From: Escherichia phage vB_EcoM_G17
DNA length: 64,000 nt
Reading direction: 5' to 3' (one strand)
Sequence record: MK327931.1
In this document: positions 1 through 64,000 of the stretch, piece after piece
Numbering within the stretch: position 1 is the stretch's first letter
Layout of the letters: every line of letters starts with the position of its first letter
Made by a program: the position numbers and the translations under genes
Notes under the pieces: generated by a model
What the model was told of the DNA's origin: nothing
Database searches by the model: none
Seen by the model: only the letters and a program-made list of their open reading frames with translations

Positions 1-269
1 AATTCCAGTAAATTTACACCAATCCAATCAACATCACTATCAGTACTTAATTCCAATCGTAGCTTACCGCTATGACTAACAATATCGCGGAATTTGTATA
101 TTTTATTATCACGAACTATACACAAATCATGGTAATATTCATGTAATTCATCCAAAAACTTTATCCATACCGAACGATAGATTTCACTGTAGAGATATTC
201 TCCAGCATCAACCGTAGCGTATTGGATATACAAAAATTTGTATGTGAATTGTATATCATTTAATAACAT
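1..269 (-). CDS. family C small paralog, 3' end cut by window edge; function unknown
   Basis: ATG at 269 after AGAGG; N-term MLLNDIQFTYKFLY parallels neighbours. Confidence 0.6.
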   Translation of the reverse strand, partial: MLLNDIQFTYKFLYIQYATVDAGEYLYSEIYRSVWIKFLDELHEYYHDLCIVRDNKIYKFRDIVSHSGKLRLELSTDSDVDWIGVNLLE

Positions 270-279
270 ATGTAACCTC

Positions 280-591
280 TTATAAATTCACCAACTTCAC
301 AACTTTAATCTCGATAAATCCCCTATCGGTTATTTCCTGAAATTGAACATGGATTATACCATTATATGATTGCACACCATAGAAATCGAATTTATCATTT
401 CCATCGATAAAAGTACTGTAATTCTTTTTTATATATTCACCTACTGAATCTAAGTACTCAATATATAAATCAATAAATGGTTGTTCTTTGGATCGGTTAT
501 GTGAACCTATGTTGTTACTAACAAGGTATACATCATACAAATCATATAGGATCTTATAAGTGAATTGTATATCATTTAAATTTAATCCCAA
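280..591 (-). CDS. family C small paralog; function unknown
   Basis: N-term LNDIQFTYKILYDLYD; tandem with 582..848 and 845..1120. Confidence 0.7.
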   Translation of the reverse strand: MGLNLNDIQFTYKILYDLYDVYLVSNNIGSHNRSKEQPFIDLYIEYLDSVGEYIKKNYSTFIDGNDKFDFYGVQSYNGIIHVQFQEITDRGFIEIKVVKLVNL

Positions 592-848
592 GGGAATATC
601 TCCAACGGAATACTGGTAAATCCAAAATCAGTGTAGTACTGAACCTCAACTTTACCATCACGTCTAATGATTATATCAGAAAATTCTGCATGGTCATCAC
701 CAATAATAACAGTACTGAATTTTTTTTTAATCTTACCACGAATCGTATGAATCATTTCAGTGCATGTGTCTTCTAGACTAGGGCTATCATTGTCGTGTGC
801 TAAATCTCGAATAATCTTGTATGTTAGTAGGAAATCTTTATAATTCAT
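582..848 (-). CDS. family C small paralog; function unknown
   Basis: N-term MNYKDFLLTYKIIRDL; overlaps neighbours by 4-10 nt. Confidence 0.7.
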   Translation of the reverse strand: MNYKDFLLTYKIIRDLAHDNDSPSLEDTCTEMIHTIRGKIKKKFSTVIIGDDHAEFSDIIIRRDGKVEVQYYTDFGFTSIPLEIFPWD

Positions 849-1120
849 ATGTCCACCAAATCTATACTATATCTTTCATTAGTATTACTATCTATAAATG
901 ATAGTACTAATTTACCACCAAAACTATTAACTTGTTCTATCTTCTGTTTTTTACCACGAATGATTATCTCACTATTAACAAAATATTCACGTATCATTAT
1001 TAAGTGATTAATCCAGATAGTATGAGTGAATGTGTTTTCTCGTATTGTATTGAGATATCTTCCATTGTGATGTAAATCAAACAAAACACTGTATGTATAT
1101 TGTAGAACTTTATAATTCAT
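845..1120 (-). CDS. family C small paralog; function unknown
   Basis: N-term MNYKVLQYTYSVLFDL; ATGA overlap with next gene. Confidence 0.7.
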   Translation of the reverse strand: MNYKVLQYTYSVLFDLHHNGRYLNTIRENTFTHTIWINHLIMIREYFVNSEIIIRGKKQKIEQVNSFGGKLVLSFIDSNTNERYSIDLVDI

Positions 1121-1132
1121 ATATCCCCTTAC

Positions 1133-1160
1133 AAAAATAGCCCGAACTTATGTCGGGCTA
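1133..1160 (-). terminator. rho-independent terminator
   Basis: TAGCCCGA-7nt-TCGGGCTA followed by T5 on minus strand, just after stop of 1167..1853. Confidence 0.75.
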
Positions 1161-1166
1161 TGTACA

Positions 1167-1853
1167 TTATTCATCGTCGTCATCGTCATCTAGATCGATA
1201 TAGATACTATCATCACCATCATCAAAGTACTCCACAATAACTCCTGGAATATTAAGGGCAGTAAACATTGCATCATATTTCTCATCAGATGGAATCAAAA
1301 CAAATTCGTCAATGTTTTGAACTTCTGGCATTTTATCTTCGGGGATACCCATATCAACAAGTGACTGAATAATCTTTTCTTTGAATTCTAAAAACTTCTC
1401 TTCAGATTCAAAATCCATAATAAGCTGTGCAACATATCCTTCATCGTTACCGAATGAAATTGACATTTGTGCATCAGTACCGACATAGCACCAAACACGT
1501 TTACCTGTGTGCTGCTCAATAAAGTTTTGAATCTGTAACACAATGTCATGGCGAGAACTGTTAGCAATGTTGTTAAGATTTTCTACACCAGCATTAATTC
1601 CAGTACTGTCATTTGTTTCTTCAAATTCACCATAATCACCCAATACATACTGTACACCTTCATGATGTAATGCATATGCATAGTCAAGGTCAGCGAGTGA
1701 ATCGCACTTTCCACGGATCGGACGTAGGGAAAGACCTAAGCGAAGATAACGGAAGTATGTATTAGTATTTGTATTTGTCAACGTAATGCTCCTTAACAAT
1801 ATAAAAGTAGTTGCTGTTATTGTCAAAAAAGATAACCATCCCTTTATAGACAT
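1167..1853 (-). CDS. acidic protein with poly-Asp C-terminus; function unknown
   Basis: ORF; C-term DDGDDSIYIDLDDDDDDE; likelier start is TTG at 1781 after AAGGAG, since the upstream part overlaps 1762..2061. Confidence 0.7.
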   Translation of the reverse strand: MSIKGWLSFLTITATTFILLRSITLTNTNTNTYFRYLRLGLSLRPIRGKCDSLADLDYAYALHHEGVQYVLGDYGEFEETNDSTGINAGVENLNNIANSSRHDIVLQIQNFIEQHTGKRVWCYVGTDAQMSISFGNDEGYVAQLIMDFESEEKFLEFKEKIIQSLVDMGIPEDKMPEVQNIDEFVLIPSDEKYDAMFTALNIPGVIVEYFDDGDDSIYIDLDDDDDDE

Positions 1854-2061
1854 TTACACCAATTTTGATTTCACATATGTTATTTGATTTACTCGCTTCA
1901 GTCAATAACATTTTGTGCTCTTTACTGAAAGTGTGGAACAGTGGTTTGACATGCCACATTTCGATACCATCCAGTACTGAAAATTTTTCACTAAATTTAA
2001 TCATTGATTCTTGTAAAAAATATCCTGTAAGATTTATTTCATCACACATGCAAGTTTCCAA
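1762..2061 (-). CDS. hypothetical protein
   Basis: ORF in minus-strand gene train. Confidence 0.6.
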   Translation of the reverse strand: METCMCDEINLTGYFLQESMIKFSEKFSVLDGIEMWHVKPLFHTFSKEHKMLLTEASKSNNICEIKIGVNVYKGMVIFFDNNSNYFYIVKEHYVDKYKY

Positions 2062-2335
2062 GAAAATTAATCACATCTGCATGTGATAATGTATCATTAC
2101 CTTCTAGTACATTAATGATAAACGGCACTTGACGATATAGTTCAGCCAGGAATTGTACCTCATCAGATGTGTAAGAATATCCCATAGGAACAACCTGTGC
2201 AGTCCAGTTTCCTAGAGTTTTGTTAGCAATAATTGCAACTACAGTATTACCTTTGTATTCAACATGGATGGAACGAAATCCTGATTGCTCATTTTGATCC
2301 CAAAGTACTGGATTGGTTTTGAACAGTACTGACAT
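2042..2335 (-). CDS. hypothetical protein
   Basis: ORF in minus-strand gene train. Confidence 0.65.
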   Translation of the reverse strand: MSVLFKTNPVLWDQNEQSGFRSIHVEYKGNTVVAIIANKTLGNWTAQVVPMGYSYTSDEVQFLAELYRQVPFIINVLEGNDTLSHADVINFLGNLHV

Positions 2336-2337
2336 AA

Positions 2338-2871
2338 TTATTTCCTCATGTATTTTATAACGTCTTCAAATAATTGTATTTTTAAGTCCTCGTCATTTCC
2401 AGGTAAAAACTCACGAAAACTATCAAAATCTTCATTTTTTGCGAAGTTACGCATTTGTGTTGAGCTATATTGACTTACATTACGGTCAATACCTGCCTGA
2501 ATTGCTTTTATACTACAAAAATTATACAACTTACCATTGTACATGTCAAGAGTTTTTTGAAAAGAATCAATACGGTCAGAACCACAAATGAAAAGAACAT
2601 CTAAGTACTTTCCATCCAGTTCTCTCATTATATCAAATAGATTGTCTTCTGTGTAGATGTTCTCTTGCACTGAAGGATAGAATCCCTCTGTATAATACAT
2701 TTTTAGTTCAGGTGGGAGTGGGTTTTTTATATTGTCAGTACTGGTGCTTAGATATATTTTTAAATCAGCATTGTACTGTTCTTGTAATGTTTTGGCCTTT
2801 TCAAAAACTAAACCATGTCCACGATGTACAGGATTAATACGACCAAACGTTAATACACATGTTTCTTTCAT
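2338..2871 (-). CDS. HxGH-type nucleotidyltransferase (NMNAT/PPAT/cytidylyltransferase-like fold)
   Basis: N-term FGRINPVHRGH (HxGH motif) and C-terminal SSTQMRN (SxTxxR motif); ~177 aa like archaeal-type NMNAT. Confidence 0.7.
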   Translation of the reverse strand: MKETCVLTFGRINPVHRGHGLVFEKAKTLQEQYNADLKIYLSTSTDNIKNPLPPELKMYYTEGFYPSVQENIYTEDNLFDIMRELDGKYLDVLFICGSDRIDSFQKTLDMYNGKLYNFCSIKAIQAGIDRNVSQYSSTQMRNFAKNEDFDSFREFLPGNDEDLKIQLFEDVIKYMRK

Positions 2872-3389
2872 AAATTCTTCATCACCAATCCGAGAGATTT
2901 AAGATAATTAATTTTAGCAGTGGTTAAGTACTTATCCAGTACTATCAGACACGAAGGAAATGGTGCTGAATCTGTTTTCTTATCGGGTTCTTCTGGTATA
3001 CCAAATCGTAATCTTCCCTTAATAAAACAAATACAATCACATATTTTAGCAGCATAATCCTGAAAAGCAATTGTGTCGGTTCTTGAGGGTACAAGAATAA
3101 CTACAGTTGCCCCGTTATTATATGCATCTACTGCTTTAGATAACCAAGTTTTCAAATCACTGTATGGTGGATTCAACCAAACTATATTATTTCCCCAATC
3201 CTGTGATAGTGAATCATCTTCTGGAGTGAAAAAATTATCACACAATGCAGTCTCATCAACACAAGCAGCATCAAGTGTAAATCCCCATAACTCATCCAAA
3301 TCTTCAAAGAAATCTTTGGGAGTTGTCCAGTTATCTTTTCCAGTACTGAAATGTACTGAATGTTTTTTCGAAGCATCCTTCTTCGACAT
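2868..3389 (-). CDS. dam: phage-type DNA N6-adenine methyltransferase (Dam family)
   Basis: DNWTTPKDFFEDLDELWGFTLDAAC ... VWLNPPYS catalytic NPPY; 4-nt overlap with downstream nucleotidyltransferase. Confidence 0.8.
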   Translation of the reverse strand: MSKKDASKKHSVHFSTGKDNWTTPKDFFEDLDELWGFTLDAACVDETALCDNFFTPEDDSLSQDWGNNIVWLNPPYSDLKTWLSKAVDAYNNGATVVILVPSRTDTIAFQDYAAKICDCICFIKGRLRFGIPEEPDKKTDSAPFPSCLIVLDKYLTTAKINYLKSLGLVMKNL

Positions 3390-3405
3390 TATATAATTCC
3401 TTTTG

Positions 3406-3951
3406 TTAGAGACAGTTGTGTACTATCTTATCAAAAGTACTACTGTCAATGTTATATTCATATAAAAATTTAAAATGTGAACCGTAACGCATCATCAGAT
3501 TAAACTCTTCTTCAGTATTGAACTTGTAATCATGAATAGTCTCAGGGGTACATTTTAAACCCAAGAACTCTATAATTTCAGATGTTACATCATATCCTGA
3601 ATTGAAGTATTTAACCCAAACACATTTTCCTTGTGGGTTGTATTTTCTATATTCTCCTTCTAGTTCTCCTTTAATAATATGAGCCTTAACACTTATTGAA
3701 TTATTACTATATCTTTCTTCAAAATAATTACCATACTGGGCTTTTGATATTGTTGGTTTTTGAGTAGGAAGTAATTTAACTGAAGTTACTTCAATTCCAT
3801 TTTGTAATTCCTTTATATAAGAAATGCATCCTTTTTCTTTAATAACCACATATCCAGTAAAGATATCTTCGTCTTGTGATTGATTAATGCAATCATCAAA
3901 ATTCAAAGTTTTATAAGTAACAGTTTTTTCTTTTCTAATAAATGCCATCAT
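3406..3951 (-). CDS. hypothetical protein (weak MORN/YwqK-like repeat resemblance)
   Basis: ORF trimmed to MMAFIRKEK; GEYRKYNPQGKCVWVKYFNSG-type repeat. Confidence 0.6.
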   Translation of the reverse strand: MMAFIRKEKTVTYKTLNFDDCINQSQDEDIFTGYVVIKEKGCISYIKELQNGIEVTSVKLLPTQKPTISKAQYGNYFEERYSNNSISVKAHIIKGELEGEYRKYNPQGKCVWVKYFNSGYDVTSEIIEFLGLKCTPETIHDYKFNTEEEFNLMMRYGSHFKFLYEYNIDSSTFDKIVHNCL

Positions 3952-4039
3952 TATTCCTATGGAAACATCAATGAATATACGTGACGTTGATTGCATCAAC
4001 ATCAGTAGAATTATCATGCTACGCATGTCTAATTCTACA

Positions 4040-4568
4040 CAAGTACTATTTTCTTTTAATTAATATTGACGGGGTTTGCTTGAGCATATTTCATCCCCCC
4101 GCAGGGGAAAGAACAAAAAAATTTGACGCTGGTGGCCTTCACATAGTTCATATCACGAATTCTCTTACGAGACGAAAGCGGGTTGCTCTGTTTCTCTCTA
4201 TCGCGGTTCTTGTAGCAACGGTCGTCGGTCTTAAACATCCCGACACATAATACAAATACCATATGACCAGTACTTGTATTTGATTTCACAAAATTTGGAC
4301 GCAACTATATTGTATAATTCCGACCGCATATTTCTTATGAAATCTCCCTTAGATAATTGGTAAGGTGCGATCCTTATATGTCTATCGAGGAACTCTCTTT
4401 ATCCTATTGGAGTTCTTTATACAGCCGCATTGCCGTGAGTGGTTCAAACTATGCCATCATCTAACGGGTTTCATCTGCTGTTCGTACTGAAAGGACTACT
4501 CATCTACCCTCTACATTTTCGAGTGGATTAGGCTTTTAATCATTTCCTTATGGGAACCTTTCAGGATT
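4040..4568. other. ORF-poor, GC-richer island; candidate structured RNA
   Basis: ~0.5 kb with no convincing ORF in a dense genome; local hairpins such as TCCCC-CCGCA-GGGGA and GTTGCT..AGCAAC; contains a plus-strand Chi. Confidence 0.25.
4128..4135 (+). other. Chi octamer GCTGGTGG (plus strand)
   Basis: exact match read in gacGCTGGTGGcc. Confidence 0.8.
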
Positions 4569-4601
4569 AAAAAAAGGTGACTAACATATTATGTTGTCAC
4601 C
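4569..4601 (-). terminator. rho-independent terminator
   Basis: GGTGACTAACAT-att-ATGTTgTCACC stem followed by T7 on minus strand, 30 nt after stop of 4632..5486. Confidence 0.8.
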
Positions 4602-4631
4602 TTATATTATATCATTAACTTATCATTTGTC

Positions 4632-5486
4632 TCAGTTATATTCGGTTTTTTCTGTGAAATTTGTTAGTATATCAACACTAAAACTTCGAATAACCTCAAT
4701 CCTGCTTGGCATGAAACGATGTTTATTTTTAATATACAACTCATCATCTTCAATAAAAGACGTAAAAATAAATGTCATATCTTCACGTGGAATTTGTAAA
4801 ATATCACACATTTCATTTGCCGATGCTACTGGTGAATCGTTGTAGTACTGAGAGTATGCACTAGATTGGCGACCGATTATAATAGAATTTCTGATTAGAA
4901 AATTACTACAGTACTGAAAATCTTTGTAGTACTTTTCAATAATGTAAGGCATAAGTGCTTCTTTCACGTCTTCATAACCATTAGTACTATCAATTGCTAT
5001 ACAGTAATCTTCACGTTCTTTTTTCTCATGATGGTAATCATAAACATACTCAAAGAATGAATTTTTATTTAATGAATCATTTAAACCAACTGACCCACTA
5101 TAGTATGATTTTCTATCATTCATTCGATCATCTGGGCATGATGCATACATAGAAGTGTCATGTGATGATGTACCAATATAAATTTTCTTAGTAATATGAT
5201 TATACGCTATGTAATCATAATCTTGAACTCCAGTCAGCATTAACTGGAACATTAAATCATCAGGAACATCAATTAACGGGTACTCAAACTTCGAATATCT
5301 ACTGCGGCAGAAGTTCTTTTCAAATGCTCGGTATGCGATAAAATCTTTTAGATTTTTACAAGATTCATGTTCATGAGCACTACTGCTACGTACATTGACA
5401 TTAGTCGATGTGCAATATCCATCCGAATCTTCGGTGAAGTTACCAGCATAATCCTTATTGTAGTCAACGATTAGATAAAGTTTCAT
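4632..5486 (-). CDS. hypothetical protein
   Basis: 284-aa ORF, own terminator. Confidence 0.75.
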   Translation of the reverse strand: MKLYLIVDYNKDYAGNFTEDSDGYCTSTNVNVRSSSAHEHESCKNLKDFIAYRAFEKNFCRSRYSKFEYPLIDVPDDLMFQLMLTGVQDYDYIAYNHITKKIYIGTSSHDTSMYASCPDDRMNDRKSYYSGSVGLNDSLNKNSFFEYVYDYHHEKKEREDYCIAIDSTNGYEDVKEALMPYIIEKYYKDFQYCSNFLIRNSIIIGRQSSAYSQYYNDSPVASANEMCDILQIPREDMTFIFTSFIEDDELYIKNKHRFMPSRIEVIRSFSVDILTNFTEKTEYN

Positions 5487-5498
5487 ACATCTCCAGAC

Positions 5499-5530
5499 AA
5501 AAAAAAGGACGAGATAACAAATCCCGTCCT
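5499..5530 (-). terminator. rho-independent terminator
   Basis: AGGACG..CGTCCT stem followed by T8 on minus strand after stop of 5539..5844. Confidence 0.75.
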
Positions 5531-5538
5531 TTGGTTTA

Positions 5539-5844
5539 TTAGTGACTTGCCCAGCAGTAAACAGGACGTAGATTTTCCATTGGATTTACTTCAGGCTTCA
5601 GTACTGTTACACGTACTTCATATGGAGTTCCATCTGCGTGATGGAATGTTTCATAATGAATACTTTCAATAAATGTTTCGTATTCTTCTTGTGAACGTGA
5701 ACGTACTGATGATGAATATTTCTTTTTAGAATCTGCTTTAAGTGTAACACTAACTAGTTCTGATTCCTCACCTTCTTCAAGTTTGTTGAAATCGAACTCT
5801 GGTACACCTTCAAACATATCAAATTTCATTCCATTGTCTTCCAT
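5539..5844 (-). CDS. hypothetical protein
   Basis: ORF; the start may be the internal MKFDMF. Confidence 0.7.
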   Translation of the reverse strand: MEDNGMKFDMFEGVPEFDFNKLEEGEESELVSVTLKADSKKKYSSSVRSRSQEEYETFIESIHYETFHHADGTPYEVRVTVLKPEVNPMENLRPVYCWASH

Positions 5845-5893
5845 TTTTAAATTCCTTTTATATAATGTTAATTAGATATTTTTAATAAGCAGA

Positions 5894-6280
5894 TTAGATT
5901 GTGTCATACTGTAGTGTTCCGTGACGGAATTTTTCAAGTCGTGCTAGAACTTCTTTTCGTTCAACAATTTCTGGAACATCTTCTTGTAGTTGATCACAAA
6001 CTTCAACAATGAAGTCCCAATCACTCTCACAACTTTGTCGTACCGCCTCAATTGTTTTCCAATCAGTACTGATATCACCATCAGCATTTTGATATACAGG
6101 CCAAACTTTTCCATAATCAGCAATGGATTTGTCATTTAGAATACGAATGGCATTGAAAATCTGACCAGTACTGAAGTGTTTTGTATTCTTCATATCTTCT
6201 AAACAGCATAGCTTTGGCTCACCTTTTACTTCAATGAGTAAAACACCACCAATTGCTTTTAGGACTGAACTTGTATTCAT
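5894..6280 (-). CDS. hypothetical protein
   Basis: 128-aa ORF. Confidence 0.7.
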   Translation of the reverse strand: MNTSSVLKAIGGVLLIEVKGEPKLCCLEDMKNTKHFSTGQIFNAIRILNDKSIADYGKVWPVYQNADGDISTDWKTIEAVRQSCESDWDFIVEVCDQLQEDVPEIVERKEVLARLEKFRHGTLQYDTI

Positions 6281-6295
6281 CTATATCTCCGTTAT

Positions 6296-6344
6296 CAAAA
6301 AAAAGATGTGAACATTATATCACAAGAATCTAATATGTTCACAT
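6296..6344 (-). terminator. rho-independent terminator
   Basis: 10-bp stem ATGTGAACAT..ATGTTCACAT followed by T8 on minus strand after stop of 6353..6646. Confidence 0.8.
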
Positions 6345-6352
6345 TATTTTCA

Positions 6353-6646
6353 TTAGATTTTAATAATATTGTACCAGTTATCAAAATCCTCAATTGCTAG
6401 AATGAACATATTTTCATCATTGAAATCTAAAATATGTTCATTGTATAGGTAACTAATGTACTTGTTTTTGCATAGTCTAGCATTCATTAGTAACATTTCT
6501 ACTGCACGTTCATAAGAACAAGGAACAAGGTATAACTTAGTACCATCTTGGTGAATAATTTCCTCAGCACCATGTGGTATAAAACGTTCTGCTGTATGTG
6601 GAATATACGGCTTAGTTTTAAAAATAATTTTGAATTTAGTATCCAT
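6353..6646 (-). CDS. hypothetical protein
   Basis: 97-aa ORF. Confidence 0.7.
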   Translation of the reverse strand: MDTKFKIIFKTKPYIPHTAERFIPHGAEEIIHQDGTKLYLVPCSYERAVEMLLMNARLCKNKYISYLYNEHILDFNDENMFILAIEDFDNWYNIIKI

Positions 6647-6662
6647 ACCAAATCCTCCAGAT

Positions 6663-7511
6663 TTATAATGTTTCTTTTATGTTATGTAACATAGTATTAA
6701 CTATGCACATCTTACCACCTAACTTGTAGTAATATTCTAACTTATTAATAATATTACTTTTTAATATATCAAATATTTGATATTCATTTGGATCGAAACT
6801 AAGTTCGAATTGGAATGTATATAAATTGTTAAAGAGGTGAACTAATGATGCATCTGGTGATTCCATTGTAACTGTATATTTTTCACGATAACCAGTACTA
6901 ATCACTACTTCGGATATATCACCTTTCATGTATATGTCAATATTGTACATCATTGGTCTGCCTGTGGCAATATCTTTCATGCGAAAGAATGCAGTACTAC
7001 GATATACAATGCCTTCTGAAACCTGTTCTTGTATAGTGATATTTGAAACTTCACTCTCTTGGAATTTGGACTCGAATGAATGAGTGTAATTTGTTTTTTC
7101 ATTATCCGTGTGCATAGTACATGTGTATTTTCCAAAATCATCTCTAGATGTATATGATTTATCACTGCTAGTTTTATAGAACGAAACACCATTAATATGT
7201 TGTTCTTTATACATCATCGTGTCATGGGATTTGTAGTATGAACAATTAGGTGTTGAAAGAGATTCAAACTTGTTCACGTCATGACAGTAAGAAATAGAAG
7301 AATCGCTATACATTACTACATCACGAATTGCAACTTCTTTTGTAAAACCTTTTTTGACGGAAATTTGAAAGTCATTGTATGGGAAGATTGTATATCCATC
7401 GTATGCATCTGATGTACTGATACCAAATGGTGTAGTAGAATTCAGAAATTCGTTGATATGTTCAAGTACTGAATACTTTTTAAAATTAAGAAAATCTGAA
7501 ATATCTAACAT
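6663..7511 (-). CDS. hypothetical protein
   Basis: ORF trimmed to ATG 7511 after GAGGA (the track start 7517 is TTG). Confidence 0.75.
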   Translation of the reverse strand: MLDISDFLNFKKYSVLEHINEFLNSTTPFGISTSDAYDGYTIFPYNDFQISVKKGFTKEVAIRDVVMYSDSSISYCHDVNKFESLSTPNCSYYKSHDTMMYKEQHINGVSFYKTSSDKSYTSRDDFGKYTCTMHTDNEKTNYTHSFESKFQESEVSNITIQEQVSEGIVYRSTAFFRMKDIATGRPMMYNIDIYMKGDISEVVISTGYREKYTVTMESPDASLVHLFNNLYTFQFELSFDPNEYQIFDILKSNIINKLEYYYKLGGKMCIVNTMLHNIKETL

Positions 7512-7534
7512 ATACAATCCTCATAAATTTAGAC

Positions 7535-7562
7535 AAAAAATTAGTCGAGAATAAATCTCGAC
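7535..7562 (-). terminator. rho-independent terminator
   Basis: GTCGAGA-5nt-TCTCGAC followed by T-run on minus strand, spanning the stop of 7541..7672. Confidence 0.65.
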
Positions 7563-7672
7563 TTGTGTTTTACTTTACCATTTTTCATTTCTTTTTTACG
7601 ATCCACATGTGTCTGAGGCTTGTTAAACTCATTCATGTGTTTCTGTACGAAATTGTTTACTTTCTTAGCCAT
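7541..7672 (-). CDS. small basic protein (43 aa); function unknown
   Basis: below track cutoff; GGAG 6 nt upstream of ATG; MAKKVNNFVQKHMNEFNKPQTHVDRKKEMKNGKVKHKSRFILD. Confidence 0.5.
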   Translation of the reverse strand: MAKKVNNFVQKHMNEFNKPQTHVDRKKEMKNGKVKHKSRFILD

Positions 7673-7674
7673 AC

Positions 7675-8148
7675 TTACTCCAAACTGGGATCTTTAACTG
7701 TTAGACTTTCTATGTCACTCGCATAAAGAACTACATTGGATTGATTTTCAGACACTTTAAAGTCGTGATAACTGTCTTTGACGATAAAATTATCTAATAT
7801 AAACCCTTTACTACAGCACATCATAATTTTATCATCTTTGATTGTGTAGGTGTTTTTCTTTTTACGTACTTCAGATTGTGGCGTAATACTATCGTTATTA
7901 CGAATAACACAATCAATATATTGTTCATTTGTACTCATAGGCATACCCATGATAAACGAGTTTTCAGTACTGATTGTTAGTATAAAAACGTTAGTATTTG
8001 GGTTGTGAAAAAAATCATGCATTGTCTTGCTACACAAAAATAGACATTGAATAATGTCCTTCACATTAAACATTATATCATGAACTTTGAATGCGTCCAA
8101 CTCTAAAATGTCATCAATTTTCCCATTTTCAACAGTTTTAATCTCCAT
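7675..8148 (-). CDS. hypothetical protein
   Basis: 157-aa ORF. Confidence 0.7.
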   Translation of the reverse strand: MEIKTVENGKIDDILELDAFKVHDIMFNVKDIIQCLFLCSKTMHDFFHNPNTNVFILTISTENSFIMGMPMSTNEQYIDCVIRNNDSITPQSEVRKKKNTYTIKDDKIMMCCSKGFILDNFIVKDSYHDFKVSENQSNVVLYASDIESLTVKDPSLE

Positions 8149-8190
8149 GATCTATCCTTGATCTTCTAATGCACTCCATGTGCGTTTTTA

Positions 8191-8688
8191 TTAAGTCACT
8201 GCATTATACTTCTCTATAGCATTAGTAATATTTAATATAGCTTCAGGAACCATTTCTTTATTGTATTCACGTTTTAAATTTTCCATTTTCTTAATAATTT
8301 CCAAGAAAAATGGCAAAATACATGAAGTATCTGTAAAATTACATGAGTACAAAGTACTCATTTGAAATAATTCACCTGAATCAATATTAAGAGATTTGTA
8401 TTCCTTAACAATGTTTTCGTTTGTATTGAAAATATGAAATACTGTTCCCATGTGATGAAGATATACACCATTCTCATTTTGAATATGGCATGGTGTGATT
8501 ACAATAGCAGTGTTGTCAATATTATTTACTATTGATAAACGTAGACTATGTAAACCTAAAATAACAGTACAATCACTTGAACTGCTTTGAATTTGGTCAG
8601 CAGTTTGTGTAACACTTGTAATATTTTCCCCATCAAGACAACTCTTGATTTTATCAAATGAATTTTTCATTGATTTAGTTAGATACAT
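8191..8688 (-). CDS. family A paralog; function unknown
   Basis: core SGELFQMSTLY. Confidence 0.75.
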   Translation of the reverse strand: MYLTKSMKNSFDKIKSCLDGENITSVTQTADQIQSSSSDCTVILGLHSLRLSIVNNIDNTAIVITPCHIQNENGVYLHHMGTVFHIFNTNENIVKEYKSLNIDSGELFQMSTLYSCNFTDTSCILPFFLEIIKKMENLKREYNKEMVPEAILNITNAIEKYNAVT

Positions 8689-9092
8689 TTATGAACACCT
8701 TCGAAATATTTGATTAATGATTTTATCATATCGCTACTAATGCCATGTAAGTCAACACCTAAACACTCGTATTGAAAAAAATCAATATCCTCCAGTGTGT
8801 TTAGATCAATTTCCACCTTATCATGACCCAACGAATTCATAATAACGTTTTTATCATTAATTGTCAAGAAAGTTTTTTTATCTGAACCTAAAAAGATTTT
8901 TACATGTTTTTTTGGCATTACATCATAAGATAAAGATTGTGAACCATAAATGTATATGCCTTCCATTGAACCAATATCTATAAAATATAGACGAATCCCT
9001 TTGTGGTATTTTGACTCCTTAGTGATCGCCTCTATTAGTTCATCTGTGGTTGTTAACCTTGTTTCTTTCTTCTCTAAATTGCTCAAATGCAT
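8679..9092 (-). CDS. family A paralog; function unknown
   Basis: core EDIDFFQYECLG. Confidence 0.7.
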   Translation of the reverse strand: MHLSNLEKKETRLTTTDELIEAITKESKYHKGIRLYFIDIGSMEGIYIYGSQSLSYDVMPKKHVKIFLGSDKKTFLTINDKNVIMNSLGHDKVEIDLNTLEDIDFFQYECLGVDLHGISSDMIKSLIKYFEGVHKCI

Positions 9093-9513
9093 AAAATAAT
9101 ACCTTGATCATTTGTAATGTTTCTGACATTACATCAGCAGAAAATTGAACATCAGTGTATTTTACCATAGTACTTTGAGTAAAGAAAGTAGCTTCAATAT
9201 CTTCAAGGTCAAATGGTTCATCAAATAAATTAGTACTGAACATATCAGTTTTTTTCTTATAAGTCAACATAAACTTAGCACTGTATCTCAATACAATTTC
9301 ATCTTTACTTACTAAAATTCGTGCAATGTTCTGTCTACCCAGTGTTGTAATGTTAACATTAAACGTATTCTTTCGTGCCTCAACAATATCAACGAAATAA
9401 CCATCACCTTGGTAAACGTTATGACGAACTTCTAATCCTTGTTGAACTGTATTGAACAGTGCGTCCTGGATAAAATAATTTGCAGTATCGATGTTTCCTA
9501 AAATATCTAACAT
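9040..9513 (-). CDS. family A paralog (degenerate core); function unknown
   Basis: core EATFFTQSTMV; array position. Confidence 0.6.
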   Translation of the reverse strand: MLDILGNIDTANYFIQDALFNTVQQGLEVRHNVYQGDGYFVDIVEARKNTFNVNITTLGRQNIARILVSKDEIVLRYSAKFMLTYKKKTDMFSTNLFDEPFDLEDIEATFFTQSTMVKYTDVQFSADVMSETLQMIKVLFYAFEQFREERNKVNNHR

Positions 9514-10043
9514 AACTTCTCCTTTATAGCTGTCATATTTAGAAGAAATTCAGTAAGCAATTCCTCCGTAACATGCTCTGTATACCAGAATATCACAATA
9601 TCTTTTGAAAGTCGTGTATTCATAAAAATATCTACTAACTCTTTGTAGAACTCTAGTGTTTCGAGATTTGTGAGAATTAACGAGTACTGAAAGAGTAATT
9701 CTTCCGTTAGATTAAATTCTGGATAAAGTAAATCATTGAACTCATGTGATGCAGTTTGAACTTTAATTTCTTTGAAGTTATTGGTTATACAACCGGAATA
9801 AATATTTCGGTGCAACTCTCTGTACAACGCAGCATAATCTATGAATTTTGCTTTAGGGTTAAAATCAAGAACACTTTCACCTTTATATGACAATCGGTGG
9901 AACGCCGAGAACATAGTCACTTCCCACGGTTGCTTAATATCTAGCTCAGTAATATCAATATTATTGGACAGAAGAACCGTAAAAATCTCACCAATCTTTA
10001 ATAGTAACTTAGTACGTGCCAGTGCTACCATCGGGTCAGTCAT
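9507..10043 (-). CDS. family A paralog; function unknown
   Basis: core TEELLFQYSLIL. Confidence 0.75.
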   Translation of the reverse strand: MTDPMVALARTKLLLKIGEIFTVLLSNNIDITELDIKQPWEVTMFSAFHRLSYKGESVLDFNPKAKFIDYAALYRELHRNIYSGCITNNFKEIKVQTASHEFNDLLYPEFNLTEELLFQYSLILTNLETLEFYKELVDIFMNTRLSKDIVIFWYTEHVTEELLTEFLLNMTAIKEKLC

Positions 10044-10456
10044 TATACACCTTCATATTCATCAAGAAAATCTTCGATAATCATTTCAGCTTCATCCATA
10101 TGCATAGCATCAACTTCAATGATGCGAACTTTAGATGCATCCCAAATCATAAAGCTAGGAACATTATCAGGCTCGTAGTCATTTTTGTACTGAACAGCAT
10201 CATAACCTTGAGCAGTGCAATTCTCAATAAGTGAACGCCACTCATCATCACTGCCTAAATCTTCACACAGAAGCACGTTATCAACATCAACTTCTAAGGT
10301 ATGCAAGTATACTGTACATGCGTCTACTACGTTCAGTGGGCTTCTCAGCTTGCGTAATGCAGCTTCCAAAGCACTGTGTTTACCTCCCATATGAAGACCA
10401 CCATACGGGATATAAAAGTTATCAATTTTTACAGTACTCGCATGATACAGTTTCAT
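10043..10456 (-). CDS. hypothetical protein (not family A)
   Basis: 137-aa ORF, N-term MKLYHASTVKIDNFYIPYGGLHMGG; no FQ core. Confidence 0.7.
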   Translation of the reverse strand: MKLYHASTVKIDNFYIPYGGLHMGGKHSALEAALRKLRSPLNVVDACTVYLHTLEVDVDNVLLCEDLGSDDEWRSLIENCTAQGYDAVQYKNDYEPDNVPSFMIWDASKVRIIEVDAMHMDEAEMIIEDFLDEYEGV

Positions 10457-10465
10457 ATTTCATTC

Positions 10466-11050
10466 CTATTTCAGTACTTTAGTCAATGCTTTCACAGCGG
10501 TTTCGAGTTGAGCATAGTCGTTAATTGTAAGGTAATGAATACCATGTGCCTTCATTTCAGCATCTATTTTACTATATAAATCAAACATGTCAAGGATATG
10601 ATTGTATGCATATGAAGTATTTGAAACACACAATTCTTGGAACAAACGTTCTTCCAAGTCATTCACAACTTCTCCATGAATGTCAAGTACTACACCATCT
10701 TTGTAAGTGTAGTACTCTTCACTCCACTCTTCAGAAAGTCGGAACAGTAACGGATTCCCGCCGAACACTTCCATGTCATAGGAATTTATCTCACTAAGTA
10801 GTGTTTCACCTGGTTCTGGTGTGAAGTCAAAATATGCGAGTGTTGTACCATCATAGTCCTTGAGTGATATACCAGTATGATTTAAGGTTACTTCACCATA
10901 ATTATTATTCTTGAACTTGATTTTGATATTAATCTCAATGTATTTTATTGTCTCATCATCACTGAAATTGTAATCAACTTTATACTTTTTCCAAAGAAGT
11001 TTGATATCTTTGAAGTACTTTAATTTACTTTCAATTTCTTTAAAGTCCAT
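10466..11050 (-). CDS. family A paralog; function unknown
   Basis: core LEERLFQELCVS. Confidence 0.7.
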   Translation of the reverse strand: MDFKEIESKLKYFKDIKLLWKKYKVDYNFSDDETIKYIEINIKIKFKNNNYGEVTLNHTGISLKDYDGTTLAYFDFTPEPGETLLSEINSYDMEVFGGNPLLFRLSEEWSEEYYTYKDGVVLDIHGEVVNDLEERLFQELCVSNTSYAYNHILDMFDLYSKIDAEMKAHGIHYLTINDYAQLETAVKALTKVLK

Positions 11051-11642
11051 CTGGAACCACCATTTCTTGAATGTGCTTACATTTTATATTTGCCATATTG
11101 GTATGTAATATAATGCTGTGTTTACGCAATGATTTTACTTTGTAGCACTCATTGAGTACTGAAATAATTCCCCATAACTCTTCTACACTAATAGTGATAG
11201 GTTCACTTGTACTCAGTTGCATCAGTGCTGCTTGAACATCATCTTTGTTATTAATAGTGAACTGGATTCCTCTTTTGAGAATTTTAGTTTTTGGATTGTA
11301 CTCAGCTAATACATCACCTTCTGGATAACCCTCATGAAGTAATAATGTTGTTTCAAAATCACCGCAGTTGAAGTTAATTTCATCATAATCAGGTACACAA
11401 ATGTTCCCTTCCCCGTACTCATTAGGTTCAGATTCTAGTGTTAAAATACGCTGAGTCTCATTGCTCAGGATGATAGAATCATTCCAGTACTGGGTAGTGA
11501 ATGCTCTACGTTTCTTTTGAAAGCACATACTCGACATTGAACCATACTTCTTGTATATGGACTTCTTGAACTCAATAGCAGCAGGAGCCACCTTGATAAC
11601 TTCACGAATTAAGTCAATAGCTTCTTGATAACTTTTTCTCAT
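11040..11642 (-). CDS. family A paralog (degenerate core); function unknown
   Basis: core-equivalent SVEELWGIISVL; array position. Confidence 0.55.
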   Translation of the reverse strand: MRKSYQEAIDLIREVIKVAPAAIEFKKSIYKKYGSMSSMCFQKKRRAFTTQYWNDSIILSNETQRILTLESEPNEYGEGNICVPDYDEINFNCGDFETTLLLHEGYPEGDVLAEYNPKTKILKRGIQFTINNKDDVQAALMQLSTSEPITISVEELWGIISVLNECYKVKSLRKHSIILHTNMANIKCKHIQEMVVPDGL

Positions 11643-12190
11643 TTATCGTATCCATATAAAATATGATCTAGTGTACTTTGTACTTCTTCATGAAAGAATG
11701 AAGGGTAAACTTGTATCAATTTATCTTTAAGTTCAAGGGAATGGCATAGTTCTAATGTTTTGTAACAATCCTCGTACTGTGCCAGATCATGTAATGTACT
11801 TAACTGAAAATGTTGTTCTTCGGAGTACAATAAATCATAAACCATATTATCGGATAAAAGATTAGATTTGATTGAAGGATCAAGTACTGTCTGGTGGTGA
11901 CCAACCCAAAAGATAGCTTTTGAGTTAATGTTATTACAACCCCATCCTTTCCCCATCTTTTGGTGAATAGCAAATACACAGGAATCATACAAATTAATGC
12001 TCAGACGTTCTTCGTCTGCATGGATAGTTACACCATCAATAGATAGTGTATATTTGAAATCCATAGCCCCCTCACTTCGTGCACGAGAACTAAAGACCAG
12101 ATATCGATGAATTATGGTATTGATTTTATCTGTCCATCCATCAACACATTTGGATGCACATAATGTAAAAAGATCATGATTGTAGTTCAT
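11639..12190 (-). CDS. family A paralog; function unknown
   Basis: core SEEQHFQLSTLHD. Confidence 0.75.
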   Translation of the reverse strand: MNYNHDLFTLCASKCVDGWTDKINTIIHRYLVFSSRARSEGAMDFKYTLSIDGVTIHADEERLSINLYDSCVFAIHQKMGKGWGCNNINSKAIFWVGHHQTVLDPSIKSNLLSDNMVYDLLYSEEQHFQLSTLHDLAQYEDCYKTLELCHSLELKDKLIQVYPSFFHEEVQSTLDHILYGYDK

Positions 12191-12220
12191 AAAATTCTCC
12201 TTTAGGACAATGTATCATAC

Positions 12221-12246
12221 AAAAATACCAGAGTCAACCCCTGGTA
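12221..12246 (-). terminator. rho-independent terminator overlapping a possible promoter
   Basis: TACCAG-9nt-CTGGTA followed by T5 on minus strand; loop carries TTGACT, 17 nt from TACATT. Confidence 0.55.
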
Positions 12247-12251
12247 CGAAT

Positions 12252-12833
12252 TTAATCCATCATAAGTGGGATAATTGCCCATATCTTTTTCATAATCATA
12301 TCTTCAGTAAAAACAAATGTTTTAGGAGCAGTATATGATATTGACACACCAAATGGAAGTTTGATTGCATCATCAATTATATTATGAATATCAAACCATG
12401 TTTTAACATAATCATACGGTGGAAGTTCATGAATTGTACTTAACTGAAAGTAATTCTCTTCACCAAAATCACTATATTCAATTTCACAAATTTTAGTGAA
12501 TTGATGATTCCATTTAGATATAATACTATTTTTATTATTGTACATAGTAGTTCTATGCATAAAACCATTTTTGCTAGTATGATTTGATATTACGTTTTCT
12601 TCAATGTCAGTATCTATTTTAAAATTCATATCAAAGTTGTAGTACGGACTTGACGATTCTTTGAATTTTAAATGTAAATTGCGATTGTTATTAATTTCAA
12701 TTTCAATACAAAACACATCTGAATCAAAACGATTAAACTTGTAATCGTTATCTTCCGGTAGATTCTGTATTTTTTTCATAATACTAAGCATAGGGTGTAC
12801 TACACTTTTAATAAAATCATTTGTTATTTTCAT
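12252..12833 (-). CDS. family A paralog; function unknown
   Basis: core GEENYFQLSTIHE. Confidence 0.75.
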   Translation of the reverse strand: MKITNDFIKSVVHPMLSIMKKIQNLPEDNDYKFNRFDSDVFCIEIEINNNRNLHLKFKESSSPYYNFDMNFKIDTDIEENVISNHTSKNGFMHRTTMYNNKNSIISKWNHQFTKICEIEYSDFGEENYFQLSTIHELPPYDYVKTWFDIHNIIDDAIKLPFGVSISYTAPKTFVFTEDMIMKKIWAIIPLMMD

Positions 12834-13326
12834 AGTATTCCTTTAGAACTTTATATGATTCAACAATACTATCTTGTGTATAATTTGAACTATATACAAC
12901 AGCACTTGTTTTAGTTGACCATAGATATGACATAAAGGTTATAACACTACTACATGGACTTAATGTATTGTTTTGAAATTCAATTTCTTCAATGTTATCA
13001 GTACTGGTATAGATGAATTGGAAAGTACCCATTGATTTATTGGACAGCGATACTATAGTAGAATCCGTACCAGGACTATACATGAATGTCTCATTACTAA
13101 TTGAACTATCATTAGTATATGATGGTTTGGGAATATAAATCAAACGCATGATATCGCGTTCAAGACCTGACTTATTACTTTCCACCAAAGAAATCATATC
13201 TATATTTGATATATGTTCAACACTGACATGGAACTTTTTGTCGAGAATCACATCTCCATGAGAATTTTTATATGAAGACAAAATCTCATACATCTCAACT
13301 AATTCGCGTGCATTTAATAAACTCAT
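12817..13326 (-). CDS. family A paralog; function unknown
   Basis: core IEEIEFQNNTLS. Confidence 0.7.
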   Translation of the reverse strand: MSLLNARELVEMYEILSSYKNSHGDVILDKKFHVSVEHISNIDMISLVESNKSGLERDIMRLIYIPKPSYTNDSSISNETFMYSPGTDSTIVSLSNKSMGTFQFIYTSTDNIEEIEFQNNTLSPCSSVITFMSYLWSTKTSAVVYSSNYTQDSIVESYKVLKEYYENNK

Positions 13327-13751
13327 GTTTTGTCTCTTAATGAAAGAATATCCTTAGTATAAACTGAAACAGAAATATGATTATATTTCATCATTAATTT
13401 ATACACATAAGAAGCTAGTACTAAATCGTAAATTAATTTAGTATTATACAGTACTTGGTATTGTAACGCAAGTGAATCAATATCATCTTTACTTTCAATA
13501 TCCAGAAATGTACCGAAAAATGTAGTACCGTAGAGATGAAAAGTGGAATTAATGCAATCAATGCATTCATTGTCCAATAGAGTAGATGCTGATGCCCTCG
13601 GTGAATCCCAAATAGTCACTGCGTGTATGCCCTCAACGAACAAATCTATCCATATTTTGTGTCGTTGTCTTTTTTTTGTTTTATAATTTTCTGGATTTGA
13701 AAGTGTAGTTTCAATTATATCCCATATGTACAAACAATCATCTCTTGTCAT
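13323..13751 (-). CDS. family A paralog (degenerate core); function unknown
   Basis: core-equivalent DSLALQYQVLYN. Confidence 0.55.
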   Translation of the reverse strand: MTRDDCLYIWDIIETTLSNPENYKTKKRQRHKIWIDLFVEGIHAVTIWDSPRASASTLLDNECIDCINSTFHLYGTTFFGTFLDIESKDDIDSLALQYQVLYNTKLIYDLVLASYVYKLMMKYNHISVSVYTKDILSLRDKT

Positions 13752-14329
13752 TATATAACCTTATCCATTGCTGCATTTAATGCTTTTAAACGATCTACAT
13801 TCAAATTATTGAAGATGTACGTTCCTAACATGTGGAAATCGAACTGGTTCTTTTTGTATTCATGATAAATTAAACTACAAAAAATAATAGTACTAAGAAC
13901 CTCTTCAGGTATAACAGTGCTCATCTGGAACAGTTCTTCTTCAACTGTACTTGAATCTGGATTGATAGATTTTAACACATACTCTTCATCACCGAATAGT
14001 ACTTTAATATTATATAAAACACCAACAGTACTAATATGGAATGGGTGGTGTGAAAAACTTCCATCATCCTTAATTTGTATATCGGTTCTAATCTCACACT
14101 CTTCATTACTTTTACTTTTATTTTTTACAATACAAATATTTCTGGCCCCAGAAATAGTAAGAATACCGTGGTCGTAATATTCATTTGACCAACATTTGGA
14201 TGAAATTGATACATCACGGATGAGATATTGTTTTTCAATTTCTTTCGCACTACCAACAATTGATAGCATTTTTTTACTGATATCATATAATAACTGATGG
14301 CGTTCTGTCATATAACTATAAGCGTTCAT
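13751..14329 (-). CDS. family A paralog; function unknown
   Basis: core EEELFQMSTVIP. Confidence 0.75.
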   Translation of the reverse strand: MNAYSYMTERHQLLYDISKKMLSIVGSAKEIEKQYLIRDVSISSKCWSNEYYDHGILTISGARNICIVKNKSKSNEECEIRTDIQIKDDGSFSHHPFHISTVGVLYNIKVLFGDEEYVLKSINPDSSTVEEELFQMSTVIPEEVLSTIIFCSLIYHEYKKNQFDFHMLGTYIFNNLNVDRLKALNAAMDKVI

Positions 14330-14900
14330 ATTTTTCCTTAACAGATTCTATATTTTGAAGTAGTGTATTCAGAACATCAGTCTTGCAATTGATAAAATCA
14401 TTGTACATAACTAGTTCACCACAATCAAGAATTTTTGCAGTATCGTAACAAAGCATTAAGTACTCGAATTCTTTGTAATTGTCCAACAAGGATTTCTGGA
14501 AAATGAATGCATCTCGAATATCTTCACTTTGGTCTAATTCTGGTGGAACATCCAACCCAATAAATCCATCATCTTCACTGAAATTAGATTCTACAATTTT
14601 ATTCATTTTTTCATGTAATGCATTCGCAAATACCATATTAGAAGAAATAGAACCAATACGTTCACGATTTCTGGATGTGCGAATGTACATAGTAATCGTA
14701 TCCCATGAACTTTTAATTTTTTTAGAAAATTCATAAGTTTTATATACATCCAACTGAACTGATCCAAAACGATGTTTGGATTTGTTTTCAATTTTCAGTC
14801 GATAATCATCAAATTCAACAATTTCTGTAATGTCATGAATCTCTGAAAGTTCTGCAATGTCATGCATGAGTCTCAAAATTTTAGTTCTGATATGGTTCAT
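14316..14900 (-). CDS. family A paralog; function unknown
   Basis: core RDAFIFQKSLLD. Confidence 0.7.
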   Translation of the reverse strand: MNHIRTKILRLMHDIAELSEIHDITEIVEFDDYRLKIENKSKHRFGSVQLDVYKTYEFSKKIKSSWDTITMYIRTSRNRERIGSISSNMVFANALHEKMNKIVESNFSEDDGFIGLDVPPELDQSEDIRDAFIFQKSLLDNYKEFEYLMLCYDTAKILDCGELVMYNDFINCKTDVLNTLLQNIESVKEKYERL

Positions 14901-15463
14901 TGTGCATCCTCGAATTTAACAGGTACATGTTCATTAATGAAATTCTTAAGAGCCTGTACTAAATCCTCTAATTCTTTTGTACTGTATTTTAAAATAGTTT
15001 TAAAGTGAATCAAATCTTTTCTTTCCATGATCTTTGGAATTTTATATGCTAACTCTAAACAGCGTACAGTACTGGCATCATACAAAAGGTTTGCGTTGAA
15101 CATTAGAACATTGTATTCATCAGATGAAATTTTATAATTATATGTATCAATCACTTCATGTGTGTATAAATTCTTATACACAATTTTATTCTCACTGAAG
15201 TTTGAGCAAACACACAGATGATCGTTGTAAAATGAAGAACGATAATCTTGTTTACGTTGTACATCTGCTATGATTTGTAATACTGTATATTTTTCTTCAG
15301 AATCCAACTCAATGTTTGCATAACTGCTCGCAGTTTCAGATACAAGGATATTGATGTTATATTTCTCATTAACTTTAATGTACTGGCGTGAGCCAGTATC
15401 AGGAATGAACTTAAAACAATGCTTCAGAAGTAATGTGACTTCTTTAATTAATTCAGTACTCAT
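14897..15463 (-). CDS. family A paralog (degenerate core); function unknown
   Basis: trimmed to ATG 15463 after GGAGGAA; core-equivalent EYNVLMFNANLLYD. Confidence 0.6.
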   Translation of the reverse strand: MSTELIKEVTLLLKHCFKFIPDTGSRQYIKVNEKYNINILVSETASSYANIELDSEEKYTVLQIIADVQRKQDYRSSFYNDHLCVCSNFSENKIVYKNLYTHEVIDTYNYKISSDEYNVLMFNANLLYDASTVRCLELAYKIPKIMERKDLIHFKTILKYSTKELEDLVQALKNFINEHVPVKFEDAQ

Positions 15464-15490
15464 AGATTCCTCCAACTCTAGTTAAAATCA

Positions 15491-15519
15491 AGTATAACAC
15501 ACCTGAATGCTCTTGTAAA
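15491..15519 (-). promoter_or_regulatory. sigma70-like promoter inside the family A array
   Basis: -35 TTTACA (15514-19), 17-nt spacer, -10 TATACT (15491-96). Confidence 0.6.
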
Positions 15520-15530
15520 GCCATAAACAC

Positions 15531-15550
15531 AAAAAGACCCATACGGGTCT
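15531..15550 (-). terminator. rho-independent terminator
   Basis: AGACCC-4nt-GGGTCT followed by T5 on minus strand directly after stop of 15551..16117. Confidence 0.7.
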
Positions 15551-16117
15551 TTATTTTGGTAAAACACTGTCGATGTACGCTAGAACCTCATCTCGAAGGT
15601 ACGTTCCATCTATAGTTAGGTAATAGTTCATGGGAATATCACTCCCAACCTTCTCATAAATTTTCATACATGATATCACATCTTCATCACAAATGGTACT
15701 CAATTGAAAAATAACTTCATCGGTTAACGGTACGATATCATGTTTAGATAGGGGATTTGTATTTTCATTCAACACAATATTAATCAAGTTAGGAGTATTC
15801 TTTGACGAAATATAACGATGCTTACTACGAATTACCATTCTCGATAGTGAAATACTGGAACTCCATCTTGGATCAACATCTTCATATGATAACGATATTA
15901 ACATCTCGTGAAAATCTTGAAATTTCATTGACGCATAATATGTTTTATCCTCACCGTACATACCAAATGATTTAAATTCAATATCCCCCACTTTGTATGT
16001 ATCGACATCATTATTTGAGAACTTTATTAAACTATTAATTAGTCTAATTAGAATATCATCTTTATCCATTCTTAAATAACTCCAAGTGCATGTCGTATAA
16101 ATCTCTGAAGTCTTCAT
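15551..16117 (-). CDS. family A paralog; function unknown
   Basis: core TDEVIFQLSTICD; start possibly the internal MDKDDIL. Confidence 0.75.
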   Translation of the reverse strand: MKTSEIYTTCTWSYLRMDKDDILIRLINSLIKFSNNDVDTYKVGDIEFKSFGMYGEDKTYYASMKFQDFHEMLISLSYEDVDPRWSSSISLSRMVIRSKHRYISSKNTPNLINIVLNENTNPLSKHDIVPLTDEVIFQLSTICDEDVISCMKIYEKVGSDIPMNYYLTIDGTYLRDEVLAYIDSVLPK

Positions 16118-16625
16118 AGAAATCTTTTTCTTCGAGAATATTCTTTAAACTGGGAATCTCTTCCATAATTTCATCTATATCTGATTCTATGAAAAATCCT
16201 GATGGATTATCGTAGTTTTGTAACAGATAACTGAAAGTAATAATGTAAAGAAGTTCATTAGGATTGTGAATTAAACTTAGCTGGAACATAGCTGATTCTA
16301 AATCTGATTCAGTACTAAGATCAACCCAACGTGAATTTCTATAATCAATTCGTACTTGACTTGTATTTGGATTCCATGTGAAGCAATGTGTACCAATATG
16401 ACCTATACAACCAACCCTTGTACTGTCTCCGGTATCAACACTGATATCAACAAATAGTTCAATACCGATATCGGTTGATGTTACACGACCTTTTTTCAGA
16501 AATAAATCATTATCCTTACGAAATTGTTTGGATGAAAGAGTGTCAATGATGCACATCAATGTTTTTGCAAATGCAACACAATGACGAAATTCAAGCCTAT
16601 GAAATTGGTAATCATTGATATTCAT
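16062..16625 (-). CDS. family A paralog; function unknown
   Basis: core LESAMFQLSLIHN. Confidence 0.75.
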   Translation of the reverse strand: MNINDYQFHRLEFRHCVAFAKTLMCIIDTLSSKQFRKDNDLFLKKGRVTSTDIGIELFVDISVDTGDSTRVGCIGHIGTHCFTWNPNTSQVRIDYRNSRWVDLSTESDLESAMFQLSLIHNPNELLYIITFSYLLQNYDNPSGFFIESDIDEIMEEIPSLKNILEEKDFYEDFRDLYDMHLELFKNG

Positions 16626-17164
16626 AATTCAACCCTCAATATTTTATCAGCAATAGATATAACCTTATCATTGAATACATTACCAATCTCAATCCTTATA
16701 TACATAGCAGGTGGAATCTTTCCTTGTAGTGAATAATATGTTTGTATACCTAAGTACTCATTATCTGATAATGAAAATTTGATTCTCTCCATATCAATGT
16801 CTGTTACTGGTAAATCTATCATTTCATAATGGTAGTCAACGTTTTCATTGTATATTTTATCGAAGTAATTTGAATAATCACTACTAATGTAGATGCTATC
16901 ATCACGAATAATTACTTTATAATCAGAAGGTTCAAATTTATCTTTACAGGAAAAGAATGCATCATCTATTTTCTCTTCTCTTATGCCAAATAACATTCTA
17001 CCATCATATTTTACATCAAGAATACTACCTAGTATATTAATGGTACAATGCTCATCAATATTATGATGTAATGAACGTTTTTTGTATTTTGGGTTAATGA
17101 AAATTTTCATTAATTTTATACAAATTTCAGTAATGCATTTTACATTCTCATTTTCTATGTACAT
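16622..17164 (-). CDS. family A paralog (degenerate core); function unknown
   Basis: core-equivalent MERIKFSLSDNE. Confidence 0.55.
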   Translation of the reverse strand: MYIENENVKCITEICIKLMKIFINPKYKKRSLHHNIDEHCTINILGSILDVKYDGRMLFGIREEKIDDAFFSCKDKFEPSDYKVIIRDDSIYISSDYSNYFDKIYNENVDYHYEMIDLPVTDIDMERIKFSLSDNEYLGIQTYYSLQGKIPPAMYIRIEIGNVFNDKVISIADKILRVEL

Positions 17165-17651
17165 TAAAAGCCCTCTTTAATTCTTTTACATTTTTAATGA
17201 ATACTTTCATTGCAGAAATCTCAAAAGATAATGTATTAAATTTGCAGTACTTTTTAAAGTACGACATAATATATAACATTTTGAGTTCTTTTTCTGTATA
17301 AATTAAACTGTTTTGAAAGTAACTTTCTTCGGAAATGTCCGTAAGAAAAGAATAAAATGTATTTTGCTTGTGCACAATTTTAATACTATCAGACCAAGAT
17401 TTGTATGAAACGTAATCAGTACGTGCAAAATCATATAGTGAATTAGATGTATCTGTGTATGTTTCCGAGAACACAATCTTATATATCTTATCTTGAATTC
17501 GAGAACATATGTACCTATGGTCATCTGTCTCACTGATTGCAATGTATCTATGGAGTAAATCTTTATGAGCATTGATGAACTCAAACACTTCTAAACACTC
17601 CCTAGCGAACTTCATAGTTTCTCTGTACTTTCGGTTCATTAGTCTCTCCAA
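17148..17651 (-). CDS. family A paralog; function unknown
   Basis: core SEESYFQNSLIYT. Confidence 0.75.
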   Translation of the reverse strand: MERLMNRKYRETMKFARECLEVFEFINAHKDLLHRYIAISETDDHRYICSRIQDKIYKIVFSETYTDTSNSLYDFARTDYVSYKSWSDSIKIVHKQNTFYSFLTDISEESYFQNSLIYTEKELKMLYIMSYFKKYCKFNTLSFEISAMKVFIKNVKELKRAFNVHRK

Positions 17652-18052
17652 ACTTTACCAGGGAAGTGTTTCTCGTAGTACTCATCATCACTTAACATAT
17701 AATCAGGAGTTTCTACTTCTATGGTTTTGAAGATTGTTTCTGGAATGTGTGTGACTTTATTGGGTTGTACTTTATGTTCGCGTAAAACCTTCTGTATCGC
17801 TCCTAGACGTTGTAAATCGATACATGTAGGAAAGACTAAGCTGTACTGAAATAACTCATCAGGGGTCATTATAGACACATCTTTAGCTTGTTTGATTTGA
17901 TAATTAGTACTAATGAATATATCAAATCCTTGTACAGCATTATAGCTTACATAGGTTGTTTTATTTTTGTCAATAGGAGCACTTAAACGATATCCATATA
18001 TCCCGTGTTGGTCAACAACACAACGTTGCATAATTTTAATCATTTCTAACAT
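17639..18052 (-). CDS. family A paralog; function unknown
   Basis: core TPDELFQYSLVFP. Confidence 0.75.
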   Translation of the reverse strand: MLEMIKIMQRCVVDQHGIYGYRLSAPIDKNKTTYVSYNAVQGFDIFISTNYQIKQAKDVSIMTPDELFQYSLVFPTCIDLQRLGAIQKVLREHKVQPNKVTHIPETIFKTIEVETPDYMLSDDEYYEKHFPGKVWRD

Positions 18053-18398
18053 AATTTACCTCATATGTATTGTAACACCACGGTTTAACAATATCGATTT
18101 GTATATCATTTGCTTCATGAAAATGTTTAAGTACCTTCTGGTATTCCATTATTTCGTACACATCTTCAGTACTGATAGTGCTCTGCTGAAACAATTCCTC
18201 TTCTGATAAAGTACTATAATCAGGGATTTTTATTTCTGAATATATATCATTTATCTTTCCATTATATTGATAAATCTGGATATAAAATTGATTGTATTCT
18301 GGAATATAGGTCACATAATGGTTGTGGTTGATTACATATCTTGAAACAAAGTATTCAGTACCATCAGTCATGTACTGAATTGTTGTCGTATTTTTCAT
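18036..18398 (-). CDS. family A paralog (short form); function unknown
   Basis: core SEEELFQQSTIST. Confidence 0.75.
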   Translation of the reverse strand: MKNTTTIQYMTDGTEYFVSRYVINHNHYVTYIPEYNQFYIQIYQYNGKINDIYSEIKIPDYSTLSEEELFQQSTISTEDVYEIMEYQKVLKHFHEANDIQIDIVKPWCYNTYEVNYVRND

Positions 18399-18858
18399 TC
18401 AAATAATCCACGCATTTATAGTATACTACTAAATCTAAAAAGAATCGTTGTTTGTATTTGTAATGATGAAGTAGTGCACCATAAAATAACATAGCATTAA
18501 GTACTTTTACATCATGAATACAAGAACCCTGAAAGTACATTTCCTCTGACATGAACACTAAATCATCATACTTAACAAATACTGCTTCTCTATAATTGTC
18601 AATATTAATCTTCAAATCAGACCCAGGGCAATATGAAATGTATCCGGCTTTGTAATGAAAGTCATTGTCATCAAAGTACTCGGCATAGATTTGATTACCT
18701 CTTTCATTAGTAAACGCAAGTCTTCCTTTGGATGAACTAAACTCATCGTATTCGAACATACCACCAAATGGGTCAGGACTTCTGAACTCCTTTGCAATGC
18801 GATAGATATTTTCTGCAAATTCTAAAACACCATCGTAATCATATTCTGTAGTAATCAT
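18364..18858 (-). CDS. family A paralog; function unknown
   Basis: core SEEMYFQGSCIHD. Confidence 0.75.
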   Translation of the reverse strand: MITTEYDYDGVLEFAENIYRIAKEFRSPDPFGGMFEYDEFSSSKGRLAFTNERGNQIYAEYFDDNDFHYKAGYISYCPGSDLKINIDNYREAVFVKYDDLVFMSEEMYFQGSCIHDVKVLNAMLFYGALLHHYKYKQRFFLDLVVYYKCVDYLNEKYDNNSVHD

Positions 18859-19331
18859 AAACCATTTTTCTCCAGGTACTCAATAATACAATCGAGATTG
18901 TTCAGGTCCAAGTAGAAATGATCACTATCTGAATTTAGTTCATTTTTAAGGGCAGTGTAAATCACTGAACTGAAAACAATCCTCTCTGGATACACAGTAC
19001 TGTACTGGAAGAACTCTTCTTCAGTGTTAATTTCAGCCGTATCAAATCCTTCATTTATAAGATGATGATTGTAGTATTTGAAATTATCTGAACTTGGGAA
19101 ATGGTATGAAATAAAATCACCACTTGGTACTTCATCAAGCACTCTAATACTACAAGTTGATTCATCTGAACTATAGAGTAACCCATCCATAAAGGAAAGG
19201 TATCCATTTCGTTTTTTGACTGTATGTTTGCCTACGGAAAAATCTTCAGTAACATTTGTAAGGAATTTATAAACCCTGATAATGTCTTTTGCTATTTTTT
19301 GTGCATTGCTAAATGATAGGTCTTTGGACAT
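18855..19331 (-). CDS. family A paralog; function unknown
   Basis: core TEEEFFQYSTVYP. Confidence 0.75.
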   Translation of the reverse strand: MSKDLSFSNAQKIAKDIIRVYKFLTNVTEDFSVGKHTVKKRNGYLSFMDGLLYSSDESTCSIRVLDEVPSGDFISYHFPSSDNFKYYNHHLINEGFDTAEINTEEEFFQYSTVYPERIVFSSVIYTALKNELNSDSDHFYLDLNNLDCIIEYLEKNGL

Positions 19332-19364
19332 TGTGATATAACCCTTTACAATTAATATAAAGAG

Positions 19365-19394
19365 ATTATATCACAAAGAATCGGAGGGTGTCAA
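19365..19394 (-). promoter_or_regulatory. sigma70-like promoter inside the family A array
   Basis: -35 TTGACA (19389-94, overlapping the stop of the upstream gene), 18-nt spacer, -10 TATAAT (19365-70). Confidence 0.6.
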
Positions 19395-19927
19395 GATGGG
19401 TTGCGAAGTTCTACCATTTCTTTCCAAACTAATTGGTAATCTTCTAAGTCCAGATAGAAGTCTTCATTCCAGTGCTCATGAAAGTACTTATACATGAATA
19501 GAACTCCTAAATCGTATGCAGGAAACAATAATGATAGTTGAAAGTAGTATTCCTGATTTAAAACTATATCAATAAACTCTAATGTACGTATGCCACCTTT
19601 CGATGAACGTATCTCAATGTGTGAGGTATCCTTCATACTGTAACACATGAAACCACCTCTAAATTCTGGATCATATTCACATTCGAACTGCTCACTGTTG
19701 TTATAGAAATCTCTCCCACTTTCTTGATCTTTCGGTCTACGTACTGATACATGAATATTTTTATCACGGTACATTGAACGATTTAGTATTTTCAAACATT
19801 TGAACTTATCTTCTTTAATGAACTTGATAATATCAATTATATCTTGTGCTGTACTGATAGCTGATTCGAATGTATCCAACTTAAGATGATTATATTGGGT
19901 TCCAGAGTTCATTTTTTTATCTAACAT
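19391..19927 (-). CDS. family A paralog; function unknown
   Basis: trimmed to MLDKKMN after GAGG; core NQEYYFQLSLLFP. Confidence 0.7.
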   Translation of the reverse strand: MLDKKMNSGTQYNHLKLDTFESAISTAQDIIDIIKFIKEDKFKCLKILNRSMYRDKNIHVSVRRPKDQESGRDFYNNSEQFECEYDPEFRGGFMCYSMKDTSHIEIRSSKGGIRTLEFIDIVLNQEYYFQLSLLFPAYDLGVLFMYKYFHEHWNEDFYLDLEDYQLVWKEMVELRNPS

Positions 19928-19934
19928 ATAAACC

Positions 19935-20276
19935 TCATAATTCATACATTTTTGATTTGAACTGCATATGACCACCTATTTCACATGGATAACAATTCAT
20001 AATTTTGTTCAATAGAATCTGGTATTTTTTAATAACTTCTATATCAATTTTTATATTACTATTAAAAACTAATGATTCTTGAAATAATTCCCCCTCGTCA
20101 AGTGAAGTAAAATCATTTATCTTCAAGGGTATATTGTTGCATCGCAAGGAGAATGTATTTTCATCACGAATTAAAGTATAGAAATCATTATGTTTTTTAT
20201 TATAATCAAATTTAACAAGTAGTAGTTTAATATGAGTAGCGTACATTACTTTAACTAATTCAGATTCACGTCGCAT
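19935..20276 (-). CDS. family A paralog (short form); function unknown
   Basis: core DEGELFQESLVFN. Confidence 0.75.
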   Translation of the reverse strand: MRRESELVKVMYATHIKLLLVKFDYNKKHNDFYTLIRDENTFSLRCNNIPLKINDFTSLDEGELFQESLVFNSNIKIDIEVIKKYQILLNKIMNCYPCEIGGHMQFKSKMYEL

Positions 20277-20632
20277 ACAATACCTCTCTTATGATGCAAA
20301 CATTCTTGCATAATGTGTTGTATTTTTCGTAACAGAAACACATCCAGTTCATTAAAAACAGTACTGTACTGGAACATCTCTTCTTCCCCGTACTCAGTTA
20401 AATCATCAATTTCATCTCTAGAAACAGCTACAATATTAAAACCACGTGTACTACAATAACCCTTAGTAAGATAATATATGTACTTGTACTCTCCGTTGAT
20501 ATCTAAGAGATCTTGTGTGATACAGAAGCTTTTGGGTGACAGTTTATCATCAGGAACCATATGCCTTGCTTGTACATAGCAACGGATACCATCACCTATA
20601 CTATATGTAATAACTTCAAATTCAATCTTCAT
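20255..20632 (-). CDS. family A paralog; function unknown
   Basis: core GEEEMFQYSTVFN; trimmed to MKIEFEV (the track start 20698 overlaps the upstream gene by 77 nt). Confidence 0.65.
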   Translation of the reverse strand: MKIEFEVITYSIGDGIRCYVQARHMVPDDKLSPKSFCITQDLLDINGEYKYIYYLTKGYCSTRGFNIVAVSRDEIDDLTEYGEEEMFQYSTVFNELDVFLLRKIQHIMQECLHHKRGIVCDVNLN

Positions 20633-20984
20633 AGGTGAATATAATCCTTTTATATTGCTCAGGTGCAGTACTGAAACGTTTGATTGGATAATTATCAAAG
20701 ATTCTTTTCATTTCTTTCTGGATTAAACATAAGAAATCAAAGTTACAATCGTACTTATTATCCCATACTAAACTTTCTTGGAATAACTCATCCTCTTGCA
20801 TTAGTGTAGTGTCAATTACATCTTCACGGACATAGCTATATACTTCATAGCTCTTGAAGCCATCTTCTGATAATTCTAATTCATATGCAGCCATATCAAA
20901 CATATCATCATGGTTTGTCTTCAAAGATATTAAACAAGTAACTAATTTTTTAGTTGTATAGTATGTAATACTTAATGTGTTCAT
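20622..20984 (-). CDS. family A paralog (short form); function unknown
   Basis: core QEDELFQESLVWD. Confidence 0.75.
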   Translation of the reverse strand: MNTLSITYYTTKKLVTCLISLKTNHDDMFDMAAYELELSEDGFKSYEVYSYVREDVIDTTLMQEDELFQESLVWDNKYDCNFDFLCLIQKEMKRIFDNYPIKRFSTAPEQYKRIIFTYED

Positions 20985-20989
20985 TTGTT

Positions 20990-21592
20990 TTATACCTCAG
21001 TATATAGCTTACAATAGCTTTCATCGAAATTACAAACACTTCTCAAGTACTGACACAGGTCATTGAAAATATTTACATTTGATATATATACATTATCAAA
21101 TTCTGTTCGTTGAAAGAATGTATACATAGAATTTGTAATATATCGCATTGCATCTTCACGTCCCATAGTTATATCATTTGTGAACATTGCATCTTCATCA
21201 GTACTGATGTGTTCTATTTTAAATGATTTCATAAATGGAATACTCTTTCCTAGGGCATAACCATCACCATATGATGCTTCTACTGCACCTTTAGAATAAA
21301 GGAATTGATATAAGTCCGAATCACGATTATAAAAAGTACGACATACGGAGGAACATAATTTATTATCTATATGAAATAAAAATCTTTTAGCATTTTTGTC
21401 TAATACTATTCGCAATGCATCACTCTCTAGAAATATATCACCATCAAGCATAAATGAGAACTGTACTAATGCTTTTTCTAAATCCGCTCGTTTGTGATAA
21501 ATCATTTCCTGCATATATATAATATCATTTGCTAATTTCTTAAAAAACAAATGCACATCTGCACTACAACATTTATTTGCATTTATTGACAT
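20990..21592 (-). CDS. family A paralog (degenerate core); function unknown
   Basis: core-equivalent TDEDAMFTNDIT. Confidence 0.55.
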   Translation of the reverse strand: MSINANKCCSADVHLFFKKLANDIIYMQEMIYHKRADLEKALVQFSFMLDGDIFLESDALRIVLDKNAKRFLFHIDNKLCSSVCRTFYNRDSDLYQFLYSKGAVEASYGDGYALGKSIPFMKSFKIEHISTDEDAMFTNDITMGREDAMRYITNSMYTFFQRTEFDNVYISNVNIFNDLCQYLRSVCNFDESYCKLYTEV

Positions 21593-22143
21593 AATAGTTC
21601 CTTATACATATGATGTACTTTACAAATCTCATTATAGTATTTCATATCAATGTCATTTGTATTAAAAACGGAAACAGACAATACTGCTAACTTATCAATT
21701 AAGTAATTATTATCGGCGTACTGTTTTAACTTATTGAACATATAGATGCATTTTATACTTAATTCATCATGCAACACACTGTTCTGAAAAATATTCTCTT
21801 CAGTATTAGGAGATAAGTAATCTTCAATTATATACGATAAACTACTATCGCAATCTTTATAGATTGAAATTGATGGATGTAATGTGTCATACATTACACT
21901 AAACAGATCACCGTCATATGTGGATATTAAACTATTATTGGAAACAGTAGGATGATAATATTTCAGTACTGAAAACTTTGAACAATCAGTGCAGTAAAAA
22001 TGATCCATCCCTCGACGACTTTCGTATGAGAATAGTTTACTTGTATATTCAATCCCTTTGGTGCGACGGATTGTTTCATGCATTTCTGCACATTGCATTA
22101 AAATTACCATACGTTCAAACGCAAGATCTAAATCATCGTACAT
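21583..22143 (-). CDS. family A paralog; function unknown
   Basis: core TEENIFQNSVLHD. Confidence 0.75.
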   Translation of the reverse strand: MYDDLDLAFERMVILMQCAEMHETIRRTKGIEYTSKLFSYESRRGMDHFYCTDCSKFSVLKYYHPTVSNNSLISTYDGDLFSVMYDTLHPSISIYKDCDSSLSYIIEDYLSPNTEENIFQNSVLHDELSIKCIYMFNKLKQYADNNYLIDKLAVLSVSVFNTNDIDMKYYNEICKVHHMYKELLCQ

Positions 22144-22324
22144 AACGGATATCCTTCTTCAACGAATTAATATATTCCAAAATAACTTGTTCCTGATATT
22201 GGGTTCCCAAGTACATCAGTACTTTCAACTCTTTGAATTCAGTACTATATGAGTCTGTTTGCATCATTCTAGTAGAATATATATTGAATAGTTTAGCAAT
22301 ATCATCTTGGTCTATTATTTTCAT
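22133..22324 (-). CDS. family B small paralog embedded in the family A array
   Basis: core YLGTQYQEQVILEYINSL. Confidence 0.7.
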   Translation of the reverse strand: MKIIDQDDIAKLFNIYSTRMMQTDSYSTEFKELKVLMYLGTQYQEQVILEYINSLKKDIRYVR

Positions 22325-22520
22325 TAACCCTCTTCTGTATTAGTTCCTGTAAGTGCTGAATATAACCCTTCATTGCAACATCCTGTTTGTTAGAGCCAAC
22401 GAAGAACAAGAGCTTAAAGTCATGGTAATCCATTTTTGGTTTAGTAGTGAACCATATGTCCCACACTGCACTCACAGTTCTCATGTATTCAATTCGATTA
22501 AATGTTTTTGAATACTTCAT
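22302..22520 (-). CDS. family B small paralog embedded in the family A array
   Basis: core FVGSNKQDVAMKGYIQHL. Confidence 0.65.
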   Translation of the reverse strand: MKYSKTFNRIEYMRTVSAVWDIWFTTKPKMDYHDFKLLFFVGSNKQDVAMKGYIQHLQELIQKRVNENNRPR

Positions 22521-23034
22521 CGATGTTCATTGCCAATAAGTTAATATACAAATTACTGTTAAATGCTATCTGCAATTCCATATAGAACTGAATGATTGCA
22601 TAGTCAGGGTCAGTACACGATAGTTGAAAACACTGTTCGTCGAATGCATTGTAATTGTACTTAGGGATGTGAATTTCACGCTTCAAATCAGGTTGCCCCC
22701 ACTTCATCGCGTACACACCAATGTTATTGTTCTTTTTCCTTTTCTTAAATGTTAATTGTTGAATATTTCCTGCGTTATCCAGGAAAATAGAATTATTCGA
22801 CACAGGTGCACCAATAGAAAACAATGATGTATCAATTACGTGTTTCTCACGTACATCACACTTCTGAAATGCACCTGTACCCTGTAATACACGATGAAAA
22901 TTGTACTTCTCATTAACAACAGTACTAGGATCAATTAAACCAGTACTGCATTTTTTGAGTACTGGTACGATGATACGAATCTTTTTTGATAAATCTTGTA
23001 ATGCATCAAAGTCATTGATGTTAACTTTCATCAC
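22498..23034 (-). CDS. family A paralog; function unknown
   Basis: core FDEQCFQLSCTDP. Confidence 0.7.
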   Translation of the reverse strand: MMKVNINDFDALQDLSKKIRIIVPVLKKCSTGLIDPSTVVNEKYNFHRVLQGTGAFQKCDVREKHVIDTSLFSIGAPVSNNSIFLDNAGNIQQLTFKKRKKNNNIGVYAMKWGQPDLKREIHIPKYNYNAFDEQCFQLSCTDPDYAIIQFYMELQIAFNSNLYINLLAMNIDEVFKNI

Positions 23035-23480
23035 TCAAATGTGGCCTCTTCAGTAGTAACAAAATTGATTAGTGTATCCAGTTCAGCAGTGTCAAGATAA
23101 AATACATCCAGTACTGATTTCTGATATATTACACTGAATGTGCATAGATTGTCAAGCGTTCCTTGTTCATAAACAGTACTACCCTGGAAGTACCCTTCTT
23201 CAGTACTCAGGGATAAAATGTCTGAAATTTTAAAAGATTCTTCAGTCGCATGTCTTTCTATATTAACTAAATGTCCGTTTCGGTTCAATGAAATATAATC
23301 GTATGCTAACTCAATTAGACTATAATTATCCGCATTAGTGTCAAATAAAGCGACAATTTTTCGTCTCAATCTCTCATCGTGATCATGGTTTTCATCAGCT
23401 AAGTATTCAGGATTTTCTTTGAAGAACTGAACAACTTTTAGAATATCATTTGCTTTCTTGATTGCACTTTCGTAACTCAT
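23031..23480 (-). CDS. family A paralog; function unknown
   Basis: core STEEGYFQGSTVYE. Confidence 0.75.
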   Translation of the reverse strand: MSYESAIKKANDILKVVQFFKENPEYLADENHDHDERLRRKIVALFDTNADNYSLIELAYDYISLNRNGHLVNIERHATEESFKISDILSLSTEEGYFQGSTVYEQGTLDNLCTFSVIYQKSVLDVFYLDTAELDTLINFVTTEEATFE

Positions 23481-23785
23481 AATAATTCAACCACTCCATC
23501 TCTAAAGTACATATAACTACCACCATTGGATACCTTGAATTCTATTGTCCCCAATAATATATTATATTTTTTTATTTCACATGTAGTACTGGTAGTGTAA
23601 GGCTCACCATCTCCTAAGTACATTGACATATGACATAGAACTTTTCTACCTGCATATTTCTCTTCAAACGATTGTTCAAAACTATGCATAATTTGATTTA
23701 AAGCTGAAATGTAATTAATAAAGTCAGGTATTTCTGTCAATGAATTATAAACCGTACAAAGTGAATCAAATTCATTTTTAGTCAT
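23477..23785 (-). CDS. hypothetical protein (no FQ core)
   Basis: 102-aa ORF, 4-nt overlap with the upstream gene. Confidence 0.65.
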   Translation of the reverse strand: MTKNEFDSLCTVYNSLTEIPDFINYISALNQIMHSFEQSFEEKYAGRKVLCHMSMYLGDGEPYTTSTTCEIKKYNILLGTIEFKVSNGGSYMYFRDGVVELL

Positions 23786-24099
23786 TATATTTCTATCTCA
23801 ATGTAATCCTGTGTGATTAAGTAATCCCAATGATACTTCACCTGCTTTTGTAATTCAATTAACGTAAAGAAGTTGATCGATTTATCCCATACGAGCGATT
23901 CCTGGAAAATAAATGATTCATGTTCATCGTAATAATCACACTCTAAAAAATCAGGTATATATTCACTATCGTGAATGTATTCAACAAACGAACTAGCTTG
24001 GCATTTCTTTACTACTAGTAATAATGAATTATCATGATCAAACAGATACAATAAACTAATTTCACCAGGGACGTACTGAACACTGAATAAGTTTTTCAT
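23785..24099 (-). CDS. family A paralog (short form); function unknown
   Basis: core HESFIFQESLVWD. Confidence 0.75.
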   Translation of the reverse strand: MKNLFSVQYVPGEISLLYLFDHDNSLLLVVKKCQASSFVEYIHDSEYIPDFLECDYYDEHESFIFQESLVWDKSINFFTLIELQKQVKYHWDYLITQDYIEIEI

Positions 24100-24548
24100 T
24101 CTATACCTTCTGGATCTTTACGAAGTTCTTCGAAATCCAAATAAAATCGAGGACAGTTAACACTCTTTAAGTACCACATAATAACTAATGCTTCAAGTAC
24201 TTCATCATCGTAAACAGTACTGTTTTGGAAGTAATACTCTTCACTATCCCACGGACCATCCAGTACTTCATAATTCAAAATTAATGGTTTTTTGCGATTA
24301 ATAAAACGAATGCTACCATTTTCAACATAACTAATAAATTCTGCATCTCTATTGTATTCAGAAAACGATATAGGACTATTGGAATTCAACCCAAGAATAA
24401 CCCTTACACCCACGGAGTTATTATACATTTCATCTTTGTAGTAGTTGCCGTTCTCGGCTTTGTACACTTCTTTGAACTTTCCTGCCTTTATATCGTCAAA
24501 GTATCCATGTAGTTCTTTTGCTTTTTCAAGAGCACTTTGTAATGACAT
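24096..24548 (-). CDS. family A paralog, MSLQSAL subgroup
   Basis: N-term MSLQSALEKAKELH; core VLDGPWDSEEYYFQNSTVYD. Confidence 0.8.
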   Translation of the reverse strand: MSLQSALEKAKELHGYFDDIKAGKFKEVYKAENGNYYKDEMYNNSVGVRVILGLNSNSPISFSEYNRDAEFISYVENGSIRFINRKKPLILNYEVLDGPWDSEEYYFQNSTVYDDEVLEALVIMWYLKSVNCPRFYLDFEELRKDPEGIE

Positions 24549-25014
24549 TACCTTCTCCTACAGTATTCTCTACATATTCATAATCAAAATAGAAACTACT
24601 GGAGTCAATACTTTTGAAATACCACATAATTACAATAACATCTAATTCTTCTTCATTGTACAACGTACTATTCTGGAAGTAATATTCTTCACTATCCCAC
24701 GGTCCTTCCAGTACTGAATAAGGAATGATAGTGTCATCAGCATCACTATCTGTGTTGTAGATGGTAATATCTTCATTACGGCAATAACTAATGTACTGAT
24801 TGTACATATGATATTCACAGTTATCACTGTCACCAGTATCAGTGTGCAGTACTAATGTTTCTGCACATATCTCGGACTCGTCATAATCGTCACGGTCTTT
24901 TACAAAAAATTCAGTATCAGATGTTTTATATACACCTGGTACTGAACCTTCCTGTACCATAATCATGTACTCATGAATCTTCTTTGCTTCTTTCAATGCA
25001 CTTTGTAATGACAT
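24526..25014 (-). CDS. family A paralog, MSLQSAL subgroup
   Basis: N-term MSLQSALKEAKKIH; core VLEGPWDSEEYYFQNSTLYN. Confidence 0.8.
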   Translation of the reverse strand: MSLQSALKEAKKIHEYMIMVQEGSVPGVYKTSDTEFFVKDRDDYDESEICAETLVLHTDTGDSDNCEYHMYNQYISYCRNEDITIYNTDSDADDTIIPYSVLEGPWDSEEYYFQNSTLYNEEELDVIVIMWYFKSIDSSSFYFDYEYVENTVGEGNVITKCS

Positions 25015-25457
25015 TACAAATCCCCTGTACTTAAATATTCACATGCTCCCCAGTCAAGAAAGAATGGTTCAAAATTCAATTCCTTAAAGTACCACAACAC
25101 AACCAAGGAATCAAGAATTTCTTGGTTAAAAATGAGACTCTGTTGGAAGTAATACTCTTCAGTACCCCACGGGCCATCAAGTACCCCGAAGTCAACAGGT
25201 GTATTTGTTGTGTCAAAAGTAATCTTAGTACCTGGAATATATACAAAAAAATTAGTATATTGACTACATGAAGAGTACTGTATAGTATTGTCTTTATCCT
25301 GTCCCATAAGTAAAATATCATCAGAGTATGTCTTTATACCTGATAGATAATACTCATCACCAAATGCACTTACTTTATCACCATAGAACCCACTTTTTAT
25401 GTTATCGTGGAAGTGATGTATTCTGTGTGCTAGTTCAAGTGCACTTGCTAAACTCAT
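25014..25457 (-). CDS. family A paralog, MSLQSAL subgroup
   Basis: N-term MSLASALELAHRIH; core VLDGPWGTEEYYFQQSLIFN. Confidence 0.8.
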   Translation of the reverse strand: MSLASALELAHRIHHFHDNIKSGFYGDKVSAFGDEYYLSGIKTYSDDILLMGQDKDNTIQYSSCSQYTNFFVYIPGTKITFDTTNTPVDFGVLDGPWGTEEYYFQQSLIFNQEILDSLVVLWYFKELNFEPFFLDWGACEYLSTGDL

Positions 25458-25924
25458 ATATCCTCTTTAATAACTCGTAGTAGATCCAAGTCCAAATAGA
25501 AGCTAGGACAATCTGTATTATTAAAGTACCACAGAATGACAAGCTTGTCAAGTACATCTTCCTCGTAGATAGTATTCTGCTGGAAGTAGTACTCTTCACT
25601 TCCCCAGTCATTATCCAGTACTGAATACGGAAGATGTTTCTCTGCTGCACCAGATATAATGTCAGAATCTTGTATTAAAATATCAGCATCACGACAGAAG
25701 TACATGTAATTATCTTCCAAATTAACATCACACCCATTGAGTGTTGTTTCAGAAGAATCTAAGTTTTCTTCATACATGTGAATGTACTCACTACTGTCAT
25801 CGTATCTCATTCGACAATATGATTTACCTTCCTTGAATAGATATCCATTAAGACAATTTGCTACAATTTCTTTGCTGCATAAATCAATTAACTTCGCAAT
25901 CTCTAATGCTCTTTCTAAACTCAT
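25454..25924 (-). CDS. family A paralog, MSLQSAL subgroup
   Basis: N-term MSLERALEIAKLID; core VLDNDWGSEEYYFQQNTIYE. Confidence 0.8.
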   Translation of the reverse strand: MSLERALEIAKLIDLCSKEIVANCLNGYLFKEGKSYCRMRYDDSSEYIHMYEENLDSSETTLNGCDVNLEDNYMYFCRDADILIQDSDIISGAAEKHLPYSVLDNDWGSEEYYFQQNTIYEEDVLDKLVILWYFNNTDCPSFYLDLDLLRVIKEDI

Positions 25925-25925
25925 T

Positions 25926-26417
25926 TCAACCCCTGTTAATACCGTTATCTACAGTTTTCTTTACGTATTTGTAATCGAAATAGAAGTTCCCAGAACCAAT
26001 ACTTTTAAAGTACCACATAATTATAATAACATCAAGTACTTCATTATCATATACAGTACTTTGTTGGAAGTAATACTCTTCACTATCCCACGGACCTTCC
26101 AGTACTTCACTCGGAATTATAATGTCATTGGAATCGCTGTCAGTACTGTTGATGGTATCTGTATCATTAATATAGACCATGTACTCATTATGCATATTAA
26201 TGAAGCATTCATAATCATTAGGGTCGGTATCTAGTATGCACGTTTCTGTATCCAGTACGCACGTTTCTGTATCTGAGCAGTCATTATAAAGGAGGTTATC
26301 CGGTACATAATATTGAGTACTTGTGTCTTTGAAAACACCGTAAACTGAACCTTCTTTTGCCATATTCATGTACTCATGAATCTTCTTTGCTTTTTCCAAT
26401 GAACTCTGTAATGTCAT
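25926..26417 (-). CDS. family A paralog, MSLQSAL subgroup
   Basis: N-term MTLQSSLEKAKKIH; core VLEGPWDSEEYYFQQSTVYD. Confidence 0.8.
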   Translation of the reverse strand: MTLQSSLEKAKKIHEYMNMAKEGSVYGVFKDTSTQYYVPDNLLYNDCSDTETCVLDTETCILDTDPNDYECFINMHNEYMVYINDTDTINSTDSDSNDIIIPSEVLEGPWDSEEYYFQQSTVYDNEVLDVIIIMWYFKSIGSGNFYFDYKYVKKTVDNGINRG

Positions 26418-26426
26418 TTTATAATC

Positions 26427-26786
26427 TCATATATTGAAATAATAATTATTCGTTCTTGATGGGGATGGATTAAATACGTTTTCTTTTTCAAATCTCTTCA
26501 TTTCATTTTGCAAAGAAACCATTTCTTCAAATGTACAGGAGTACTTATTCTTATCAAACACTAATGCAGCCTGAAATAGTTCCCCATCGTCCAGTACTGT
26601 ATAATCTATAAGACTCTCAGATTCATAGTCATAGTCGTCATGTGATACATGAATAAATTTAAAACAAGAATCTTTGTAATGCATATATAAACTCAACTCA
26701 TGTTCCGAGTCGCCCTTAATAAGATTACAGCACAAGTCCCATCCTTTAGGTAACTTATAATAGTACATAGAATAATCATATGTCAT
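26427..26786 (-). CDS. family A paralog (short form)
   Basis: core DYTVLDDGELFQAALVFDK. Confidence 0.75.
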   Translation of the reverse strand: MTYDYSMYYYKLPKGWDLCCNLIKGDSEHELSLYMHYKDSCFKFIHVSHDDYDYESESLIDYTVLDDGELFQAALVFDKNKYSCTFEEMVSLQNEMKRFEKENVFNPSPSRTNNYYFNI

Positions 26787-27139
26787 TCTTGAATTCCTAA
26801 ATTGAATTTGTATTCTTGATTAATACTTGCATTGGGTTTATGCAAAGCAGCATACTCTTTCATTTCATTTTGTATTGCAATAACTTCTTCAAATGTACAC
26901 AAGTACTTCTTATCAAATACTAATGATTCTTGGAATAGTTCTGCGGTATCCATTAATGTATAGTCCGGCATATCTTGGTGTGGATACTGTAATGAACTGT
27001 AATCAATGAATGTAAATTTACCCTGAGTGTAATGAATATACTCATTTGCACTGTGCATTAAATCACCTTTGTTTAAATTACAAAAGTACTGATAACTGTG
27101 CTTGAAAGTATGTACTGATATTAAAAAATCAAATTCCAT
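26783..27139 (-). CDS. family A paralog (short form)
   Basis: core DYTLMDTAELFQESLVFDKKY. Confidence 0.75.
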   Translation of the reverse strand: MEFDFLISVHTFKHSYQYFCNLNKGDLMHSANEYIHYTQGKFTFIDYSSLQYPHQDMPDYTLMDTAELFQESLVFDKKYLCTFEEVIAIQNEMKEYAALHKPNASINQEYKFNLGIQE

Positions 27140-27510
27140 CAGTACTCAACCTCTACATAAATAGATTCAGGAAACTTAGTCATATAATCTTCTGGATAGT
27201 TCTGCATTACTTTGATCATTTCTGCCTGTGTAGCACGGACGTATTCAATTGGTGCTCCTGGTAAATTCCAGACAGTACTTTCCTGAAAGAATTCCTCTTC
27301 TGACAGTACTGTCAGATTTACAAAATCATTACGGTAATTTTTTGAATCATCATATGTGAAGATTTTAAAAGACCCATTTTCATATAGTACAAGAACAAAA
27401 TGGGAGAATTTTTGTAATGCACCACCAAGGCTTTCCACGACCGCATGATTCAGTGTACAGATGACCTCTTTTTTCCTCATACCGAATTGAATTCTAATTT
27501 CTTTTTTCAT
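27139..27510 (-). CDS. family A paralog (short form)
   Basis: core NLTVLSEEEFFQESTVWN. Confidence 0.75.
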   Translation of the reverse strand: MKKEIRIQFGMRKKEVICTLNHAVVESLGGALQKFSHFVLVLYENGSFKIFTYDDSKNYRNDFVNLTVLSEEEFFQESTVWNLPGAPIEYVRATQAEMIKVMQNYPEDYMTKFPESIYVEVEY

Positions 27511-27668
27511 AAAATCTCCTTCAGATTAGTACTGAATTTGTACAGAATATTAGAACTGTATACAGCCTCTGTATCTGTATCCATAATCAAATCACCTTTG
27601 TTTAAATTACAAAAGTACTGATAACTGTGCTTAAAAGAATGTACTGATATTAAAAAATCAAATTCCAT
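27507..27668 (-). pseudogene. truncated family A copy (N-terminal fragment, 53-codon ORF)
   Basis: first ~80 nt almost identical to the 5' end of 26783..27139 (MEFDFLISVH.FKHSYQYFCNLNKGDL), then diverges; lacks the FQ core; ATGA junctions on both sides. Confidence 0.6.
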
Positions 27669-28045
27669 CACACTTCCCCTAGATTGAAATGATTACAAAA
27701 ATCATCTTCACCAGTACTGCACCAGATATCTATACATTCCCTGTGAATACATTTAATTCTACGCTGTAATTCAATCATCTCTTCTAATGTACAGATGTAC
27801 TTCTTATCAAATACTAATGCCGCCTGAAACAGTGCAGCATCATCAAGTACTGTATAGTCCAACATCTCGGTTGCTTTACCCCTAAACCCAGTACTAAAAT
27901 CCATCAAATAAAAGTCAGCATTCCAGTACTTTAAAATCTTGTCCCTAGCGTAGTTTAAATCACCCTTGTATAAGTTAGAGTGCGTAACTAACTCACCAGT
28001 GTACATCCATGTCCTTGCACAAAATTCATTATATTTTATTTCCAT
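27668..28045 (-). CDS. family A paralog (short form)
   Basis: trimmed to MEIKYNEF; core DYTVLDDAALFQAALVFDKKY. Confidence 0.7.
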   Translation of the reverse strand: MEIKYNEFCARTWMYTGELVTHSNLYKGDLNYARDKILKYWNADFYLMDFSTGFRGKATEMLDYTVLDDAALFQAALVFDKKYICTLEEMIELQRRIKCIHRECIDIWCSTGEDDFCNHFNLGEV

Positions 28046-28243
28046 CTTAATCTCTACTATAATTAATAAGGTAAACTCCAATATAAGGAGAACGTTCGGC
28101 GGCGGGGTATTTTTTGTTTCAAGAAACATGAACTGTACTCTGAAAAACACAATATAAAACTTTATATTAAACATATACCTTAGCATGTTTTTCAGCGGAA
28201 ATTTTTTTGACCCCCCCCTGCGGCCTGTCAAAATGAAACGTCT

Positions 28244-28468
28244 CTATTTATTCAGCCTAGAAACCTTGATTTCTTCAATCCTTTTCATTGCACAAAGCCT
28301 TCGACTCGTCCTCTCGTATATATTCAATACTCGCTGTAATGCATTATCTGTATTATCTGCAACTGCAATCTGAACCAAATATGTATCCTTCAAAATAGAA
28401 TCCATCATGAATTCAAAACCTTTCACACTAAAGCAATATGCCACTTCCGGCTCTTCAAACGTAATCAT
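28244..28468 (-). CDS. hypothetical small protein
   Basis: 74-aa ORF. Confidence 0.55.
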   Translation of the reverse strand: MITFEEPEVAYCFSVKGFEFMMDSILKDTYLVQIAVADNTDNALQRVLNIYERTSRRLCAMKRIEEIKVSRLNK

Positions 28469-28685
28469 AATTCCAATCCCCTATTCCCTCTAACCTTCTA
28501 AGATATCTTGCGTAAATTATTTCGAAATATCTGTGCAACGAAATTACGGATTGCTCATAATCATCATTCCTGTACATTGTGCATGTCAGAAAATCATTTA
28601 ACCCAAAATCTAAACTGCACTTGAACTTCTCCTTTGCAATATCACTATTACTTGCACTTTTCATAATAAACCCTTTGTACCGCAT
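28455..28685 (-). CDS. hypothetical small protein
   Basis: ORF; the start may be the internal MKSASNS at 28664. Confidence 0.55.
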   Translation of the reverse strand: MRYKGFIMKSASNSDIAKEKFKCSLDFGLNDFLTCTMYRNDDYEQSVISLHRYFEIIYARYLRRLEGIGDWNYDYV

Positions 28686-28824
28686 TGGTGTACTGTGAAC
28701 TCAGCACCACTAATAGGTAATCTATATTGTAAGCACGATTTCCTCGTTGACTAGCACGGCTGGAATAAAGAATATTATCCACATATGTATTGAACTGATC
28801 TTCAAATAACTCTTTCATCAGCAT
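28648..28824 (-). CDS. possible small protein (58 aa)
   Basis: below track cutoff; fills a gap; no clear SD. Confidence 0.3.
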   Translation of the reverse strand: MLMKELFEDQFNTYVDNILYSSRASQRGNRAYNIDYLLVVLSSQYTNAVQRVYYEKCK

Positions 28825-28846
28825 TATACCATCACATAATCATACA

Positions 28847-29398
28847 TCATACATTAACAACTTTATCGATGTAATCTTCTAACATATCAATATATCTGGT
28901 ATTGGTTCTAACTAAAAGGTATGCAAATCCAGAAAACTCCTGTGTATAATGCTTTACAGCGTACATACAACGAAGCTTATCATTGTCATACATTGTACTG
29001 TACTGAAACAAACTCTCGTCTGATAGCTCTAATAACGCTTGGGCTTCACTTCTCGTGAACTTCATAGGGTCATGTACTGCATCACAAAAACAAACCTGTG
29101 TCTCGCTATTGAAACCCTGTGATAGATATATACCTTCACACTCTGAACGCACCGATACTGCATTATAACTATGTGTTGCCCCCATCATATCTGAACTCAA
29201 AACTAAAATCAACCCATTTTTATTTTTAATCAACAAATCTGACTTAAGGGATTTGATCTCCGTATGGGAAATATCACCAAATCTTCCTGGGACTTCAAAC
29301 TTATCAACGTTGTATACAATCTTTTGTACTTGCTCTTTTAAACGCTTAATTGCACTTCTGTCTTTTTCTAATGTATCTAATAAACTCATTGAACTCAT
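28847..29398 (-). CDS. family A paralog; function unknown
   Basis: trimmed to MSSMSLLD after AAGGAAAG; core SDESLFQYSTMYD. Confidence 0.75.
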   Translation of the reverse strand: MSSMSLLDTLEKDRSAIKRLKEQVQKIVYNVDKFEVPGRFGDISHTEIKSLKSDLLIKNKNGLILVLSSDMMGATHSYNAVSVRSECEGIYLSQGFNSETQVCFCDAVHDPMKFTRSEAQALLELSDESLFQYSTMYDNDKLRCMYAVKHYTQEFSGFAYLLVRTNTRYIDMLEDYIDKVVNV

Positions 29399-29408
29399 TG
29401 TACTTTCC

Positions 29409-38192: not shown

Positions 38193-38400
38193 AATCTCTT
38201 TTTGCTTTCCTCGCCAAAAGGTACATATACGATTCTTCGTATTGTGCTTGGTAGTTTGTGTTTAAGAGTCGAAACAACTTCTGTTCTGCTAGAACTAGTT
38301 GCTTATCTTCATAACAACGGTAGCGTATCAACTTTTTGTATTCGATGTTGATTACATCCATTACTATAAGCCCATGTTCATCATCTGTCAAGTGTTTCAT
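38170..38400 (-). CDS. family B small paralog
   Basis: core LLNTNYQAQYEESYMYLL. Confidence 0.7.
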   Translation of the reverse strand: MKHLTDDEHGLIVMDVINIEYKKLIRYRCYEDKQLVLAEQKLFRLLNTNYQAQYEESYMYLLARKAKRDYENFKQR

Positions 38401-38639
38401 GCATTTTTTCTTTTTCTTATATGTTTAGTTAAAAGGTATATTAGTTTTCTGATGTATTCTTCTTGATAGTTTGTTCCTAAGAGTGCAAGAAGTTTTGCTT
38501 CAACTAAAGCTAGTTGTCGTTCTTCGAATGTGTGTTCCAGTATGTACTTGGGGTTTGATTTTTTAGCGTAAGCACTATTAGTCTTCATTACAATCTTATG
38601 ATATTCATTAGCTGTTAGGATTTTTAAATACTTGATCAT
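38397..38639 (-). CDS. family B small paralog
   Basis: core LLGTNYQEEYIRKLIYLL. Confidence 0.75.
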   Translation of the reverse strand: MIKYLKILTANEYHKIVMKTNSAYAKKSNPKYILEHTFEERQLALVEAKLLALLGTNYQEEYIRKLIYLLTKHIRKRKNA

Positions 38640-38859
38640 GTATCTTTTCCTTTATAGAGAATTTAAGATATCGAAGCATACTTTCAATGTAATACTCTTG
38701 TCTGTCAGTGCCAAGAAAGTACATGAGTTGAATGTATAAAACTTCTGCACTCCTTTCCGCTGGAGACTTGTTTGTGTCGTTTGGAAGTTGATTTGTATGT
38801 TTTCTTGATTTAATTAGTCGTTCTTTTAACTCATCGTCTGTTAAGTATTTCATTTTCAT
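38608..38859 (-). CDS. family B small paralog
   Basis: core FLGTDRQEYYIESMLRYL. Confidence 0.75.
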   Translation of the reverse strand: MKMKYLTDDELKERLIKSRKHTNQLPNDTNKSPAERSAEVLYIQLMYFLGTDRQEYYIESMLRYLKFSIKEKIHDQVFKNPNS

Positions 38860-39085
38860 TTACTTTTTCCTTAATAGTGATTTTAAGATATCTAATCATA
38901 CGTGCAACATATTCCTCTTGTCTATCAGTTCCCAGAAGATATGGTAGTGATTGGAATAATACTTCTGCACTCCTTTCTGCTGGGGTTTGGTTTAGGTCAA
39001 TTGGACGTTTATTGGTATATCTCTTGGCACGAACTAATCTCTCGACGTATTCATTATAGGTTAAGTATATCATTTCATTTTGCAT
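38831..39085 (-). CDS. family B small paralog
   Basis: core LLGTDRQEEYVARMIRYL. Confidence 0.75.
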   Translation of the reverse strand: MQNEMIYLTYNEYVERLVRAKRYTNKRPIDLNQTPAERSAEVLFQSLPYLLGTDRQEEYVARMIRYLKITIKEKVNENEILNRR

Positions 39086-39305
39086 TTACTTTTTCCTTAA
39101 TACTCATTATAAGATGTTCAATCATATTTTGAACCATAAATTCTTGTTTATCAGTTCCAAGAACGTATGGTAGCTTCTGAAACAATACATTTGCAGATAC
39201 TTCAGATATTGATTGATTTGGAACGAACTTAAGAGTAATGTTTTTGGTTTTTAACATCTTCTCTTGAAATTCTTCATTCGTTAAGTATATCATTTCATTT
39301 TGCAT
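39075..39305 (-). CDS. family B small paralog
   Basis: core VLGTDKQEFMVQNMIEHL; N-term MQNEMIYLT shared with 38831..39085. Confidence 0.75.
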   Translation of the reverse strand: MQNEMIYLTNEEFQEKMLKTKNITLKFVPNQSISEVSANVLFQKLPYVLGTDKQEFMVQNMIEHLIMSIKEKVNAK

Positions 39306-39521
39306 TTACATTCTCTCATATATATTTTGGGTTAAAAGGTCAATCCAGATTTCCACATATCGTTGTTGGTGTTGCGTCCCTAACAGTACACCCAACTTAG
39401 CTTCACACTCTAATAACAATCTGGTTTTGTATGGTAGACTTTGGAATCCTATAGTAGCATCTAATTTGGTAATTGCATAGTTGATTCGGATGAATCTTTC
39501 TTGCAATGTGATGTTGTTCAT
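39306..39521 (-). CDS. family B small paralog
   Basis: core LLGTQHQQRYVEIWIDLL. Confidence 0.75.
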   Translation of the reverse strand: MNNITLQERFIRINYAITKLDATIGFQSLPYKTRLLLECEAKLGVLLGTQHQQRYVEIWIDLLTQNIYERM

Positions 39522-39808
39522 TTCTTAGTACACCTCAGTGGTTGGGTCATTTGATAAAAGTACAGCTTACCTTTGATTTCCAGTAGTAACTCCGCGATTA
39601 AGCGATTTACTTCTGTATCTTGATAGTTTGTTCCTAAGAATACACCCATCTTTAACTCACGCATCATAATCATTTTCTTACTGTGTTGAATTTCTGGGTT
39701 GTGATAGATTGTATTACGTTTGTGCGTAATTTTTGTCATACGCTCGGTATATTCATCTTTACTTAAATTGATCATTTGCATGTTCATCAACCTCACATTT
39801 ATTTTCAA
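39518..39808 (-). CDS. family B small paralog
   Basis: core FLGTNYQDTEVNRLIAEL. Confidence 0.75.
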   Translation of the reverse strand: MKINVRLMNMQMINLSKDEYTERMTKITHKRNTIYHNPEIQHSKKMIMMRELKMGVFLGTNYQDTEVNRLIAELLLEIKGKLYFYQMTQPLRCTKK

Positions 39809-39810
39809 TA

Positions 39811-40077
39811 CTATTCTTTAGTTTGTAGATATAGTTTTCTTCCAATGTATCTCTTAAGTGCGATTATGTATTCATCTACATAATACTCCTGATAGTTTGT
39901 TCCTATGAATGCACCCACCTTTAACTCAAGTTTCATAATCATCTTATTTCCGTGTTTAATGACTTCTCCGTGATGGATTTCATTAAGTCCAGGTGCAATT
40001 TTCACCAGGCGTTCTTTATATTTTGCTTGAGATAATTTAATCATTTTCATGTTAATTACCCTTACATTTATTTTCAA
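39811..40077 (-). CDS. family B small paralog
   Basis: core FIGTNYQEYYVDEYIIAL. Confidence 0.75.
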   Translation of the reverse strand: MKINVRVINMKMIKLSQAKYKERLVKIAPGLNEIHHGEVIKHGNKMIMKLELKVGAFIGTNYQEYYVDEYIIALKRYIGRKLYLQTKE

Positions 40078-40282
40078 TACTATTCATGAGTTCTATAAGA
40101 TAGTTTTCTACCTTACCTTCCTGATAGTTAGTCCCTAGGAAGTTGCACAACACGGCTTCTATGATTTTGATTTTCCTGATATCAGGCTTCAATCTTTTGT
40201 TATTGAATATTTGAATCCTTATATCTCTGGATGCATTTAAACGTTTTTGATATTCATGGTAAGTTAAATGAATCATTTTCAT
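40052..40282 (-). CDS. family B small paralog
   Basis: core FLGTNYQEGKVENYLIEL. Confidence 0.75.
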   Translation of the reverse strand: MKMIHLTYHEYQKRLNASRDIRIQIFNNKRLKPDIRKIKIIEAVLCNFLGTNYQEGKVENYLIELMNSIENKCKGN

Positions 40283-40497
40283 TTACGTTTAACCTCTCGC
40301 TGGAGGGCATCAATTAACATCAGTACAGCATTCTCTTGATAGTTTGTTCCTAAGACTGAAAGCATCTTTATCTCATTTACTAAAATCAACTTCTTTGAGG
40401 GTTCAATAATGTGACTATCATAAACGGCCTTACGTGCTGGATAAGTTTTCGCCAGTATAACATAAAATTCGTCTTTACTTAAATTAATCATTTGCAT
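40279..40497 (-). CDS. family B small paralog
   Basis: core VLGTNYQENAVLMLIDAL. Confidence 0.75.
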   Translation of the reverse strand: MQMINLSKDEFYVILAKTYPARKAVYDSHIIEPSKKLILVNEIKMLSVLGTNYQENAVLMLIDALQREVKRK

Positions 40498-40706
40498 TTA
40501 CTTTTAACCTCTTTCTGTAGAGCGTCAATCCATAGATCTACATACATTTGTTGATAGTTTGTGCCTAAGAGTGCACCTACATAGAGTTCAGTTACTAGTG
40601 CGTGCTTAAGGTTAGCTTGGATGCTCTTATCGCTTGATATCATTCTCCTTCTGCTTCCACATGTTTTCAGGAGTCTGATGTATTCAAAGCCTTGTAAATT
40701 TCTCAT
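40488..40706 (-). CDS. family B small paralog
   Basis: core LLGTNYQQMYVDLWIDAL. Confidence 0.75.
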   Translation of the reverse strand: MRNLQGFEYIRLLKTCGSRRRMISSDKSIQANLKHALVTELYVGALLGTNYQQMYVDLWIDALQKEVKSKCK

Positions 40707-40918
40707 ATTTTGGATACCACCTTGTTACGTAAGGAACTTAATAATACGTCAGTGTAGATGTTTTGATAGTTTGTCCCTACGAATACACCCAACTTCATTT
40801 CAGCTATTATAACACATTTGTCCTCTTGTGCAATAGATTTGTTTAACACAATACTATACACTTTTGATTTGATAGTTTGTAACCTCCAATGATACTGATA
40901 CTCATTAAGGATTATCAT
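40703..40918 (-). CDS. family B small paralog
   Basis: core FVGTNYQNIYTDVLLSSL. Confidence 0.75.
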   Translation of the reverse strand: MIILNEYQYHWRLQTIKSKVYSIVLNKSIAQEDKCVIIAEMKLGVFVGTNYQNIYTDVLLSSLRNKVVSKI

Positions 40919-41165
40919 TCTCTTTCCTCCAGATTTCGGTTCTCATGTGTTGGCAGTGTGCATCAATATATTGCTCTATCGATCTGGCGATTGCTGTTTT
41001 ATCAGTGCCTGTCATCAGTACAAGCATCTCGGCCTCACAGTGAAGTAAACGCATGATATCATAGGGTAATATTTCAGATACCGTGTCATAGTGTTTCTGT
41101 GCCAGTGTCTGCAATAGTTTACAATACATTTTGTGATTTAGTCTTTGTCGCATTGTTTCTTCCAT
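40905..41165 (-). CDS. family B small paralog (divergent core)
   Basis: core-equivalent LMTGTDKTAIARSIEQYIDA. Confidence 0.6.
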   Translation of the reverse strand: MEETMRQRLNHKMYCKLLQTLAQKHYDTVSEILPYDIMRLLHCEAEMLVLMTGTDKTAIARSIEQYIDAHCQHMRTEIWRKENDNP

Positions 41166-41410
41166 TCTCTTCTGGCTTGGCGGGTTTTATCTGATATTTC
41201 GTTTCTCAATGCAGAGATATATCGTAGAGTGAACAGTTCTTGATAGTTAGTCCCTATGAATTTATTAAGATATACATCAGCGTTGACGATATCAGCTTCA
41301 CGGGAATTATAAAGTTTATTGTTAGTGCGAAGGGTGTTTAGAAGAGAGAAGAGGGCAGTCTGATACTCAGTGCTTGATAAAGTTTTCATATTTTTCCACA
41401 ATTCGTTCAT
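41138..41410 (-). CDS. family B small paralog
   Basis: core FIGTNYQELFTLRYISAL. Confidence 0.75.
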   Translation of the reverse strand: MNELWKNMKTLSSTEYQTALFSLLNTLRTNNKLYNSREADIVNADVYLNKFIGTNYQELFTLRYISALRNEISDKTRQARREWKKQCDKD

Positions 41411-41624
41411 TTAGTTTTATCTGTATAAGATCCATTAGTTGTTCAAGATAATCGGTACAATATTTCTCTTGATATTGGGTTCCCACAAAGTACAGCAACC
41501 ATAGCTCATGAACTTTAACTTTCATCTCGTTCCATGAAAGTGCATCGTCATCGTAGATTACTCTTGCTTCTGGGGTGAGCTTTCGAATTCTAAGTGAATA
41601 TTCATCGTCCGTCAAGTGTTTCAT
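41367..41624 (-). CDS. family B small paralog
   Basis: core FVGTQYQEKYCTDYLEQL. Confidence 0.75.
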   Translation of the reverse strand: MKHLTDDEYSLRIRKLTPEARVIYDDDALSWNEMKVKVHELWLLYFVGTQYQEKYCTDYLEQLMDLIQIKLNERIVEKYENFIKH

Positions 41625-41779
41625 TTACATTTATCCCTTATTAGATTTGTGAGTGCAACTATGTGTTCATGGATATAAAAATTTTGATGAGAAGTTCCAA
41701 GAAAGTACAGCATCCATCCCTCACTCTGCTCGACTTCTAGTTTAGTATCGAGTTGGTCAGATATGTTAATGAAAACCAT
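41621..41779 (-). CDS. family B small paralog (52 aa, N-terminally short)
   Basis: below track cutoff; core FLGTSHQNFYIHEHIVAL; TAATG and ATGA junctions. Confidence 0.6.
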   Translation of the reverse strand: MVFINISDQLDTKLEVEQSEGWMLYFLGTSHQNFYIHEHIVALTNLIRDKCK

Positions 41780-42036
41780 TAGTTCTTTTCCTTTCTTTCT
41801 ATTTGTTTCATAAGAACATCGATATACTCACCCGCAAACCTATTCTGATACTGCGTCCCCATGAATTCCAACATCCATACTTCAGCAACCTTTTCTTCAA
41901 TTTCAGTCCATTGTAAGTACATCATAGTGAAGTAAATGGTGTTCTCTTTTTTTCTGGCACTCTTAGCACGGGCCTCGTATTCAAAGTTATTAATGATGTT
42001 CATTACATTTGTCCATAATGTAATTCTTGAGTGCAA
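41779..42036 (-). CDS. family B small paralog
   Basis: core FMGTQYQNRFAGEYIDVL. Confidence 0.75.
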   Translation of the reverse strand: MHSRITLWTNVMNIINNFEYEARAKSARKKENTIYFTMMYLQWTEIEEKVAEVWMLEFMGTQYQNRFAGEYIDVLMKQIERKEKN

Positions 42037-42217
42037 CTATGTGTGCAATAACATACTCTTCCTGGAAGTTCGTCCCCAGTACAGCCAACATGCGTACATC
42101 GGTGGTGTTTATCTTGTGTTCCAATCGAGTTAAACCTTTTATTTGTAAAAGGGTATCGTATTTGTTTAATGCATCAATGATAATTCTCATCTTCTCAATA
42201 TTACTTAAATGTTTCAT
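41990..42217 (-). CDS. family B small paralog
   Basis: core VLGTNFQEEYVIAHIVAL. Confidence 0.75.
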   Translation of the reverse strand: MKHLSNIEKMRIIIDALNKYDTLLQIKGLTRLEHKINTTDVRMLAVLGTNFQEEYVIAHIVALKNYIMDKCNEHH

Positions 42218-42426
42218 AGTTTACTCTTAATGTAGTTCTGAAGTTCAATTAAGTATTTCCCTACATAATACTCCTGAAAGTCTGTATCCAAAAATGCACC
42301 CAAAAGTAAATCCTTCTCCATTGCCCTTGATAAGTTAAGGTCTGCATTTGAAAGGTATATAAGTAATATTTCAGTCTGGACAGAATTAAAACGTTTCTTA
42401 TATTCTTCAGGTGTTAATATAATCAT
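42214..42426 (-). CDS. family B small paralog
   Basis: core FLDTDFQEYYVGKYLIEL. Confidence 0.75.
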   Translation of the reverse strand: MIILTPEEYKKRFNSVQTEILLIYLSNADLNLSRAMEKDLLLGAFLDTDFQEYYVGKYLIELQNYIKSKL

Positions 42427-42638
42427 AATTTGCTCCTGATGTATTTCTCAAGAGATGACAAATACTTTTCCTCATAATACTCCTGATAGTCTGTTCCCAA
42501 GAATGCACCCATAAGTATTTCATTTTCCAATACCTCGGCTAAGTTTAAATCAGACGTCTCTTCGTATATTATGAGGATTTCAAGTTGTCTGGCAGCGATG
42601 CGTTCAGTATATTGATATGAGTTTTCTATAATAATCAT
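42423..42638 (-). CDS. family B small paralog
   Basis: core FLGTDYQEYYEEKYLSSL. Confidence 0.75.
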   Translation of the reverse strand: MIIIENSYQYTERIAARQLEILIIYEETSDLNLAEVLENEILMGAFLGTDYQEYYEEKYLSSLEKYIRSKL

Positions 42639-42844
42639 ATTTTACTCTTAATATCTTCTATTAAAAATCGAATCCATTCTTCAACATAATCTTCCTGATG
42701 GTTTGTGTTCAGTACAGCCAACATGCGGATCTCTGCTCTTGCAACTTCAATTTCAGTTTTAGGCAGGTCTTTGCTGATATCCACCATTAAGTCCATGTAT
42801 TTCAAGATAAGACCGTATGATTGGGTTCGTGTTATAGTTTTCAT
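42635..42844 (-). CDS. family B small paralog
   Basis: core VLNTNHQEDYVEEWIRFL. Confidence 0.75.
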   Translation of the reverse strand: MKTITRTQSYGLILKYMDLMVDISKDLPKTEIEVARAEIRMLAVLNTNHQEDYVEEWIRFLIEDIKSKI

Positions 42845-43041
42845 TGTTTCCTCGTGGACAATATTTTATTTTTCAATGTATCCATATATTGCCACACCCA
42901 TCTACCCTGATAGTTTGTTCCCAATGTAATCAAAAGGTATAACTCCATTCGTTCTACGTGTGTGTCTGTGTTGTAAATCTTTACGTAGTTTTTACGTAAC
43001 AGTGATTGATATTCTTCTTTATTTAAAATACGCATTTTCAT
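42841..43041 (-). CDS. family B small paralog
   Basis: core TLGTNYQGRWVWQYMDTL. Confidence 0.75.
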   Translation of the reverse strand: MKMRILNKEEYQSLLRKNYVKIYNTDTHVERMELYLLITLGTNYQGRWVWQYMDTLKNKILSTRKQ

Positions 43042-43235
43042 AGTTTACTCGTTATATCTTCAATTAAATACCAAATCCAATCGTTGACATACCTTTCCTG
43101 AAAGTTAGTTCCAATGAATAGTGCCATAATTAATTCACGCTTATAGGCAATACCACGGTCATGGGACTTATACATTATCATAGCCATGTTATTGATAAGT
43201 CTTTCGTGGTGCTGTTCTTTAGTTAAAATACGCAT
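43038..43235 (-). CDS. family B small paralog (first gene of the array)
   Basis: trimmed to MRILTKEQ after AAGGGAG; core FIGTNFQERYVNDWIWYL. Confidence 0.75.
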   Translation of the reverse strand: MRILTKEQHHERLINNMAMIMYKSHDRGIAYKRELIMALFIGTNFQERYVNDWIWYLIEDITSKL

Positions 43236-43265
43236 AGGGACTCCCTTAAAATTAATATCAATCAT

Positions 43266-43293
43266 ATTTTATACGATTCATATAAAAAGTCAA
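43266..43293 (-). promoter_or_regulatory. sigma70-like promoter at the head of the family B array
   Basis: -35 TTGACT (43288-93), 16-nt spacer, -10 TAAAAT (43266-71). Confidence 0.5.
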
Positions 43294-43390
43294 TAACATT
43301 TTATTCGTAATACCCCTTTATCGAAGTCGCTAAGGTTACCCGCCCTTTAGCCCCCTACGCATTTTGCCATAGTCCAATCCCTTTTATTTC

Positions 43391-43456
43391 AAAAAAGTCA
43401 AGGGATTACCTATGCATTTTTTTAACGCATAATTTTAAAAACGCCTTGACTTTTTT
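43391..43456 (-). terminator. large inverted repeat, terminator-like module boundary
   Basis: 13-bp arms AAAAAAGTCAAGG / CCTTGACTTTTTT with a ~40-nt loop; U-run after the stem on both strands. Confidence 0.5.
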
Positions 43457-43484
43457 CTGAATCAGTACTAGATCCCTTTACGCA

Positions 43485-43694
43485 TTAATCCTTCGTTACG
43501 CTAACGATTATCTGTGTATCCCCGTAGTCCTGCCATACTTCCACGCCATCGGTCGCCCTGGTTAGTCGTGCTGTCATCTGCTTAATGGTCTTAGGCTTTA
43601 GTGGAACCTGTTGCAGTACTGTACGCATAGCATCATTGACGTTATCATGTACGCCTGCAATAGTACCTAGAACGCTGTATACTGTATAGAACAT
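43485..43694 (-). CDS. hypothetical small protein
   Basis: 69-aa ORF, AGGAGGG SD. Confidence 0.7.
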   Translation of the reverse strand: MFYTVYSVLGTIAGVHDNVNDAMRTVLQQVPLKPKTIKQMTARLTRATDGVEVWQDYGDTQIIVSVTKD

Positions 43695-43762
43695 ATGTAT
43701 GCCCTCCTGATATAGTTAAGGCCGCTACAAGGCGGCCTATGATGTTTGGTGATGTGTAACGC

Positions 43763-44164
43763 TTACAGTCCTAAGATAGTGCGTGCTTCGTTACGTTCCG
43801 TACACAGCTGCATGATGTGAGCAAGTAAGTCCTTGCTAATGTATCCGGTGTTCATAGCTTCACGAATAGATACATCATACGCACCGAACCCCGTGCGAAC
43901 GATACGCACATCATTCAGGTTAGTATTATAGATACCGCCGAGATCAACGGCTTCGAATACTACATCAACAGAATATTCATTGTTGCCATCGTGGAAGTTT
44001 TCCAGTGCAATAGTATTGGATACCGCCCAACGTTTGCAGTTTCCAATGATGCGGCACTGTTCCGGTTGGATAGTACCATTACTTACAGCGTACTCCAGTG
44101 CATCTTTACCAAAAGTCCGAGCCAGTACTAAAACGTCAGCGAAGGAATTGATTGAGAAGGTCAT
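43763..44164 (-). CDS. hypothetical protein
   Basis: trimmed to MTFSINSF after AAGGAG (the track N-term runs through the leader hairpin). Confidence 0.75.
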   Translation of the reverse strand: MTFSINSFADVLVLARTFGKDALEYAVSNGTIQPEQCRIIGNCKRWAVSNTIALENFHDGNNEYSVDVVFEAVDLGGIYNTNLNDVRIVRTGFGAYDVSIREAMNTGYISKDLLAHIMQLCTERNEARTILGL

Positions 44165-44184
44165 GATAAAACTCCTTAATTTAG

Positions 44185-44246
44185 GAGGGAGAACCATTTC
44201 CCCCTCTCTATGTAAAACATTATACTTGATTCTAAGTACTATGCAA
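44185..44246 (-). promoter_or_regulatory. promoter + 5' leader hairpin cassette
   Basis: -35 TTGCAT 44241-46, 16-nt spacer, -10 TATAAT 44219-24; hairpin GAGGGGGAA/UUCUCCCUC 44185-44206. Confidence 0.75.
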
Positions 44247-44253
44247 GTACTTT

Positions 44254-44586
44254 TTACATTTTAATACCTGGATTCAGGTAGCGGTGAGATCCATATTCTG
44301 GATCGGTTTCGGTCCAGTACTGTAAATCGATAGTACCTTTCGCGTTAATCTTGTCTACCAGCTTATTCATCTTAGTGTATACTACGTCAGCATCGATGCG
44401 TTTAAAGCCAGTAGCTTTAGTGAAGTAGTAGTGATTTGCTTCACTATCATTAAGGATATACCGAGCACCGTTTGCAGTCTGTGCGATAATGATTGAGTAT
44501 TCTACTTCCCGATCCAGACCGTCGATGAATACAGATGAAACATTGGTACGGATGAAAGCTTTAACGATAGCGATTGAAGTACTCAT
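44254..44586 (-). CDS. hypothetical protein
   Basis: 110-aa ORF, AGGAG SD. Confidence 0.75.
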   Translation of the reverse strand: MSTSIAIVKAFIRTNVSSVFIDGLDREVEYSIIIAQTANGARYILNDSEANHYYFTKATGFKRIDADVVYTKMNKLVDKINAKGTIDLQYWTETDPEYGSHRYLNPGIKM

Positions 44587-44639
44587 TTTGAATCTCCTAA
44601 CTTTGTGGGCCGTCGCACCATTGCCGCCCTACGAGATAC

Positions 44640-44668
44640 ATTATTGCAGTACTGATATACTTTGTCAA
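44640..44668 (-). promoter_or_regulatory. sigma70-like promoter
   Basis: -35 TTGACA 44663-68, 17-nt spacer, -10 AATAAT 44640-45. Confidence 0.65.
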
Positions 44669-44694
44669 TACTTTTTTTATTAATAGTTTTCACC

Positions 44695-44702
44695 CCACCA
44701 GC
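44695..44702 (-). other. Chi octamer GCTGGTGG on minus strand (intergenic)
   Basis: plus strand reads CCACCAGC. Confidence 0.85.
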
Positions 44703-44737
44703 AGATAGTTACTCACCGTTATTAACTATATATTTTA

Positions 44738-44814
44738 GATACACTCCTGCACCCAGTGGGCTAGTTTTTGTCTATGCGTATATAATAGCAAAGGGACTGA
44801 CCGGAGTCAATCCC
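44738..44814 (-). repeat. terminator/promoter/box module, copy 1
   Basis: hairpin GGGACTGAC..GTCAATCCC 44793-814 carrying -35 TTGACT 44805-10; 17-nt spacer; -10 TATTAT 44782-87; box AGCCCACTGGGTGCAGGAGTGTATC 44738-62. Confidence 0.65.
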
Positions 44815-44832
44815 TTTTTTTATTCTTTTTTG

Positions 44833-45033
44833 TTAGATGATTCTCCAATCTTCTACGATCATGGTAAGATAACGGACCATCGATTCAAGTGATTCGAATT
44901 CCCGATAGTCTGCCGCTCCACCAGCGGTACAAGTACAGCCGATTAAACCATTTTGTAATTCCTTAATCTGTACATCGATAAGGTTGGCTTTAGCTTCTTT
45001 CAGTACTTCAACCAGGGCGATAGCGATAGACAT
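44833..45033 (-). CDS. hypothetical small protein
   Basis: 66-aa ORF; contains a coding Chi at 44918-25. Confidence 0.7.
   Translation of the reverse strand: MSIAIALVEVLKEAKANLIDVQIKELQNGLIGCTCTAGGAADYREFESLESMVRYLTMIVEDWRII
44918..44925 (-). other. Chi octamer on minus strand (coding, A-G-G codons)
   Basis: plus strand reads CCACCAGC. Confidence 0.85.
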
Positions 45034-45056
45034 AATGTTTTACTCCAAACTATTGA

Positions 45057-45116
45057 CGGGAGAACTATTCCCCCGCTCTATGTAAAACATTATACATTAC
45101 TGGTTAGTACTGTCAA
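45057..45116 (-). promoter_or_regulatory. promoter + 5' leader hairpin cassette
   Basis: -35 TTGACA 45111-16, 16-nt spacer, -10 TATAAT 45089-94; hairpin CGGGAGAAC..TTCCCCCG 45057-75. Confidence 0.75.
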
Positions 45117-45122
45117 ATAGTT

Positions 45123-45380
45123 TTATGAAATATCTTCGATGTAGTCGGCCCATTTCATTTTTTCAGTACTGTCAATGGCTACCGGATTATTTGGATCAAA
45201 CCATTCACCATTCCCGCAATACATACCCACGGCAACGGTTTTATATCCATCCTGTGCAGTACTCCACGACATAGCACGATAGATATGGCCTTTAACTGGT
45301 TGCAATACTGGTAATGTTTTATGGTCTTCTACGTAGGCCATAGCTTGAGGATTTACCCGATATTGTGTGAACTGTTCCAT
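45123..45380 (-). CDS. hypothetical small protein
   Basis: 85-aa ORF. Confidence 0.7.
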   Translation of the reverse strand: MEQFTQYRVNPQAMAYVEDHKTLPVLQPVKGHIYRAMSWSTAQDGYKTVAVGMYCGNGEWFDPNNPVAIDSTEKMKWADYIEDIS

Positions 45381-45408
45381 TATGTTTCCCCTTGTAGTTA
45401 GTAAAGTT

Positions 45409-45437
45409 ATTACATCAGTACTATCAAGCTATGTCAA
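45409..45437 (-). promoter_or_regulatory. sigma70-like promoter
   Basis: -35 TTGACA 45432-37, 17-nt spacer, -10 TGTAAT 45409-14. Confidence 0.6.
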
Positions 45438-45456
45438 TAGTACTGAAATAAAACTT

Positions 45457-45681
45457 TTAGATTAGATTATTGATGCCGTTGATGGTAGACTCGCTTTCTT
45501 CTTTCTCCCATTGGCGGTAGTACTTCCATGCTTCATGATATGTGGCGATTAGTTCATCTTTTTGATCCTGAGTACATGCCAGTACTGAATCACGGTGAGC
45601 GGTTTTATAGATAGAATCGAATGATTTCTTCTCTTCTGCCAGGTTAGCTACTTCCCGCATCAGTTCATCAAAGTTAGCCAT
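45457..45681 (-). CDS. hypothetical small protein
   Basis: 74-aa ORF, AGGAG SD. Confidence 0.7.
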   Translation of the reverse strand: MANFDELMREVANLAEEKKSFDSIYKTAHRDSVLACTQDQKDELIATYHEAWKYYRQWEKEESESTINGINNLI

Positions 45682-45699
45682 TTTATTACTCCTTTTAGT

Positions 45700-45756
45700 G
45701 GGGGAGGATATCTCCCCCTATGCAAAACATTATACTTTGTTTTAGTTATTATGCAA
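45700..45756 (-). promoter_or_regulatory. promoter + 5' leader hairpin cassette
   Basis: -35 TTGCAT 45751-56, 16-nt spacer, -10 TATAAT 45729-34; hairpin GGGGGAG-gatat-CTCCCCC 45700-17. Confidence 0.75.
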
Positions 45757-46012
45757 GTACTTTTTTCATATAAAGATTATATTCTACACCGCCGTAACCT
45801 TCTACGATGATATGTTTTGCGTTATCACGTTTGCACATAGTGAAACCGTTGTTGATGTGTTCTGCATTTTCCAGGGCGACATCACCGATAGCGGCACATA
45901 CGGCACTAATAACAGTATTCCGCAAAGTACTGGTATCATTAGCGGTCATAGTAGTTTGCAGTACTACGTTGTCGTATACGTGTGCATTGATAGTGATTTC
46001 GATAGTGTTCAT
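45749..46012 (-). CDS. hypothetical small protein
   Basis: 87-aa ORF. Confidence 0.7.
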   Translation of the reverse strand: MNTIEITINAHVYDNVVLQTTMTANDTSTLRNTVISAVCAAIGDVALENAEHINNGFTMCKRDNAKHIIVEGYGGVEYNLYMKKVLA

Positions 46013-46030
46013 GGTGTATCTCCTGGACTG

Positions 46031-46091
46031 GCGGGAGAACTATTCCCCCGCTCTATGTAAAACATTATACGTTAATCTAACTACAATGCAA
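46031..46091 (-). promoter_or_regulatory. promoter + 5' leader hairpin cassette
   Basis: -35 TTGCAT 46086-91, 16-nt spacer, -10 TATAAT 46064-69; hairpin 46031-51. Confidence 0.75.
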
Positions 46092-46098
46092 GTACTTT

Positions 46099-46290
46099 TT
46101 AAATTTTATTTCCGATATAGTCCGGTCTATTCTTTTCGGTCATACGCTTTGCTAATGTTTGCATATGGCTTATTGCGTTTAATGTGTCTTCCTCCAGGGA
46201 TGAATCAACATAATCAGGATCATTCTTCACCTTGCAATGATTATGATAGCGTAGTACTGCCAGTACTTTTTTAACTTCTTCTACTGTCAT
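46099..46290 (-). CDS. hypothetical small protein
   Basis: 63-aa ORF, ATGA-coupled to 46287..46559. Confidence 0.65.
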   Translation of the reverse strand: MTVEEVKKVLAVLRYHNHCKVKNDPDYVDSSLEEDTLNAISHMQTLAKRMTEKNRPDYIGNKI

Positions 46291-46559
46291 AATAAGTACC
46301 CCACTTCGTTAGCTTTCAGGTTAGTATCAATCATCAGTGGATTTTTGTAGTTCACAAAACGATTAGTTTTCTCGATAGCGAATCCCATATAATCCAGCTT
46401 ACTAACAGTACATTCATTCTTAAAAACTTCTTTCGCTGCATCGATGGCTGATTGCATGGATAACCGACCATCTAAATTAATGTTTCCAAATGATCCACCA
46501 GCAGAAGTAGGATTACCGTTCATATCTTTAATGATCATAGTAGCGGAGTAGCTGGACAT
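46287..46559 (-). CDS. hypothetical small protein
   Basis: 90-aa ORF; contains a coding Chi at 46495-502. Confidence 0.7.
   Translation of the reverse strand: MSSYSATMIIKDMNGNPTSAGGSFGNINLDGRLSMQSAIDAAKEVFKNECTVSKLDYMGFAIEKTNRFVNYKNPLMIDTNLKANEVGYLL
46495..46502 (-). other. Chi octamer on minus strand (coding, A-G-G codons)
   Basis: plus strand reads CCACCAGC. Confidence 0.85.
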
Positions 46560-46581
46560 AATTTTGTTTCCTTTTAGTATC

Positions 46582-46640
46582 GGGGAGAACTATTCTCCCC
46601 TTGATGTAAACTATTATACAGTACTGATATACTTTGTCAA
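46582..46640 (-). promoter_or_regulatory. promoter + 5' leader hairpin cassette
   Basis: -35 TTGACA 46635-40, 16-nt spacer, TGnTATAAT -10 at 46613-18; perfect hairpin GGGGAGAA-cta-TTCTCCCC 46582-600. Confidence 0.8.
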
Positions 46641-46646
46641 ATACTT

Positions 46647-47054
46647 TTATTCGCCCATATAGATTAAGTTATCATCGCCTACATAGGGATCGCAAACGTT
46701 GATTTCTTCGCAGTACTTCGTGAATACATCGCCATAGTGACCTAAACCACGATCCCAAAAACCAGTTCCGTGACCTTCGCGGGTAAGGAACAGATCATGA
46801 CCAGCTTGCTCATAACCGTAATCAATAAACATACCGCGAACTACTTCCAGATCATTACCGTGTTTCTCAATGAAGCGAGAACATGCAATCACCGCCGCTT
46901 GACGTGCTTCATCAGATAACTCATAATCTTCCAGGTAATCGCCGTTATCATTATGTACAGTACTGAATTGCATAGCTTCAATGTAAGCTACAACCATTGC
47001 AGCATGATTTTTATCGTTAGTGATGTTCCGAGCGAGATTAGTAGTAGTAGACAT
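46647..47054 (-). CDS. hypothetical protein
   Basis: 135-aa ORF; motif AGHDLFLTREGHGTGFWDRG, family not identified. Confidence 0.75.
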   Translation of the reverse strand: MSTTTNLARNITNDKNHAAMVVAYIEAMQFSTVHNDNGDYLEDYELSDEARQAAVIACSRFIEKHGNDLEVVRGMFIDYGYEQAGHDLFLTREGHGTGFWDRGLGHYGDVFTKYCEEINVCDPYVGDDNLIYMGE

Positions 47055-47075
47055 GATTTTATTCCTTATTGTATT

Positions 47076-47134
47076 GGGGAGAACTATTCTCCCCTTGATG
47101 TAAACTATTATACAGTACTGATATACTTTGTCAA
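47076..47134 (-). promoter_or_regulatory. promoter + 5' leader hairpin cassette
   Basis: near-identical copy of 46582-46640: -35 TTGACA 47129-34, -10 TATAAT 47107-12, hairpin 47076-94. Confidence 0.8.
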
Positions 47135-47137
47135 TAC

Positions 47138-47359
47138 TTAATTACGTTTAAAATGATATGTGCCTTTATCATCCTGTACGCCCCACACTGATTTACCATC
47201 AACACCAGTGAAACCGGATTGTAATTCAATATGGAAACCATTATTATCAACTACAAAAACTTTTTTATTTTCATCCCGATAACATTGATATTCTGAATCA
47301 ACATTAAAGGCCGCATCATTCAGAAGATTGGAAGCGTAAATGCAAGTCATTGTAGTCAT
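47138..47359 (-). CDS. hypothetical small protein
   Basis: trimmed to MTTMTCIY (the track N-term crosses hairpin and promoter). Confidence 0.7.
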   Translation of the reverse strand: MTTMTCIYASNLLNDAAFNVDSEYQCYRDENKKVFVVDNNGFHIELQSGFTGVDGKSVWGVQDDKGTYHFKRN

Positions 47360-47379
47360 GATTTTATTCCTTATTACCA

Positions 47380-47439
47380 GGGAGAACCATTTCCCCCTCT
47401 CTATGTAAAACATTATACTTGATTCTAAGTACAATGCAA
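47380..47439 (-). promoter_or_regulatory. promoter + 5' leader hairpin cassette
   Basis: -35 TTGCAT 47434-39, 16-nt spacer, -10 TATAAT 47412-17; hairpin 47380-97; near-identical to 44185-44246. Confidence 0.75.
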
Positions 47440-47484
47440 GTACTTTTTATCAAATAGTTTTCAGTACTGAATACTTATATAATA

Positions 47485-47566
47485 GATACACTTCCGCACC
47501 CTATGGGTCAGTGAGTTATCTCTCAATGAATATATAATAGCAAAGGGACTGACCGGAGTCAATCCC
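47485..47566 (-). repeat. terminator/promoter/box module, copy 2
   Basis: hairpin 47545-66 with -35 TTGACT 47557-62; 17-nt spacer; -10 TATTAT 47534-39; box GACCCATAGGGTGCGGAAGTGTATC 47485-509. Confidence 0.65.
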
Positions 47567-47580
47567 TTTTTTAATCTTTT

Positions 47581-48165
47581 TTATCGTGTTACCTTACTTG
47601 CTTCTACATCACGCTTTTTATAGTACTGATTCCAGATATTGCGGGTTAAACCGTAATCAAGTACTTTAATAAGGCCATTACGATCCTGGCCGATATTCTG
47701 TTTTCTGATATCTCTTATCGTTAGTGTTGATAATGTATCATCAACGTGTTGTAGTGCATCAGCAAAGCGGTGCTGGCGTTCAATGGCATTACGTTTAATA
47801 TTGTACTTTAATTCATTGCACGCGTTTACGTGCTTTACACTGCCTTTACTTGCAGTACTCAACCGATCCATAACGATAAACATATTATCAGGATCGCATA
47901 AATGCATATGCACCTTTGCAAAGTACTGTTTCAATTGAGGGCGGTCATAATCTAAAAAATTCCATACCTTACATTCAGTTTCATTTTGTTCTACACCCGC
48001 ATCACAATTCGCGACCTTGATCACTAACCGATCATTTAAAGCGAATACAATACGGGAAGAACCCGCACCGATGATCTCCAGACCAGCTAACCGACAAGCT
48101 GAAAGGATCTCTTTGTTGGTTTCCATTTCTGACAGGGTACGGATGAATTTAGTATAATTACGCAT
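47581..48165 (-). CDS. protein kinase-like protein (eukaryotic-like kinase fold)
   Basis: trimmed to MRNYTKF after AAGGAGAA; GAGSSRIVF (Gly loop), VIKV (Lys), RDIRKQNIG (D-x4-N catalytic loop), LDYG (DFG-like). Confidence 0.6.
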   Translation of the reverse strand: MRNYTKFIRTLSEMETNKEILSACRLAGLEIIGAGSSRIVFALNDRLVIKVANCDAGVEQNETECKVWNFLDYDRPQLKQYFAKVHMHLCDPDNMFIVMDRLSTASKGSVKHVNACNELKYNIKRNAIERQHRFADALQHVDDTLSTLTIRDIRKQNIGQDRNGLIKVLDYGLTRNIWNQYYKKRDVEASKVTR

Positions 48166-48196
48166 TGCATGTTCTCCTTGAGTTAATGAAACTATC

Positions 48197-48439
48197 TTAC
48201 AGTACTTTACTATCAATGGCAACTACTTTTTTAACATTAACGGCGTGGATCACCTCCTTAGTGTTTTTAGTACTGAATACTTTCGCCGCCCCATTCACGA
48301 CCGTGATACGATAGCGACCATTAACATCAACCATATTAATAAAGTCCGGCGTGCTGAATGGTGTTGTTTTACATTTGAGTACTGTTAACAATTCCACCAG
48401 CGATGTAGTTTCTTTGATACGTTTTTCTAAAGTAATCAT
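48197..48439 (-). CDS. hypothetical small protein
   Basis: 80-aa ORF; contains a coding Chi at 48394-401. Confidence 0.7.
   Translation of the reverse strand: MITLEKRIKETTSLVELLTVLKCKTTPFSTPDFINMVDVNGRYRITVVNGAAKVFSTKNTKEVIHAVNVKKVVAIDSKVL
48394..48401 (-). other. Chi octamer on minus strand (coding)
   Basis: plus strand reads CCACCAGC. Confidence 0.85.
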
Positions 48440-48468
48440 TTTGTTTTTCCCCGTGTTGGTATGTACAT

Positions 48469-48497
48469 ATAGTACTAAAACATTTGAGTACTGTCAA
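48469..48497 (-). promoter_or_regulatory. sigma70-like promoter
   Basis: -35 TTGACA 48492-97, 17-nt spacer, -10 TACTAT 48469-74. Confidence 0.65.
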
Positions 48498-48716
48498 TTA
48501 GATAATATTATATTTCTTAAAATAAAATGCGTCCTGTGTTGGTTGATACTCAATGCCATTGCCGTTATTGACTTCAACTAATAAACCTTTGTCAATAAGT
48601 TTTTTAATAGTACGATACCCTTGTTGAAAATTGGTAAAATGTGAATCATTACGAAAGGTATAACCGTGCTTAACTGCTTCATCAATAGTTTTCTTTTCGA
48701 TTTTAGATAATTTCAT
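48498..48716 (-). CDS. hypothetical small protein (possible winged-helix-like)
   Basis: trimmed to MKLSKIEKK; YRTIKKLIDKGLLVEV helix-like segment, weak. Confidence 0.65.
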   Translation of the reverse strand: MKLSKIEKKTIDEAVKHGYTFRNDSHFTNFQQGYRTIKKLIDKGLLVEVNNGNGIEYQPTQDAFYFKKYNII

Positions 48717-48744
48717 TTTGTTTCTCCCGTGTTGGTATATGTAC

Positions 48745-48773
48745 ATAGTACTAAAACATTTGAGTACTGTCAA
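48745..48773 (-). promoter_or_regulatory. sigma70-like promoter (paralog of 48469-48497)
   Basis: -35 TTGACA 48768-73, 17-nt spacer, -10 TACTAT 48745-50. Confidence 0.65.
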
Positions 48774-49024
48774 CGTGATATTAGTTTTATTTTCTTATTA
48801 TATTGTTGGTGTTCATATAGGTTTATCTTTCCTGTGTTCTCAATTACTATTCTGTTGTTAGTGTCCACATCGATTACACGCAGTTTCCCGTTGCTTAACT
48901 TCCTTGGTAATAGGTTACCATTAATAAACTCATTAGCAAGCTGTACGGCCTTTGTGATGATTCTCTTCGGTGCTTTATAGTGTACCCGTAAGATGTTATC
49001 TTTATATAGTTGAACCTTAATCAT
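48770..49024 (-). CDS. hypothetical small protein
   Basis: 84-aa ORF. Confidence 0.65.
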   Translation of the reverse strand: MIKVQLYKDNILRVHYKAPKRIITKAVQLANEFINGNLLPRKLSNGKLRVIDVDTNNRIVIENTGKINLYEHQQYNKKIKLISR

Positions 49025-49038
49025 TTTGTTTGTCCTAT

Positions 49039-49063
49039 AAAAAAGGCGGGAACTGATCCCGCC
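49039..49063 (-). terminator. rho-independent terminator
   Basis: GGCGGGA-5nt-TCCCGCC followed by T6 on minus strand after 49086..49490. Confidence 0.8.
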
Positions 49064-49085
49064 GTGTTGTTAGTACTGCAAGTTA

Positions 49086-49490
49086 TTAGATAACCTGGCG
49101 GCGTTTACTGAATACTGTTACACGATTACCCTTACGGTCGTGTCGGATCTCTTTCTGGTTGCGAATCAGTTCACTTGGACGCTTAAGGTTTGCCAGGTGA
49201 TCCGCGTGAGTCCATGCGGTGTGGTTTACCTGTACTTTGATATCAGAATCAGCGATAAACTCATCTTGTGCGTCAAGTATTGCCGCCAGCATATCCGCTC
49301 GTTTTAGTTCTGCTGCTGTCAGTACTGGCTCAGGTGAATTCACAATATCAGAGATTTCTTTGAACTGTACGGCCCAGCGTTGACCTTTCGGTGCATCTTT
49401 GCCCATGTCTTTAAATGCTGCTCCTTCCTCGCGTGCAACAATACGGGCAGCTTCACGGGTAGCGTAGAATTTAGTAATCATGGTATACAT
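49086..49490 (-). CDS. hypothetical protein, paralog of 61268..61534
   Basis: shared FYATREAARI..GA.FKDMG..G.RWA and C-term DRKGNRVTV. Confidence 0.75.
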   Translation of the reverse strand: MYTMITKFYATREAARIVAREEGAAFKDMGKDAPKGQRWAVQFKEISDIVNSPEPVLTAAELKRADMLAAILDAQDEFIADSDIKVQVNHTAWTHADHLANLKRPSELIRNQKEIRHDRKGNRVTVFSKRRQVI

Positions 49491-49525
49491 CCTATTAGTT
49501 GAGATAGTACTACAAGTTAGAGTCT

Positions 49526-49554
49526 ATTATAAAGTACTATCTGGGCAATGTCAA
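49526..49554 (-). promoter_or_regulatory. sigma70 consensus promoter
   Basis: -35 TTGACA 49549-54, 17-nt spacer, -10 TATAAT 49526-31. Confidence 0.75.
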
Positions 49555-49576
49555 ATAGTACTTTAAATGGATTCTA

Positions 49577-49900
49577 TTACATGTCTTTCTTACGTTTTAC
49601 ATCGTAGTATCGAACTGTAATTTCTTTGTTGATCTCTTCCTCGATGCGGTGAATAACTTTTTCTTTCGGGTTGAAACCTATAACGGTTTCTTTAATGATC
49701 TCCAAGCCCGTGTATTCGCCTTGTGTACCGTAACCGTATGTAAAGGTTTCGTGTCCCAGGTCTTCCCAGCGGTCGCCAATTAACGCTGACACGTAGCAAG
49801 AGTGGTAAGTATTGCCGTTCCGATCAGTCCAGCGATTAACTTTAATGTCAAAGGAGGTTACAATTTTCAGTTCTACTTTCTGGGTAAGGATCATAGCCAT
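49577..49900 (-). CDS. hypothetical protein, paralog of 55695..56018
   Basis: shared RWTD..GNTYHSC.VS...FTYGY...VKRKKD. Confidence 0.75.
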   Translation of the reverse strand: MAMILTQKVELKIVTSFDIKVNRWTDRNGNTYHSCYVSALIGDRWEDLGHETFTYGYGTQGEYTGLEIIKETVIGFNPKEKVIHRIEEEINKEITVRYYDVKRKKDM

Positions 49901-49923
49901 TTTTATTTCTCTCTCTTTGTTAG

Positions 49924-49984
49924 GAGGGGAACCATTCCCCTCGCTTGATGTAAACTATTATACAGTACTAAGATACTTTGTCAA
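49924..49984 (-). promoter_or_regulatory. promoter + 5' leader hairpin cassette
   Basis: -35 TTGACA 49979-84, 16-nt spacer, -10 TATAAT 49957-62; hairpin GAGGGGAA..TTCCCCTC 49924-42. Confidence 0.8.
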
Positions 49985-49987
49985 TAC

Positions 49988-50170
49988 TTATTTTTTGGAA
50001 AGTTTACGCATTAATTCTACGCTTTCTTGTGAACGTTTTGCTACCTGGCAAGCTGTATGGGCAGTAAACATTTTTGTATAGTCTGACGCTTTGCCACCAA
50101 ACCGAGCGGCACGTTCACGGGCACTTGGAACTAATACTATTTCTTTCTTGCAGATAGTGCACTTAGCCAT
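49988..50170 (-). CDS. small Cys-containing protein (possible zinc ribbon)
   Basis: trimmed to MAKCTICKKE; C-x2-C ... H-x2-C. Confidence 0.65.
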   Translation of the reverse strand: MAKCTICKKEIVLVPSARERAARFGGKASDYTKMFTAHTACQVAKRSQESVELMRKLSKK

Positions 50171-50193
50171 TTTTATTTCTCTCTCTTTGTTAG

Positions 50194-50255
50194 GAGGGGA
50201 ACCGTTTCCCCTCACTTGATGTAAACTATTATACAGTACTAAGATACTTTATCAA
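50194..50255 (-). promoter_or_regulatory. promoter + 5' leader hairpin cassette (~85-bp duplicate of 49903-49985)
   Basis: -35 TTGATA 50250-55, 16-nt spacer, -10 TATAAT 50228-33; hairpin 50194-213. Confidence 0.75.
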
Positions 50256-50258
50256 TAC

Positions 50259-50534
50259 TTAAGTATTGTAAATGTCGTGAATAGTGATAAAGTTTTTACG
50301 ACCGTAAACCTGCAAATCAATATCAATGTAGTGCTTATCTAGTACATCCTCGACGCTTAACGCGGTGTCGTGGATATCTTCGTAGAATTGAGGATCTACA
50401 ATCTTGCTTAAGTCATCCGGCGTTAACTTATCGTTAAGCCATTGAACCGCCTGGATATCTGCTTCACGTTTCCAGTCTTCCAGGTTAGTAGTCAGTACTT
50501 GTTCGATTTCGTTAGCTGTCAGTAGAATCCGCAT
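50259..50534 (-). CDS. hypothetical small protein
   Basis: 91-aa ORF. Confidence 0.7.
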   Translation of the reverse strand: MRILLTANEIEQVLTTNLEDWKREADIQAVQWLNDKLTPDDLSKIVDPQFYEDIHDTALSVEDVLDKHYIDIDLQVYGRKNFITIHDIYNT

Positions 50535-50567
50535 TTTTATGTTTCCTTATCAGTGGTTGATGTAAGT

Positions 50568-50595
50568 ATTATACTCGTTTACTTTCTATTGTCAA
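50568..50595 (-). promoter_or_regulatory. sigma70-like promoter (proximal of a tandem pair)
   Basis: -35 TTGACA 50590-95, 16-nt spacer, -10 TATAAT 50568-73. Confidence 0.7.
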
Positions 50596-50605
50596 ACTAT
50601 TTTAT

Positions 50606-50674
50606 CAGGGGAGTTTTTCGTATGTCTTACTCCTGGACTACTTAACAGGGTTACTTATTTCGTTCCCCGTCCTG
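50606..50674 (-). promoter_or_regulatory. conserved ~70-nt leader element, copy 1
   Basis: CAGGGGAGTTTTTCG..CTTACTCCTGG.CTACTTAAC..CGTTCCCCGTCCTG; complementary ends; copies at 60594-60664 and (diverged) 57590-57647. Confidence 0.45.
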
Positions 50675-50683
50675 ATGTAAAAC

Positions 50684-50711
50684 ATTATACTTGATTCTAA
50701 GTACAATGCAA
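50684..50711 (-). promoter_or_regulatory. sigma70-like promoter (distal of a tandem pair)
   Basis: -35 TTGCAT 50706-11, 16-nt spacer, -10 TATAAT 50684-89. Confidence 0.7.
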
Positions 50712-50742
50712 GTACTTTTTTAAAAATAGTTTTCAGTACTAG

Positions 50743-50750
50743 CCACCAGC
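50743..50750 (-). other. Chi octamer on minus strand (intergenic)
   Basis: plus strand reads CCACCAGC. Confidence 0.85.
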
Positions 50751-50758
50751 AAACAATA

Positions 50759-50835
50759 GATACATTTATGCACCCTGTGGGCTGATTTGTTTCTATGCGT
50801 ATATAATAGCAAAGGGACTGACCGGAGTCAATCCC
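50759..50835 (-). repeat. terminator/promoter/box module, copy 3
   Basis: hairpin 50814-35 with -35 TTGACT 50826-31; 17-nt spacer; -10 TATTAT 50803-08; box AGCCCACAGGGTGCATAAATGTATC 50759-83. Confidence 0.65.
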
Positions 50836-50849
50836 TTTTTCAAATATTT

Positions 50850-50999
50850 TTAAACTTCTTTCGGGTTGCGATAGGTGATAGCGTTCGGGTACATTTGTTT
50901 AATGTTATTCCATGCCTGGTTAACATTATAACCACTTGAGCGAATCAGTTGGTTACTACCGACACCTTGAAACACTACTTCGAATAAGAATTCTTTCAT
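50850..50999 (-). CDS. small protein (49 aa)
   Basis: below track cutoff; ATGA-coupled to the upstream ORF; MKEFLFEVVFQGVGSNQLIRSSG... Confidence 0.5.
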   Translation of the reverse strand: MKEFLFEVVFQGVGSNQLIRSSGYNVNQAWNNIKQMYPNAITYRNPKEV

Positions 51000-51169
51000 G
51001 CTTTCACCTCGCTATCTGCTTTACCTTTACGCCAGGACATTACTAATTGTTCGCGTTGCCATAAGTCGAGTGATACAAAAAGTTTTGCGGTATCACTTTT
51101 AGGATACTCGCCAGTAGTACCTAACCGATAAAACAGATCTTTCAGTACTGATAATTCTACTTGAATCAT
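50996..51169 (-). CDS. small protein (57 aa)
   Basis: below track cutoff; ATGA-coupled on both sides. Confidence 0.5.
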   Translation of the reverse strand: MIQVELSVLKDLFYRLGTTGEYPKSDTAKLFVSLDLWQREQLVMSWRKGKADSEVKA

Positions 51170-51258
51170 TTTATTACTCCTGATTGCGTTAATACTTCTA
51201 CTATTGCATGAATGATCATAAGTACAGCTAACACAATAATCATCGGATTCATTTGCAT
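51166..51258 (-). CDS. hydrophobic micro-protein (30 aa)
   Basis: MQMNPMIIVLAVLMIIHAIVEVLTQSGVIK; ATGA-coupled to the next ORF. Confidence 0.4.
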   Translation of the reverse strand: MQMNPMIIVLAVLMIIHAIVEVLTQSGVIK

Positions 51259-51275
51259 AAGCTGTACTCCTTATA

Positions 51276-51488
51276 TTAATCTTTCAGCCAATGATCTTGA
51301 ATGAATTTTTCACCGTATCCCTGTTTCATGGATTCTAACAGGCGTTCGCGGTGAGCGGCGGCATATTGCTCAGTACTATGCGTTACGCCAGGCTGATAAC
51401 GTGATACCCCATCCGGTCCGATGTATTGTACATCCCACGGTTTTTCGTTAGTATCAGACCATTTACGAACGATTAGTTGACCTTGCAT
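51276..51488 (-). CDS. hypothetical small protein
   Basis: 70-aa ORF, first gene of a 4-gene mini-operon. Confidence 0.7.
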   Translation of the reverse strand: MQGQLIVRKWSDTNEKPWDVQYIGPDGVSRYQPGVTHSTEQYAAAHRERLLESMKQGYGEKFIQDHWLKD

Positions 51489-51505
51489 TTTTCTTTCCTC
51501 TCAGT

Positions 51506-51565
51506 GGGGAGAATCATTTCTCCCCTTCATGTAACTTATTATACAGTACTAGATTATCTTGTCAA
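51506..51565 (-). promoter_or_regulatory. promoter + 5' leader hairpin cassette
   Basis: -35 TTGACA 51560-65, 16-nt spacer, -10 TATAAT 51538-43; hairpin GGGGAGAA-tcat-TTCTCCCC 51506-25. Confidence 0.8.
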
Positions 51566-51571
51566 TAGTTT

Positions 51572-51895
51572 TTATTCACCTTGTTTGAATTTAGTTTTCT
51601 CCATTGATTCCATGATTGCAACCAATACGCTGTGGATCTCGCTTAACGCGGAATCACTGAAAGCATTAATGAATAGTCGATCATTCTCGCGAATATTTTT
51701 AATGTACTTTTCAGCAGTAGTTGCGAATTCATTCAACGGTAGATCAAATGCTTTATCCCATGATGGATGGCGTAATTGTAACAGTACTGGATTATCACGA
51801 TCACCAGGGGAAAACGTACCAGTGATGAAACATACGCCCGGAATACTTTCGAACTGGCAACGGACTTCCTTTGTGATAGTAGTATGAATGTACAT
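51572..51895 (-). CDS. hypothetical protein
   Basis: 107-aa ORF. Confidence 0.7.
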   Translation of the reverse strand: MYIHTTITKEVRCQFESIPGVCFITGTFSPGDRDNPVLLQLRHPSWDKAFDLPLNEFATTAEKYIKNIRENDRLFINAFSDSALSEIHSVLVAIMESMEKTKFKQGE

Positions 51896-51922
51896 TTATT
51901 GTTATCCTCTATTAAATTAATA

Positions 51923-52117
51923 TTACAGTTTATGAATCAATTCTTTATCTAAGCGATAGCGTACATTATTAATAGTAACGGCATTGTTTTTAATGCTACG
52001 CTGTACAGGTCCACCAGCAATAACAAATGTTGCTTTATTACCCCGAACAATGATAGCACTTCCAGGATTACCGAAATCATCTTGTACTAAAATACTTGAT
52101 AAGTTTTCCATTTTCAT
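51923..52117 (-). CDS. hypothetical small protein
   Basis: 64-aa ORF; contains a coding Chi at 52011-18. Confidence 0.7.
   Translation of the reverse strand: MKMENLSSILVQDDFGNPGSAIIVRGNKATFVIAGGPVQRSIKNNAVTINNVRYRLDKELIHKL
52011..52018 (-). other. Chi octamer on minus strand (coding, A-G-G codons)
   Basis: plus strand reads CCACCAGC. Confidence 0.85.
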
Positions 52118-52129
52118 TTCCTCTTAGTA

Positions 52130-52186
52130 GGGGAAGATGTTTCCCCTTGATGTAAGTACTATAACACTACTGGATAGTACTGTCAA
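52130..52186 (-). promoter_or_regulatory. promoter + 5' leader hairpin cassette
   Basis: -35 TTGACA 52181-86, 17-nt spacer, -10 TATAGT 52158-63; hairpin GGGGAA..TTCCCC 52130-46. Confidence 0.75.
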
Positions 52187-52192
52187 TACTTT

Positions 52193-52450
52193 TTATCTCA
52201 TAGATCTATGCCAACAATTACGCGGGGGACGTTTAAAAGTACTATCATGATCCTCCTGGCAAGTTATGCAGTACTTACATCCCTTAACAGCCTGGCGGCG
52301 ATTCTCAGGGATTTTATCGCCACAGTCGAGGCAATGTATCAGTGATTCTATTTGTGCGTTAATTTGCTTTCTAGCGTGGTTTACGGCGGCCTGAATCACT
52401 GCGTTAATCTCGTCTTGTTCGGCCCCGTCTTTCGCGAATCCTACAGCCAT
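52193..52450 (-). CDS. TraR/DksA-family C4 zinc-finger protein
   Basis: CLDCGDKIPENRRQAVKGCKYCITCQ matches the C-x2-C-x17-C-x2-C TraR/DksA signature with IP..RR. Confidence 0.75.
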   Translation of the reverse strand: MAVGFAKDGAEQDEINAVIQAAVNHARKQINAQIESLIHCLDCGDKIPENRRQAVKGCKYCITCQEDHDSTFKRPPRNCWHRSMR

Positions 52451-52647
52451 TATTTTAACCTTTTTCTATCATTAATTAATGCTTTCAGTACTATACTAAT
52501 AACTTGCAATGATTCATCAATGACTATAAAATTATTTTCTTTCATTAGATGATAGTTACCATTGATATTATATTCTAACGAGTACTGTTTACGTTTAATT
52601 TTTGATAATGTTTCTATTTGTTTTTGTACTGATTTCATGCTAATCAT
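52450..52647 (-). CDS. hypothetical small protein
   Basis: 65-aa ORF, 1-nt overlap with the TraR-like gene. Confidence 0.65.
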   Translation of the reverse strand: MISMKSVQKQIETLSKIKRKQYSLEYNINGNYHLMKENNFIVIDESLQVISIVLKALINDRKRLK

Positions 52648-52723
52648 TGTTAAACGTCCTGTAACGCATTCTAACGAGATAAACGGTTTAGTACTGGCAT
52701 TGTATAGGGTAATGAATTAAAGC

Positions 52724-52731
52724 CCACCAGC
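52724..52731 (-). other. Chi octamer on minus strand (intergenic, inside hairpin AGCCCAC..GTGGGCT)
   Basis: plus strand reads CCACCAGC. Confidence 0.85.
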
Positions 52732-52752
52732 GTTAACCAGTGGGCTATAATC

Positions 52753-52896
52753 TTACATCTTGCGGATAATCTTAACAGTATCTTTCACCGATTTACCGTC
52801 TTGCTGGCATTGCTCGATCATTGCGTATTGTTCTGCGGTCAGATCCTCGCCAGTTTTTGCCAGTACTGCGTCGATGAATGAATCCAGTGCGATCAT
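52753..52896 (-). CDS. small protein (47 aa), paralog of 56635..56787
   Basis: below track cutoff; own promoter; C-term CQQDGKSVKDTVKIIRKM vs CAKHGKTINETASIIDKL. Confidence 0.55.
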   Translation of the reverse strand: MIALDSFIDAVLAKTGEDLTAEQYAMIEQCQQDGKSVKDTVKIIRKM

Positions 52897-52940
52897 TTTA
52901 TTTCTCTCTTAGGTTAAGTTAACTACTGTTTATAAAACTT

Positions 52941-52968
52941 ATTATACAGTACTATCAAACGTTGTCAA
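52941..52968 (-). promoter_or_regulatory. sigma70 consensus promoter
   Basis: -35 TTGACA 52963-68, 16-nt spacer, -10 TATAAT 52941-46. Confidence 0.7.
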
Positions 52969-52995
52969 TATATTTAATAGTACTGGTAATATATT

Positions 52996-53175
52996 TTAGC
53001 GGTAATCGTCGTATGCTTTATTCACCTGGCGAATGTAACTTTCAAAGGCTTCGTCTACCGTTTCATACTCCCGAACATAATCACCATAGGAAACTACATA
53101 CATACCTTTTTGATCTTCAAACGTCATGATGATAGAATCCAGACCAACGATTTCAGTTTTTGCGATGATAGCCAT
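52996..53175 (-). CDS. small protein (59 aa)
   Basis: below track cutoff; AAGGAAT SD region; own promoter. Confidence 0.55.
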   Translation of the reverse strand: MAIIAKTEIVGLDSIIMTFEDQKGMYVVSYGDYVREYETVDEAFESYIRQVNKAYDDYR

Positions 53176-53211
53176 TTTTTTAATTCCTTAGTAGTGTAGT
53201 TGATAAAACTT

Positions 53212-53240
53212 ATTATGCCAGTACTATCAATCATTGTCAA
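53212..53240 (-). promoter_or_regulatory. sigma70-like promoter (duplicate of 56060-56088)
   Basis: -35 TTGACA 53235-40, 17-nt spacer, -10 CATAAT 53212-17. Confidence 0.7.
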
Positions 53241-53268
53241 TAGCTTTGATAGTACTGTGATAATATTT

Positions 53269-53481
53269 TTAGTTAATGATAGTCAGTGTAAAATTGTAAT
53301 CACCACAGCGATATAGCACGTTATTCCCAAATGTTCCAACTAATCGCACATCACACAAAACGCCGGTTTTTTCTTTTACTTCCTTGATACTTGTAACTCC
53401 TGTAATATCTTTATTAAAGTATTCATGATCTGAAAATAAAACTTGTTTTGCATTTTTTAATTTCGACCGGATATTAGCCAT
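53269..53481 (-). CDS. hypothetical small protein
   Basis: 70-aa ORF. Confidence 0.7.
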   Translation of the reverse strand: MANIRSKLKNAKQVLFSDHEYFNKDITGVTSIKEVKEKTGVLCDVRLVGTFGNNVLYRCGDYNFTLTIIN

Positions 53482-53501
53482 TTTGTTTTCTCTCTGTTAG
53501 T

Positions 53502-53561
53502 GGGGAGAAGTTTTTCTCCCCTTGATGTAAACTATTATACAGTACTATAATCTATTGTCAA
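53502..53561 (-). promoter_or_regulatory. promoter + 5' leader hairpin cassette
   Basis: -35 TTGACA 53556-61, 16-nt spacer, -10 TATAAT 53534-39; hairpin GGGGAGAA-gttt-TTCTCCCC 53502-21. Confidence 0.8.
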
Positions 53562-53576
53562 ACTATTTTTTTTATA

Positions 53577-53918
53577 TTATTCGAAATCTTCTGGACCGGA
53601 CTGATAATCATCTTCACCGTATGCACTTTCTAACTTCTCGCCAGTGTGGTCATCAGTTAGTGAGTCATCCTCATAGTTCACGTCTACGCCAGTGATGTAA
53701 AACTGGCTATCGTCTGGATCATTGAAATTAATTTTCTGTATGTTTACAATAACTGTATTGATGCCCAGGACACCGCCATCAGCCGTTACAAAGTACTGAT
53801 ATTTTTCACAACCGCCTGAATTGAAACCGTAATTAATTTCGGCCCGACCATCATTTAAACGCAGTGCCTGAGCGATGATTTCATTTTCAAAGTTAGATTG
53901 AGCAATTGAGATAGTCAT
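53577..53918 (-). CDS. hypothetical acidic protein
   Basis: 113-aa ORF. Confidence 0.7.
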   Translation of the reverse strand: MTISIAQSNFENEIIAQALRLNDGRAEINYGFNSGGCEKYQYFVTADGGVLGINTVIVNIQKINFNDPDDSQFYITGVDVNYEDDSLTDDHTGEKLESAYGEDDYQSGPEDFE

Positions 53919-53938
53919 GATTTGTTTCCTTATTACCA

Positions 53939-53997
53939 GGGGAAACCGTTTCCCCTTTCGATGTAAAACATTATACGCTTATTGAGATAGTTTGCAA
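53939..53997 (-). promoter_or_regulatory. promoter + 5' leader hairpin cassette
   Basis: -35 TTGCAA 53992-97, 16-nt spacer, -10 TATAAT 53970-75; hairpin GGGGAAAC-cg-TTTCCCC 53939-55. Confidence 0.75.
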
Positions 53998-54041
53998 GTA
54001 CTTTTTAAAAATAGTTTTCAGTACTCAAACATTATACAATA

Positions 54042-54122
54042 GATACACTCCTGCACCCTGTGGGCTAGTGAGCTATCTCTCAATGAATATATAATAGCAA
54101 AATGGCTGACCGAAGTCAACCA
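54042..54122 (-). repeat. terminator/promoter/box module, copy 4
   Basis: hairpin TGGCTGAC..GTCAACCA 54103-22 (compensatory changes vs other copies), -35 TTGACT 54114-19; 17-nt spacer; -10 TATTAT 54091-96; box 54042-66. Confidence 0.65.
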
Positions 54123-54128
54123 CTTTTT

Positions 54129-54266
54129 TCATTTATTTTTAGCTTTTAGAATCGCCGCCTTTCGTGTCATTCCTTGTTTGATGTACTCCTTTACTTTCGC
54201 TTTTTTAGCGTTTACCTTGTCTGCTTTCGTTTTAGGAGTACTGTAAATTATACCGTTAGGATTCAT
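54129..54266 (-). CDS. small basic protein (45 aa)
   Basis: below track cutoff; directly follows the stop of the upstream micro-ORF. Confidence 0.45.
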   Translation of the reverse strand: MNPNGIIYSTPKTKADKVNAKKAKVKEYIKQGMTRKAAILKAKNK

Positions 54267-54356
54267 TTAAATCACCATAAAGAATAGATAGGTTACTAAC
54301 AACGCCGCGATCAATGCACCGACCAGGGCCGAACTATAGTAAGCTAATGTTTTCAT
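54267..54356 (-). CDS. hydrophobic micro-protein (29 aa)
   Basis: MKTLAYYSSALVGALIAALLVTYLFFMVI; ATGA-coupled upstream. Confidence 0.4.
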   Translation of the reverse strand: MKTLAYYSSALVGALIAALLVTYLFFMVI

Positions 54357-54505
54357 TTTTTAGCCTGAAAATAATGTTTAATTTGTGCGGCGGTCAATGC
54401 ACAATTACGCAGGAAGTTTTCTGTATAACTGCGGCGAGTACTGAAAGAGAATTGACCTTTGCCGTTGCCGATAGTAACATCAAACCGAGCGTTGTATTGT
54501 TTCAT
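54353..54505 (-). CDS. small protein (50 aa)
   Basis: below track cutoff; AAGGAGAA SD; cassette upstream. Confidence 0.55.
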   Translation of the reverse strand: MKQYNARFDVTIGNGKGQFSFSTRRSYTENFLRNCALTAAQIKHYFQAKK

Positions 54506-54524
54506 TTTGATTCTCCTTGTATCA

Positions 54525-54586
54525 GGGGAGAACCATTTCCCCCCCCTCTATGTAAACAATTATACAGTACTGGAAACTAATTGCAA
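54525..54586 (-). promoter_or_regulatory. promoter + 5' leader hairpin cassette
   Basis: -35 TTGCAA 54581-86, 16-nt spacer, -10 TATAAT 54559-64; hairpin from 54525. Confidence 0.75.
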
Positions 54587-54589
54587 GTA

Positions 54590-54736
54590 CTATTTTTTAG
54601 ATTTACGCAAACTTTCTACCATCTCAGGAGTAAGGCCCGGCGGGTAGGAAACCACTTCATCCACAAAACGCAAAGGGAATACCCCAGCGAAAGGTGAACG
54701 TGCTTTCTTGTTAGTACTCTTTTTTGATGCTTTCAT
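54590..54736 (-). CDS. small protein (48 aa)
   Basis: below track cutoff; cassette upstream; MKASKKSTNKKARSPFAG... Confidence 0.5.
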   Translation of the reverse strand: MKASKKSTNKKARSPFAGVFPLRFVDEVVSYPPGLTPEMVESLRKSKK

Positions 54737-54755
54737 TTCATATTCCTTAATTAGT

Positions 54756-54815
54756 GGGGAGAATCATTTCTCCCCTTCATGTAAAACATTATACAGTACT
54801 GAAAACTAATTGCAA
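54756..54815 (-). promoter_or_regulatory. promoter + 5' leader hairpin cassette
   Basis: -35 TTGCAA 54810-15, 16-nt spacer, -10 TATAAT 54788-93; hairpin GGGGAGAA-tcat-TTCTCCCC 54756-75. Confidence 0.8.
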
Positions 54816-55015
54816 GTACTATTTGAAAGTAAATGCTCATACGCTGCATTAACTACGTTTTCAATAACCGACTGTACAGAAAGATCCCCCACGTCCCGGC
54901 TATAGTAGAAATCGCTTACAGTGGTGTCATCGTATGCAAATACTTTACCAGGTACGGCATCAATCACATACATATTAACCTTTAAGATGTCGATCTTATC
55001 CTGTACAGTAAGCAT
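54806..55015 (-). CDS. hypothetical small protein
   Basis: 69-aa ORF. Confidence 0.65.
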   Translation of the reverse strand: MLTVQDKIDILKVNMYVIDAVPGKVFAYDDTTVSDFYYSRDVGDLSVQSVIENVVNAAYEHLLSNSTCN

Positions 55016-55020
55016 ATTAA

Positions 55021-55293
55021 TTAACCTTTTAAGTACTGGCTTAAGTAGTCTTGTTGATCTTCGGTGATTGCAGCCATCTTCCCTAGTACTGGATTGATGA
55101 TATAATCCCCTGTAACGTCCTGTAACGCATTCTCAGGCGGTTTAACGGCTGGGGTAGCCATAGCCATTGCCTGGACTTGTTCGACGCTGTAACGCTCATA
55201 AAGGCGGCATTCTTCCGGTGTTAACATAGCATCAGTACGCTTCATCGGTTTAATGATGCTTTCGATCTCATTCAGTACTTGATTAACGTTCAT
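55021..55293 (-). CDS. hypothetical small protein
   Basis: 90-aa ORF. Confidence 0.7.
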   Translation of the reverse strand: MNVNQVLNEIESIIKPMKRTDAMLTPEECRLYERYSVEQVQAMAMATPAVKPPENALQDVTGDYIINPVLGKMAAITEDQQDYLSQYLKG

Positions 55294-55344
55294 GGTATAA
55301 TCCCCAATATAAGCGGCCTGAATCGACCGCTAACGATGTTTTGA

Positions 55345-55614
55345 TTAATAGGTGTATGGTTGACGTTCAAACAATGATTGCACGTTGTACGCCCCACTAA
55401 TGGGCTTTGCTGGTAAATCAATTTTATATTGTTCACGCTTAAAGATAATAAAACGGCAATTGTTTTTTACATCAAAATTGATTGAACGTTCCAGGAGTTT
55501 TCCATCGTGTACAAATACAAGATAACCGCTTGCTACTTGTTTTGTAGTACTGGTTGCAACCATAGACCGACGAACATGCGTACCTGCATCGATTAAAGTA
55601 CTGATATTTTTCAT
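55345..55614 (-). CDS. hypothetical small protein
   Basis: 89-aa ORF. Confidence 0.7.
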   Translation of the reverse strand: MKNISTLIDAGTHVRRSMVATSTTKQVASGYLVFVHDGKLLERSINFDVKNNCRFIIFKREQYKIDLPAKPISGAYNVQSLFERQPYTY

Positions 55615-55652
55615 TATACGATCCTCTTAAGTTAATTTAATTTCTTTCCCCT

Positions 55653-55689
55653 ATGCAGACACTATATCAAAGTATCTGCATAAAGTAAA
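55653..55689 (-). promoter_or_regulatory. promoter bracketed by a palindromic operator-like repeat
   Basis: -35 TTTACT 55684-89, 17-nt spacer, -10 TATAGT 55661-66; 7-bp arms ATGCAGA (55653-59) / TCTGCAT (55675-81) flank the -10. Confidence 0.55.
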
Positions 55690-55694
55690 GCTAA

Positions 55695-56018
55695 TTAAAG
55701 ATCTTTTTTGCGTTTAACATTCTGTACAGTACAATGCAACGGGATATTAAGATCATTGCACACACGAGTAAGGGAGGTTTCATCAGTATTAAGCCCGTCT
55801 ACTGATTCCTTTAAGAGAGATAACGCCGTTTGTTGATATGCATCTTCATAGCCATAAGTAAATGATTCAACCGCCAGATCATTCAAACCGTTATCCAGTT
55901 CAACGCTTACATGACAAGAATGATAAGTATTGCCATATGAATCAGTCCAACGTTTACCGTCAACATTGATTGCACGGATTGCAGCCAGGGAAACGGTGTT
56001 AATGATAGTTTTAGCCAT
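55695..56018 (-). CDS. hypothetical protein, paralog of 49577..49900
   Basis: shared RWTDSYGNTYHSCHVS...FTYGY...VKRKKDL. Confidence 0.75.
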   Translation of the reverse strand: MAKTIINTVSLAAIRAINVDGKRWTDSYGNTYHSCHVSVELDNGLNDLAVESFTYGYEDAYQQTALSLLKESVDGLNTDETSLTRVCNDLNIPLHCTVQNVKRKKDL

Positions 56019-56059
56019 TTTTGTATTCCTTAAATTAATATGTTGTCTTGATAAAATCT

Positions 56060-56088
56060 ATTATGCCAGTACTATCAAACTATGTCAA
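56060..56088 (-). promoter_or_regulatory. sigma70-like promoter
   Basis: -35 TTGACA 56083-88, 17-nt spacer, -10 CATAAT 56060-65. Confidence 0.7.
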
Positions 56089-56107
56089 TAGTACTGTGAT
56101 AATATTT

Positions 56108-56251
56108 TTACTTACTTTTTGCTTTCTTTGCTGCTTCCACCTGGTCGGCCCATTCTTTACCCCATACTTGTAAATTATAATGGTACTGGCAAAGAGCAAC
56201 GCCCCGCTTTAAACCCGTAATAGATTTCTGACCACATTGACAAGTTTTCAT
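56108..56251 (-). CDS. small Cys-rich protein (47 aa)
   Basis: below track cutoff; MKTCQCGQKS...CQYH; cassette upstream. Confidence 0.55.
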   Translation of the reverse strand: MKTCQCGQKSITGLKRGVALCQYHYNLQVWGKEWADQVEAAKKAKSK

Positions 56252-56268
56252 TTTAGTTTCCTTGTAGT

Positions 56269-56328
56269 GGGGAGAACCATTTCTCCCCTTGATGTAATGT
56301 ATTATACTTTATTCGATTTACTTTGCAA
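56269..56328 (-). promoter_or_regulatory. promoter + 5' leader hairpin cassette
   Basis: -35 TTGCAA 56323-28, 16-nt spacer, -10 TATAAT 56301-06; hairpin GGGGAGAA-ccat-TTCTCCCC 56269-88. Confidence 0.8.
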
Positions 56329-56337
56329 GTACTTTTT

Positions 56338-56565
56338 TTAATTTAATTCATCCAGGCAAAGGATACGCTCAACGCCCAAATCAGTTAAACTAATCGACGG
56401 CACTTGATAGGTTTCAATGTATGCTACACTTGCCCACTGACCGAACTCATTAACGGCCCAGGTATTCATTGCATTTTGCAATTCCGCACCTTCCTTGTTG
56501 GTAATTACAGCAACAGTAGAAGAATTACCAGTAGTACCAGATACGCGAGTGATTACGATAGCCAT
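56338..56565 (-). CDS. hypothetical small protein
   Basis: 75-aa ORF. Confidence 0.7.
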   Translation of the reverse strand: MAIVITRVSGTTGNSSTVAVITNKEGAELQNAMNTWAVNEFGQWASVAYIETYQVPSISLTDLGVERILCLDELN

Positions 56566-56597
56566 TTTTTAATTCCTATTCAGTAGTTGATGTATGT

Positions 56598-56626
56598 ATT
56601 ATGTCAGTACTTAAAACTATTGTCAA
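56598..56626 (-). promoter_or_regulatory. sigma70-like promoter
   Basis: -35 TTGACA 56621-26, 17-nt spacer, -10 CATAAT 56598-603. Confidence 0.7.
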
Positions 56627-56634
56627 ACTATTTT

Positions 56635-56787
56635 TTAAAGTTTATCAATGATTGATGCCGTTTCATTGATAGTCTTGCCGTGTTTTGCACACGCGATAAC
56701 TGCTTTAAATTCCTTTGATGACCAATCTTTCTTGCTGCATACTGACATTACTTGTAAAGTAAAACAATCCAGTTCATAAGTATTCAT
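56635..56787 (-). CDS. small protein (50 aa), paralog of 52753..52896
   Basis: below track cutoff; own promoter. Confidence 0.55.
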   Translation of the reverse strand: MNTYELDCFTLQVMSVCSKKDWSSKEFKAVIACAKHGKTINETASIIDKL

Positions 56788-56832
56788 CTTTAAATCCTCA
56801 GTTAGTTAAGGTGTCTCGCCTTGATGTAATTA

Positions 56833-56860
56833 ATTATACGCTAATCTCTTAATCGTGCAA
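56833..56860 (-). promoter_or_regulatory. sigma70-like promoter
   Basis: -35 TTGCAC 56855-60, 16-nt spacer, -10 TATAAT 56833-38. Confidence 0.65.
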
Positions 56861-56925
56861 GTACTTTTTATTACTTTTTGCAAAATACTTTAAACGCTCT
56901 CAATCGCATTCTAACGACCTTAACT

Positions 56926-56933
56926 CCACCAGC
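56926..56933 (-). other. Chi octamer on minus strand (intergenic)
   Basis: plus strand reads CCACCAGC. Confidence 0.85.
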
Positions 56934-57002
56934 TAGGGCGATGTATCAGATAATCAGTTTAATGCGTTAGGCGGTGCTAGTGGACTGGAATACTATAGAC
57001 AC

Positions 57003-57029
57003 AAAAAAGCCCACTGTTTAAGGTGGGCT
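57003..57029 (-). terminator. rho-independent terminator (copy 1 of an identical ~40-bp repeat)
   Basis: AGCCCAC-8nt-GTGGGCT followed by T6 on minus strand after 57051..57533. Confidence 0.85.
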
Positions 57030-57050
57030 AGTGATTCAGTACTTTAATTT

Positions 57051-57533
57051 TTATGCTTCAACTTTGCGATGAGCTTCGATCCATTCCTCGCGAGTCATAC
57101 CGCTTTCTTTGATAGCGTCCAGTACTACCGCAATGCAGTTACCGCGTACAGGAATCAAATGTTCTTCCCCGTTATCAAGTACTACCGCTACACGTTCCTG
57201 AATCCATTTTTTAGGCTTAGATTCCGGCTTATCTTCACCATACTTAACCGCCAGGGCTTTATGTGCCATTTCCACAACCACTTCCAGATCCAATCCAGAC
57301 ACTGCCGCCTGAATACTTTCAATTGTTGCTTGTAGTTCTGCTTCACGGGCTTTTTTCTGTTCTTCCAGTTCTGCTACCTTTTTGGCTTGCAGTTCTTTCG
57401 CAGTACTGTACGCAATGTTAAAATTGTTGCGTACCGCTTTCATGGTATCGCTATCCAGTTCAGCCAGGATTTCTGCCGCTACGTTAGTTTCATTTGCTAC
57501 CAGTGCTTTGATGAATGATTTTACATTAGCCAT
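57051..57533 (-). CDS. hypothetical protein with a central coiled-coil-like segment
   Basis: trimmed to MANVKSF; KELQAKKVAELEEQKKAREAELQATIESIQ. Confidence 0.75.
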   Translation of the reverse strand: MANVKSFIKALVANETNVAAEILAELDSDTMKAVRNNFNIAYSTAKELQAKKVAELEEQKKAREAELQATIESIQAAVSGLDLEVVVEMAHKALAVKYGEDKPESKPKKWIQERVAVVLDNGEEHLIPVRGNCIAVVLDAIKESGMTREEWIEAHRKVEA

Positions 57534-57589
57534 TTTATAAATCCTCAATTAAAGTTTAGTTTACGTTAGATAGTGTATCAAAGTTTTCT

Positions 57590-57647
57590 CGACGTGTCCA
57601 GTTTTTCGTTCGACTTACTGGCGGTCTACTTAGTGCTCCCCGTCTTG
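57590..57647 (-). promoter_or_regulatory. conserved leader element, diverged copy 3
   Basis: shares GTTTTTCG, CTTACT, CTACTTA and CCCCGTCTTGATG blocks with 50606-50674 and 60594-60664. Confidence 0.35.
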
Positions 57648-57656
57648 ATGTAATAC

Positions 57657-57684
57657 ATTCTACGCTTTTCTGTGGTAATGTCAA
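57657..57684 (-). promoter_or_regulatory. sigma70-like promoter
   Basis: -35 TTGACA 57679-84, 16-nt spacer, -10 TAGAAT 57657-62. Confidence 0.65.
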
Positions 57685-57738
57685 CTACTTTTTTAAAACT
57701 ATTTTTAAAGTATCTCAGTACTACGATACTACAAAAAC

Positions 57739-57765
57739 AAAAAAGCCCACTGTTTAAGGTGGGCT
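57739..57765 (-). terminator. rho-independent terminator (copy 2 of an identical repeat)
   Basis: same AGCCCAC..GTGGGCT stem followed by T6 after 57783..58082. Confidence 0.85.
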
Positions 57766-57782
57766 AGTGATTCAGTACTAGA

Positions 57783-58082
57783 TTATAAACAGTTAATTAC
57801 TCCGGTGTGCGTTACTTTCTCAGTATCCATAACCGTGACCGATCCACGCTTAGTACTGGCATCATAATAAATTGTGGTGCTACCGTTTTCGTCTTCTTCA
57901 TGGAACGGGCCGTTTTTAAATGCTTCCGGCTGGATCTCTAAATCCTTTAATACAATCTCGCCAGTTCTTTCATCGGTCATTGCAACAGTGCACTGAATGA
58001 ATTTTTCATTACTTACATCTAATGACGCATTAACAGCGAAAGAGGAAACAGATAAAGCCAGGGCGATGATTGCAATTTTCAT
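57783..58082 (-). CDS. secreted/periplasmic small protein
   Basis: N-term signal peptide MKIAIIALALSVSSFAVNA. Confidence 0.75.
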   Translation of the reverse strand: MKIAIIALALSVSSFAVNASLDVSNEKFIQCTVAMTDERTGEIVLKDLEIQPEAFKNGPFHEEDENGSTTIYYDASTKRGSVTVMDTEKVTHTGVINCL

Positions 58083-58102
58083 TTGATTATCCTTAGTTAC
58101 CA

Positions 58103-58161
58103 GGGGGAACCGCTCCCCCTTGCTATGTAAAATATTATACAGTACTAAAAACTAATTGCAA
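58103..58161 (-). promoter_or_regulatory. promoter + 5' leader hairpin cassette
   Basis: -35 TTGCAA 58156-61, 16-nt spacer, -10 TATAAT 58134-39; hairpin GGGGGAA-ccg-CTCCCCC 58103-19. Confidence 0.75.
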
Positions 58162-58166
58162 GTACT

Positions 58167-58403
58167 TTATGATTTTTTATAAAACATTTCGGCAGTGATA
58201 TTTTTACCCGTTGGCTGTACTTTATCCAGAATTTTTTGATGCCCTGGCCGTCCAAATGAATATGATCCGTAAACCGTAAACCAGTAGTTACCCTCAGTGT
58301 TTACATGTACAGCACAATAGGGAACGCCCCGCGATTCATCACTAGTAAAGTGTGCTACCGTTCCCGTTACATTCGAAGTCGTTGATTTGATTTGTTCAAG
58401 CAT
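58167..58403 (-). CDS. hypothetical small protein
   Basis: 78-aa ORF. Confidence 0.7.
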   Translation of the reverse strand: MLEQIKSTTSNVTGTVAHFTSDESRGVPYCAVHVNTEGNYWFTVYGSYSFGRPGHQKILDKVQPTGKNITAEMFYKKS

Positions 58404-58424
58404 TTTCTTATTCCTTAGTTACCA

Positions 58425-58477
58425 GGGGAACCGCTCCCCTATGCAAAACATTATACGCGTTTAAAAACTAATAGCAA
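58425..58477 (-). promoter_or_regulatory. promoter + 5' leader hairpin cassette
   Basis: -35 TTGCTA 58472-77, 16-nt spacer, -10 TATAAT 58450-55; hairpin 58425-39. Confidence 0.7.
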
Positions 58478-58510
58478 GTATTTTAATAAAAAGTATTTGG
58501 AAAATAATTG

Positions 58511-58539
58511 TTGACAAGTGCATCCAGTACTGGCATAAT
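58511..58539 (+). promoter_or_regulatory. plus-strand sigma70 promoter, divergent from 58450-58477
   Basis: -35 TTGACA 58511-16, 17-nt spacer, -10 CATAAT 58534-39. Confidence 0.65.
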
Positions 58540-58545
58540 TACTAC

Positions 58546-58654
58546 ATCAAGACGAAACAGTCACTAACCCACCGGGTGCATAGATCCGTCTATTAAATGA
58601 TTCAGTACTGAAAAAGTAACGGGGAGTTATTATCTCCCCGCGTTGTTATTTTGT
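58546..58654 (+). ncRNA. candidate ~110-nt plus-strand small RNA
   Basis: own promoter; hairpin GAC-gaaaca-GTC; box AACCCACCGGGTGCATAG 58566-83; ATAGA-tccg-TCTAT; terminal hairpin CGGGGAG-7nt-CTCCCCG 58620-40 followed by a U-rich tail; no ORF. Confidence 0.4.
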
Positions 58655-58867
58655 AAGGTATAAACAGAAGTCACCTTTATTTGCTACGCCGCCAGTGTAA
58701 CGCGATGAATAGTTAGAAATATCTTGTACTTCTGCTATTACCAGTGTATCATCATTCATTTCGTCGCAGAAGCAAACGGCTGGATCTTTTACGCCGATAT
58801 TGTCGGCATGTTCCCGCATAGATTTAACCAGTGCTTCCAGTTGAGAAAGAGTAGTGATATTAGCCAT
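58646..58867 (-). CDS. hypothetical small protein
   Basis: trimmed to MANITTLSQ. Confidence 0.7.
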   Translation of the reverse strand: MANITTLSQLEALVKSMREHADNIGVKDPAVCFCDEMNDDTLVIAEVQDISNYSSRYTGGVANKGDFCLYLTK

Positions 58868-58886
58868 TGTATTTTCCTCATTACCA

Positions 58887-58945
58887 GGGAGAACCATTTC
58901 TCCCCTCTATGTAAACTATTATACAGTACTGAAAACTAATTGCAA
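58887..58945 (-). promoter_or_regulatory. promoter + 5' leader hairpin cassette
   Basis: -35 TTGCAA 58940-45, 16-nt spacer, -10 TATAAT 58918-23; hairpin 58887-904. Confidence 0.75.
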
Positions 58946-58953
58946 GTACTTTT

Positions 58954-59157
58954 TTAATTTAATTGCTTTAAAACATACTCAAAGACACCACGCACATCAT
59001 TGATCATCGCCTGGCGGTTAGCAGGTAACGCATCAGGATCGCCACTATCCCAGGCATTGATAAAACTCCCCAAATCATGATAGATTTTATTCTGTAAGCC
59101 GATTAACTGTAATTCTTTTTCTTCAAGCTCTTTGATGCGGTCGATTAAATCACTCAT
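58954..59157 (-). CDS. hypothetical small protein
   Basis: trimmed to MSDLIDRIKE after GAGGA. Confidence 0.65.
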   Translation of the reverse strand: MSDLIDRIKELEEKELQLIGLQNKIYHDLGSFINAWDSGDPDALPANRQAMINDVRGVFEYVLKQLN

Positions 59158-59174
59158 TAGATAATCCTCAGTAC

Positions 59175-59459
59175 TTAACTGTAAGATCCGCAACGGTCGC
59201 AGTAGTGCCCGTCCTCGTCATCGTCAACGAATTGACCGACGAAATGATCTACTTTCGCTTTCAGGTTATTATAATCGTTTTCTACTTCATTTAAACGCTT
59301 CTGGTAGTATTCCAGTGCTTTAAGATATGCCGCATCAGCAGTTTTCTCCTGCATAGCTAAATTCATGCCACGCGTTTCATCGTACAGCCAAAAACCATCG
59401 GTGCACTGGCTAATAGATAATGACTTGCTTAGTACTGTATAGTTAATTACTTTACCCAT
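59175..59459 (-). CDS. hypothetical small protein
   Basis: 94-aa ORF; C-term HYCDRCGSYS. Confidence 0.7.
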   Translation of the reverse strand: MGKVINYTVLSKSLSISQCTDGFWLYDETRGMNLAMQEKTADAAYLKALEYYQKRLNEVENDYNNLKAKVDHFVGQFVDDDEDGHYCDRCGSYS

Positions 59460-59477
59460 TAGATAATCCTCAGTAAA

Positions 59478-59537
59478 GGCGGGAACTATTCCCCGCCTCG
59501 ATATAAAGTATTATACGTTAATCTAACTACAATGCAA
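59478..59537 (-). promoter_or_regulatory. promoter + 5' leader hairpin cassette
   Basis: -35 TTGCAT 59532-37, 16-nt spacer, -10 TATAAT 59510-15; hairpin GGCGGGAA-cta-TTCCCCGCC 59478-97. Confidence 0.75.
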
Positions 59538-59551
59538 GTACTTTTTAAATT

Positions 59552-59818
59552 TTATAATCCTTTTACTGCATCAGGTGCGACTACTCCATCAATGTATTGA
59601 ACATCGTTTTCAACTTCACGGGCGGCATCATTCAGCAGATCAAAATTAAATTCCATTTCTTCCAGATCATCGAAATCAGGCTCATAACCATTAATTGTTG
59701 AATAAGTCCAAGTACCTTTTTCATAAGTTACGACACTTACATCAGGGAAGAAATCTTGCACATGATCCATCGCATCCCGAACCAATTGATGTGCAGTTGT
59801 GATATTTAAAGTTTTCAT
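59552..59818 (-). CDS. hypothetical small protein
   Basis: 88-aa ORF. Confidence 0.7.
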   Translation of the reverse strand: MKTLNITTAHQLVRDAMDHVQDFFPDVSVVTYEKGTWTYSTINGYEPDFDDLEEMEFNFDLLNDAAREVENDVQYIDGVVAPDAVKGL

Positions 59819-59839
59819 TTTGTTGCCCTTTTAGTGTGA

Positions 59840-59899
59840 GCGGGGAACCACTCCCCGCCTCGATGTAAAGTATTATACGCTTTTAAACTTAGTTTGCAA
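59840..59899 (-). promoter_or_regulatory. promoter + 5' leader hairpin cassette
   Basis: -35 TTGCAA 59894-99, 16-nt spacer, -10 TATAAT 59872-77; hairpin GCGGGGAA-cca-CTCCCCGC 59840-58. Confidence 0.75.
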
Positions 59900-59911
59900 G
59901 TACTTTTTAAA

Positions 59912-60523
59912 TTAATATGCGATTGATTCTACTACGTCATCAATAACATTGAATTGATATTCGTTACCCTCAATCAGTGCCGTAATGTTTTCAGTAGTGA
60001 ATTGATCCTCATATGCATTCTCTAAATCACGGTACAACTTGCGGGATAATTCACGAATAGTTTCAGTGAGTAGTTCCTCAAGCTCATTAACTAACGTTTC
60101 TTGTTTTGCGGTTAAATCAGTGTAAGCCGATTCAATGTACCCGCTTACAGTATTCTCATGCGAGTAGTGGGAGTGAGAACGCTTTACACTCATCGCCAAA
60201 TCATCTTCATTCAGCAGGTGACGGATTGAGCGATACTTAGTTAATGCTCTTACCTTGCGTAAAAACTTCACTGCGTCAACGTGGTCAGTACTGATTGATG
60301 CACCGTCACCCTGGGACCAAAAACCACTGAATTGTATTTCAGCTTCATTAATGCCATATTCCGGTAGTACTGTTTCTTTATAGTATTCAATTTCACTTTC
60401 AGAAAAATAATTGTCGTTTGAGTTTTTTTCACGTTCCCGAACCAGTTCGATAGCTGACGTTTTTTGTTCTGCGTTCAATTCAGAAAAATCCATAACGAAA
60501 GTAGTAGTAGTGATAGTTTTCAT
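59912..60523 (-). CDS. hypothetical protein
   Basis: 203-aa ORF; motif FSGFWSQGDGASIS, family not identified. Confidence 0.75.
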   Translation of the reverse strand: MKTITTTTFVMDFSELNAEQKTSAIELVREREKNSNDNYFSESEIEYYKETVLPEYGINEAEIQFSGFWSQGDGASISTDHVDAVKFLRKVRALTKYRSIRHLLNEDDLAMSVKRSHSHYSHENTVSGYIESAYTDLTAKQETLVNELEELLTETIRELSRKLYRDLENAYEDQFTTENITALIEGNEYQFNVIDDVVESIAY

Positions 60524-60555
60524 TTTGTAACCCTCATTCAGTAGTTGATGTAAGT

Positions 60556-60583
60556 ATTATACGCTTTTAAAAACATTTGTCAA
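60556..60583 (-). promoter_or_regulatory. sigma70-like promoter (proximal of a tandem pair)
   Basis: -35 TTGACA 60578-83, 16-nt spacer, -10 TATAAT 60556-61. Confidence 0.7.
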
Positions 60584-60593
60584 ACTATTTTAT

Positions 60594-60664
60594 CAGGGGA
60601 GTTTTTCGTGTGCCTTACTCCTGGGCTACTTAACGGGAAGTTACTTATTTCGTTCCCCGTCCTG
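60594..60664 (-). promoter_or_regulatory. conserved ~70-nt leader element, copy 2
   Basis: near-copy of 50606-50674. Confidence 0.45.
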
Positions 60665-60673
60665 ATGTAAAAC

Positions 60674-60701
60674 ATTATACGCCTTTAAACATAGTTTGCA
60701 A
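60674..60701 (-). promoter_or_regulatory. sigma70-like promoter (distal of a tandem pair)
   Basis: -35 TTGCAA 60696-701, 16-nt spacer, -10 TATAAT 60674-79. Confidence 0.7.
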
Positions 60702-60746
60702 GTACTTTTTAAAAATAGTTTTCAGTACTGAATATTTAAAAAAGTA

Positions 60747-60810
60747 TTGACAGCATTATCAAGTACTGGCATAATATACCCCATGACAACAGCTAACCCA
60801 CCGGGTGCAC
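60747..60810 (+). promoter_or_regulatory. plus-strand promoter followed by a box (plus sense)
   Basis: -35 TTGACA 60747-52, 17-nt spacer, -10 CATAAT 60770-75; box AACCCACCGGGTGCAC 60795-810. Confidence 0.6.
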
Positions 60811-60842
60811 AATTGTAACTATACTAAACTACTTTTTCTATA

Positions 60843-60919
60843 GATACACTCCCGCACCCTATGGGCTACGGCTTATCTGCCAATGAATACATTATGCCAG
60901 TACTGACAAAATAAGTCAA
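60843..60919 (-). promoter_or_regulatory. minus-strand promoter followed by a box, convergent with 60747-60810
   Basis: -35 TTGACT 60914-19, 17-nt spacer, -10 CATAAT 60891-96; box AGCCCATAGGGTGCGGGAGTGTATC 60843-67. Confidence 0.6.
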
Positions 60920-60949
60920 TACCGGCAATTGTAAAGATTTGTAAACTGC

Positions 60950-61180
60950 TTATACTGCAATCGCGTCCAGGCTATAATAATAATAAGTGCCGTATTGGTG
61001 TACTTTATTACCTTTTATTTCAGTACTGAATGAATCCGAACGGTTTGCATATGATGTTAATTTAAAGTACTTTGATTTGCTGATACGTTGCCATACACCG
61101 CAGATCCGCTGTAAGTAAGTAGTTTTATTCGTGGTAGTATCTTTTACAGTTTTAACTTCAGTCATATACATATTAGTCAT
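60950..61180 (-). CDS. hypothetical small protein
   Basis: 76-aa ORF. Confidence 0.7.
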   Translation of the reverse strand: MTNMYMTEVKTVKDTTTNKTTYLQRICGVWQRISKSKYFKLTSYANRSDSFSTEIKGNKVHQYGTYYYYSLDAIAV

Positions 61181-61201
61181 TTTTATTACTCCAGGTTATA
61201 G

Positions 61202-61260
61202 GCGGGAAGAGTTCCCGCTCTCGATGTAAAACATTATACGCCATTAAACATAGTTTGCAA
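61202..61260 (-). promoter_or_regulatory. promoter + 5' leader hairpin cassette
   Basis: -35 TTGCAA 61255-60, 16-nt spacer, -10 TATAAT 61233-38; hairpin GCGGGAA-gag-TTCCCGC 61202-18. Confidence 0.75.
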
Positions 61261-61267
61261 GTACTTT

Positions 61268-61534
61268 TTATTCAAGTACTGCAATCTTTTTAGTACGGTA
61301 CACGGTCACGCGGTTGCCCTTTCGGTCGAGCTTTATTTCTACCACTCGACGCGATACACTATCAGGACTTTTCAACGCCGCTAACCAGTACTGTAATGAT
61401 CTGGCGGTACTACGCTTTATAATGGCCCAACGTTTACCACGTTCCGATTGTACGCCCATATCTTTAAACGTTGCCCCGTCCTGGCGTGCGGCGATCCGAG
61501 CTTGTTCACGCGTCGCAAAATACTTAATATTCAT
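61268..61534 (-). CDS. hypothetical protein, paralog of 49086..49490
   Basis: trimmed to MNIKYFATREQARIAARQDGATFKDMG; C-term DRKGNRVTVYRTKK. Confidence 0.75.
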   Translation of the reverse strand: MNIKYFATREQARIAARQDGATFKDMGVQSERGKRWAIIKRSTARSLQYWLAALKSPDSVSRRVVEIKLDRKGNRVTVYRTKKIAVLE

Positions 61535-61619
61535 GCTGTTGCCCTTATCGTTGGTGTATGAATAAAACACTATTATAAAGTACTATCGCAAAAAATGATA
61601 GTACTTTAAATAAATTCTA

Positions 61620-61859
61620 TTACATTCCAACCATTGCAGCACGGATCGCAGTAGTGCTATATTTGAATCCGTCCGGCGTTTTATCTTGTCCAGTCTGTTC
61701 TAAAAATAACATCATATGACGGGCCGCATCATTACGATTAGTATTGGCGGCAATAAAGTCCTGGGCCAACCGGTATAATGATTCATCGTTATTAATCCAA
61801 AGGCTTACATTCCAATGAGTTTTGTTTTTGTGACCTAAGAACATTTTTGATTTAGCCAT
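61620..61859 (-). CDS. hypothetical small protein
   Basis: trimmed to MAKSKMFLGHK. Confidence 0.7.
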   Translation of the reverse strand: MAKSKMFLGHKNKTHWNVSLWINNDESLYRLAQDFIAANTNRNDAARHMMLFLEQTGQDKTPDGFKYSTTAIRAAMVGM

Positions 61860-61879
61860 TTTTTTAATCCTCTTATATA

Positions 61880-61938
61880 GTGGGGAACTATTCCCCACCT
61901 GATGTAAAACATTATACGCTTTTAAACATAGTTTGCAA
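61880..61938 (-). promoter_or_regulatory. promoter + 5' leader hairpin cassette
   Basis: -35 TTGCAA 61933-38, 16-nt spacer, -10 TATAAT 61911-16; hairpin GTGGGGAA-cta-TTCCCCAC 61880-97. Confidence 0.75.
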
Positions 61939-61952
61939 GTACTTTATTAAAC

Positions 61953-62315
61953 TTATTCGTAAATTTTGCCACTGTCAGCCCATACCAGGAAACGAGGCAT
62001 ATTATCCCATGCATCTTGTTTTAAATTTAAACCGTGTAATACTTCTGTACTTTCCATTCCTGGTACTGGTTTACTATACACCGCGAAATTTTCGCCCATA
62101 TACTGATAAACCATCGTCAAATCACTGGCGATCATCTTATGGATCATCGCATCAAGCATCACGGTAGCGGCGTATTGTTCACGCTTAAGCGGCAACATTG
62201 TAATAAGTTCCCGATAAGCTGAAATGTGAATTTTTACCGTTTCAGCCGGAAGACCTTTCATCTCTTCACGGAAGTTGACCAGGTTAGAAATAATTTTATT
62301 GATTTGGGTCGCCAT
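61953..62315 (-). CDS. hypothetical protein
   Basis: trimmed to MATQINKII. Confidence 0.7.
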   Translation of the reverse strand: MATQINKIISNLVNFREEMKGLPAETVKIHISAYRELITMLPLKREQYAATVMLDAMIHKMIASDLTMVYQYMGENFAVYSKPVPGMESTEVLHGLNLKQDAWDNMPRFLVWADSGKIYE

Positions 62316-62339
62316 CGTATTAATCTCTTTTAAAGTGTA

Positions 62340-62398
62340 GCGGGAAGTGTTCCCGCTCTCGATGTAAAACATTATACGCCTTTAAACATAGTTTGCAA
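62340..62398 (-). promoter_or_regulatory. promoter + 5' leader hairpin cassette (rightmost protein-coding unit)
   Basis: -35 TTGCAA 62393-98, 16-nt spacer, -10 TATAAT 62371-76; hairpin GCGGGAA-gtg-TTCCCGC 62340-56. Confidence 0.75.
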
Positions 62399-62634
62399 GT
62401 ACTTTCTACATGTACTTTTAAAATAGTTTTCTTTCTATATAGGGGAACTATCATTCAGTACTATTATTCAGTACTGAATCAACCAAATCACTACTACACC
62501 CCATAAAACGGCCTCAGACGCATTCTAACGCATTAATACACCTAAGCTATACATTTGCACCATTCCAATCATTCCAGGGCTTTACGGGCCGTTTAAACGC
62601 GTTAAATTATTTTCAATTATTTTGTTTTTAGCTA

Positions 62635-62720
62635 TTGACTCAGTACAGAAAAAGCGTATAATTACTACATAGACGCGAGAAAGCGGAAACCCCAGAGGGT
62701 GCGGAATTACGCCCAAAATT
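62635..62720 (+). promoter_or_regulatory. plus-strand promoter followed by a box
   Basis: -35 TTGACT 62635-40, 16-nt spacer, -10 TATAAT 62657-62; hairpin CGC-gagaaa-GCG; box ACCCCAGAGGGTGCGGAATTACGCCCAAAATTC. Confidence 0.55.
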
Positions 62721-62736
62721 CAAGATATAAAAAAAG

Positions 62737-62816
62737 GATACACTCCCGCACCCTAGCAGGTAAACGCACTTTCTCAGTACTGAAATATAGTACCATAGTC
62801 CGGCCCAGGATAGCAA
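62737..62816 (-). promoter_or_regulatory. minus-strand promoter followed by a box, convergent with 62635-62720
   Basis: -35 TTGCTA 62811-16, 18-nt spacer, -10 TACTAT 62787-92; box CCTGCTAGGGTGCGGGAGTGTATCC 62737-60. Confidence 0.5.
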
Positions 62817-62850
62817 GCAAATTAATTAAAACTTTTTTGCTTCCAGGGTA

Positions 62851-62936
62851 TTGCTTTATTTTTTCAGTACTGTATAATAGTTCCATCAAGTCGAGAAAGA
62901 CTCAAGCCCACCGGGTGCATAGTTACGCCCAAAATT
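62851..62936 (+). promoter_or_regulatory. plus-strand promoter followed by a box
   Basis: -35 TTGCTT 62851-56, 16-nt spacer, TGnTATAAT 62873-78; hairpin GTC-gagaaa-GAC; box AGCCCACCGGGTGCATAGTTACGCCCAAAATTC 62905-36. Confidence 0.55.
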
Positions 62937-62974
62937 CAGTACTGAAAAAATTTTTAAAAATATCCGTCCAGGCC

Positions 62975-63003
62975 GTTGACATTGCCCCCAGTTTATAAGA
63001 TAA
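62975..63003 (+). promoter_or_regulatory. plus-strand sigma70-like promoter
   Basis: -35 TTGACA, 17-nt spacer, -10 GATAAT; followed by GGGGAAACTATCCCC hairpin near 63041-55. Confidence 0.45.
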
Positions 63004-63101
63004 TGATTCCAGATTCAGAAAAATCTAACTCCAGATACTGCGGGGAAACTATCCCCACGCGGTAGGGGAACTATTGGAAAAAACAAAATAAAATTTTGAT
63101 T

Positions 63102-63215
63102 TAGCCGTCTATACTTCCAGACGTGTAACCATCTAGCCGTTTAGCCGTCCAAACGTCTAGCCATCCAGAAATCTAGCCGTCTAGATGGATAGCCATCTTT
63201 ACTTCCAGACTTCTG
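63102..63215. repeat. iteron-like short direct repeats plus small palindromes
   Basis: (C)TAGCC(G/A)T(C/T) at ~63102, 63133, 63142, 63157, 63173, 63190; ACTTCCAGAC twice; palindromes AGATGG-atag-CCATCT and CCAGA-ct-TCTGG. Confidence 0.6.
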
Positions 63216-63395
63216 GAGGGCTAGACATATCTACGCCCAAAATCCATCCAGGGTAACTACACCCAAAATCCGTCAGTACTATACCATAGATCTATCTTTT
63301 GAAAGGGAGTATTCAGTACTGCCATCATAGCCCTCACTATGTTACCCTAGGAGGATGAAGACCATCATGTAGTACTGAATACTGTTAGAGGGAAT

Positions 63396-63415
63396 CCACC
63401 AGCACAAGCTGGTGG
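63396..63415. other. palindromic Chi pair (one Chi on each strand)
   Basis: CCACCAGC-acaa-GCTGGTGG, exact. Confidence 0.85.
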
Positions 63416-63607
63416 TATAATGCTTTAGATTAAAATCAGTACTGACACCATTCTGTTAATATCAGTACTGTTATTACGATTTTCATATGAGGTTCAAAAA
63501 GATGTACCACCACAGGAGGAACTATCTTTTCTGTACTGTCTCACGACAGGAGGTAGAGTAAATGAATTGTTCGCAGCAACTCATCACCCCTTGAAGCTAT
63601 GTAGAAC

Positions 63608-63635
63608 ATTATACAGTACTGAATCATAATGTCAA
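63608..63635 (-). promoter_or_regulatory. sigma70 consensus promoter with no ORF downstream
   Basis: -35 TTGACA 63630-35, 16-nt spacer, TGnTATAAT 63608-13; leftward transcript has no ORF above ~20 aa. Confidence 0.6.
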
Positions 63636-64000
63636 TAGCTTTCTTTCATTATTCAGTACTGATATTCTTGAGAACTACCCGACTACAAACATCATTATAT
63701 CCCACAAATCATAAACGTCCCAACGTAAATTTCAACTTTCGAAGATCCAACTTTTATTTCATAGGTACTCCAAAATTTTTAGGATCGAGATTTAGGATGG
63801 AGTACTAACCAACTTTTTGCTGGAGCCTCAAGGGGTAATTGAATTTTACCCCGAAGGGTAAAAGGGTAATTGTAATTAAGGTGAAAGTAATAATTCAGTA
63901 CTAATCATTGCGTGATTACTTTTGATTACATTTGATGTAATTTGCAAAATGGAAAAGGAGCTTGGAAACTACAAAGTACGGCAGACTTCCTCTGCCTACT

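Follow-up and report, generated by a model that had tools for sequence, protein, structure and literature searches.

Three copies of a conserved leader and their promoters

The window analysed here is a 64,000-nt stretch of Escherichia phage vB_EcoM_G17 (MK327931.1), an Asteriusvirus close to phage Sharanji and described as a giant coliphage. Because all genes here lie on the minus strand, the element is given as the reverse complement. A conserved leader of about 70 nt had been noted in three copies, the third of them diverged, and this proved real. Copies A and B are ~94% identical, differing by four substitutions and one 2-nt indel, and their likeness extends into the proximal promoter (87% identity over 100 nt; repeat family D13). 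Copy C is shorter: it keeps the 3′ half UAAGUAG...AGUAAGNCNNACGAAAAACU in common with A and B, without 17 nt of the first arm. The core pattern matches three times in the window (0.26 expected by chance), and a covariance model run over the 64 kb returned exactly these three sites (E = 6e-14 to 2e-13), with nothing else above noise. The genes downstream of the three copies are unrelated (phrog_14947, phrog_5162 and phrog_27871), as had been proposed for those of A and B.

Each copy sits just downstream of a sigma70 promoter, and a second, consensus promoter then follows copies A and B (Table 1); reading or scanning on both sides recovered the tandem placement described for these two copies in the earlier note. 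The distal promoter of copy A was not listed by the promoter scan, and its −35 matches 3/6 only. The weak candidate promoter between copy C and its gene, a pattern match only, precedes an RBS and the ATG at 57533. Transcription starts were predicted by analogy with T7 A1, which starts 7 nt past its −10, at the A of ATCGAGAGGG.

The P2 leader of copy A is short and hairpin-less and reaches the ATG at 50534, and this leader type recurs at 56563 and 60538 (repeat family D20). The proximal promoters of both A and B yield such hairpin-less leaders and the element is carried by upstream-promoter transcripts only, in agreement with the earlier view that a discrete, conserved, structured leader is particular to distal transcripts. 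The first internal arm, H1, is the hairpin that gene cassettes of this phage normally carry past their promoters, a point missed in the earlier note; at least 17 promoters in this region are followed by a homologous 5′ hairpin. Promoter and stem-loop cassettes recur throughout the region in mosaic fashion, and whole cassettes are common to unrelated phages.

Table 1. Window positions of the three copies, their promoters and their predicted RNA helices
Feature	Position	Strand	Sequence, size or score	Basis
Copy A distal promoter P1	50684..50711	-	TTGCAT (50711-50706)-16-TATAAT (50689-50684)	direct reading
Copy A proximal promoter P2	50568..50595	-	TTGACA-16-TATAAT, 12/12 matches	promoter scan and reading
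Copy A predicted +1	50676	-	A	analogy with T7 A1
Copy A repeat	50674..50606	-	69 nt	
Copy A element, three-way junction	50604..50676	-		MFE fold, covariance model, consensus fold of 15 variants
Copy A model match	50645-50608	-	E = 6e-14	covariance model
Copy A closing helix	50676-50671 with 50609-50604	-	AUCAGG with CCUGAU	
Copy A H1	50670-50665 with 50650-50645	-	ACGGGG with CCCUGU, 14-nt loop	
Copy A linker	50644-50638	-	UAAGUAG	
Copy A H2	50633-50630 with 50613-50610	-	GGAG with CUCC, 16-nt loop	
Copy A pseudoknot	50624..50638	-	linker G-U-C (50638-50636) with loop G-A-C (50626-50624)	family middle-pair covariation
Copy B distal promoter P1	60674..60701	-	TTGCAA-16-TATAAT	promoter scan and reading
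Copy B proximal promoter P2, before gene 59912..60523	60556..60583	-	TTGACA-16-TATAAT, 12/12	promoter scan
Copy B predicted +1	60666	-	A	analogy with T7 A1
Copy B repeat	60664..60594	-	71 nt	
Copy B element	60592..60666	-		MFE fold, covariance model, family covariation
Copy B model match	60633-60596	-	E = 2e-13	covariance model
Copy B closing helix	60666-60661 with 60597-60592	-		
Copy B H1	60660-60654 with 60639-60633	-	ACGGGGA with UUCCCGU	
Copy B linker	60632-60626	-	UAAGUAG	
Copy B H2	60621-60618 with 60601-60598	-	GGAG with CUCC	
Copy B pseudoknot	60626-60624 with 60614-60612	-	G-C-C with G-G-C	
Copy C promoter	57657..57684	-	TTGACA-16-TAGAAT	promoter scan and reading
Copy C weak candidate promoter	57553..57581	-	TTGATA-17-TAAACT	consensus scan
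Copy C predicted +1	57649	-	A	analogy with T7 A1
Copy C repeat	57647..57590	-		
Copy C, short form without H1	57591..57644	-		fold, covariance model, compensation against A/B
Copy C model match	57633-57596	-	E = 8e-14	covariance model
Copy C closing helix	57644-57641 with 57594-57591	-	GACG with CGUC	
Copy C linker	57632-57626	-	UAAGUAG	
Copy C H2	57621-57618 with 57601-57598	-	CCAG with CUGG	
Copy C pseudoknot	57626-57624 with 57614-57612	-	G-A-C with G-U-C	

Pseudoknotted fold and covariation

The family core consists of a variable hairpin (H1), a single-stranded linker UAAGUAG-GNC, a second hairpin (H2) and a 3-bp pseudoknot. H2 has a stem of 4-5 bp and a loop of 16-17 nt, (A)UAAG-N′-C-RYAYGAAMAA; the GNC of the linker pairs with the GN′C of this loop, giving an overall H-type arrangement with an A-rich third loop. 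This conserved, pseudoknotted second hairpin is the heart of the element and was overlooked in the earlier note, which had the ends closing into a stem through their G/C runs. The ends do pair in the minimum-free-energy (MFE) fold, through AUCAGG and CCUGAU, but the G/C runs pair in two internal arms instead. The closing helix of A and B completes a three-way junction and starts at the predicted first transcribed base. Compared with A and B, H2 of copy C carries a compensated GG/CC to CC/GG change. Folded singly, the sequences reach modest energies, z ranging from −0.4 to −2.3 (−1.9 for the MFE fold of copy A).

In the family alignment, H2 is paired in 94% of cells, with both-side changes in 3/5 pairs; its covariation score was reached by 0/500 shuffles, and shifted registers pair at 22-45%. 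The middle pair of the pseudoknot, over 45 distinct sequences, is A:U in 30, C:G in 7, U:A in 7 and mismatched in 1, and it covaries inside three different H2 backgrounds. Similarly, H1 occurs in 16 distinct stem versions whose arms, when swapped, pair in 12% of combinations only, and the closing helix differs in sequence between all non-T7 lineages. Sense-strand G-U pairs were counted as well, nine in H1 and 11 at one H2 pair. About 25 unpaired nucleotides are almost invariant. The alignment was partly gathered with patterns in which the linker and some loop positions were preset, and at these positions invariance is overstated; the stems and the covarying pair were left free. The covariation supports an RNA fold on the transcribed strand.

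The leader position and the conserved, aptamer-like fold would suit a classical attenuator or riboswitch with an expression platform; an attenuator or a riboswitch-like element had been among the suggestions of the earlier note. Yet no terminator/anti-terminator alternative and no U-run is present 3′ of the element, a complete promoter stands between it and the RBS, which lies 50-60 nt or more beyond and is not sequestered, and in Rfam no riboswitch, leader or other family matches. As for a small leader peptide, one frame is open across the motif and small CDSs are annotated over it in several records, but these ORFs open ahead of the predicted transcription start, within the −35 hexamer, the compensatory stem changes alter the residues encoded, and a 1-nt indel within the motif separates the close relatives T7 and phiA1122. 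Both readings are largely refuted by this anatomy and are hardly credible. The interpretation offered earlier is partly supported: the conserved, structured leader stands, an attenuator or riboswitch does not, and the third mechanism named, a protein-binding element, may apply.

Distribution across phages and the T7 A1-A2 interval

The 38-nt core was found in Justusliebigvirus, rV5-like phages, other jumbo phages and ~580 T7-like genomes. Homologues comprise 44 Asteriusvirus, Justusliebigvirus and rV5-like records, further jumbo/rV5-like phages, and 584 T7-like records with about one copy each. The earlier reading had been staked on homologues and covariation; the former are present in many phages, and the fold is supported. 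Judging from the records searched, the family was found only in virulent phages with enterobacterial hosts, and it is absent from the 5,426 E. coli genomes and 72,556 plasmids searched. Our literature search found no described function of the motif.

The core is 85-100% identical even between phage groups with little other nucleotide similarity. It is very improbable that such an element is a relic, that is, a leftover 5′ UTR carried neutrally after promoter-cassette recombination deleted its gene. The stretch past H1 can indeed be aligned, if loosely, with the part of ordinary cassettes that holds the RBS, CCAGGAGUAAGACAUA looks like a Shine-Dalgarno sequence with spacer and decayed start codon, and ORFan deletion is known for PeSL-type recombination (PMC2839356). 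Against this stand the identity of the core and the repeated compensatory substitutions, in which purifying selection on structure is already seen, and T7-type members have no Shine-Dalgarno-like sequence at the corresponding place.

The tandem-promoter placement turns out to be family-wide, T7 A1/A2 included: two host-type promoters flank nearly every member, and the core lies a few to ~55 nt downstream of a strong early promoter for host RNA polymerase and upstream of a second one. For EcoDS1 and LIMElight, host promoters were marked on both sides by other annotators. On another reading the sequence is a DNA-level feature with incidental RNA structure: it would give the downstream promoter its UP element or its spacing, or serve mobile promoter cassettes as a PeSL-like recombination linker. 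For this speak GAAAAAC of the T7 H2 loop, which falls at ~−47 to −41 of A2, the place of a proximal UP subsite, and the cassette mosaic noted above, with its whole cassettes common to unrelated phages. Nevertheless, the distance from motif start to downstream −35 ranges from 37 to 78 nt across members, so the A-tract cannot serve as an UP element in most of them, and a double-stranded DNA site would not be expected to show sense-strand G-U pairs or compensation within H1, H2 and pseudoknot. We regard a DNA-level role as improbable.

Upstream and downstream, the same element is combined with at least four different promoters, and the genes differ as well. This would also fit an ORF-less gene cassette of promoter plus element, whose product, a small RNA made early and in great abundance and freed by processing, would act in trans by binding or titrating a host protein or defence sensor, or as a small-molecule aptamer. 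The A/B element is self-contained, closed by its own helix, and is followed by an AU-rich stretch and the complete promoter of the next gene where other cassettes have an ORF; its conserved loops and pseudoknot are aptamer-like, and the restriction to virulent phages and absence from E. coli genomes and plasmids agree with such a product. On the other hand, the element has no terminator or defined 3′ end, the closing helix is missing in T7-like versions, and no complementary target was found within the window; a trans-acting RNA is in our view unlikely.

The T7 A1-A2 interval is homologous, and H1, linker, H2 and pseudoknot partners all recur in it, again between two strong sigma70 promoters (...CCGG-GGUCAA-CCGG-A-UAAGUAGACAG-CCUG-AUAAGUCGCACGAAAAA-CAGG-UAUUGACA). 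There the motif fills the interval, is present on the earliest transcripts and forms part of the non-coding 'internalisation signal' carrying A1-A3; no paper or Rfam entry treating this stretch as an RNA element was found. The T7 motif lies at ~+54 behind two other hairpins and, like T7-like versions in general, has no closing helix, whereas A and B start at the predicted +1, fold into a three-way junction and differ from T7 in their large H1 loop. T7 has one copy and this phage three.

Possible role and comparison with known systems

We infer that the element acts in cis as RNA, and not as DNA, peptide or classical riboswitch, and that a host component mediates its action, since the carrier phages have little in common apart from their enterobacterial host. 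The best explanation overall, to which we give a little less than an even chance, is a transcribed, pseudoknotted RNA domain with a cis-acting protective or insulating role at the 5′ end. The most likely mechanism, rated slightly lower still, would be burial of the 5′ end within a compact 5′ domain, against decay and/or Rho. Such a domain would be a mechanical barrier to 5′-end-dependent decay (RppH/RNase E entry, scanning) and/or would block Rho loading on a long untranslated leader; each downstream gene would then have a long-lived mRNA from the upstream promoter and an unprotected one from the proximal promoter. The protective reading is supported because H1 is the 5′ hairpin of the cassettes, P2 leaders are hairpin-less and the predicted +1 opens the closing helix. 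Against it, an ordinary hairpin already protects a 5′ end, which leaves the pseudoknot and the invariant unpaired nucleotides unexplained; such unpaired conservation usually reflects a specific partner, protein or ligand, or a demanding tertiary fold. Moreover, since the T7 motif lies behind two hairpins, 5′-end sequestration cannot be the general role.

The conserved unpaired nucleotides fit a specific protein contact, as would be expected if the nascent pseudoknotted RNA stayed on its RNA polymerase and made it resist pausing, intrinsic terminators and Rho, so that only upstream-promoter transcription would read through many cassette boundaries. For such an antiterminator, similar to the put RNAs, speak an element that is promoter-proximal, RNA-only, multi-hairpin, 40-75 nt long and in need of no adjacent RBS, the host RNA polymerase that carrier phages have in common where they share few proteins, and terminator-like hairpins in the early region, one of them directly past the gene of copy C (57029-57008). 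By contrast, the window scan predicted no terminator directly behind the genes served by A and B, boxA-like sites in the window are at chance level only, and T7 A2/A3 transcripts cross the same early operon, yet only A1 transcripts would be modified. Antitermination is likewise an unlikely role.

Small H-type pseudoknots are known as aptamers or operators in the preQ1-I riboswitch and the T4 gene 32 leader. The element resembles them as a ~35-40-nt H-type pseudoknot with short stems and an A-rich third loop in a 5′ leader, but it has no expression platform, adjacent RBS or Rfam match.

The preferred protective role has its closest parallel in 5′-terminal stem-loops that stabilise E. coli mRNAs, for example the ompA leader; RppH and RNase E require an unpaired 5′ end. 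Like these stabilisers, A and B have a (nearly) base-paired 5′ end right at the predicted transcription start, and H1 stands where cassettes carry their ordinary 5′ hairpin. The ompA-type stabilisers, however, need neither conserved loop nor pseudoknot, and the T7 homologue lies away from the 5′ end.

The HK022 put RNAs are cis-acting antiterminators of ~70 nt, promoter-proximal and multi-hairpin, that act at a distance. The likeness, drawn by description, is to a promoter-proximal nascent multi-hairpin RNA that needs no RBS or expression platform; the Rfam search gave no put match. In contrast to the element, put is not described as a pseudoknot, and it comes from temperate lambdoid phages, whereas the element family was not found in the E. 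coli genomes searched, prophages included.

Finally, the PeSLs (promoter-early stem-loop cassettes) of T4-type phages (Arbiol et al. 2010; PMC2839356) are, like the repeats here, units of ~100 bp in which a strong sigma70 promoter is paired with a G/C-run stem-loop; both kinds of unit lie beside small orphan genes, within a plastic early region whose cassettes are swapped between phages. Their stem-loops lie within or overlap the promoter and terminate upstream transcription, whereas most hairpins here lie past the −10, in the 5′ UTR. PeSLs have no sequence-conserved pseudoknot module; the element has one, and its carrier here is an Asteriusvirus and not of the T4 type.

Copies of the leader and their predicted fold

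The leader element is present three times on the minus strand of the window. Copies A and B differ from each other by four substitutions and one 2-nt indel, and copy C keeps the 3′ half (UAAGUAG...AGUAAGNCNNACGAAAAACU) and lacks 17 nt. The core pattern was matched three times in the window against 0.26 expected, and a covariance model (R1), built from 31 distinct members and giving rough E-values, returned copies A, B and C as the sole sites in the 64 kb (52-54 bits, E 6e-14 to 2e-13). The three conserved copies described in the earlier note are therefore real. Their placement between tandem promoters, also proposed there, holds for A and B, which have consensus-like promoters on both sides; downstream of copy C, a candidate promoter matches the pattern only weakly. 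The genes downstream of A, B and C belong to three different PHROGs, each of unknown function, and the search of the downstream proteins returned unknown-function families only.

The minimum-free-energy fold of copies A and B is a three-way junction (z about -1.9), with a closing helix, two hairpins (H1 and H2) and a linker. All three copies carry the linker UAAGUAG followed by GNC, then H2 (4-5 bp) with the loop (A)UAAG-N′-C-RYAYGAAMAA. H1, which adjoins the linker on its 5′ side, is present in A and B and absent from copy C; the short form without H1 is that of copy C and of phages UPEC06 and Hallingskeid. Alignment with cassettes that have the same distal-type promoter shows H1 of A/B to be their usual hairpin after the promoter, its loop enlarged; the linker, H2 and the closing helix are additions. 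By analogy with T7 A1, whose start we take to be the A of ATCGAGAGGG, 7 nt after the -10, the A/B transcripts would begin with the A of AUCAGG, where the closing helix also begins. The elements and the neighboring features are listed in the table.

Positions and descriptions of the leader element, its promoters and neighboring features (window coordinates unless another phage is named)
Feature	Position	Strand	Description	Basis
Copy A	50674..50606	minus		
Copy B	60664..60594	minus		
Copy C	57647..57590	minus		
Distal promoters of A / B		minus	TTGCAT / TTGCAA, 16-nt spacer, TATAAT	direct reading / promoter scan
Proximal promoters of A and B		minus	12/12 consensus matches	promoter scan
Upstream promoter of copy C		minus	TTGACA-16-TAGAAT	promoter scan
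Downstream promoter of copy C, between copy C and gene		minus	weak candidate	pattern match only
Closing helix of A/B			AUCAGG with CCUGAU	predicted fold
H1 of A/B (first arm)			ACGGGG(A) with (U)CCC(U/C)GU, loop 13-14 nt	predicted fold
Linker of A/B			UUAAGUAGYCCA, 11 nt	predicted fold
H2 of A/B (second arm)			GGAG with CUCC, loop 16 nt	predicted fold
Closing helix versions			AUCAGG/CCUGAU, GACGG/CCGUC, CAUC..CGG/CCG..GAUG, GCGGC/GUCGC	
Justusliebigvirus carriers			muut, EmilieFrey, outra	BLAST
Vequintavirinae-labelled carriers			A73, W70, A7_1, A5-4	BLAST
Unit common to window and phage muut	window 50259-50711; muut (L001) 2470-2932		distal promoter, element, proximal promoter, 91-aa gene	
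Small CDSs covering the motif	window 57556-57684; UPEC06 (L136) 998-1111; Hallingskeid (L135) 1475-1588; K1F (L356)		gp0.1 in K1F	
Promoters with internal stem-loop	50803-50838, 47534-47569, 54091-54126	minus	12-bp stem-loop AAAGGGATTGACTCCGGTCAGTCCCTTTGCTATTAT between -35 and -10	
GCACCC...GGGC element	50749-50784, 54032-54067, 60833-60868, 62727-62762; also 58535-58588, 62658-62711, 62874-62927			
Convergent promoters	60747; 60919	plus; minus	near-consensus	
Terminator-like hairpins	57744-57765, 57008-57029	minus	AGCCCACCTTAAACAGTGGGCT and T-run, identical	
Repeat array	63100-63230		non-coding; 8/16-nt periodicity, TCYAGMCG-like units, about 5 copies of a 16-mer	
Initial transcribed sequence of many cassettes	48000-64000; phiA1122 (L134) 465-520		ACATCGAGAGCGGGAAC... 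in the window; T7 A1 CCATCGAGAGGGACACGG...	

Covariation in the stems and the pseudoknot

Among the 31 distinct sequences, 94% of the H2 cells pair, and three of its five pairs vary on both sides (C-G/G-C; C-G/G-C/U-A; U-A/A-U). The H2 score was reached by none of 500 shuffles, and shifted registers pair at 22-45%. H1 is represented by 16 different stem sequences, all abutting the linker (for example, ACCG/CGGU, UCCAG/CUGGA, GCCAC/GUGGU, GCCUGG/CCAGGU, GGGA/UCCC, and ACGGGG/CCCCGU); just 12% of combinations pair when the arms are swapped, a test that is partly circular because H1 was found by a perfect-hairpin search. The closing helix occurs in every non-T7 lineage, with differing sequences.

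In addition, the linker G-N-C is complementary to the loop G-N′-C, and the middle pair of this pseudoknot covaries. In a scan of 45 distinct members that left both middle positions free, it was A:U in 30, C:G in 7, U:A in 7 and a mismatch in 1 (44/45 paired). The window alone holds all three versions (U:A in A, C:G in B, A:U in C). The pair changes in three H2 backgrounds (U:A and C:G with GGAG/CUCC; A:U, C:G and U:A with CCAG/CUGG; A:U and U:A with CCUG/CAGG), a recurrence that requires no fewer than four independent double substitutions. The core is thus a predicted H-type pseudoknot, with a stem 1 of 3 bp, a loop 1 of 1-2 nt, H2 as stem 2, (A)UAA as loop 2 and an A-rich loop 3 of 10 nt. G-U pairs are found on the sense strand; because the other strand would have A-C mismatches at these places, it is the early transcript that folds.

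RNAalifold run on MAFFT alignments detected no covariation within the closely related A/B subfamily, and missed H1 because its loop lengths were misaligned; H1 was then analyzed by script. The invariance of the linker and of part of the loop is overstated, since these positions were fixed in the patterns used to retrieve many of the family sequences; the patterns placed no constraint on the stems, the covarying pair or the flanks. The four lines of covariation (H2, H1, closing helix, and pseudoknot) support a folded RNA, as the earlier note had supposed when it let the ends of the element pair around internal arms. An alternative long hairpin, hinted at by the apparent co-insertion of a G and a C in phage muut, was dropped since the co-insertion is not repeated in TH47; the source records of TH47 and CMSTMSU are flagged unverified and carry indels.

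Two other readings of the conserved stretch were weighed. The motif is spanned by one open frame, over which some records annotate small CDSs; these start in the upstream -35 hexamer and are probably annotation artefacts. A leader peptide was rejected because of these starts, because a frame-shifting 1-nt indel within the motif distinguishes T7 from phiA1122 (T7-like), and because stem compensation alters the codons. A pure DNA role, such as an UP element for the next promoter, fits the T7 geometry only; it is disfavored because the spacing between motif start and downstream -35 ranges from 37 to 78 nt and compensatory changes are not expected in a duplex.

Homologs in virulent phages and the cassette background

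BLAST identified A/B-type copies in all of the matching Asteriusvirus-size records (37/37) and, with 87-93% identity, in seven Justusliebigvirus or Vequintavirinae-labelled phages whose genomes measure about 137-147 kb. In these seven, the element again lies between two promoters, whose sequences are those of the resident phage and which serve different genes. In muut, the gene downstream is the same 91-aa gene as in the window, and sequence comparison points to a recent horizontal transfer of an early cassette between Asteriusvirus and this unrelated Justusliebigvirus. The element and its flanks are 87% identical over 101 nt between the two phages; by direct reading, the proximal promoter, the leader and the gene start are nearly identical.

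With copy C as query, UPEC06, the Erwinia jumbo phage Hallingskeid and Munch-like jumbo phages were added and, unexpectedly, T7-like Yersinia phages were matched at genome position 553-587. A T7-type query matched 584 phage records, with about one site each, from hosts of the genera Escherichia, Klebsiella, Salmonella, Enterobacter, Yersinia, Shigella, Citrobacter, Cronobacter, and Pantoea. The T7 element (CCGGGGUCAACCGG-A-UAAGUAGACAG-CCUG-AUAAGUCGCACGAAAAA-CAGG-UA-UUGACA) fills the interval from the A1 start to the A2 -35, and lies in what a recent paper terms the non-coding internalisation signal. A scripted search placed sigma70-type promoters on either side of nearly every member, one upstream at -52 to -91 and one downstream at +37 to +78, and host promoters on both sides are annotated independently in the EcoDS1 and LIMElight records. 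As promoters flank nearly all members, the tandem-promoter placement is a family trait, with T7 A1/A2 as its prototype.

No match to either element type was detected by BLAST in 5,426 complete E. coli genomes and 72,556 plasmids, and a scan of bacterial genome contigs gave one true member among the matches listed (at least 120), which resembles a T7-like contaminant. In these searches, the family is one of virulent phages and not of hosts or prophages. A metagenome scan with AGTAAGNNNNACGAAAAACT, too loose a pattern, gave three true members among the 120 loci returned. A viral contig scan with AGTAAGNCNNACGAAAAACT gave no matches and is unreliable, as later scans place phage 121Q in that collection. 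Taken together, the element is richer than the reading from sequence alone had shown: it is a member of a widespread, apparently unannotated family of pseudoknotted leader RNAs that includes the T7 A1-A2 interval.

The source of the window is an Asteriusvirus-type jumbo coliphage; over the stretch tested, its identity to Escherichia phage Sharanji is 99.7%. From ~48 kb to 64 kb, all genes are on the minus strand in a dense run of small cassettes, in each of which a sigma70 promoter and a G/C-run hairpin a few nt past the predicted start are combined with an RBS and a short ORF. The repeat finder counted 17 copies of the promoter-plus-hairpin unit in 16 kb, and the promoter scan about 30 near-consensus minus-strand promoters. 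Many cassettes have an initial transcribed sequence similar to that of T7 A1, which at the sequence level suggests a common early-promoter cassette type circulating among unrelated coliphages.

Several neighboring features were also recorded. Three promoters carry a stem-loop between -35 and -10, an arrangement described for the promoter-early stem-loop (PeSL) cassettes of T4-type phages (Arbiol et al. 2010, PMC2839356); the one at 50831 puts copy A in a triple tandem array, P0-P1-P2, P1 and P2 being its distal and proximal promoters. A second repeated non-coding element, with the core GCACCC...GGGC, lies between promoters upstream of the A/B distal promoters and may be another inter-promoter RNA. 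Convergent promoters bracket ~110 nt without an ORF and would give overlapping sense and antisense transcripts. Identical terminator-like hairpins flank the cassette of copy C and its 160-aa gene, which suggests that this cassette moved as one module. Finally, the repeat array looks iteron-like.

Possible roles and likeness to known systems

ARAGORN predicted no tRNA or tmRNA genes in the window. Rfam 15 gave nothing over the window at the gathering score, and chance-level matches only for the element and its T7-type homolog at permissive E-values. Fold and terminator calls placed no intrinsic terminator or U-run after the element, which is followed by a full promoter, with the RBS 50-60 nt or more beyond. 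With no terminator or U-run and an RBS behind a whole promoter, the platform of a classical attenuator or riboswitch is absent; as there is no curated Rfam match either, we no longer retain the attenuator or riboswitch-like leader that had been proposed from the sequence. An antisense target of the H2 loop was searched for in the window, and only the three copies themselves were found.

The carriers range from podoviruses of ~40 kb through myoviruses of ~145 kb to jumbo phages of ~350 kb, and have little in common apart from an enterobacterial host and a reliance on the host RNA polymerase for initial transcription. In transcripts from predicted strong early promoters, the element is invariably located close to the 5′ end, and in no case beside an RBS. 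From these shared host traits and this location, any effect must fall on the whole transcript, on its polymerase, or on something in trans.

We weakly favor, as a tentative reading that falls somewhat short of even odds, a protective or insulating 5′ RNA domain. E. coli mRNA decay via RppH and RNase E requires an accessible 5′ end, and compact pseudoknots are good mechanical obstacles. H1 would be an ordinary 5′ hairpin, the closing helix of A/B would bury the predicted 5′ nucleotide, and the proximal promoters of the A/B genes are predicted to yield leaders without a hairpin. Against such a domain, a plain hairpin would suffice, a specific partner is needed to account for the ~25 unpaired nucleotides that hardly vary, and the T7 motif is not at the 5′ end. 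That sequence conservation is better accounted for by two other readings, both of which we consider improbable. One is an RNA that modifies the polymerase transcribing it, like put, the antiterminator RNA of HK022; boxA, the mark of lambda/rrn nut-type sites (GCTCTTTAACAA, up to 2 mismatches), was matched nine times in the window against 8.3 expected, with none near the copies, and in phiA1122 boxA was found only downstream of the third tandem promoter, the counterpart of T7 A3. The other is an abundant decoy or aptamer RNA acting in trans.

Beside the protective domain, a broader proposal seems to us doubtful, if less so than those two: a new class of structured RNA of virulent enterobacterial phages, T7 included, made in the first seconds from the first early promoter, whose pseudoknot specifically binds a host component or small molecule and so reprograms the host machinery or reports its state. 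The host component could be RNA polymerase, Rho or Nus factors, RNase E or a defence sensor.

Few viruses have been studied as thoroughly as T7, whose A1-A3 region is a ubiquitous source of promoters and, to our knowledge, has been treated as plain non-coding sequence. That region contains a pseudoknotted RNA module of conserved sequence and structure, which T7 shares with the giant Asteriusvirus, Justusliebigvirus and rV5-like phages and with a jumbo phage of Erwinia, and which was not found in host genomes or plasmids. This points to strong selection on something that the earliest phage transcripts do with the host machinery. The exchange of early-promoter cassettes between unrelated virulent phages is also documented here.

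No description of the T7 stretch as an RNA element was found in Rfam or in the searchable literature, and nothing relevant was found in the literature on Asteriusvirus promoters. The likeness to 5′ stabiliser hairpins and to small H-type pseudoknot aptamers is one of position or topology only, and that to HK022 put, a nascent RNA of two stem-loops, one of position and general architecture only. The cassettes resemble those of PeSLs, with a strong sigma70 promoter and an adjacent G/C-rich stem-loop repeated between small ORFan genes; however, the PeSL stem-loop terminates or attenuates upstream transcription, most of the hairpins here are downstream of the -10 and without a U-run, and PeSLs carry no conserved pseudoknot module. 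The closest system is the T7 A1-A2 interval, the element's own homolog.

Follow-up and report, generated by a model that had tools for sequence, protein, structure and literature searches.

A promoter-coupled family of short structured RNAs in RaK2-like jumbo-phage terminal repeats

What is encoded by a short box that recurs ten times near one end of a jumbo phage genome, each time directly behind a promoter and in both orientations? The box occurs in a 64,000-nt stretch of the genome of Escherichia phage vB_EcoM_G17 (hereafter the window, to which all coordinates refer), for which a sequence-only reading had proposed a family of small or cis-antisense RNAs, or a convergent-transcription switch. 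The analysis shows that the box marks an RNA family not described before, which is conserved across the RaK2-like phage groups examined; its members are short and structured, and every one has a strong host-type promoter of its own.

Boxes, promoters and the terminal repeat

A zero-mismatch search of the window with CCCANNGGGTGC gave nine matches (0.46 expected; none of 100 shuffles reached nine): at 44749, 47496, 50770, 54053 and 60854 on the minus strand, and at 58568, 60797, 62691 and 62907 on the plus strand. A degenerate tenth copy, CTGCTAGGGTGC, lies at 62748 (minus strand), and a sequence model recovered precisely these ten copies from the 64-kb window. The sequence-only reading had counted ten copies, six minus-sense and four plus-sense, and the search recovered the same number on the same strands; the starts that it gave on the minus strand mark where the conserved module ends 3′, not where the 12-mer does. 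The literal pattern then proposed, GCCCAC-N-GGGTGC, fits only four copies: the real consensus is therefore RCCCAYNGGGTGC, present as nine exact copies and the degenerate one.

Every box is positioned at about +20 to +32 from a sigma70 promoter, on the transcribed strand; the coupling reported at the outset thus holds for all ten copies, and it is found in relatives too. A promoter scan identified TTGACA-17-CATAAT at 58511 and 60747 (+), TTGACT-16-TATAAT at 62635 (+), TTGACT-17-CATAAT at 60919 (−) and TTGACT-17-TATTAT at 54119, 50831, 47562 and 44810 (−), all with an extended −10 TG except that at 62635. Direct reading of the sequence added two further promoters: TTGCTT-16-TATAAT at 62851 (+) and, at 62816 (−), TTGCTA-18-TACTAT. 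All four plus-strand promoters previously described as good are present; against the claim that the units are the only credible plus-strand transcription units in the window, these are not its only good plus-strand promoters, because TTGACA-17-GATAAT at 62976 (+) has no box. Gene-sense copies are preceded by a strong terminator, the stem of which includes their −35 and which insulates them from upstream read-through.

All ten copies lie inside the direct terminal repeat (DTR), which occupies window positions 43333–64000 (20,668 bp, minus strand, read in reverse) and in which early genes are transcribed on the minus strand. Window base 64000 is the physical genome end according to the annotation of the relative vB_Ec-M-J, the position 1 of which corresponds to this base and the annotated DTR end of which (21525) corresponds to window position ~43333; the DTR length reported for Sharanji agrees with that found here (PMC11895373). 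In the relative TH47, the whole genome of which was scanned, there are 11 copies, all in one 16-kb stretch. The family occurs nowhere but in the terminal repeat, which in RaK2-like jumbo phages is the early end, that of host takeover. Each repeat holds 10–14 copies, dispersed at distances of ~0.1–4.5 kb, each with its own promoter. Type III antitoxin RNAs are tandem arrays of ~34–45-nt repeats next to a toxin gene, and no such array was found at any unit. Within 1.3 kb of the genome end there are, besides an inverted pair of Chi sites, repeats with an 8-nt period and four copies of ACRCCCAAAAT, and a Chi site (50743–50750) is located directly 3′ of the unit at 50758–50831 (−).

The transcribed module and its conservation

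The box is only one part of a transcribed module of ~45–50 nt, which follows a near-consensus sigma70 promoter that in most copies has an extended −10. From a transcription start predicted at a conserved CA, the module comprises a 3–5 bp hairpin (P1) with a purine/A-rich loop of 6–7 nt (GAGAAA, AGAUAA or AGAACAA), a 3–5-nt linker, RCCCAYNGGGUGC, five variable bases, and a 3′ segment (U-N-Y-R-Y-Y-Y) with which GGGUG can pair. A family model and database search, both suggested when the box was first noticed, gave 67 copies in six phage records (Sharanji, vB_Ec-M-J, CBB, GAP32, K64-1 and Munch: four named genera plus the unclassified Munch), and in all 67 a TTG...-17-TAnnnT promoter lies at a fixed distance from the box. 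The family also extends to RaK2, 121Q and uncultured jumbo contigs. Unit subtypes hold syntenic positions between genera, and across four genera conservation is higher in the transcribed 12-mer than in the promoter. No copy of the module was found in 185,579 bacterial genomes, nor in the related phage PA5oct (best model match in its DTR, E = 0.28). The whole window gave no Rfam 15 match at gathering score, and at E ≤ 5 the region 43000–64000 gave three weak matches, none overlapping a unit; ARAGORN found no tRNA or tmRNA gene in the window.

Judged from sequence comparison, P1 is an RNA hairpin, its structure at the RNA level being backed by covariation: all four pairs change on both sides in 22–25 of 64 distinct sequences, with a covariation score of 0.360 compared to 0.157 for shuffles (none of 500 reached 0.360) and at most 0.118 with slid partners. 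The 5′ segment folds with a mean energy of −3.09 vs. −0.79 kcal/mol (z = −15), across ~30 different stems, and the G-U pairs of TGGC/GCCG in P1 form only on the transcribed strand. The three small hairpins first noticed in the window, and their compensatory changes, are real, and they generalise across the family. That the box is invariant while P1 stems differ is the pattern of a recognition site, not of a base-pairing arm. A CCC:GGG hairpin within the box and the GGGUG:3′ pairing are mutually exclusive, and two-sided covariation proves neither; supported helices of the module are of 3–6 bp only.

These data bear on the possibility that the units function as DNA at the genome end, either through R-loops or replication-origin primers, or as a protein site for DNA entry, end protection or packaging. 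T4-like origins combine a promoter with an AT-rich unwinding element, and the units specify a G-rich RNA, GGGUGCGGGAG, followed by AT-rich DNA. Strict confinement to the DTR, the conserved position of a pair near the terminus, the proximity of the Chi pair and of the two kinds of repeat, and the T4-type replication genes of these phages (PMC5259590) are all consistent with such a role. However, two-sided covariation of P1, together with G-U pairs that work on one strand only, suggests that what is selected is a folded single strand and not a DNA duplex; 10–14 origins in 20 kb are implausible, and the box has no palindromic or direct-repeat structure. We consider a function at the DNA level improbable.

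Organization of the units

Four gene-sense solo units share a design in which the −35 of TTGACT-17-TATTAT is embedded in, or overlapped by, a terminator hairpin. At 44737–44810 (−) the −35 is inside hairpin 44817–44790, and a weak P1 (TAG-acaaaaa-CTA) is followed by the box (44761–44749) and the 3′ segment GTATCT. At 47484–47562 (−) hairpin 47569–47542 precedes P1 TGAG-agataa-CTCA and the box (47508–47496), and the unit is followed by a regular promoter and then a gene (47138–47434). The unit at 50758–50831 (−) has hairpin 50838–50811 and its box at 50782–50770; that at 54041–54119 (−) has hairpin 54126–54099, P1 TGAG-agatag-CTCA and its box at 54065–54053, with the next promoter at 53997.

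This upstream half is that of the PeSL (promoter-early stem-loop) cassettes of T4-like phages, in which a terminator stem-loop is joined to a near-consensus sigma70 early promoter between ORFan genes of a plastic early region (PMC4122927). It is present in these four of the ten window units and in many copies in relatives, but not in the plus-strand window units. The units could then be shuffling cassettes, that is, selfish or recombinogenic promoter/terminator repeats spread in a plastic early region with a functionless transcribed box, and both the fusion of stem-loop terminator to sigma70 early promoter in the four window copies (the hallmark of PeSLs: PMC4122927) and their position between cassettes of small ORFan genes in a hyperplastic region would fit. 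PeSLs, however, run into a Shine-Dalgarno sequence and start codon, where they end, whereas the units lack both and run into a conserved non-coding module and then a promoter, a terminator or a partner; unlike PeSLs, the units also occur antisense to genes, in convergent pairs, and only in the terminal repeat. Given, in addition, the synteny of unit subtypes, and since conservation of the 12-mer beyond that of the promoter together with covariation of P1 indicates selection on the RNA itself, we regard this explanation as very improbable.

Two units are gene-antisense and solo. The first (58511–58652, +) has its promoter at 58511–58539, a start near A58546, P1 GAC-gaaaca-GTC (58551–58562), the box at 58567–58579, a 3′ segment extending to 58591 and a terminator hairpin (58620–58640) with a U-rich tail; it reads as a free-standing small RNA with a predicted length of ~105 nt. 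The second (62851–62930, +), directed towards the genome end, has TTGCTT-16-TATAAT, P1 AGTC-gagaaa-GACT, the box at 62906–62918 and the tail ACGCCCAAAATTC, and no clear terminator downstream.

The remaining four units form two convergent pairs, as originally claimed. In the first, a plus member (60747–60820; TTGACA-17-CATAAT, weak P1, box 60796–60808) faces a gene-sense minus member (60842–60919; TTGACT-17-CATAAT, P1 TGGC-agataa-GCCG, box 60866–60854), with 56 nt from the first G of one GGGTGC to that of the other. In the second, the plus member (62635–62714; TTGACT-16-TATAAT, P1 CGC-gagaaa-GCG, box 62690–62702) continues after its box into a GGGTG:CGCCC pairing and the A-rich tail ACGCCCAAAATTC; in the minus member (62726–62816; TTGCTA-18-TACTAT, P1 GTACT-gagaa-AGTGC, the degenerate box) an intrinsic terminator (62754–62735 plus T7) has GGGTGC as its 5′ arm, and the predicted RNA is ~55–60 nt.

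Downstream context varies with the orientation of the copy, which is itself independent of genes. Gene-antisense solo copies lead to an intrinsic terminator, with predicted RNAs of ~100 nt: in five phages a GC-rich hairpin plus U-run follows at +43 to +47 in 5–7 of eight such copies, which therefore read as stand-alone RNA genes. Six of the ten window copies are gene-sense leaders that continue into the next gene promoter; the other four have no downstream gene. A promoter and an intrinsic terminator, with no ORF, are combined at 58511–58652 (+) and 62816–62726 (−), and not at the gene-sense solo copies. The proposal of a small-RNA family is accordingly supported: the units are strand-specific and promoter-tied, and several, made up of promoter, module and terminator, look like free-standing small RNAs. 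That of cis-antisense regulation of genes is not, for none of the copies lies antisense to coding sequence; the transcript of 58568 (+) would stop at a bidirectional terminator before the convergent gene, so the only cis-antisense target is a partner unit.

The facing promoters could nevertheless constitute a switch, in which collision, or fully complementary transcripts forming dsRNA, would set a regulatory state. Pairs are kept in all five phage groups examined, with G1-to-G1 spacings of exactly 56 nt in Asteriusvirus, CBB and GAP32 and of 67–74 nt in K64-1 and Munch; of the two partners' tails one is U-rich and the other A-rich, and in vB_Ec-M-J, CBB and Munch the first pair lies 1.0–1.3 kb from the physical end. 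Against this, pairing involves only four of ten copies in the window and ~20 of 56 across phages, the same invariant module is found on solo copies, no coding sequence is overlapped, and near the terminus neither partner has a regulated gene downstream. A switch leaves the solo majority unexplained, and we think it an unlikely basis for the family.

Action in cis or in trans

The main rival is a cis-acting, put/nut-like effect on RNA polymerase: nascent P1 plus box RNA, or the non-template box, would modify or pause polymerase just past the promoter. The outcome would be processive antitermination, or attenuation through a choice of CCC:GGG or the GGGUG:3′ hairpin (P3), the latter being a terminator where a U-run follows. 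The promoter-to-box distance, fixed in 67 of 67 copies, is consistent with this, as is the placement of gene-sense copies directly after strong terminators, heading ~3-kb gene blocks with further terminators. The two GGG pairings exclude one another; P3 is 92% paired, with pair-preserving variation only, and at 62753 (−), as in copies from GAP32 and CBB, it is a genuine terminator. The end of P1, ~11 nt before G1, would match hairpin-pause geometry, and G2G3-N8-U12G13 agrees with the consensus elemental pause, GG-N8-YG. On the other hand, ~40% of copies point away from all genes, mostly into a terminator or partner, which is pointless for an antiterminator; and most copies lack a U-run after P3.

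Comparison with known systems divides in the same way. HK022 put RNA is a cis-acting antiterminator of ~70–74 nt with two long stem-loops and a stem I triplex, and putL likewise directly follows an early promoter (PMC9378689). Like the module, putL and putR are structured RNAs encoded on the transcribed strand immediately behind an early sigma70 phage promoter; they need no ORF and, as the module would, act as RNA made by host polymerase. Suppression of termination in cis by put takes no factor beyond that polymerase. However, put occurs twice per genome and always upstream of genes, whereas the module occurs 10–14 times per repeat, in both orientations and often with a terminator next; and in place of long stem-loops and a triplex the far smaller module has 3–5 bp hairpins and an invariant 12-mer. 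Membership of the put family was rejected on size (~45–50 vs. ~70 nt) and on supported helices of only 3–6 bp. Lambda-type nut sites also have, near early promoters and on the transcribed strand, a small variable-stem hairpin with a G/A-rich loop (boxB, the purine-rich loop of which starts with G). P1, with its covarying 3–5 bp stem and its loops (GAGAAA, GCGAAA, AGAUAA, AGAACAA), bears no more than a resemblance to boxB, the loops being of 6–7 nt, in contrast to the GNRA-like pentaloop of boxB. Where nut sites have boxA by the hairpin, the module has RCCCAYNGGGUGC, and many copies have no operon to antiterminate; boxA-like sequences (CGCUCUUA / UGCUCUUUAACAA) gave nine matches vs. 8.3 expected, which is chance level, none near a unit. 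The RfaH ops element is, like the box, a strictly oriented invariant 12-mer of promoter-proximal leaders in which a tiny non-template hairpin is possible, but ops acts as non-template DNA and the adjacent covarying P1 points to RNA; ops (GGCGGTAGNNTG) gave no match with up to one mismatch. Control in cis has perhaps one chance in a few.

The reading that we tentatively prefer, at somewhat less than even odds, is that of a structured RNA module, immediate-early and present in many copies, for which binding to a protein in trans is the likeliest mode of action. Host RNA polymerase would make the RNAs once the terminal repeat enters the cell; the ~45–50-nt 5′ module would be the functional entity, working as RNA, and would accumulate so as to serve a conserved protein, of the host or of the phage, as abundant ligand or decoy. 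What follows 3′ would be irrelevant: copies end at terminators (~55 or ~105 nt), head mRNAs, or face a partner. High copy number, confinement to the DTR and insulation of gene-sense copies from read-through count for action in trans. Counting against it, the six of ten window copies without a terminator would be mRNA 5′ leaders, which a cis role fits equally well; the conserved spacing of the convergent pairs and their position ~1 kb from the genome end suggest a location-tied function, needless for a purely trans-acting RNA; and of the two competing pairings of GGG neither is proven by two-sided covariation. RNA-seq of PA5oct shows that DTR-encoded ncRNAs can be highly transcribed, a precedent only, as these are not homologues (PMC7318152): ncRNA001 and ncRNA002 are, like the module, non-coding loci in a long terminal repeat of the same broad clade, but are 236–451 nt long, have no described promoter-coupled repeat and match the module in neither sequence nor structure.

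More speculatively, and with considerable doubt, the module may be an RNA-only host-takeover device, an immediate-early RNA produced from at least 20 promoter copies per genome. The RNA would load onto host RNA polymerase as a miniature put, altering elongation or termination, or, before phage proteins can be synthesised, would titrate an RNA-binding or defence protein that is conserved in enterobacteria; the conserved convergent pair ~1 kb from the genome end would serve a separate genome-end function. If true, RaK2-like phages would possess a host-takeover device of a new class, acting as RNA alone.

Box units and the terminal repeat

Over positions 58400-63400 the window shows 100% identity to Escherichia phage Sharanji (OR545507.1), an Asteriusvirus of 350 kb, and about 90-97% identity to jumbo phages of the PBECO4/121Q type. 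The records of some relatives begin at the physical genome end, among them vB_Ec-M-J with its annotated direct terminal repeat (DTR, 1-21525). When both sequences are read, position 1 of vB_Ec-M-J, the annotated genome terminus, corresponds to the last base of the window (64000), and the inner DTR boundary at 21525 to ~43333: the segment 43333-64000 is thus the DTR read in reverse, and matches exactly the published length of the Sharanji DTR (20,668 bp; PMC11895373). The GenBank record of Sharanji is permuted, and the DTR lies, unannotated, at record positions ~15.8-36.4 kb. Just past the window end (~36.7-40.7 kb of that record; L001 22700-26750) is a 6-kb stretch with four annotated genes only, where a series of small, mutually paralogous ORFs on the minus strand appears to have escaped annotation, with recurring ...GAATACTACACA...CAT start regions (plus-strand reading). 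The DTR interior carries small minus-strand genes, each with its own sigma70 promoter, and includes ~50 tiny ORFan genes; outside, below window position 43300, genes overlap in operon style.

The sequence-only reading had described ten copies of a box, GCCCAC-N-GGGTGC, each just downstream of a promoter. The ten copies stand; the literal consensus fits only four of them and is replaced by RCCCAYNGGGTGC. The pattern CCCANNGGGTGC occurs nine times in the window without mismatch, against 0.46 expected, and the tenth copy, CTGCTAGGGTGC at 62748(-), is degenerate; a model built from the ten sequences recovers exactly those ten in a scan of the 64 kb. All of the promoters claimed at boxes are present, both by promoter scan and by direct reading of the sequence. 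They are the best host-type promoters of the terminal-repeat region, with an extended -10 TG in seven of the eight listed by the scan. In four gene-sense copies (those oriented like the early genes, here on the minus strand) the -35 hexamer lies within a 12-bp terminator-like hairpin, AAAGGGATTGACTCCGGTCAGTCCCTTT. Hairpins at 44790-44817, 47542-47569, 50811-50838 and 54099-54126 are strong intrinsic terminators of 9-12 bp. Each has the -35 TTGACT of the promoter that follows within its 5' arm, forming a composite terminator/promoter cassette like the PeSLs of T4-like phages; the same design, with a UUCG loop, is seen in relatives.

The further claim that the only credible plus-strand promoters carry boxes is not quite right: TTGACA-17-GATAAT at 62976(+) has none. 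This promoter (62976-63080, plus strand) aims at the genome end and is followed by the usual UTR hairpin and no ORF, as is a good minus-strand promoter, TTGCAA-16-TATAAT, at 60701 (60600-60701). Both may drive further non-coding transcripts or be decayed gene cassettes. The UTR hairpin, GGGGAAnnnnTTCCCC (or GCGGGAAnnnTTCCCGC), is a second, separate leader motif conserved at nearly every regular early gene, between a TTGCAA-16-TATAAT promoter and the ribosome-binding site (for example 53930-53960, 59480-59500, 59840-59860, 61205-61222, 61880-61900 and 62340-62360).

The repeat has other features. There is a strong excess of Chi sites (GCTGGTGG; 11, where 0.41 would be expected, at 44695-63415 plus 4128): nine are on the gene-sense (minus) strand inside the DTR, those at 44695 and 50743 lie directly 3' of box units, and two form an inverted pair, CCACCAGCacaaGCTGGTGG, ~600 bp short of the physical end (63396-63415). 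Their orientations are consistent with protection of both genome ends from RecBCD. At 63100-63230, 770-900 bp from the genome end, is an array with an 8-nt period (TCTAGCCG / TTTAGCCG / TCCAAACG / TCTAGCCA / TCCAGAAA...), alternatively described as 16- or 32-nt repeats or a 49-nt imperfect inverted repeat; it looks like iterons, and might serve as an origin or in packaging or end recognition. ACRCCCAAAAT has four exact plus-strand copies within 560 bp near the terminus (62709, 62925, 63233 and 63259): two form the 3' tails of box units on that strand, and the others stand alone among the terminal repeats. The palindrome CAGTACTG occurs 63 times across the window (0.79 expected), inside and outside the DTR, often in promoter spacers (58525, 60898, 62865) or just upstream of the -35; it may be a global-regulator operator or a signal related to methylation or restriction.

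The model search proposed by the sequence-only reading located the 10 copies of the window and found the module in further jumbo phages: Cronobacter phage GAP32 has 14 copies, Pectobacterium phage CBB 12, vB_Ec-M-J and Klebsiella phage K64-1 11 each, and Salmonella phage Munch nine. Every copy in vB_Ec-M-J and CBB falls inside the annotated terminal repeats; no copy occurs in the 8-10 kb that follow these repeats, and none in window 1-43332 or Sharanji 36.4-60 kb. When the 352-kb genome of phage TH47 was scanned in full, 11 copies came up in one 16-kb stretch and none elsewhere (next match E = 9.4). Unit subtypes such as CGC-GAGAAA-GCG and TGGC-AGAUAA-GCCG reappear at syntenic places across genera. 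A promoter-plus-box pattern scan of IMG/VR found true copies solely in jumbo contigs (109-378 kb), small contigs that fit the pattern being chance matches without a model hit. A scan of the same kind in 185,579 genomes of bacteria and archaea gave two chance hits, both in unrelated MAGs and neither fitting the model; an origin in the host, or imitation of a promoter-leader found there, was accordingly rejected. Rfam holds no matching family, and no description of the motif was found in open-access papers on Sharanji, CBB, Asteriusvirus, RaK2, phAPEC6, PBECO4, 121Q, PA5oct relatives and other RaK2-like phages. RNA-seq of the related Pseudomonas phage PA5oct defined highly transcribed non-coding loci within its DTR (PMC7318152); that DTR contains no copy of the module, and homology to its ncRNAs was rejected. 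The family thus extends well beyond what was first noticed, and is robust and conserved.

Structure of the transcribed module

Alignment of 170 nt around each copy in six phage records gives a uniform unit. Every copy has a promoter of the form TTGACn-17-TAtaAT, in which TTG is almost invariant and the A and T of the -10 are fully so, and a conserved CA start ~7 nt beyond. A 5' hairpin (P1; 3-5 bp stem, 6-7-nt purine/A-rich loop) begins at about +4 and is joined by a 3-5-nt YWR linker to the invariant RCCCAYNGGGUGC, which spans roughly +20 to +32 of the transcript; five variable bases and a 3' segment follow, U12-N-Y14-R15-Y16-Y17-Y18 counted from the first G of GGGUGC (G1).

P1 stems are of ~30 kinds, including TGAG/CTCA, TGGC/GCCG, AGTC/GACT, GAC/GTC, CGC/GCG, GGAA/TTCC, GGAG/CTCC, AGCA/TGCT, ACCG/CGGT, GCCA/TGGC and ACCAC/GUGGU. 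Two-sided change is found at all four P1 pairs in 22-25 of 64 distinct sequences of the model-fitted alignment, which understates the pairing because the register of about one third of copies stays uncorrected. The covariation score is 0.360, against 0.157 for shuffled alignments (0 of 500 as high) and at most 0.118 with slid partners. In an alignment-free test the folding energy of the 5' segment averages -3.09 kcal/mol, that of shuffles -0.79 (z = -15). Through its G-U pairs the helix is specific to the strand that is transcribed. When run on the model-fitted alignment, RNAalifold returns CCC:GGG alone and misses P1 because its register differs between copies; P1 was therefore tested separately. 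A function in DNA, perhaps as an origin at the genome end, would leave this RNA covariation unexplained and seems improbable to us.

The second helix (P2, CCC:GGG) is invariant except for an R:U pair that switches between A-U and G-U, and is thus neither supported nor contradicted by covariation. The third (P3, GGGUG with +14 to +18) is paired in 92% of cells, and its 3' strand varies only in ways that preserve pairing (Y facing G, R facing U): suggestive of a real helix, on evidence that is one-sided and inseparable from transition bias. P2 and P3 are mutually exclusive, thermodynamic prediction favoring P2 in 26 and P3 in 13 of 56 units. A long closing helix in several minimum-energy folds (5' AGAUA/AGACG with 3' UAUCU/CGUCU) was rejected: swapping 5' and 3' segments between copies does not lower their complementarity (9.65 native vs 9.78 swapped; permutation p = 0.71).

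Comparison with known elements places the units among early non-coding or promoter-proximal phage RNAs; membership in a known family was not found. The upstream half of gene-sense units resembles PeSLs, in which a terminator stem-loop is fused to a sigma70 early promoter (Comeau, Arbiol and Krisch; PMC4122927); however, PeSLs lead to a ribosome-binding site and start codon, whereas the units lead to a conserved non-coding module. Were the units functionless recombination cassettes of this kind, conservation of the transcribed part would go unexplained, and we give this reading very little credence. The nearest functional analogue is the antitermination RNA put of HK022, which differs in being larger, present twice per genome and always upstream of genes (PMC9378689). 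P1 resembles lambda boxB only loosely, and scans of the window found no boxA at the units and no RfaH ops sequence. Searches for tRNAs and for the tandem repeats of type III antitoxins were negative, and both identities were rejected.

Downstream context and mode of action

What follows the module was surveyed in 56 units from five phages. Of eight solo copies in gene-antisense orientation, five have a GC-rich hairpin with a U-run at +43 to +47, or seven if AGTACTGG/CCAGTACT hairpins are included, which predicts free-standing RNAs of ~100 nt, that of the window copy 58568+ among them. There the terminator is a bidirectional hairpin at 58620-58640, so that the predicted RNA would stop immediately short of the convergent gene's stop codon and overlap no CDS. 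The idea of a small-RNA family holds, and cis-antisense regulation of genes does not. Nor did a search for base-pairing targets in the window reveal an obvious phage mRNA, the complement GCACCC being found on the mRNA-sense strand at plus units only.

Gene-sense solo copies have a regular early promoter at +44 to +85 and no terminator, apart from three in which P3 and a U-run themselves form one; such units would lie at the head of a longer mRNA isoform. Convergent pairs, in which two units face each other, number two in the window and ~10 across phages. In vB_Ec-M-J, CBB and Munch the distance from the physical end to the first pair is 1.0-1.3 kb. The solo unit 62907 of the window maps ~1.1 kb from position 1 in relatives' records that start at the physical end. 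The two G1 positions of a pair are exactly 56 nt apart in Asteriusvirus, CBB and GAP32; in K64-1 and Munch they are 67-74 nt apart. One partner carries a U-rich tail, the other an A-rich tail. The 62753- unit ends in AGGGUGCGGGAGUGUAUCCU and U7, from which an RNA of about 55-60 nt is predicted. A convergent-transcription switch would account for such pairs and leave the solo copies unexplained; we consider it unlikely.

Together these data show that the module is strand-specific, coupled to promoters and found only in the terminal repeat, that it combines a covarying hairpin with an invariant 12-mer, and that terminators make some copies self-contained. We infer that the RNA itself is the functional product. 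Our favored reading, tentatively held, is that it acts in trans, as a ligand or decoy that a protein would recognize. We favor it because ~40% of copies carry the same module with no downstream gene, because only the 5' 45-50 nt are conserved whatever comes after, and because the stems vary and the 12-mer does not. A product needed in quantity in the first minutes, before translation, would fit the copy number, the near-consensus promoters and the location in a host-takeover repeat. The main rival, a cis effect on the transcribing polymerase (antitermination of the put/nut kind, or a P2/P3 attenuator), would suit the fixed distance from the promoter, the placement of sense units directly after strong terminators and a pause-like GG-N8-YG arrangement; antisense copies, however, lead straight into terminators, and we regard it as rather doubtful, if more probable than a convergent switch, a DNA-level or origin function, or PeSL-like cassettes.

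Implications for RaK2-like jumbo phages

RaK2-like jumbo phages (PBECO4, 121Q, RaK2, GAP32, CBB and relatives) are being isolated for therapy, and to our knowledge their early programme is uncharted. The present analysis provides a covariance model together with exact coordinates and the sizes predicted for the RNAs, and marks the physical genome end and terminal-repeat boundaries in deposited records that are permuted. Each terminal repeat carries 10-14 copies of a conserved non-coding RNA module, a new family at the very start of infection whose function we infer. Should the module act on RNA polymerase instead, put would be its only precedent among kinds of phage RNA that cause antitermination or pausing independently of protein. 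Because an RNA need not await translation to act, the module is a natural candidate for the very first step of takeover or counter-defence.

Follow-up and report, generated by a model that had tools for sequence, protein, structure and literature searches.

Gene setting and elements of the locus

The window analysed here, a stretch of 64,000 nucleotides, was numbered against the circular record of Escherichia phage Sharanji (OR545507.1; Asteriusvirus, 350 kb), position 27556 of the window being position 1 of the record. Practically all real genes of the window lie on the minus strand. The plus-strand unit that we investigated (58546..58654) is located in the early-gene region, between gp092 and gp093, among an array of small genes without assigned function, each of which has its own TTGCAA-16-TATAAT promoter and a 5′ UTR hairpin of the form GGGGA...UCCCC (Table 1). 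Both gp092 and gp093 fall into PHROGs whose function is unknown, and neither has a significant match in Pfam. The record annotation places the start of gp093 at 58897; the Shine-Dalgarno sequence belongs to the ATG at 58867, and the stop codon occupies 58646–58648. The intergenic region that these two small genes flank (58404–58645) holds a terminator hairpin and two promoters. There is no co-oriented ORF 3′ of the plus-strand promoter, which faces the 3′ end of gp093.

An antisense small RNA gene had been predicted at this place, and we found every element of that original prediction (promoter, small hairpin, box, second hairpin and terminator) exactly where it had been put. The plus-strand promoter scores 11/12 and has an extended −10 element (TGg); only seven plus-strand sites of at least that score occur in the 64-kb window, three of which belong to box units. 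It stands back-to-back with the gp092 promoter, as had been proposed, the two −35 hexamers being separated by 33 bp (about 35 in the prediction), and the A+T-rich stretch 58478–58510 is common to both. The −10 hexamer ends 28 nt before the box. The sole ATG of the predicted 109-nt RNA opens a 4-codon ORF without a Shine-Dalgarno sequence.

Within this predicted RNA, the 5′ hairpin P1 has an energy of −3.0 kcal/mol and ends 5 nt before the box, which itself forms a mini-hairpin, (A)CCC-ACC-GGG(U) (58567–58577), in both the MFE and the centroid folds. The local hairpin that follows pairs ATAGA (58580–58584) with TCTAT (58589–58593) around a TCCG loop. The terminal hairpin (CGGGGAG, 58620–58626; 7-nt loop; CTCCCCG, 58634–58640) was called terminator-like on both strands, with energies of −13.5 kcal/mol on the plus strand and −15.1 kcal/mol on the minus strand, and it adjoins the gp093 stop codon, in agreement with the proposal that it also serves as the terminator of that gene. 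The plus-strand tail (58641–58654), CGUUGUUAUUUUG, is U-rich and interrupted, and the hairpin at 58620–58640 may simply be the terminator of gp093. The fold of the whole 109-nt RNA did not differ significantly from that of shuffled sequences (z = −1.34).

Searches for known RNAs gave no match in the window, either for tRNA and tmRNA genes with ARAGORN or for Rfam 15 families at the gathering threshold. At permissive thresholds, Rfam yielded weak, terminator-driven matches only, the best being sroE (22 bits, for a gathering score of 51), and none of the Rfam matches recurred at the units of other genera.

Table 1. Coordinates, in the window, of the features at the 58546..58654 locus and of the paralogous units.
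Feature	Coordinates	Strand	Remarks
gp092	58167..58403	−	divergent from the plus-strand unit
gp092 divergent early promoter, TTGCTA-16-TATAAT	58450..58477	−	back-to-back with the unit promoter
sigma70-type promoter	58511..58539	+	−35 TTGACA 58511–58516; 17-bp spacer; TG 58531–58532; −10 CATAAT 58534–58539
Predicted primary transcript, non-coding	58546..58654	+	about 100–110 nt; start A58546 inferred; end in the U-rich tail
P1 5′ hairpin	58551..58562	+	GAC (58551–58553)-GAAACA-GUC (58560–58562); 3 bp; purine-rich 6-nt loop
Box CCCACCGGGTGC (RNA CCCACCGGGUGC)	58568..58579	+	
Box 3′ flank	58580..58593	+	YRYCY pentamer CGUCU (58587–58591) and local hairpin AUAGA-UCCG-UCUAU
Palindrome CAGTACTG	58604..58611	+	25 nt 3′ of the box
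Bidirectional intrinsic-terminator-like hairpin and U-rich tail	58620..58654	both	common to the unit and gp093
gp093 (phrog_33522)	58646..58867	−	convergent; PHROG of unknown function
Paralogous unit, sense, short leader	44729..44783	−	model R1, 43.0 bits
Paralogous unit, sense, P1 UGAG-AGAUAA-CUCA	47476..47533	−	model R1, 66.1 bits
Paralogous unit, sense, short leader	50750..50804	−	model R1, 34.6 bits
Paralogous unit, sense, P1 UGAG-AGAUAG-CUCA	54033..54090	−	model R1, 58.7 bits
Convergent unit pair	60774..60890	60774–60828 (+), 60834–60890 (−)	45 nt between boxes
Convergent unit pair	62665..62787	62665–62722 (+), degenerate 62728–62787 (−)	45 nt between boxes
Paralogous unit, P1 AGUC-GAGAAA-GACU	62881..62938	+	model R1, 39.0 bits

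The unit is one member of a multi-copy family

Nine exact copies of the box are present in the window, against 0.46 expected with one mismatch allowed, and none of 100 shuffled sequences reached nine. All of them fall in the part of the window from 44.7 to 63 kb, and each is preceded by a near-consensus sigma70 promoter in the same orientation, whose −10 hexamer ends 21–28 nt 5′ of the box. A covariance model (R1), seeded with 20 members (alignment A3) that did not include the 58546..58654 copy, retrieved this copy at 37.8 bits (E = 3e-7). Applied to the complete Sharanji genome, the model detected ten units, those of the window (Table 1) and none besides, at 17.2–35.4 kb of the record. They are thus confined to 18 kb, within the array of small early genes. 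The locus had been singled out as the best candidate of its kind; it does keep the appearance of a real sRNA gene, but it belongs to a family that has many copies and extends across the clade.

Anatomy of the module

Comparison of the units defines a module made of a strong sigma70 promoter, the P1 hairpin, the box CCCAYNGGGUGC and a YRYCY flank, usually followed by AGUACU. Firstly, promoter and box are linked. A promoter scoring at least 9/12 stands at the right distance in 100 of 102 distinct units, its −10 hexamer ending 20–30 nt 5′ of the box, and a score of at least 10/12 is reached in 88% of the units compared with 2.9% of control positions. Secondly, P1 is a recurrent and variable helix. 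A stem of at least 3 bp ending 2–6 nt before the box is found in 85 of the 102 units (58 ± 4.6 in shuffled sequences) and one of at least 4 bp in 56 (25.6 ± 4.3 in shuffled sequences, with a maximum of 40). We counted 34 distinct stems closing conserved purine-rich loops (GCGAAA, GAGAAA, AGAUAA, AGAACAA). In the definition of the family, the P1 loop spans 6–8 nt and the linker to the box 2–6 nt, dimensions that are also those of the 58546..58654 copy.

The pairing of P1 was further assessed in 54 units by taking the loop motif alone as the anchor, so that the stems were not selected for pairing. Pairs 1 to 4 form in 48, 47, 53 and 40 of these units, respectively, while registers slid along the sequence reach at most 32 of 54, and the pairs are drawn from GC, CG, AU and UA. 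At the four inner pairs, G-U-type combinations clearly outnumber A-C-type ones (12 versus 2), which assigns the helix to the transcribed sense strand. The P1 register was recovered neither by MAFFT combined with RNAalifold nor in the first model-based alignment; P1 is misregistered in such alignments because the lengths of its stem and loop vary.

The box hairpin, (R)CCC-AYN-GGG(U), also appears in the RNAalifold consensus. Its stem is invariant, save for three sequences with a double change from C-G to U-A (CCU/AGG), for example CCUACAAGGUGC and CCUUAUAAGGUGU; the boxes of some relatives carry 4-nt loops. The YRYCY pentamer lies at +8 to +12 after the box (UAUCU, CGUCU, UACCC and others). Its proposed pairing with GGGUG (P2) is compatible with the sequence in 95–95.7% of cells, depending on the alignment, compared with at most 71% in slid registers; this helix is predicted to be thermodynamically weak, with a calculated energy of +0.8 kcal/mol in the 58546..58654 copy. 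In 64% of units, AGUAC occurs at a distance of 15–45 nt 3′ of the box, against 17% of background positions; the AGTAC motif is strongly over-represented genome-wide. A long-range helix or pseudoknot joining the leader or the P1 loop to the 3′ flank was not supported by a permutation test (11.23 versus 11.19 ± 0.20).

Distribution among phages

With the covariance model (E < 0.01), we detected at least 118 units in 273 kb of fetched sequence, which comprised RaK2, GAP32, 121Q, fHe-Yen9-04 and related contigs of 345–378 kb. Each genome contains at least 7–13 units, these counts being lower bounds where a genome was fetched in part; the exception is one contig known from a single short locus. A search of IMG/VR for the promoter-plus-box pattern returned 34 loci, 30 of them in RaK2-like jumbo phage contigs, most of 345–378 kb, the remaining four being single GC-rich chance matches. 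By BLAST, family members were found in Klebsiella phage RaK2, Cronobacter phage GAP32 and Yersinia phage fHe-Yen9-04, and in further contigs related to Salmonella phage Munch, Klebsiella phage fENko-Kae01 and Pectobacterium phage CBB.

Among 185,579 bacterial and archaeal species genomes, the pattern search gave 35 scattered single matches, none of which scored with the covariance model. These matches look like chance occurrences. Since no cellular match to the pattern scores with the model, the module is specific to this phage clade. An origin in the host, or mimicry of a host element, was discarded for the same reason and because none of the 35 matches falls in Enterobacterales. Likenesses to the tmRNA 5′ region, the tRNA-Thr anticodon arm, CRISPR repeats and ops were taken as leads only and found no support from any tool. 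The searchable literature yielded no transcriptome of Asteriusvirus or its relatives. The papers on Sharanji, CBB and PA5oct and a literature search with the box sequence describe no such element, and the GAP32 record, in which promoters and terminators are annotated, has none at the units. Hence, within Rfam, existing annotation and the searchable literature, this promoter and structured-RNA module of RaK2-like jumbo phages is previously undescribed.

Architectures of the units and conservation of the locus

We sorted 92 units by architecture. About 45 are sense-oriented leaders without a terminator of their own. Some of these are directly followed by a Shine-Dalgarno sequence and ATG, and many by the ordinary promoter of the gene; their own −35 hexamer often lies inside the terminator hairpin of the upstream gene (GGGATTGAC-TCCG-GTCAGTCCC). 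The genes that follow the sense units are diverse, unrelated ORFans, and autoregulation through a common downstream gene family was rejected on this ground. Another 30 of the 92 units form convergent pairs, in which the spacing between boxes is fixed at 45 nt or, less often, at 56 or 63 nt. Finally, orphan units are antisense to the genes that flank them, and the 58546..58654 copy is one of these.

Eleven orphans were compared, from RaK2, GAP32, fHe-Yen9-04, a CBB-size contig, 121Q, Sharanji and metagenomic relatives. Counted from the box, their GC hairpin or terminator usually begins at +39 to +41, ten of the eleven have the stop codon of the convergent gene at +64 to +79, and in most of them the ATG of the divergent gene lies at −155 to −181. 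The claim that the locus is a discrete small unit with its own promoter and terminator is well founded in this respect, the design being kept in the Asteriusvirus orthologues and recurring in other genera. The proteins encoded beside the orphans show no orthology across genera, outside closely related genomes, and for lack of such orthology a toxin-antitoxin-like pair was rejected.

In nine Asteriusvirus genomes, the promoter, the P1 stem, the box, AGAUCCGUCUAU and CAGUACU are invariant, save for a change in the box of 121Q. In this orthologue, one central box position and two positions of the P1 loop are changed (P1 GAC-GAGAUA-GUC). The 3′ part behaves differently: the CGGGGAG stem is exchanged for one of three different GC hairpins, all built as GGGGAUC-N4-GAUCCCC, and the segment that overlaps gp093 is the most variable part of the unit. 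A hairpin is thus kept at the terminator site while its sequence is swapped, which indicates that the hairpin is selected and the gp093-overlapping sequence is not. The second hairpin of the original prediction, ATAGA/TCTAT, is present in the sequence but is not conserved; it is cut by 2 bp, to 3 bp, in five of the nine orthologues, and as a feature of the family it was rejected, all five pairs being found in only 7 of 83 units.

Known systems and alternative explanations

These comparisons support the prediction, made from sequence, of a real-looking sRNA gene of about 105 nt at the 58546 locus. Its conserved feature is the 5′ core of hairpin and box rather than the antisense overlap. Of the designation "antisense sRNA gene", the sRNA gene stands and the antisense regulator does not. 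A cis-antisense RNA would form a duplex with gp093 mRNA at its 3′ end, or with read-through RNA, and control its stability or translation, in the manner of lambda OOP on cII. OOP is a 77-nt cis-antisense RNA convergent with cII, which it overlaps by tens of nucleotides, and it acts via the duplex. Like OOP, the predicted RNA is short and phage-encoded, has a sigma70 promoter and an intrinsic terminator of its own, and lies opposite a convergent gene with which this terminator is shared, its 3′ end reaching the stop codon; the constant position of the convergent stop codon in orphans across genera also speaks for such an arrangement. However, where OOP has complementarity over tens of nucleotides, the unit overlaps the gp093 coding sequence by at most 9 nt beyond the common terminator, this overlap is not conserved, and what is conserved is multi-copy and lies outside it. 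The antisense reading is not supported, because the short overlap falls where the unit is conserved least, the genes convergent with orphans in different genera encode unrelated proteins, and the 5′ core, which has no complementarity to neighbouring genes, is common to sense and paired copies. We hold the predicted antisense action on gp093 to be very unlikely. Promoter-proximal RNA elements that are effective in one orientation and occur at more than one early promoter are known from the lambdoid nut sites (boxA/boxB, recognized by N) and from HK022 put. Nascent P1 and box might likewise bind RNA polymerase, with or without a factor, and confer resistance to termination or pausing, and the ~105-nt RNA would then be the by-product formed without the factor, as lambda 6S RNA is; we judge this unlikely. 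The module does resemble nut and put in combining a short hairpin with a purine-rich loop, boxB-like in style, with a conserved box, always promoter-proximal, in fixed orientation and at several early promoters; the sense copies head gene arrays dense in terminator-like hairpins, and invariance of the box across genera is expected if the partner is as conserved as RNA polymerase. Yet the order is hairpin then box, the P1 loops of 6–8 nt are not GNRA-like pentaloops, and the module occurs about ten times in each genome, in part as antisense orphans and as convergent pairs, the latter being difficult to account for by antitermination. At the 58546..58654 unit there is no boxA consensus (CGCUCUUA-like) 5′ of a boxB hairpin, the loop being the 6-nt GAAACA, and the box CCCAYNGGGTGC does not match the 12-nt ops consensus GGCGGTAGnnTG; JUMPstart gave no Rfam match even at permissive E-values. 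No N-, Q- or RfaH-like gene was identified in a protein search that was not systematic. Moreover, orphans are antisense to early genes, into which read-through would serve no obvious purpose, and the precise terminator spacing of +39 to +41 suggests that termination is intended. As for 6S RNA itself, it is the terminated pR′-tR′ leader of the late operon and is elongated under the action of Q. The unit has in common with it a strong constitutive promoter and a terminator about 100–200 nt further on, an arrangement that in the case of 6S gives an abundant short RNA, but it points away from co-oriented genes and has no evident Q-binding or sigma-dependent pause element. OOP, nut/put and 6S thus each match one aspect of the module and fail on defining features.

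Two further explanations place the function in the DNA or in the priming of replication. RNAs made from these strong promoters could form R-loops and prime replication or recombination, like those of T4 oriF/oriG or the T7 primary origin, with the convergent pairs as initiation zones. The units do cluster in an 18-kb stretch towards the divergence point of gene orientation (about 40.7 kb of the record), the convergent strong promoters have A+T-rich spacers, and the phage encodes an RNase HI. Nevertheless, ten or more origins in one early region are implausible, an R-loop origin does not need a covarying 5′ hairpin, and several copies are ordinary 5′ UTRs directly before a Shine-Dalgarno sequence and ATG, so that we give this explanation hardly any chance. 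The closest described entity is the PeSL (promoter-early stem-loop) cassette of T4-type phages, a terminator-like stem-loop combined with a near-consensus sigma70 early promoter, as described by Arbiol et al. 2010 (PMC2839356) and Comeau et al. 2014 (PMC4122927). As in these cassettes, repeated composite modules populate regions rich in small ORFans, described there for T4-related myoviruses, and the geometry of the cassette is constant while the flanking genes differ. A terminator-like stem-loop does lie beside a near-consensus early promoter in the ORFan-rich region at 58404–58645, units occupy the gap that separates a small gene's terminator from the promoter of the following gene, the −35 of sense copies is embedded in a terminator hairpin, and the cassette-to-gene spacing is constant although the flanking proteins are unrelated. 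The module could accordingly be a DNA cassette that insulates early genes from one another, its strong convergent promoter blocking read-through, or that allows ORFans to be shuffled by recombination, or both, the RNA being a by-product. In contrast to a PeSL, which in the parts of those papers at hand consists of terminator and promoter only and is not described with a conserved transcribed leader, the module adds a leader with the covarying P1 and the invariant box, and it exists in both orientations, in convergent 45-nt pairs and as orphans driving no gene; the 58546..58654 unit itself does not show the PeSL layout of a promoter that drives a downstream ORF and needs no conserved leader. 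The covariation of P1 and the asymmetry of G-U over A-C combinations show selection on a single-stranded structure of the sense strand, variable stems lower the homology that recombination needs, and an insulator has no need of an invariant transcribed box. A DNA cassette with the RNA as by-product is, in our estimation, rather improbable.

A putative recognition site at the 5′ end of early transcripts

Our preferred reading, to which we give an even chance, is that the locus is an autonomous small early unit, a copy of the module, and that its core is recognized by a single factor acting in trans. Initiation by the host sigma70 RNA polymerase would occur near position 58546, and the polymerase would transcribe, in this order, P1, a linker of 4–5 nt, the CCC/GGG triloop hairpin of the box, the YRYCY flank and the AGUACU palindrome, and transcription would stop at the GC hairpin common to the unit and the convergent gp093. 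The product would be a non-coding RNA of about 100–110 nt with a protective structure at both ends. Its active part would probably be the 5′ core of about 55 nt, which is present in all copies, rather than the 3′ end that touches gp093. The box hairpin, which stands beside P1 where early transcripts begin, may be the site at which the factor binds. As candidates for this factor we propose a conserved phage protein or, from the host, RNA polymerase, an RNA-binding protein or an RNase. That the box has stayed unchanged among genera in which the proteins are no longer recognizably similar suggests a partner under strong conservation, be it host machinery or a core protein of the phage. With such a factor, the sense copies would mark early mRNAs in cis, and the orphan copies would release the element as a free small RNA, which could act as a decoy, a titrator or a carrier of the factor. 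Since about half of the units are sense units without a terminator of their own, a purely cis-acting leader fits at least as well as a free sRNA.

A wider interpretation, which we put forward as doubtful, is that the module represents a new class of phage RNA signal, a promoter-proximal structured RNA with about ten copies per genome and without variation across at least five genera, that captures a conserved host machine. This machine would be RNA polymerase, reprogrammed in cis in put/nut fashion, or else an RNA-binding protein or an RNase for which the RNA would serve as a decoy in trans. On this view, orphan and convergent copies would have evolved into dedicated producers of free RNA or of defined double-stranded RNA.

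More than 80% of the genes of RaK2-like jumbo phages (Asteriusvirus, Alcyoneusvirus, Mimasvirus, Eneladusvirus and relatives) are without known function, and these phages are under development for therapy; to our knowledge, their early gene regulation has not been studied. The family described here merits an entry in Rfam and accounts for many of the "empty" intergenic regions of RaK2-like genomes. An invariant 12-nt box that persists amid diverged proteins, in company with a covarying hairpin and the strongest early promoters, must contact something important. The module could add a small, portable recognition element for an RNA-binding protein or for RNA polymerase, and the partner of the box, once identified, would give a handle on host takeover in the RaK2-like clade.

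Arrangement of the box units

Box units (a sigma70 promoter, the P1 5' hairpin and the invariant box) occur as sense leaders, convergent pairs or antisense orphans. In sense-oriented units, the -35 hexamer TTGACT falls within a 9-bp terminator-like hairpin (AAAAAGGGATTGAC-TCCG-GTCAGTCCCTTTGC); hence, the terminator of the upstream gene overlaps the promoter of the box unit. This overlapping terminator and promoter form a composite resembling PeSL, the promoter-early stem-loop cassette of T4-type phages. Convergent pairs are separated by exactly 45 nt between boxes, although certain contigs show a separation of 56 or 63 nt, and AGTACT often lies close to their centre. The predicted transcripts of such a pair would be complementary over ∼125 nt, and double-stranded RNA, polymerase collision or mutual termination are candidate consequences of this arrangement. 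Sharanji has been reported to carry a 20.7-kb direct terminal repeat (record 1-20668, in Sharanji genome numbering; PMC11895373), within which 2 of the 10 box units are located, at record 17.2 and 19.9 kb; these two units would therefore occur twice in virion DNA.

Positions of regulatory features in the window
Feature	Window position	Remarks
Sense box units with -35 in hairpin	44790-44835, 47540-47582, 50810-50856, 54095-54139	minus strand
Convergent box-unit pairs	60774-60890, 62665-62787	also in fetched sequences L013, L015, L016, L019, L024, L025, L030, L033
Box units within direct terminal repeat	44729-44783, 47476-47533	
Ordinary early-gene cassette (examples)	58404-58477, 58868-58945, 59460-59553	
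54-nt terminator modules	56990-57043, 57726-57779	94% (near-identical)
100-nt repeat	50550-50649, 60538-60637	87% identity
AGTACT palindrome (examples)	58604-58611, 60722-60733, 62935-62946	

Other cassettes of the early region

The same region holds a second conserved leader type, distinct from box units: the ordinary early-gene cassette, of which window positions 50000-64000 carry at least 17 copies. Its order is TTGCAA (GTACTTTTT)-16-TATAAT, a ATGTAAAAC-like start region, a GGGGAnnnnnTCCCC 5' UTR hairpin and a Shine-Dalgarno sequence. For gp093, the small gene convergent with the orphan unit, GenBank gives an 83-aa product starting at ATG 58897, a codon that falls within the gene's predicted 5' UTR hairpin (GGGGAGAAATGGTTCTCCC). 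An alternative ATG at 58867, with a GAGGA Shine-Dalgarno sequence, agrees with the 73-aa form predicted for the 121Q orthologue. The GenBank start is probably placed 10 codons too far upstream.

Two terminator modules (AAAAAAGCCCACTGTTTAAGGTGGGCT...) and a repeat composed of a TTGTCAAAC promoter and a CAGGGGAGTTTTTCG...CTCCTGG hairpin are additional repeated regulatory cassettes of the early region.

Between the minus-strand early array and the plus-strand block beginning at record 40817 lies a gene-poor stretch of ∼6 kb in which just four ORFs, all small, are annotated (window 62400-64000; record 34.8-40.5 kb, L002, Sharanji genome sequence), where no tRNA genes were found. It contains the last box units, GGGGAAACTATCCCC-type hairpins and a further plus-strand promoter, TTGACA-17-GATAAT, at window position 62976.

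An abundant palindrome

Across the whole 350-kb Sharanji genome (L002, L037-L042), the AGTACT palindrome is present in 903 copies vs ∼119 expected from base composition; CAGTACTG reaches 199 copies (∼3.5 expected) and TCAGTACTGA 47. AGTACT is densest between record 20 and 40 kb, where each 10 kb holds 62-64 copies. The palindrome is found within promoter spacers (cAGTACTGgCATAAT), adjoining -35 hexamers (AGTACTTGCAA) and 20-25 nt 3' of the boxes of box units, and certain terminators use it as their stem (AGTACTGG-N8-CCAGTACT). An abundant factor could use AGTACT as its operator or binding site.
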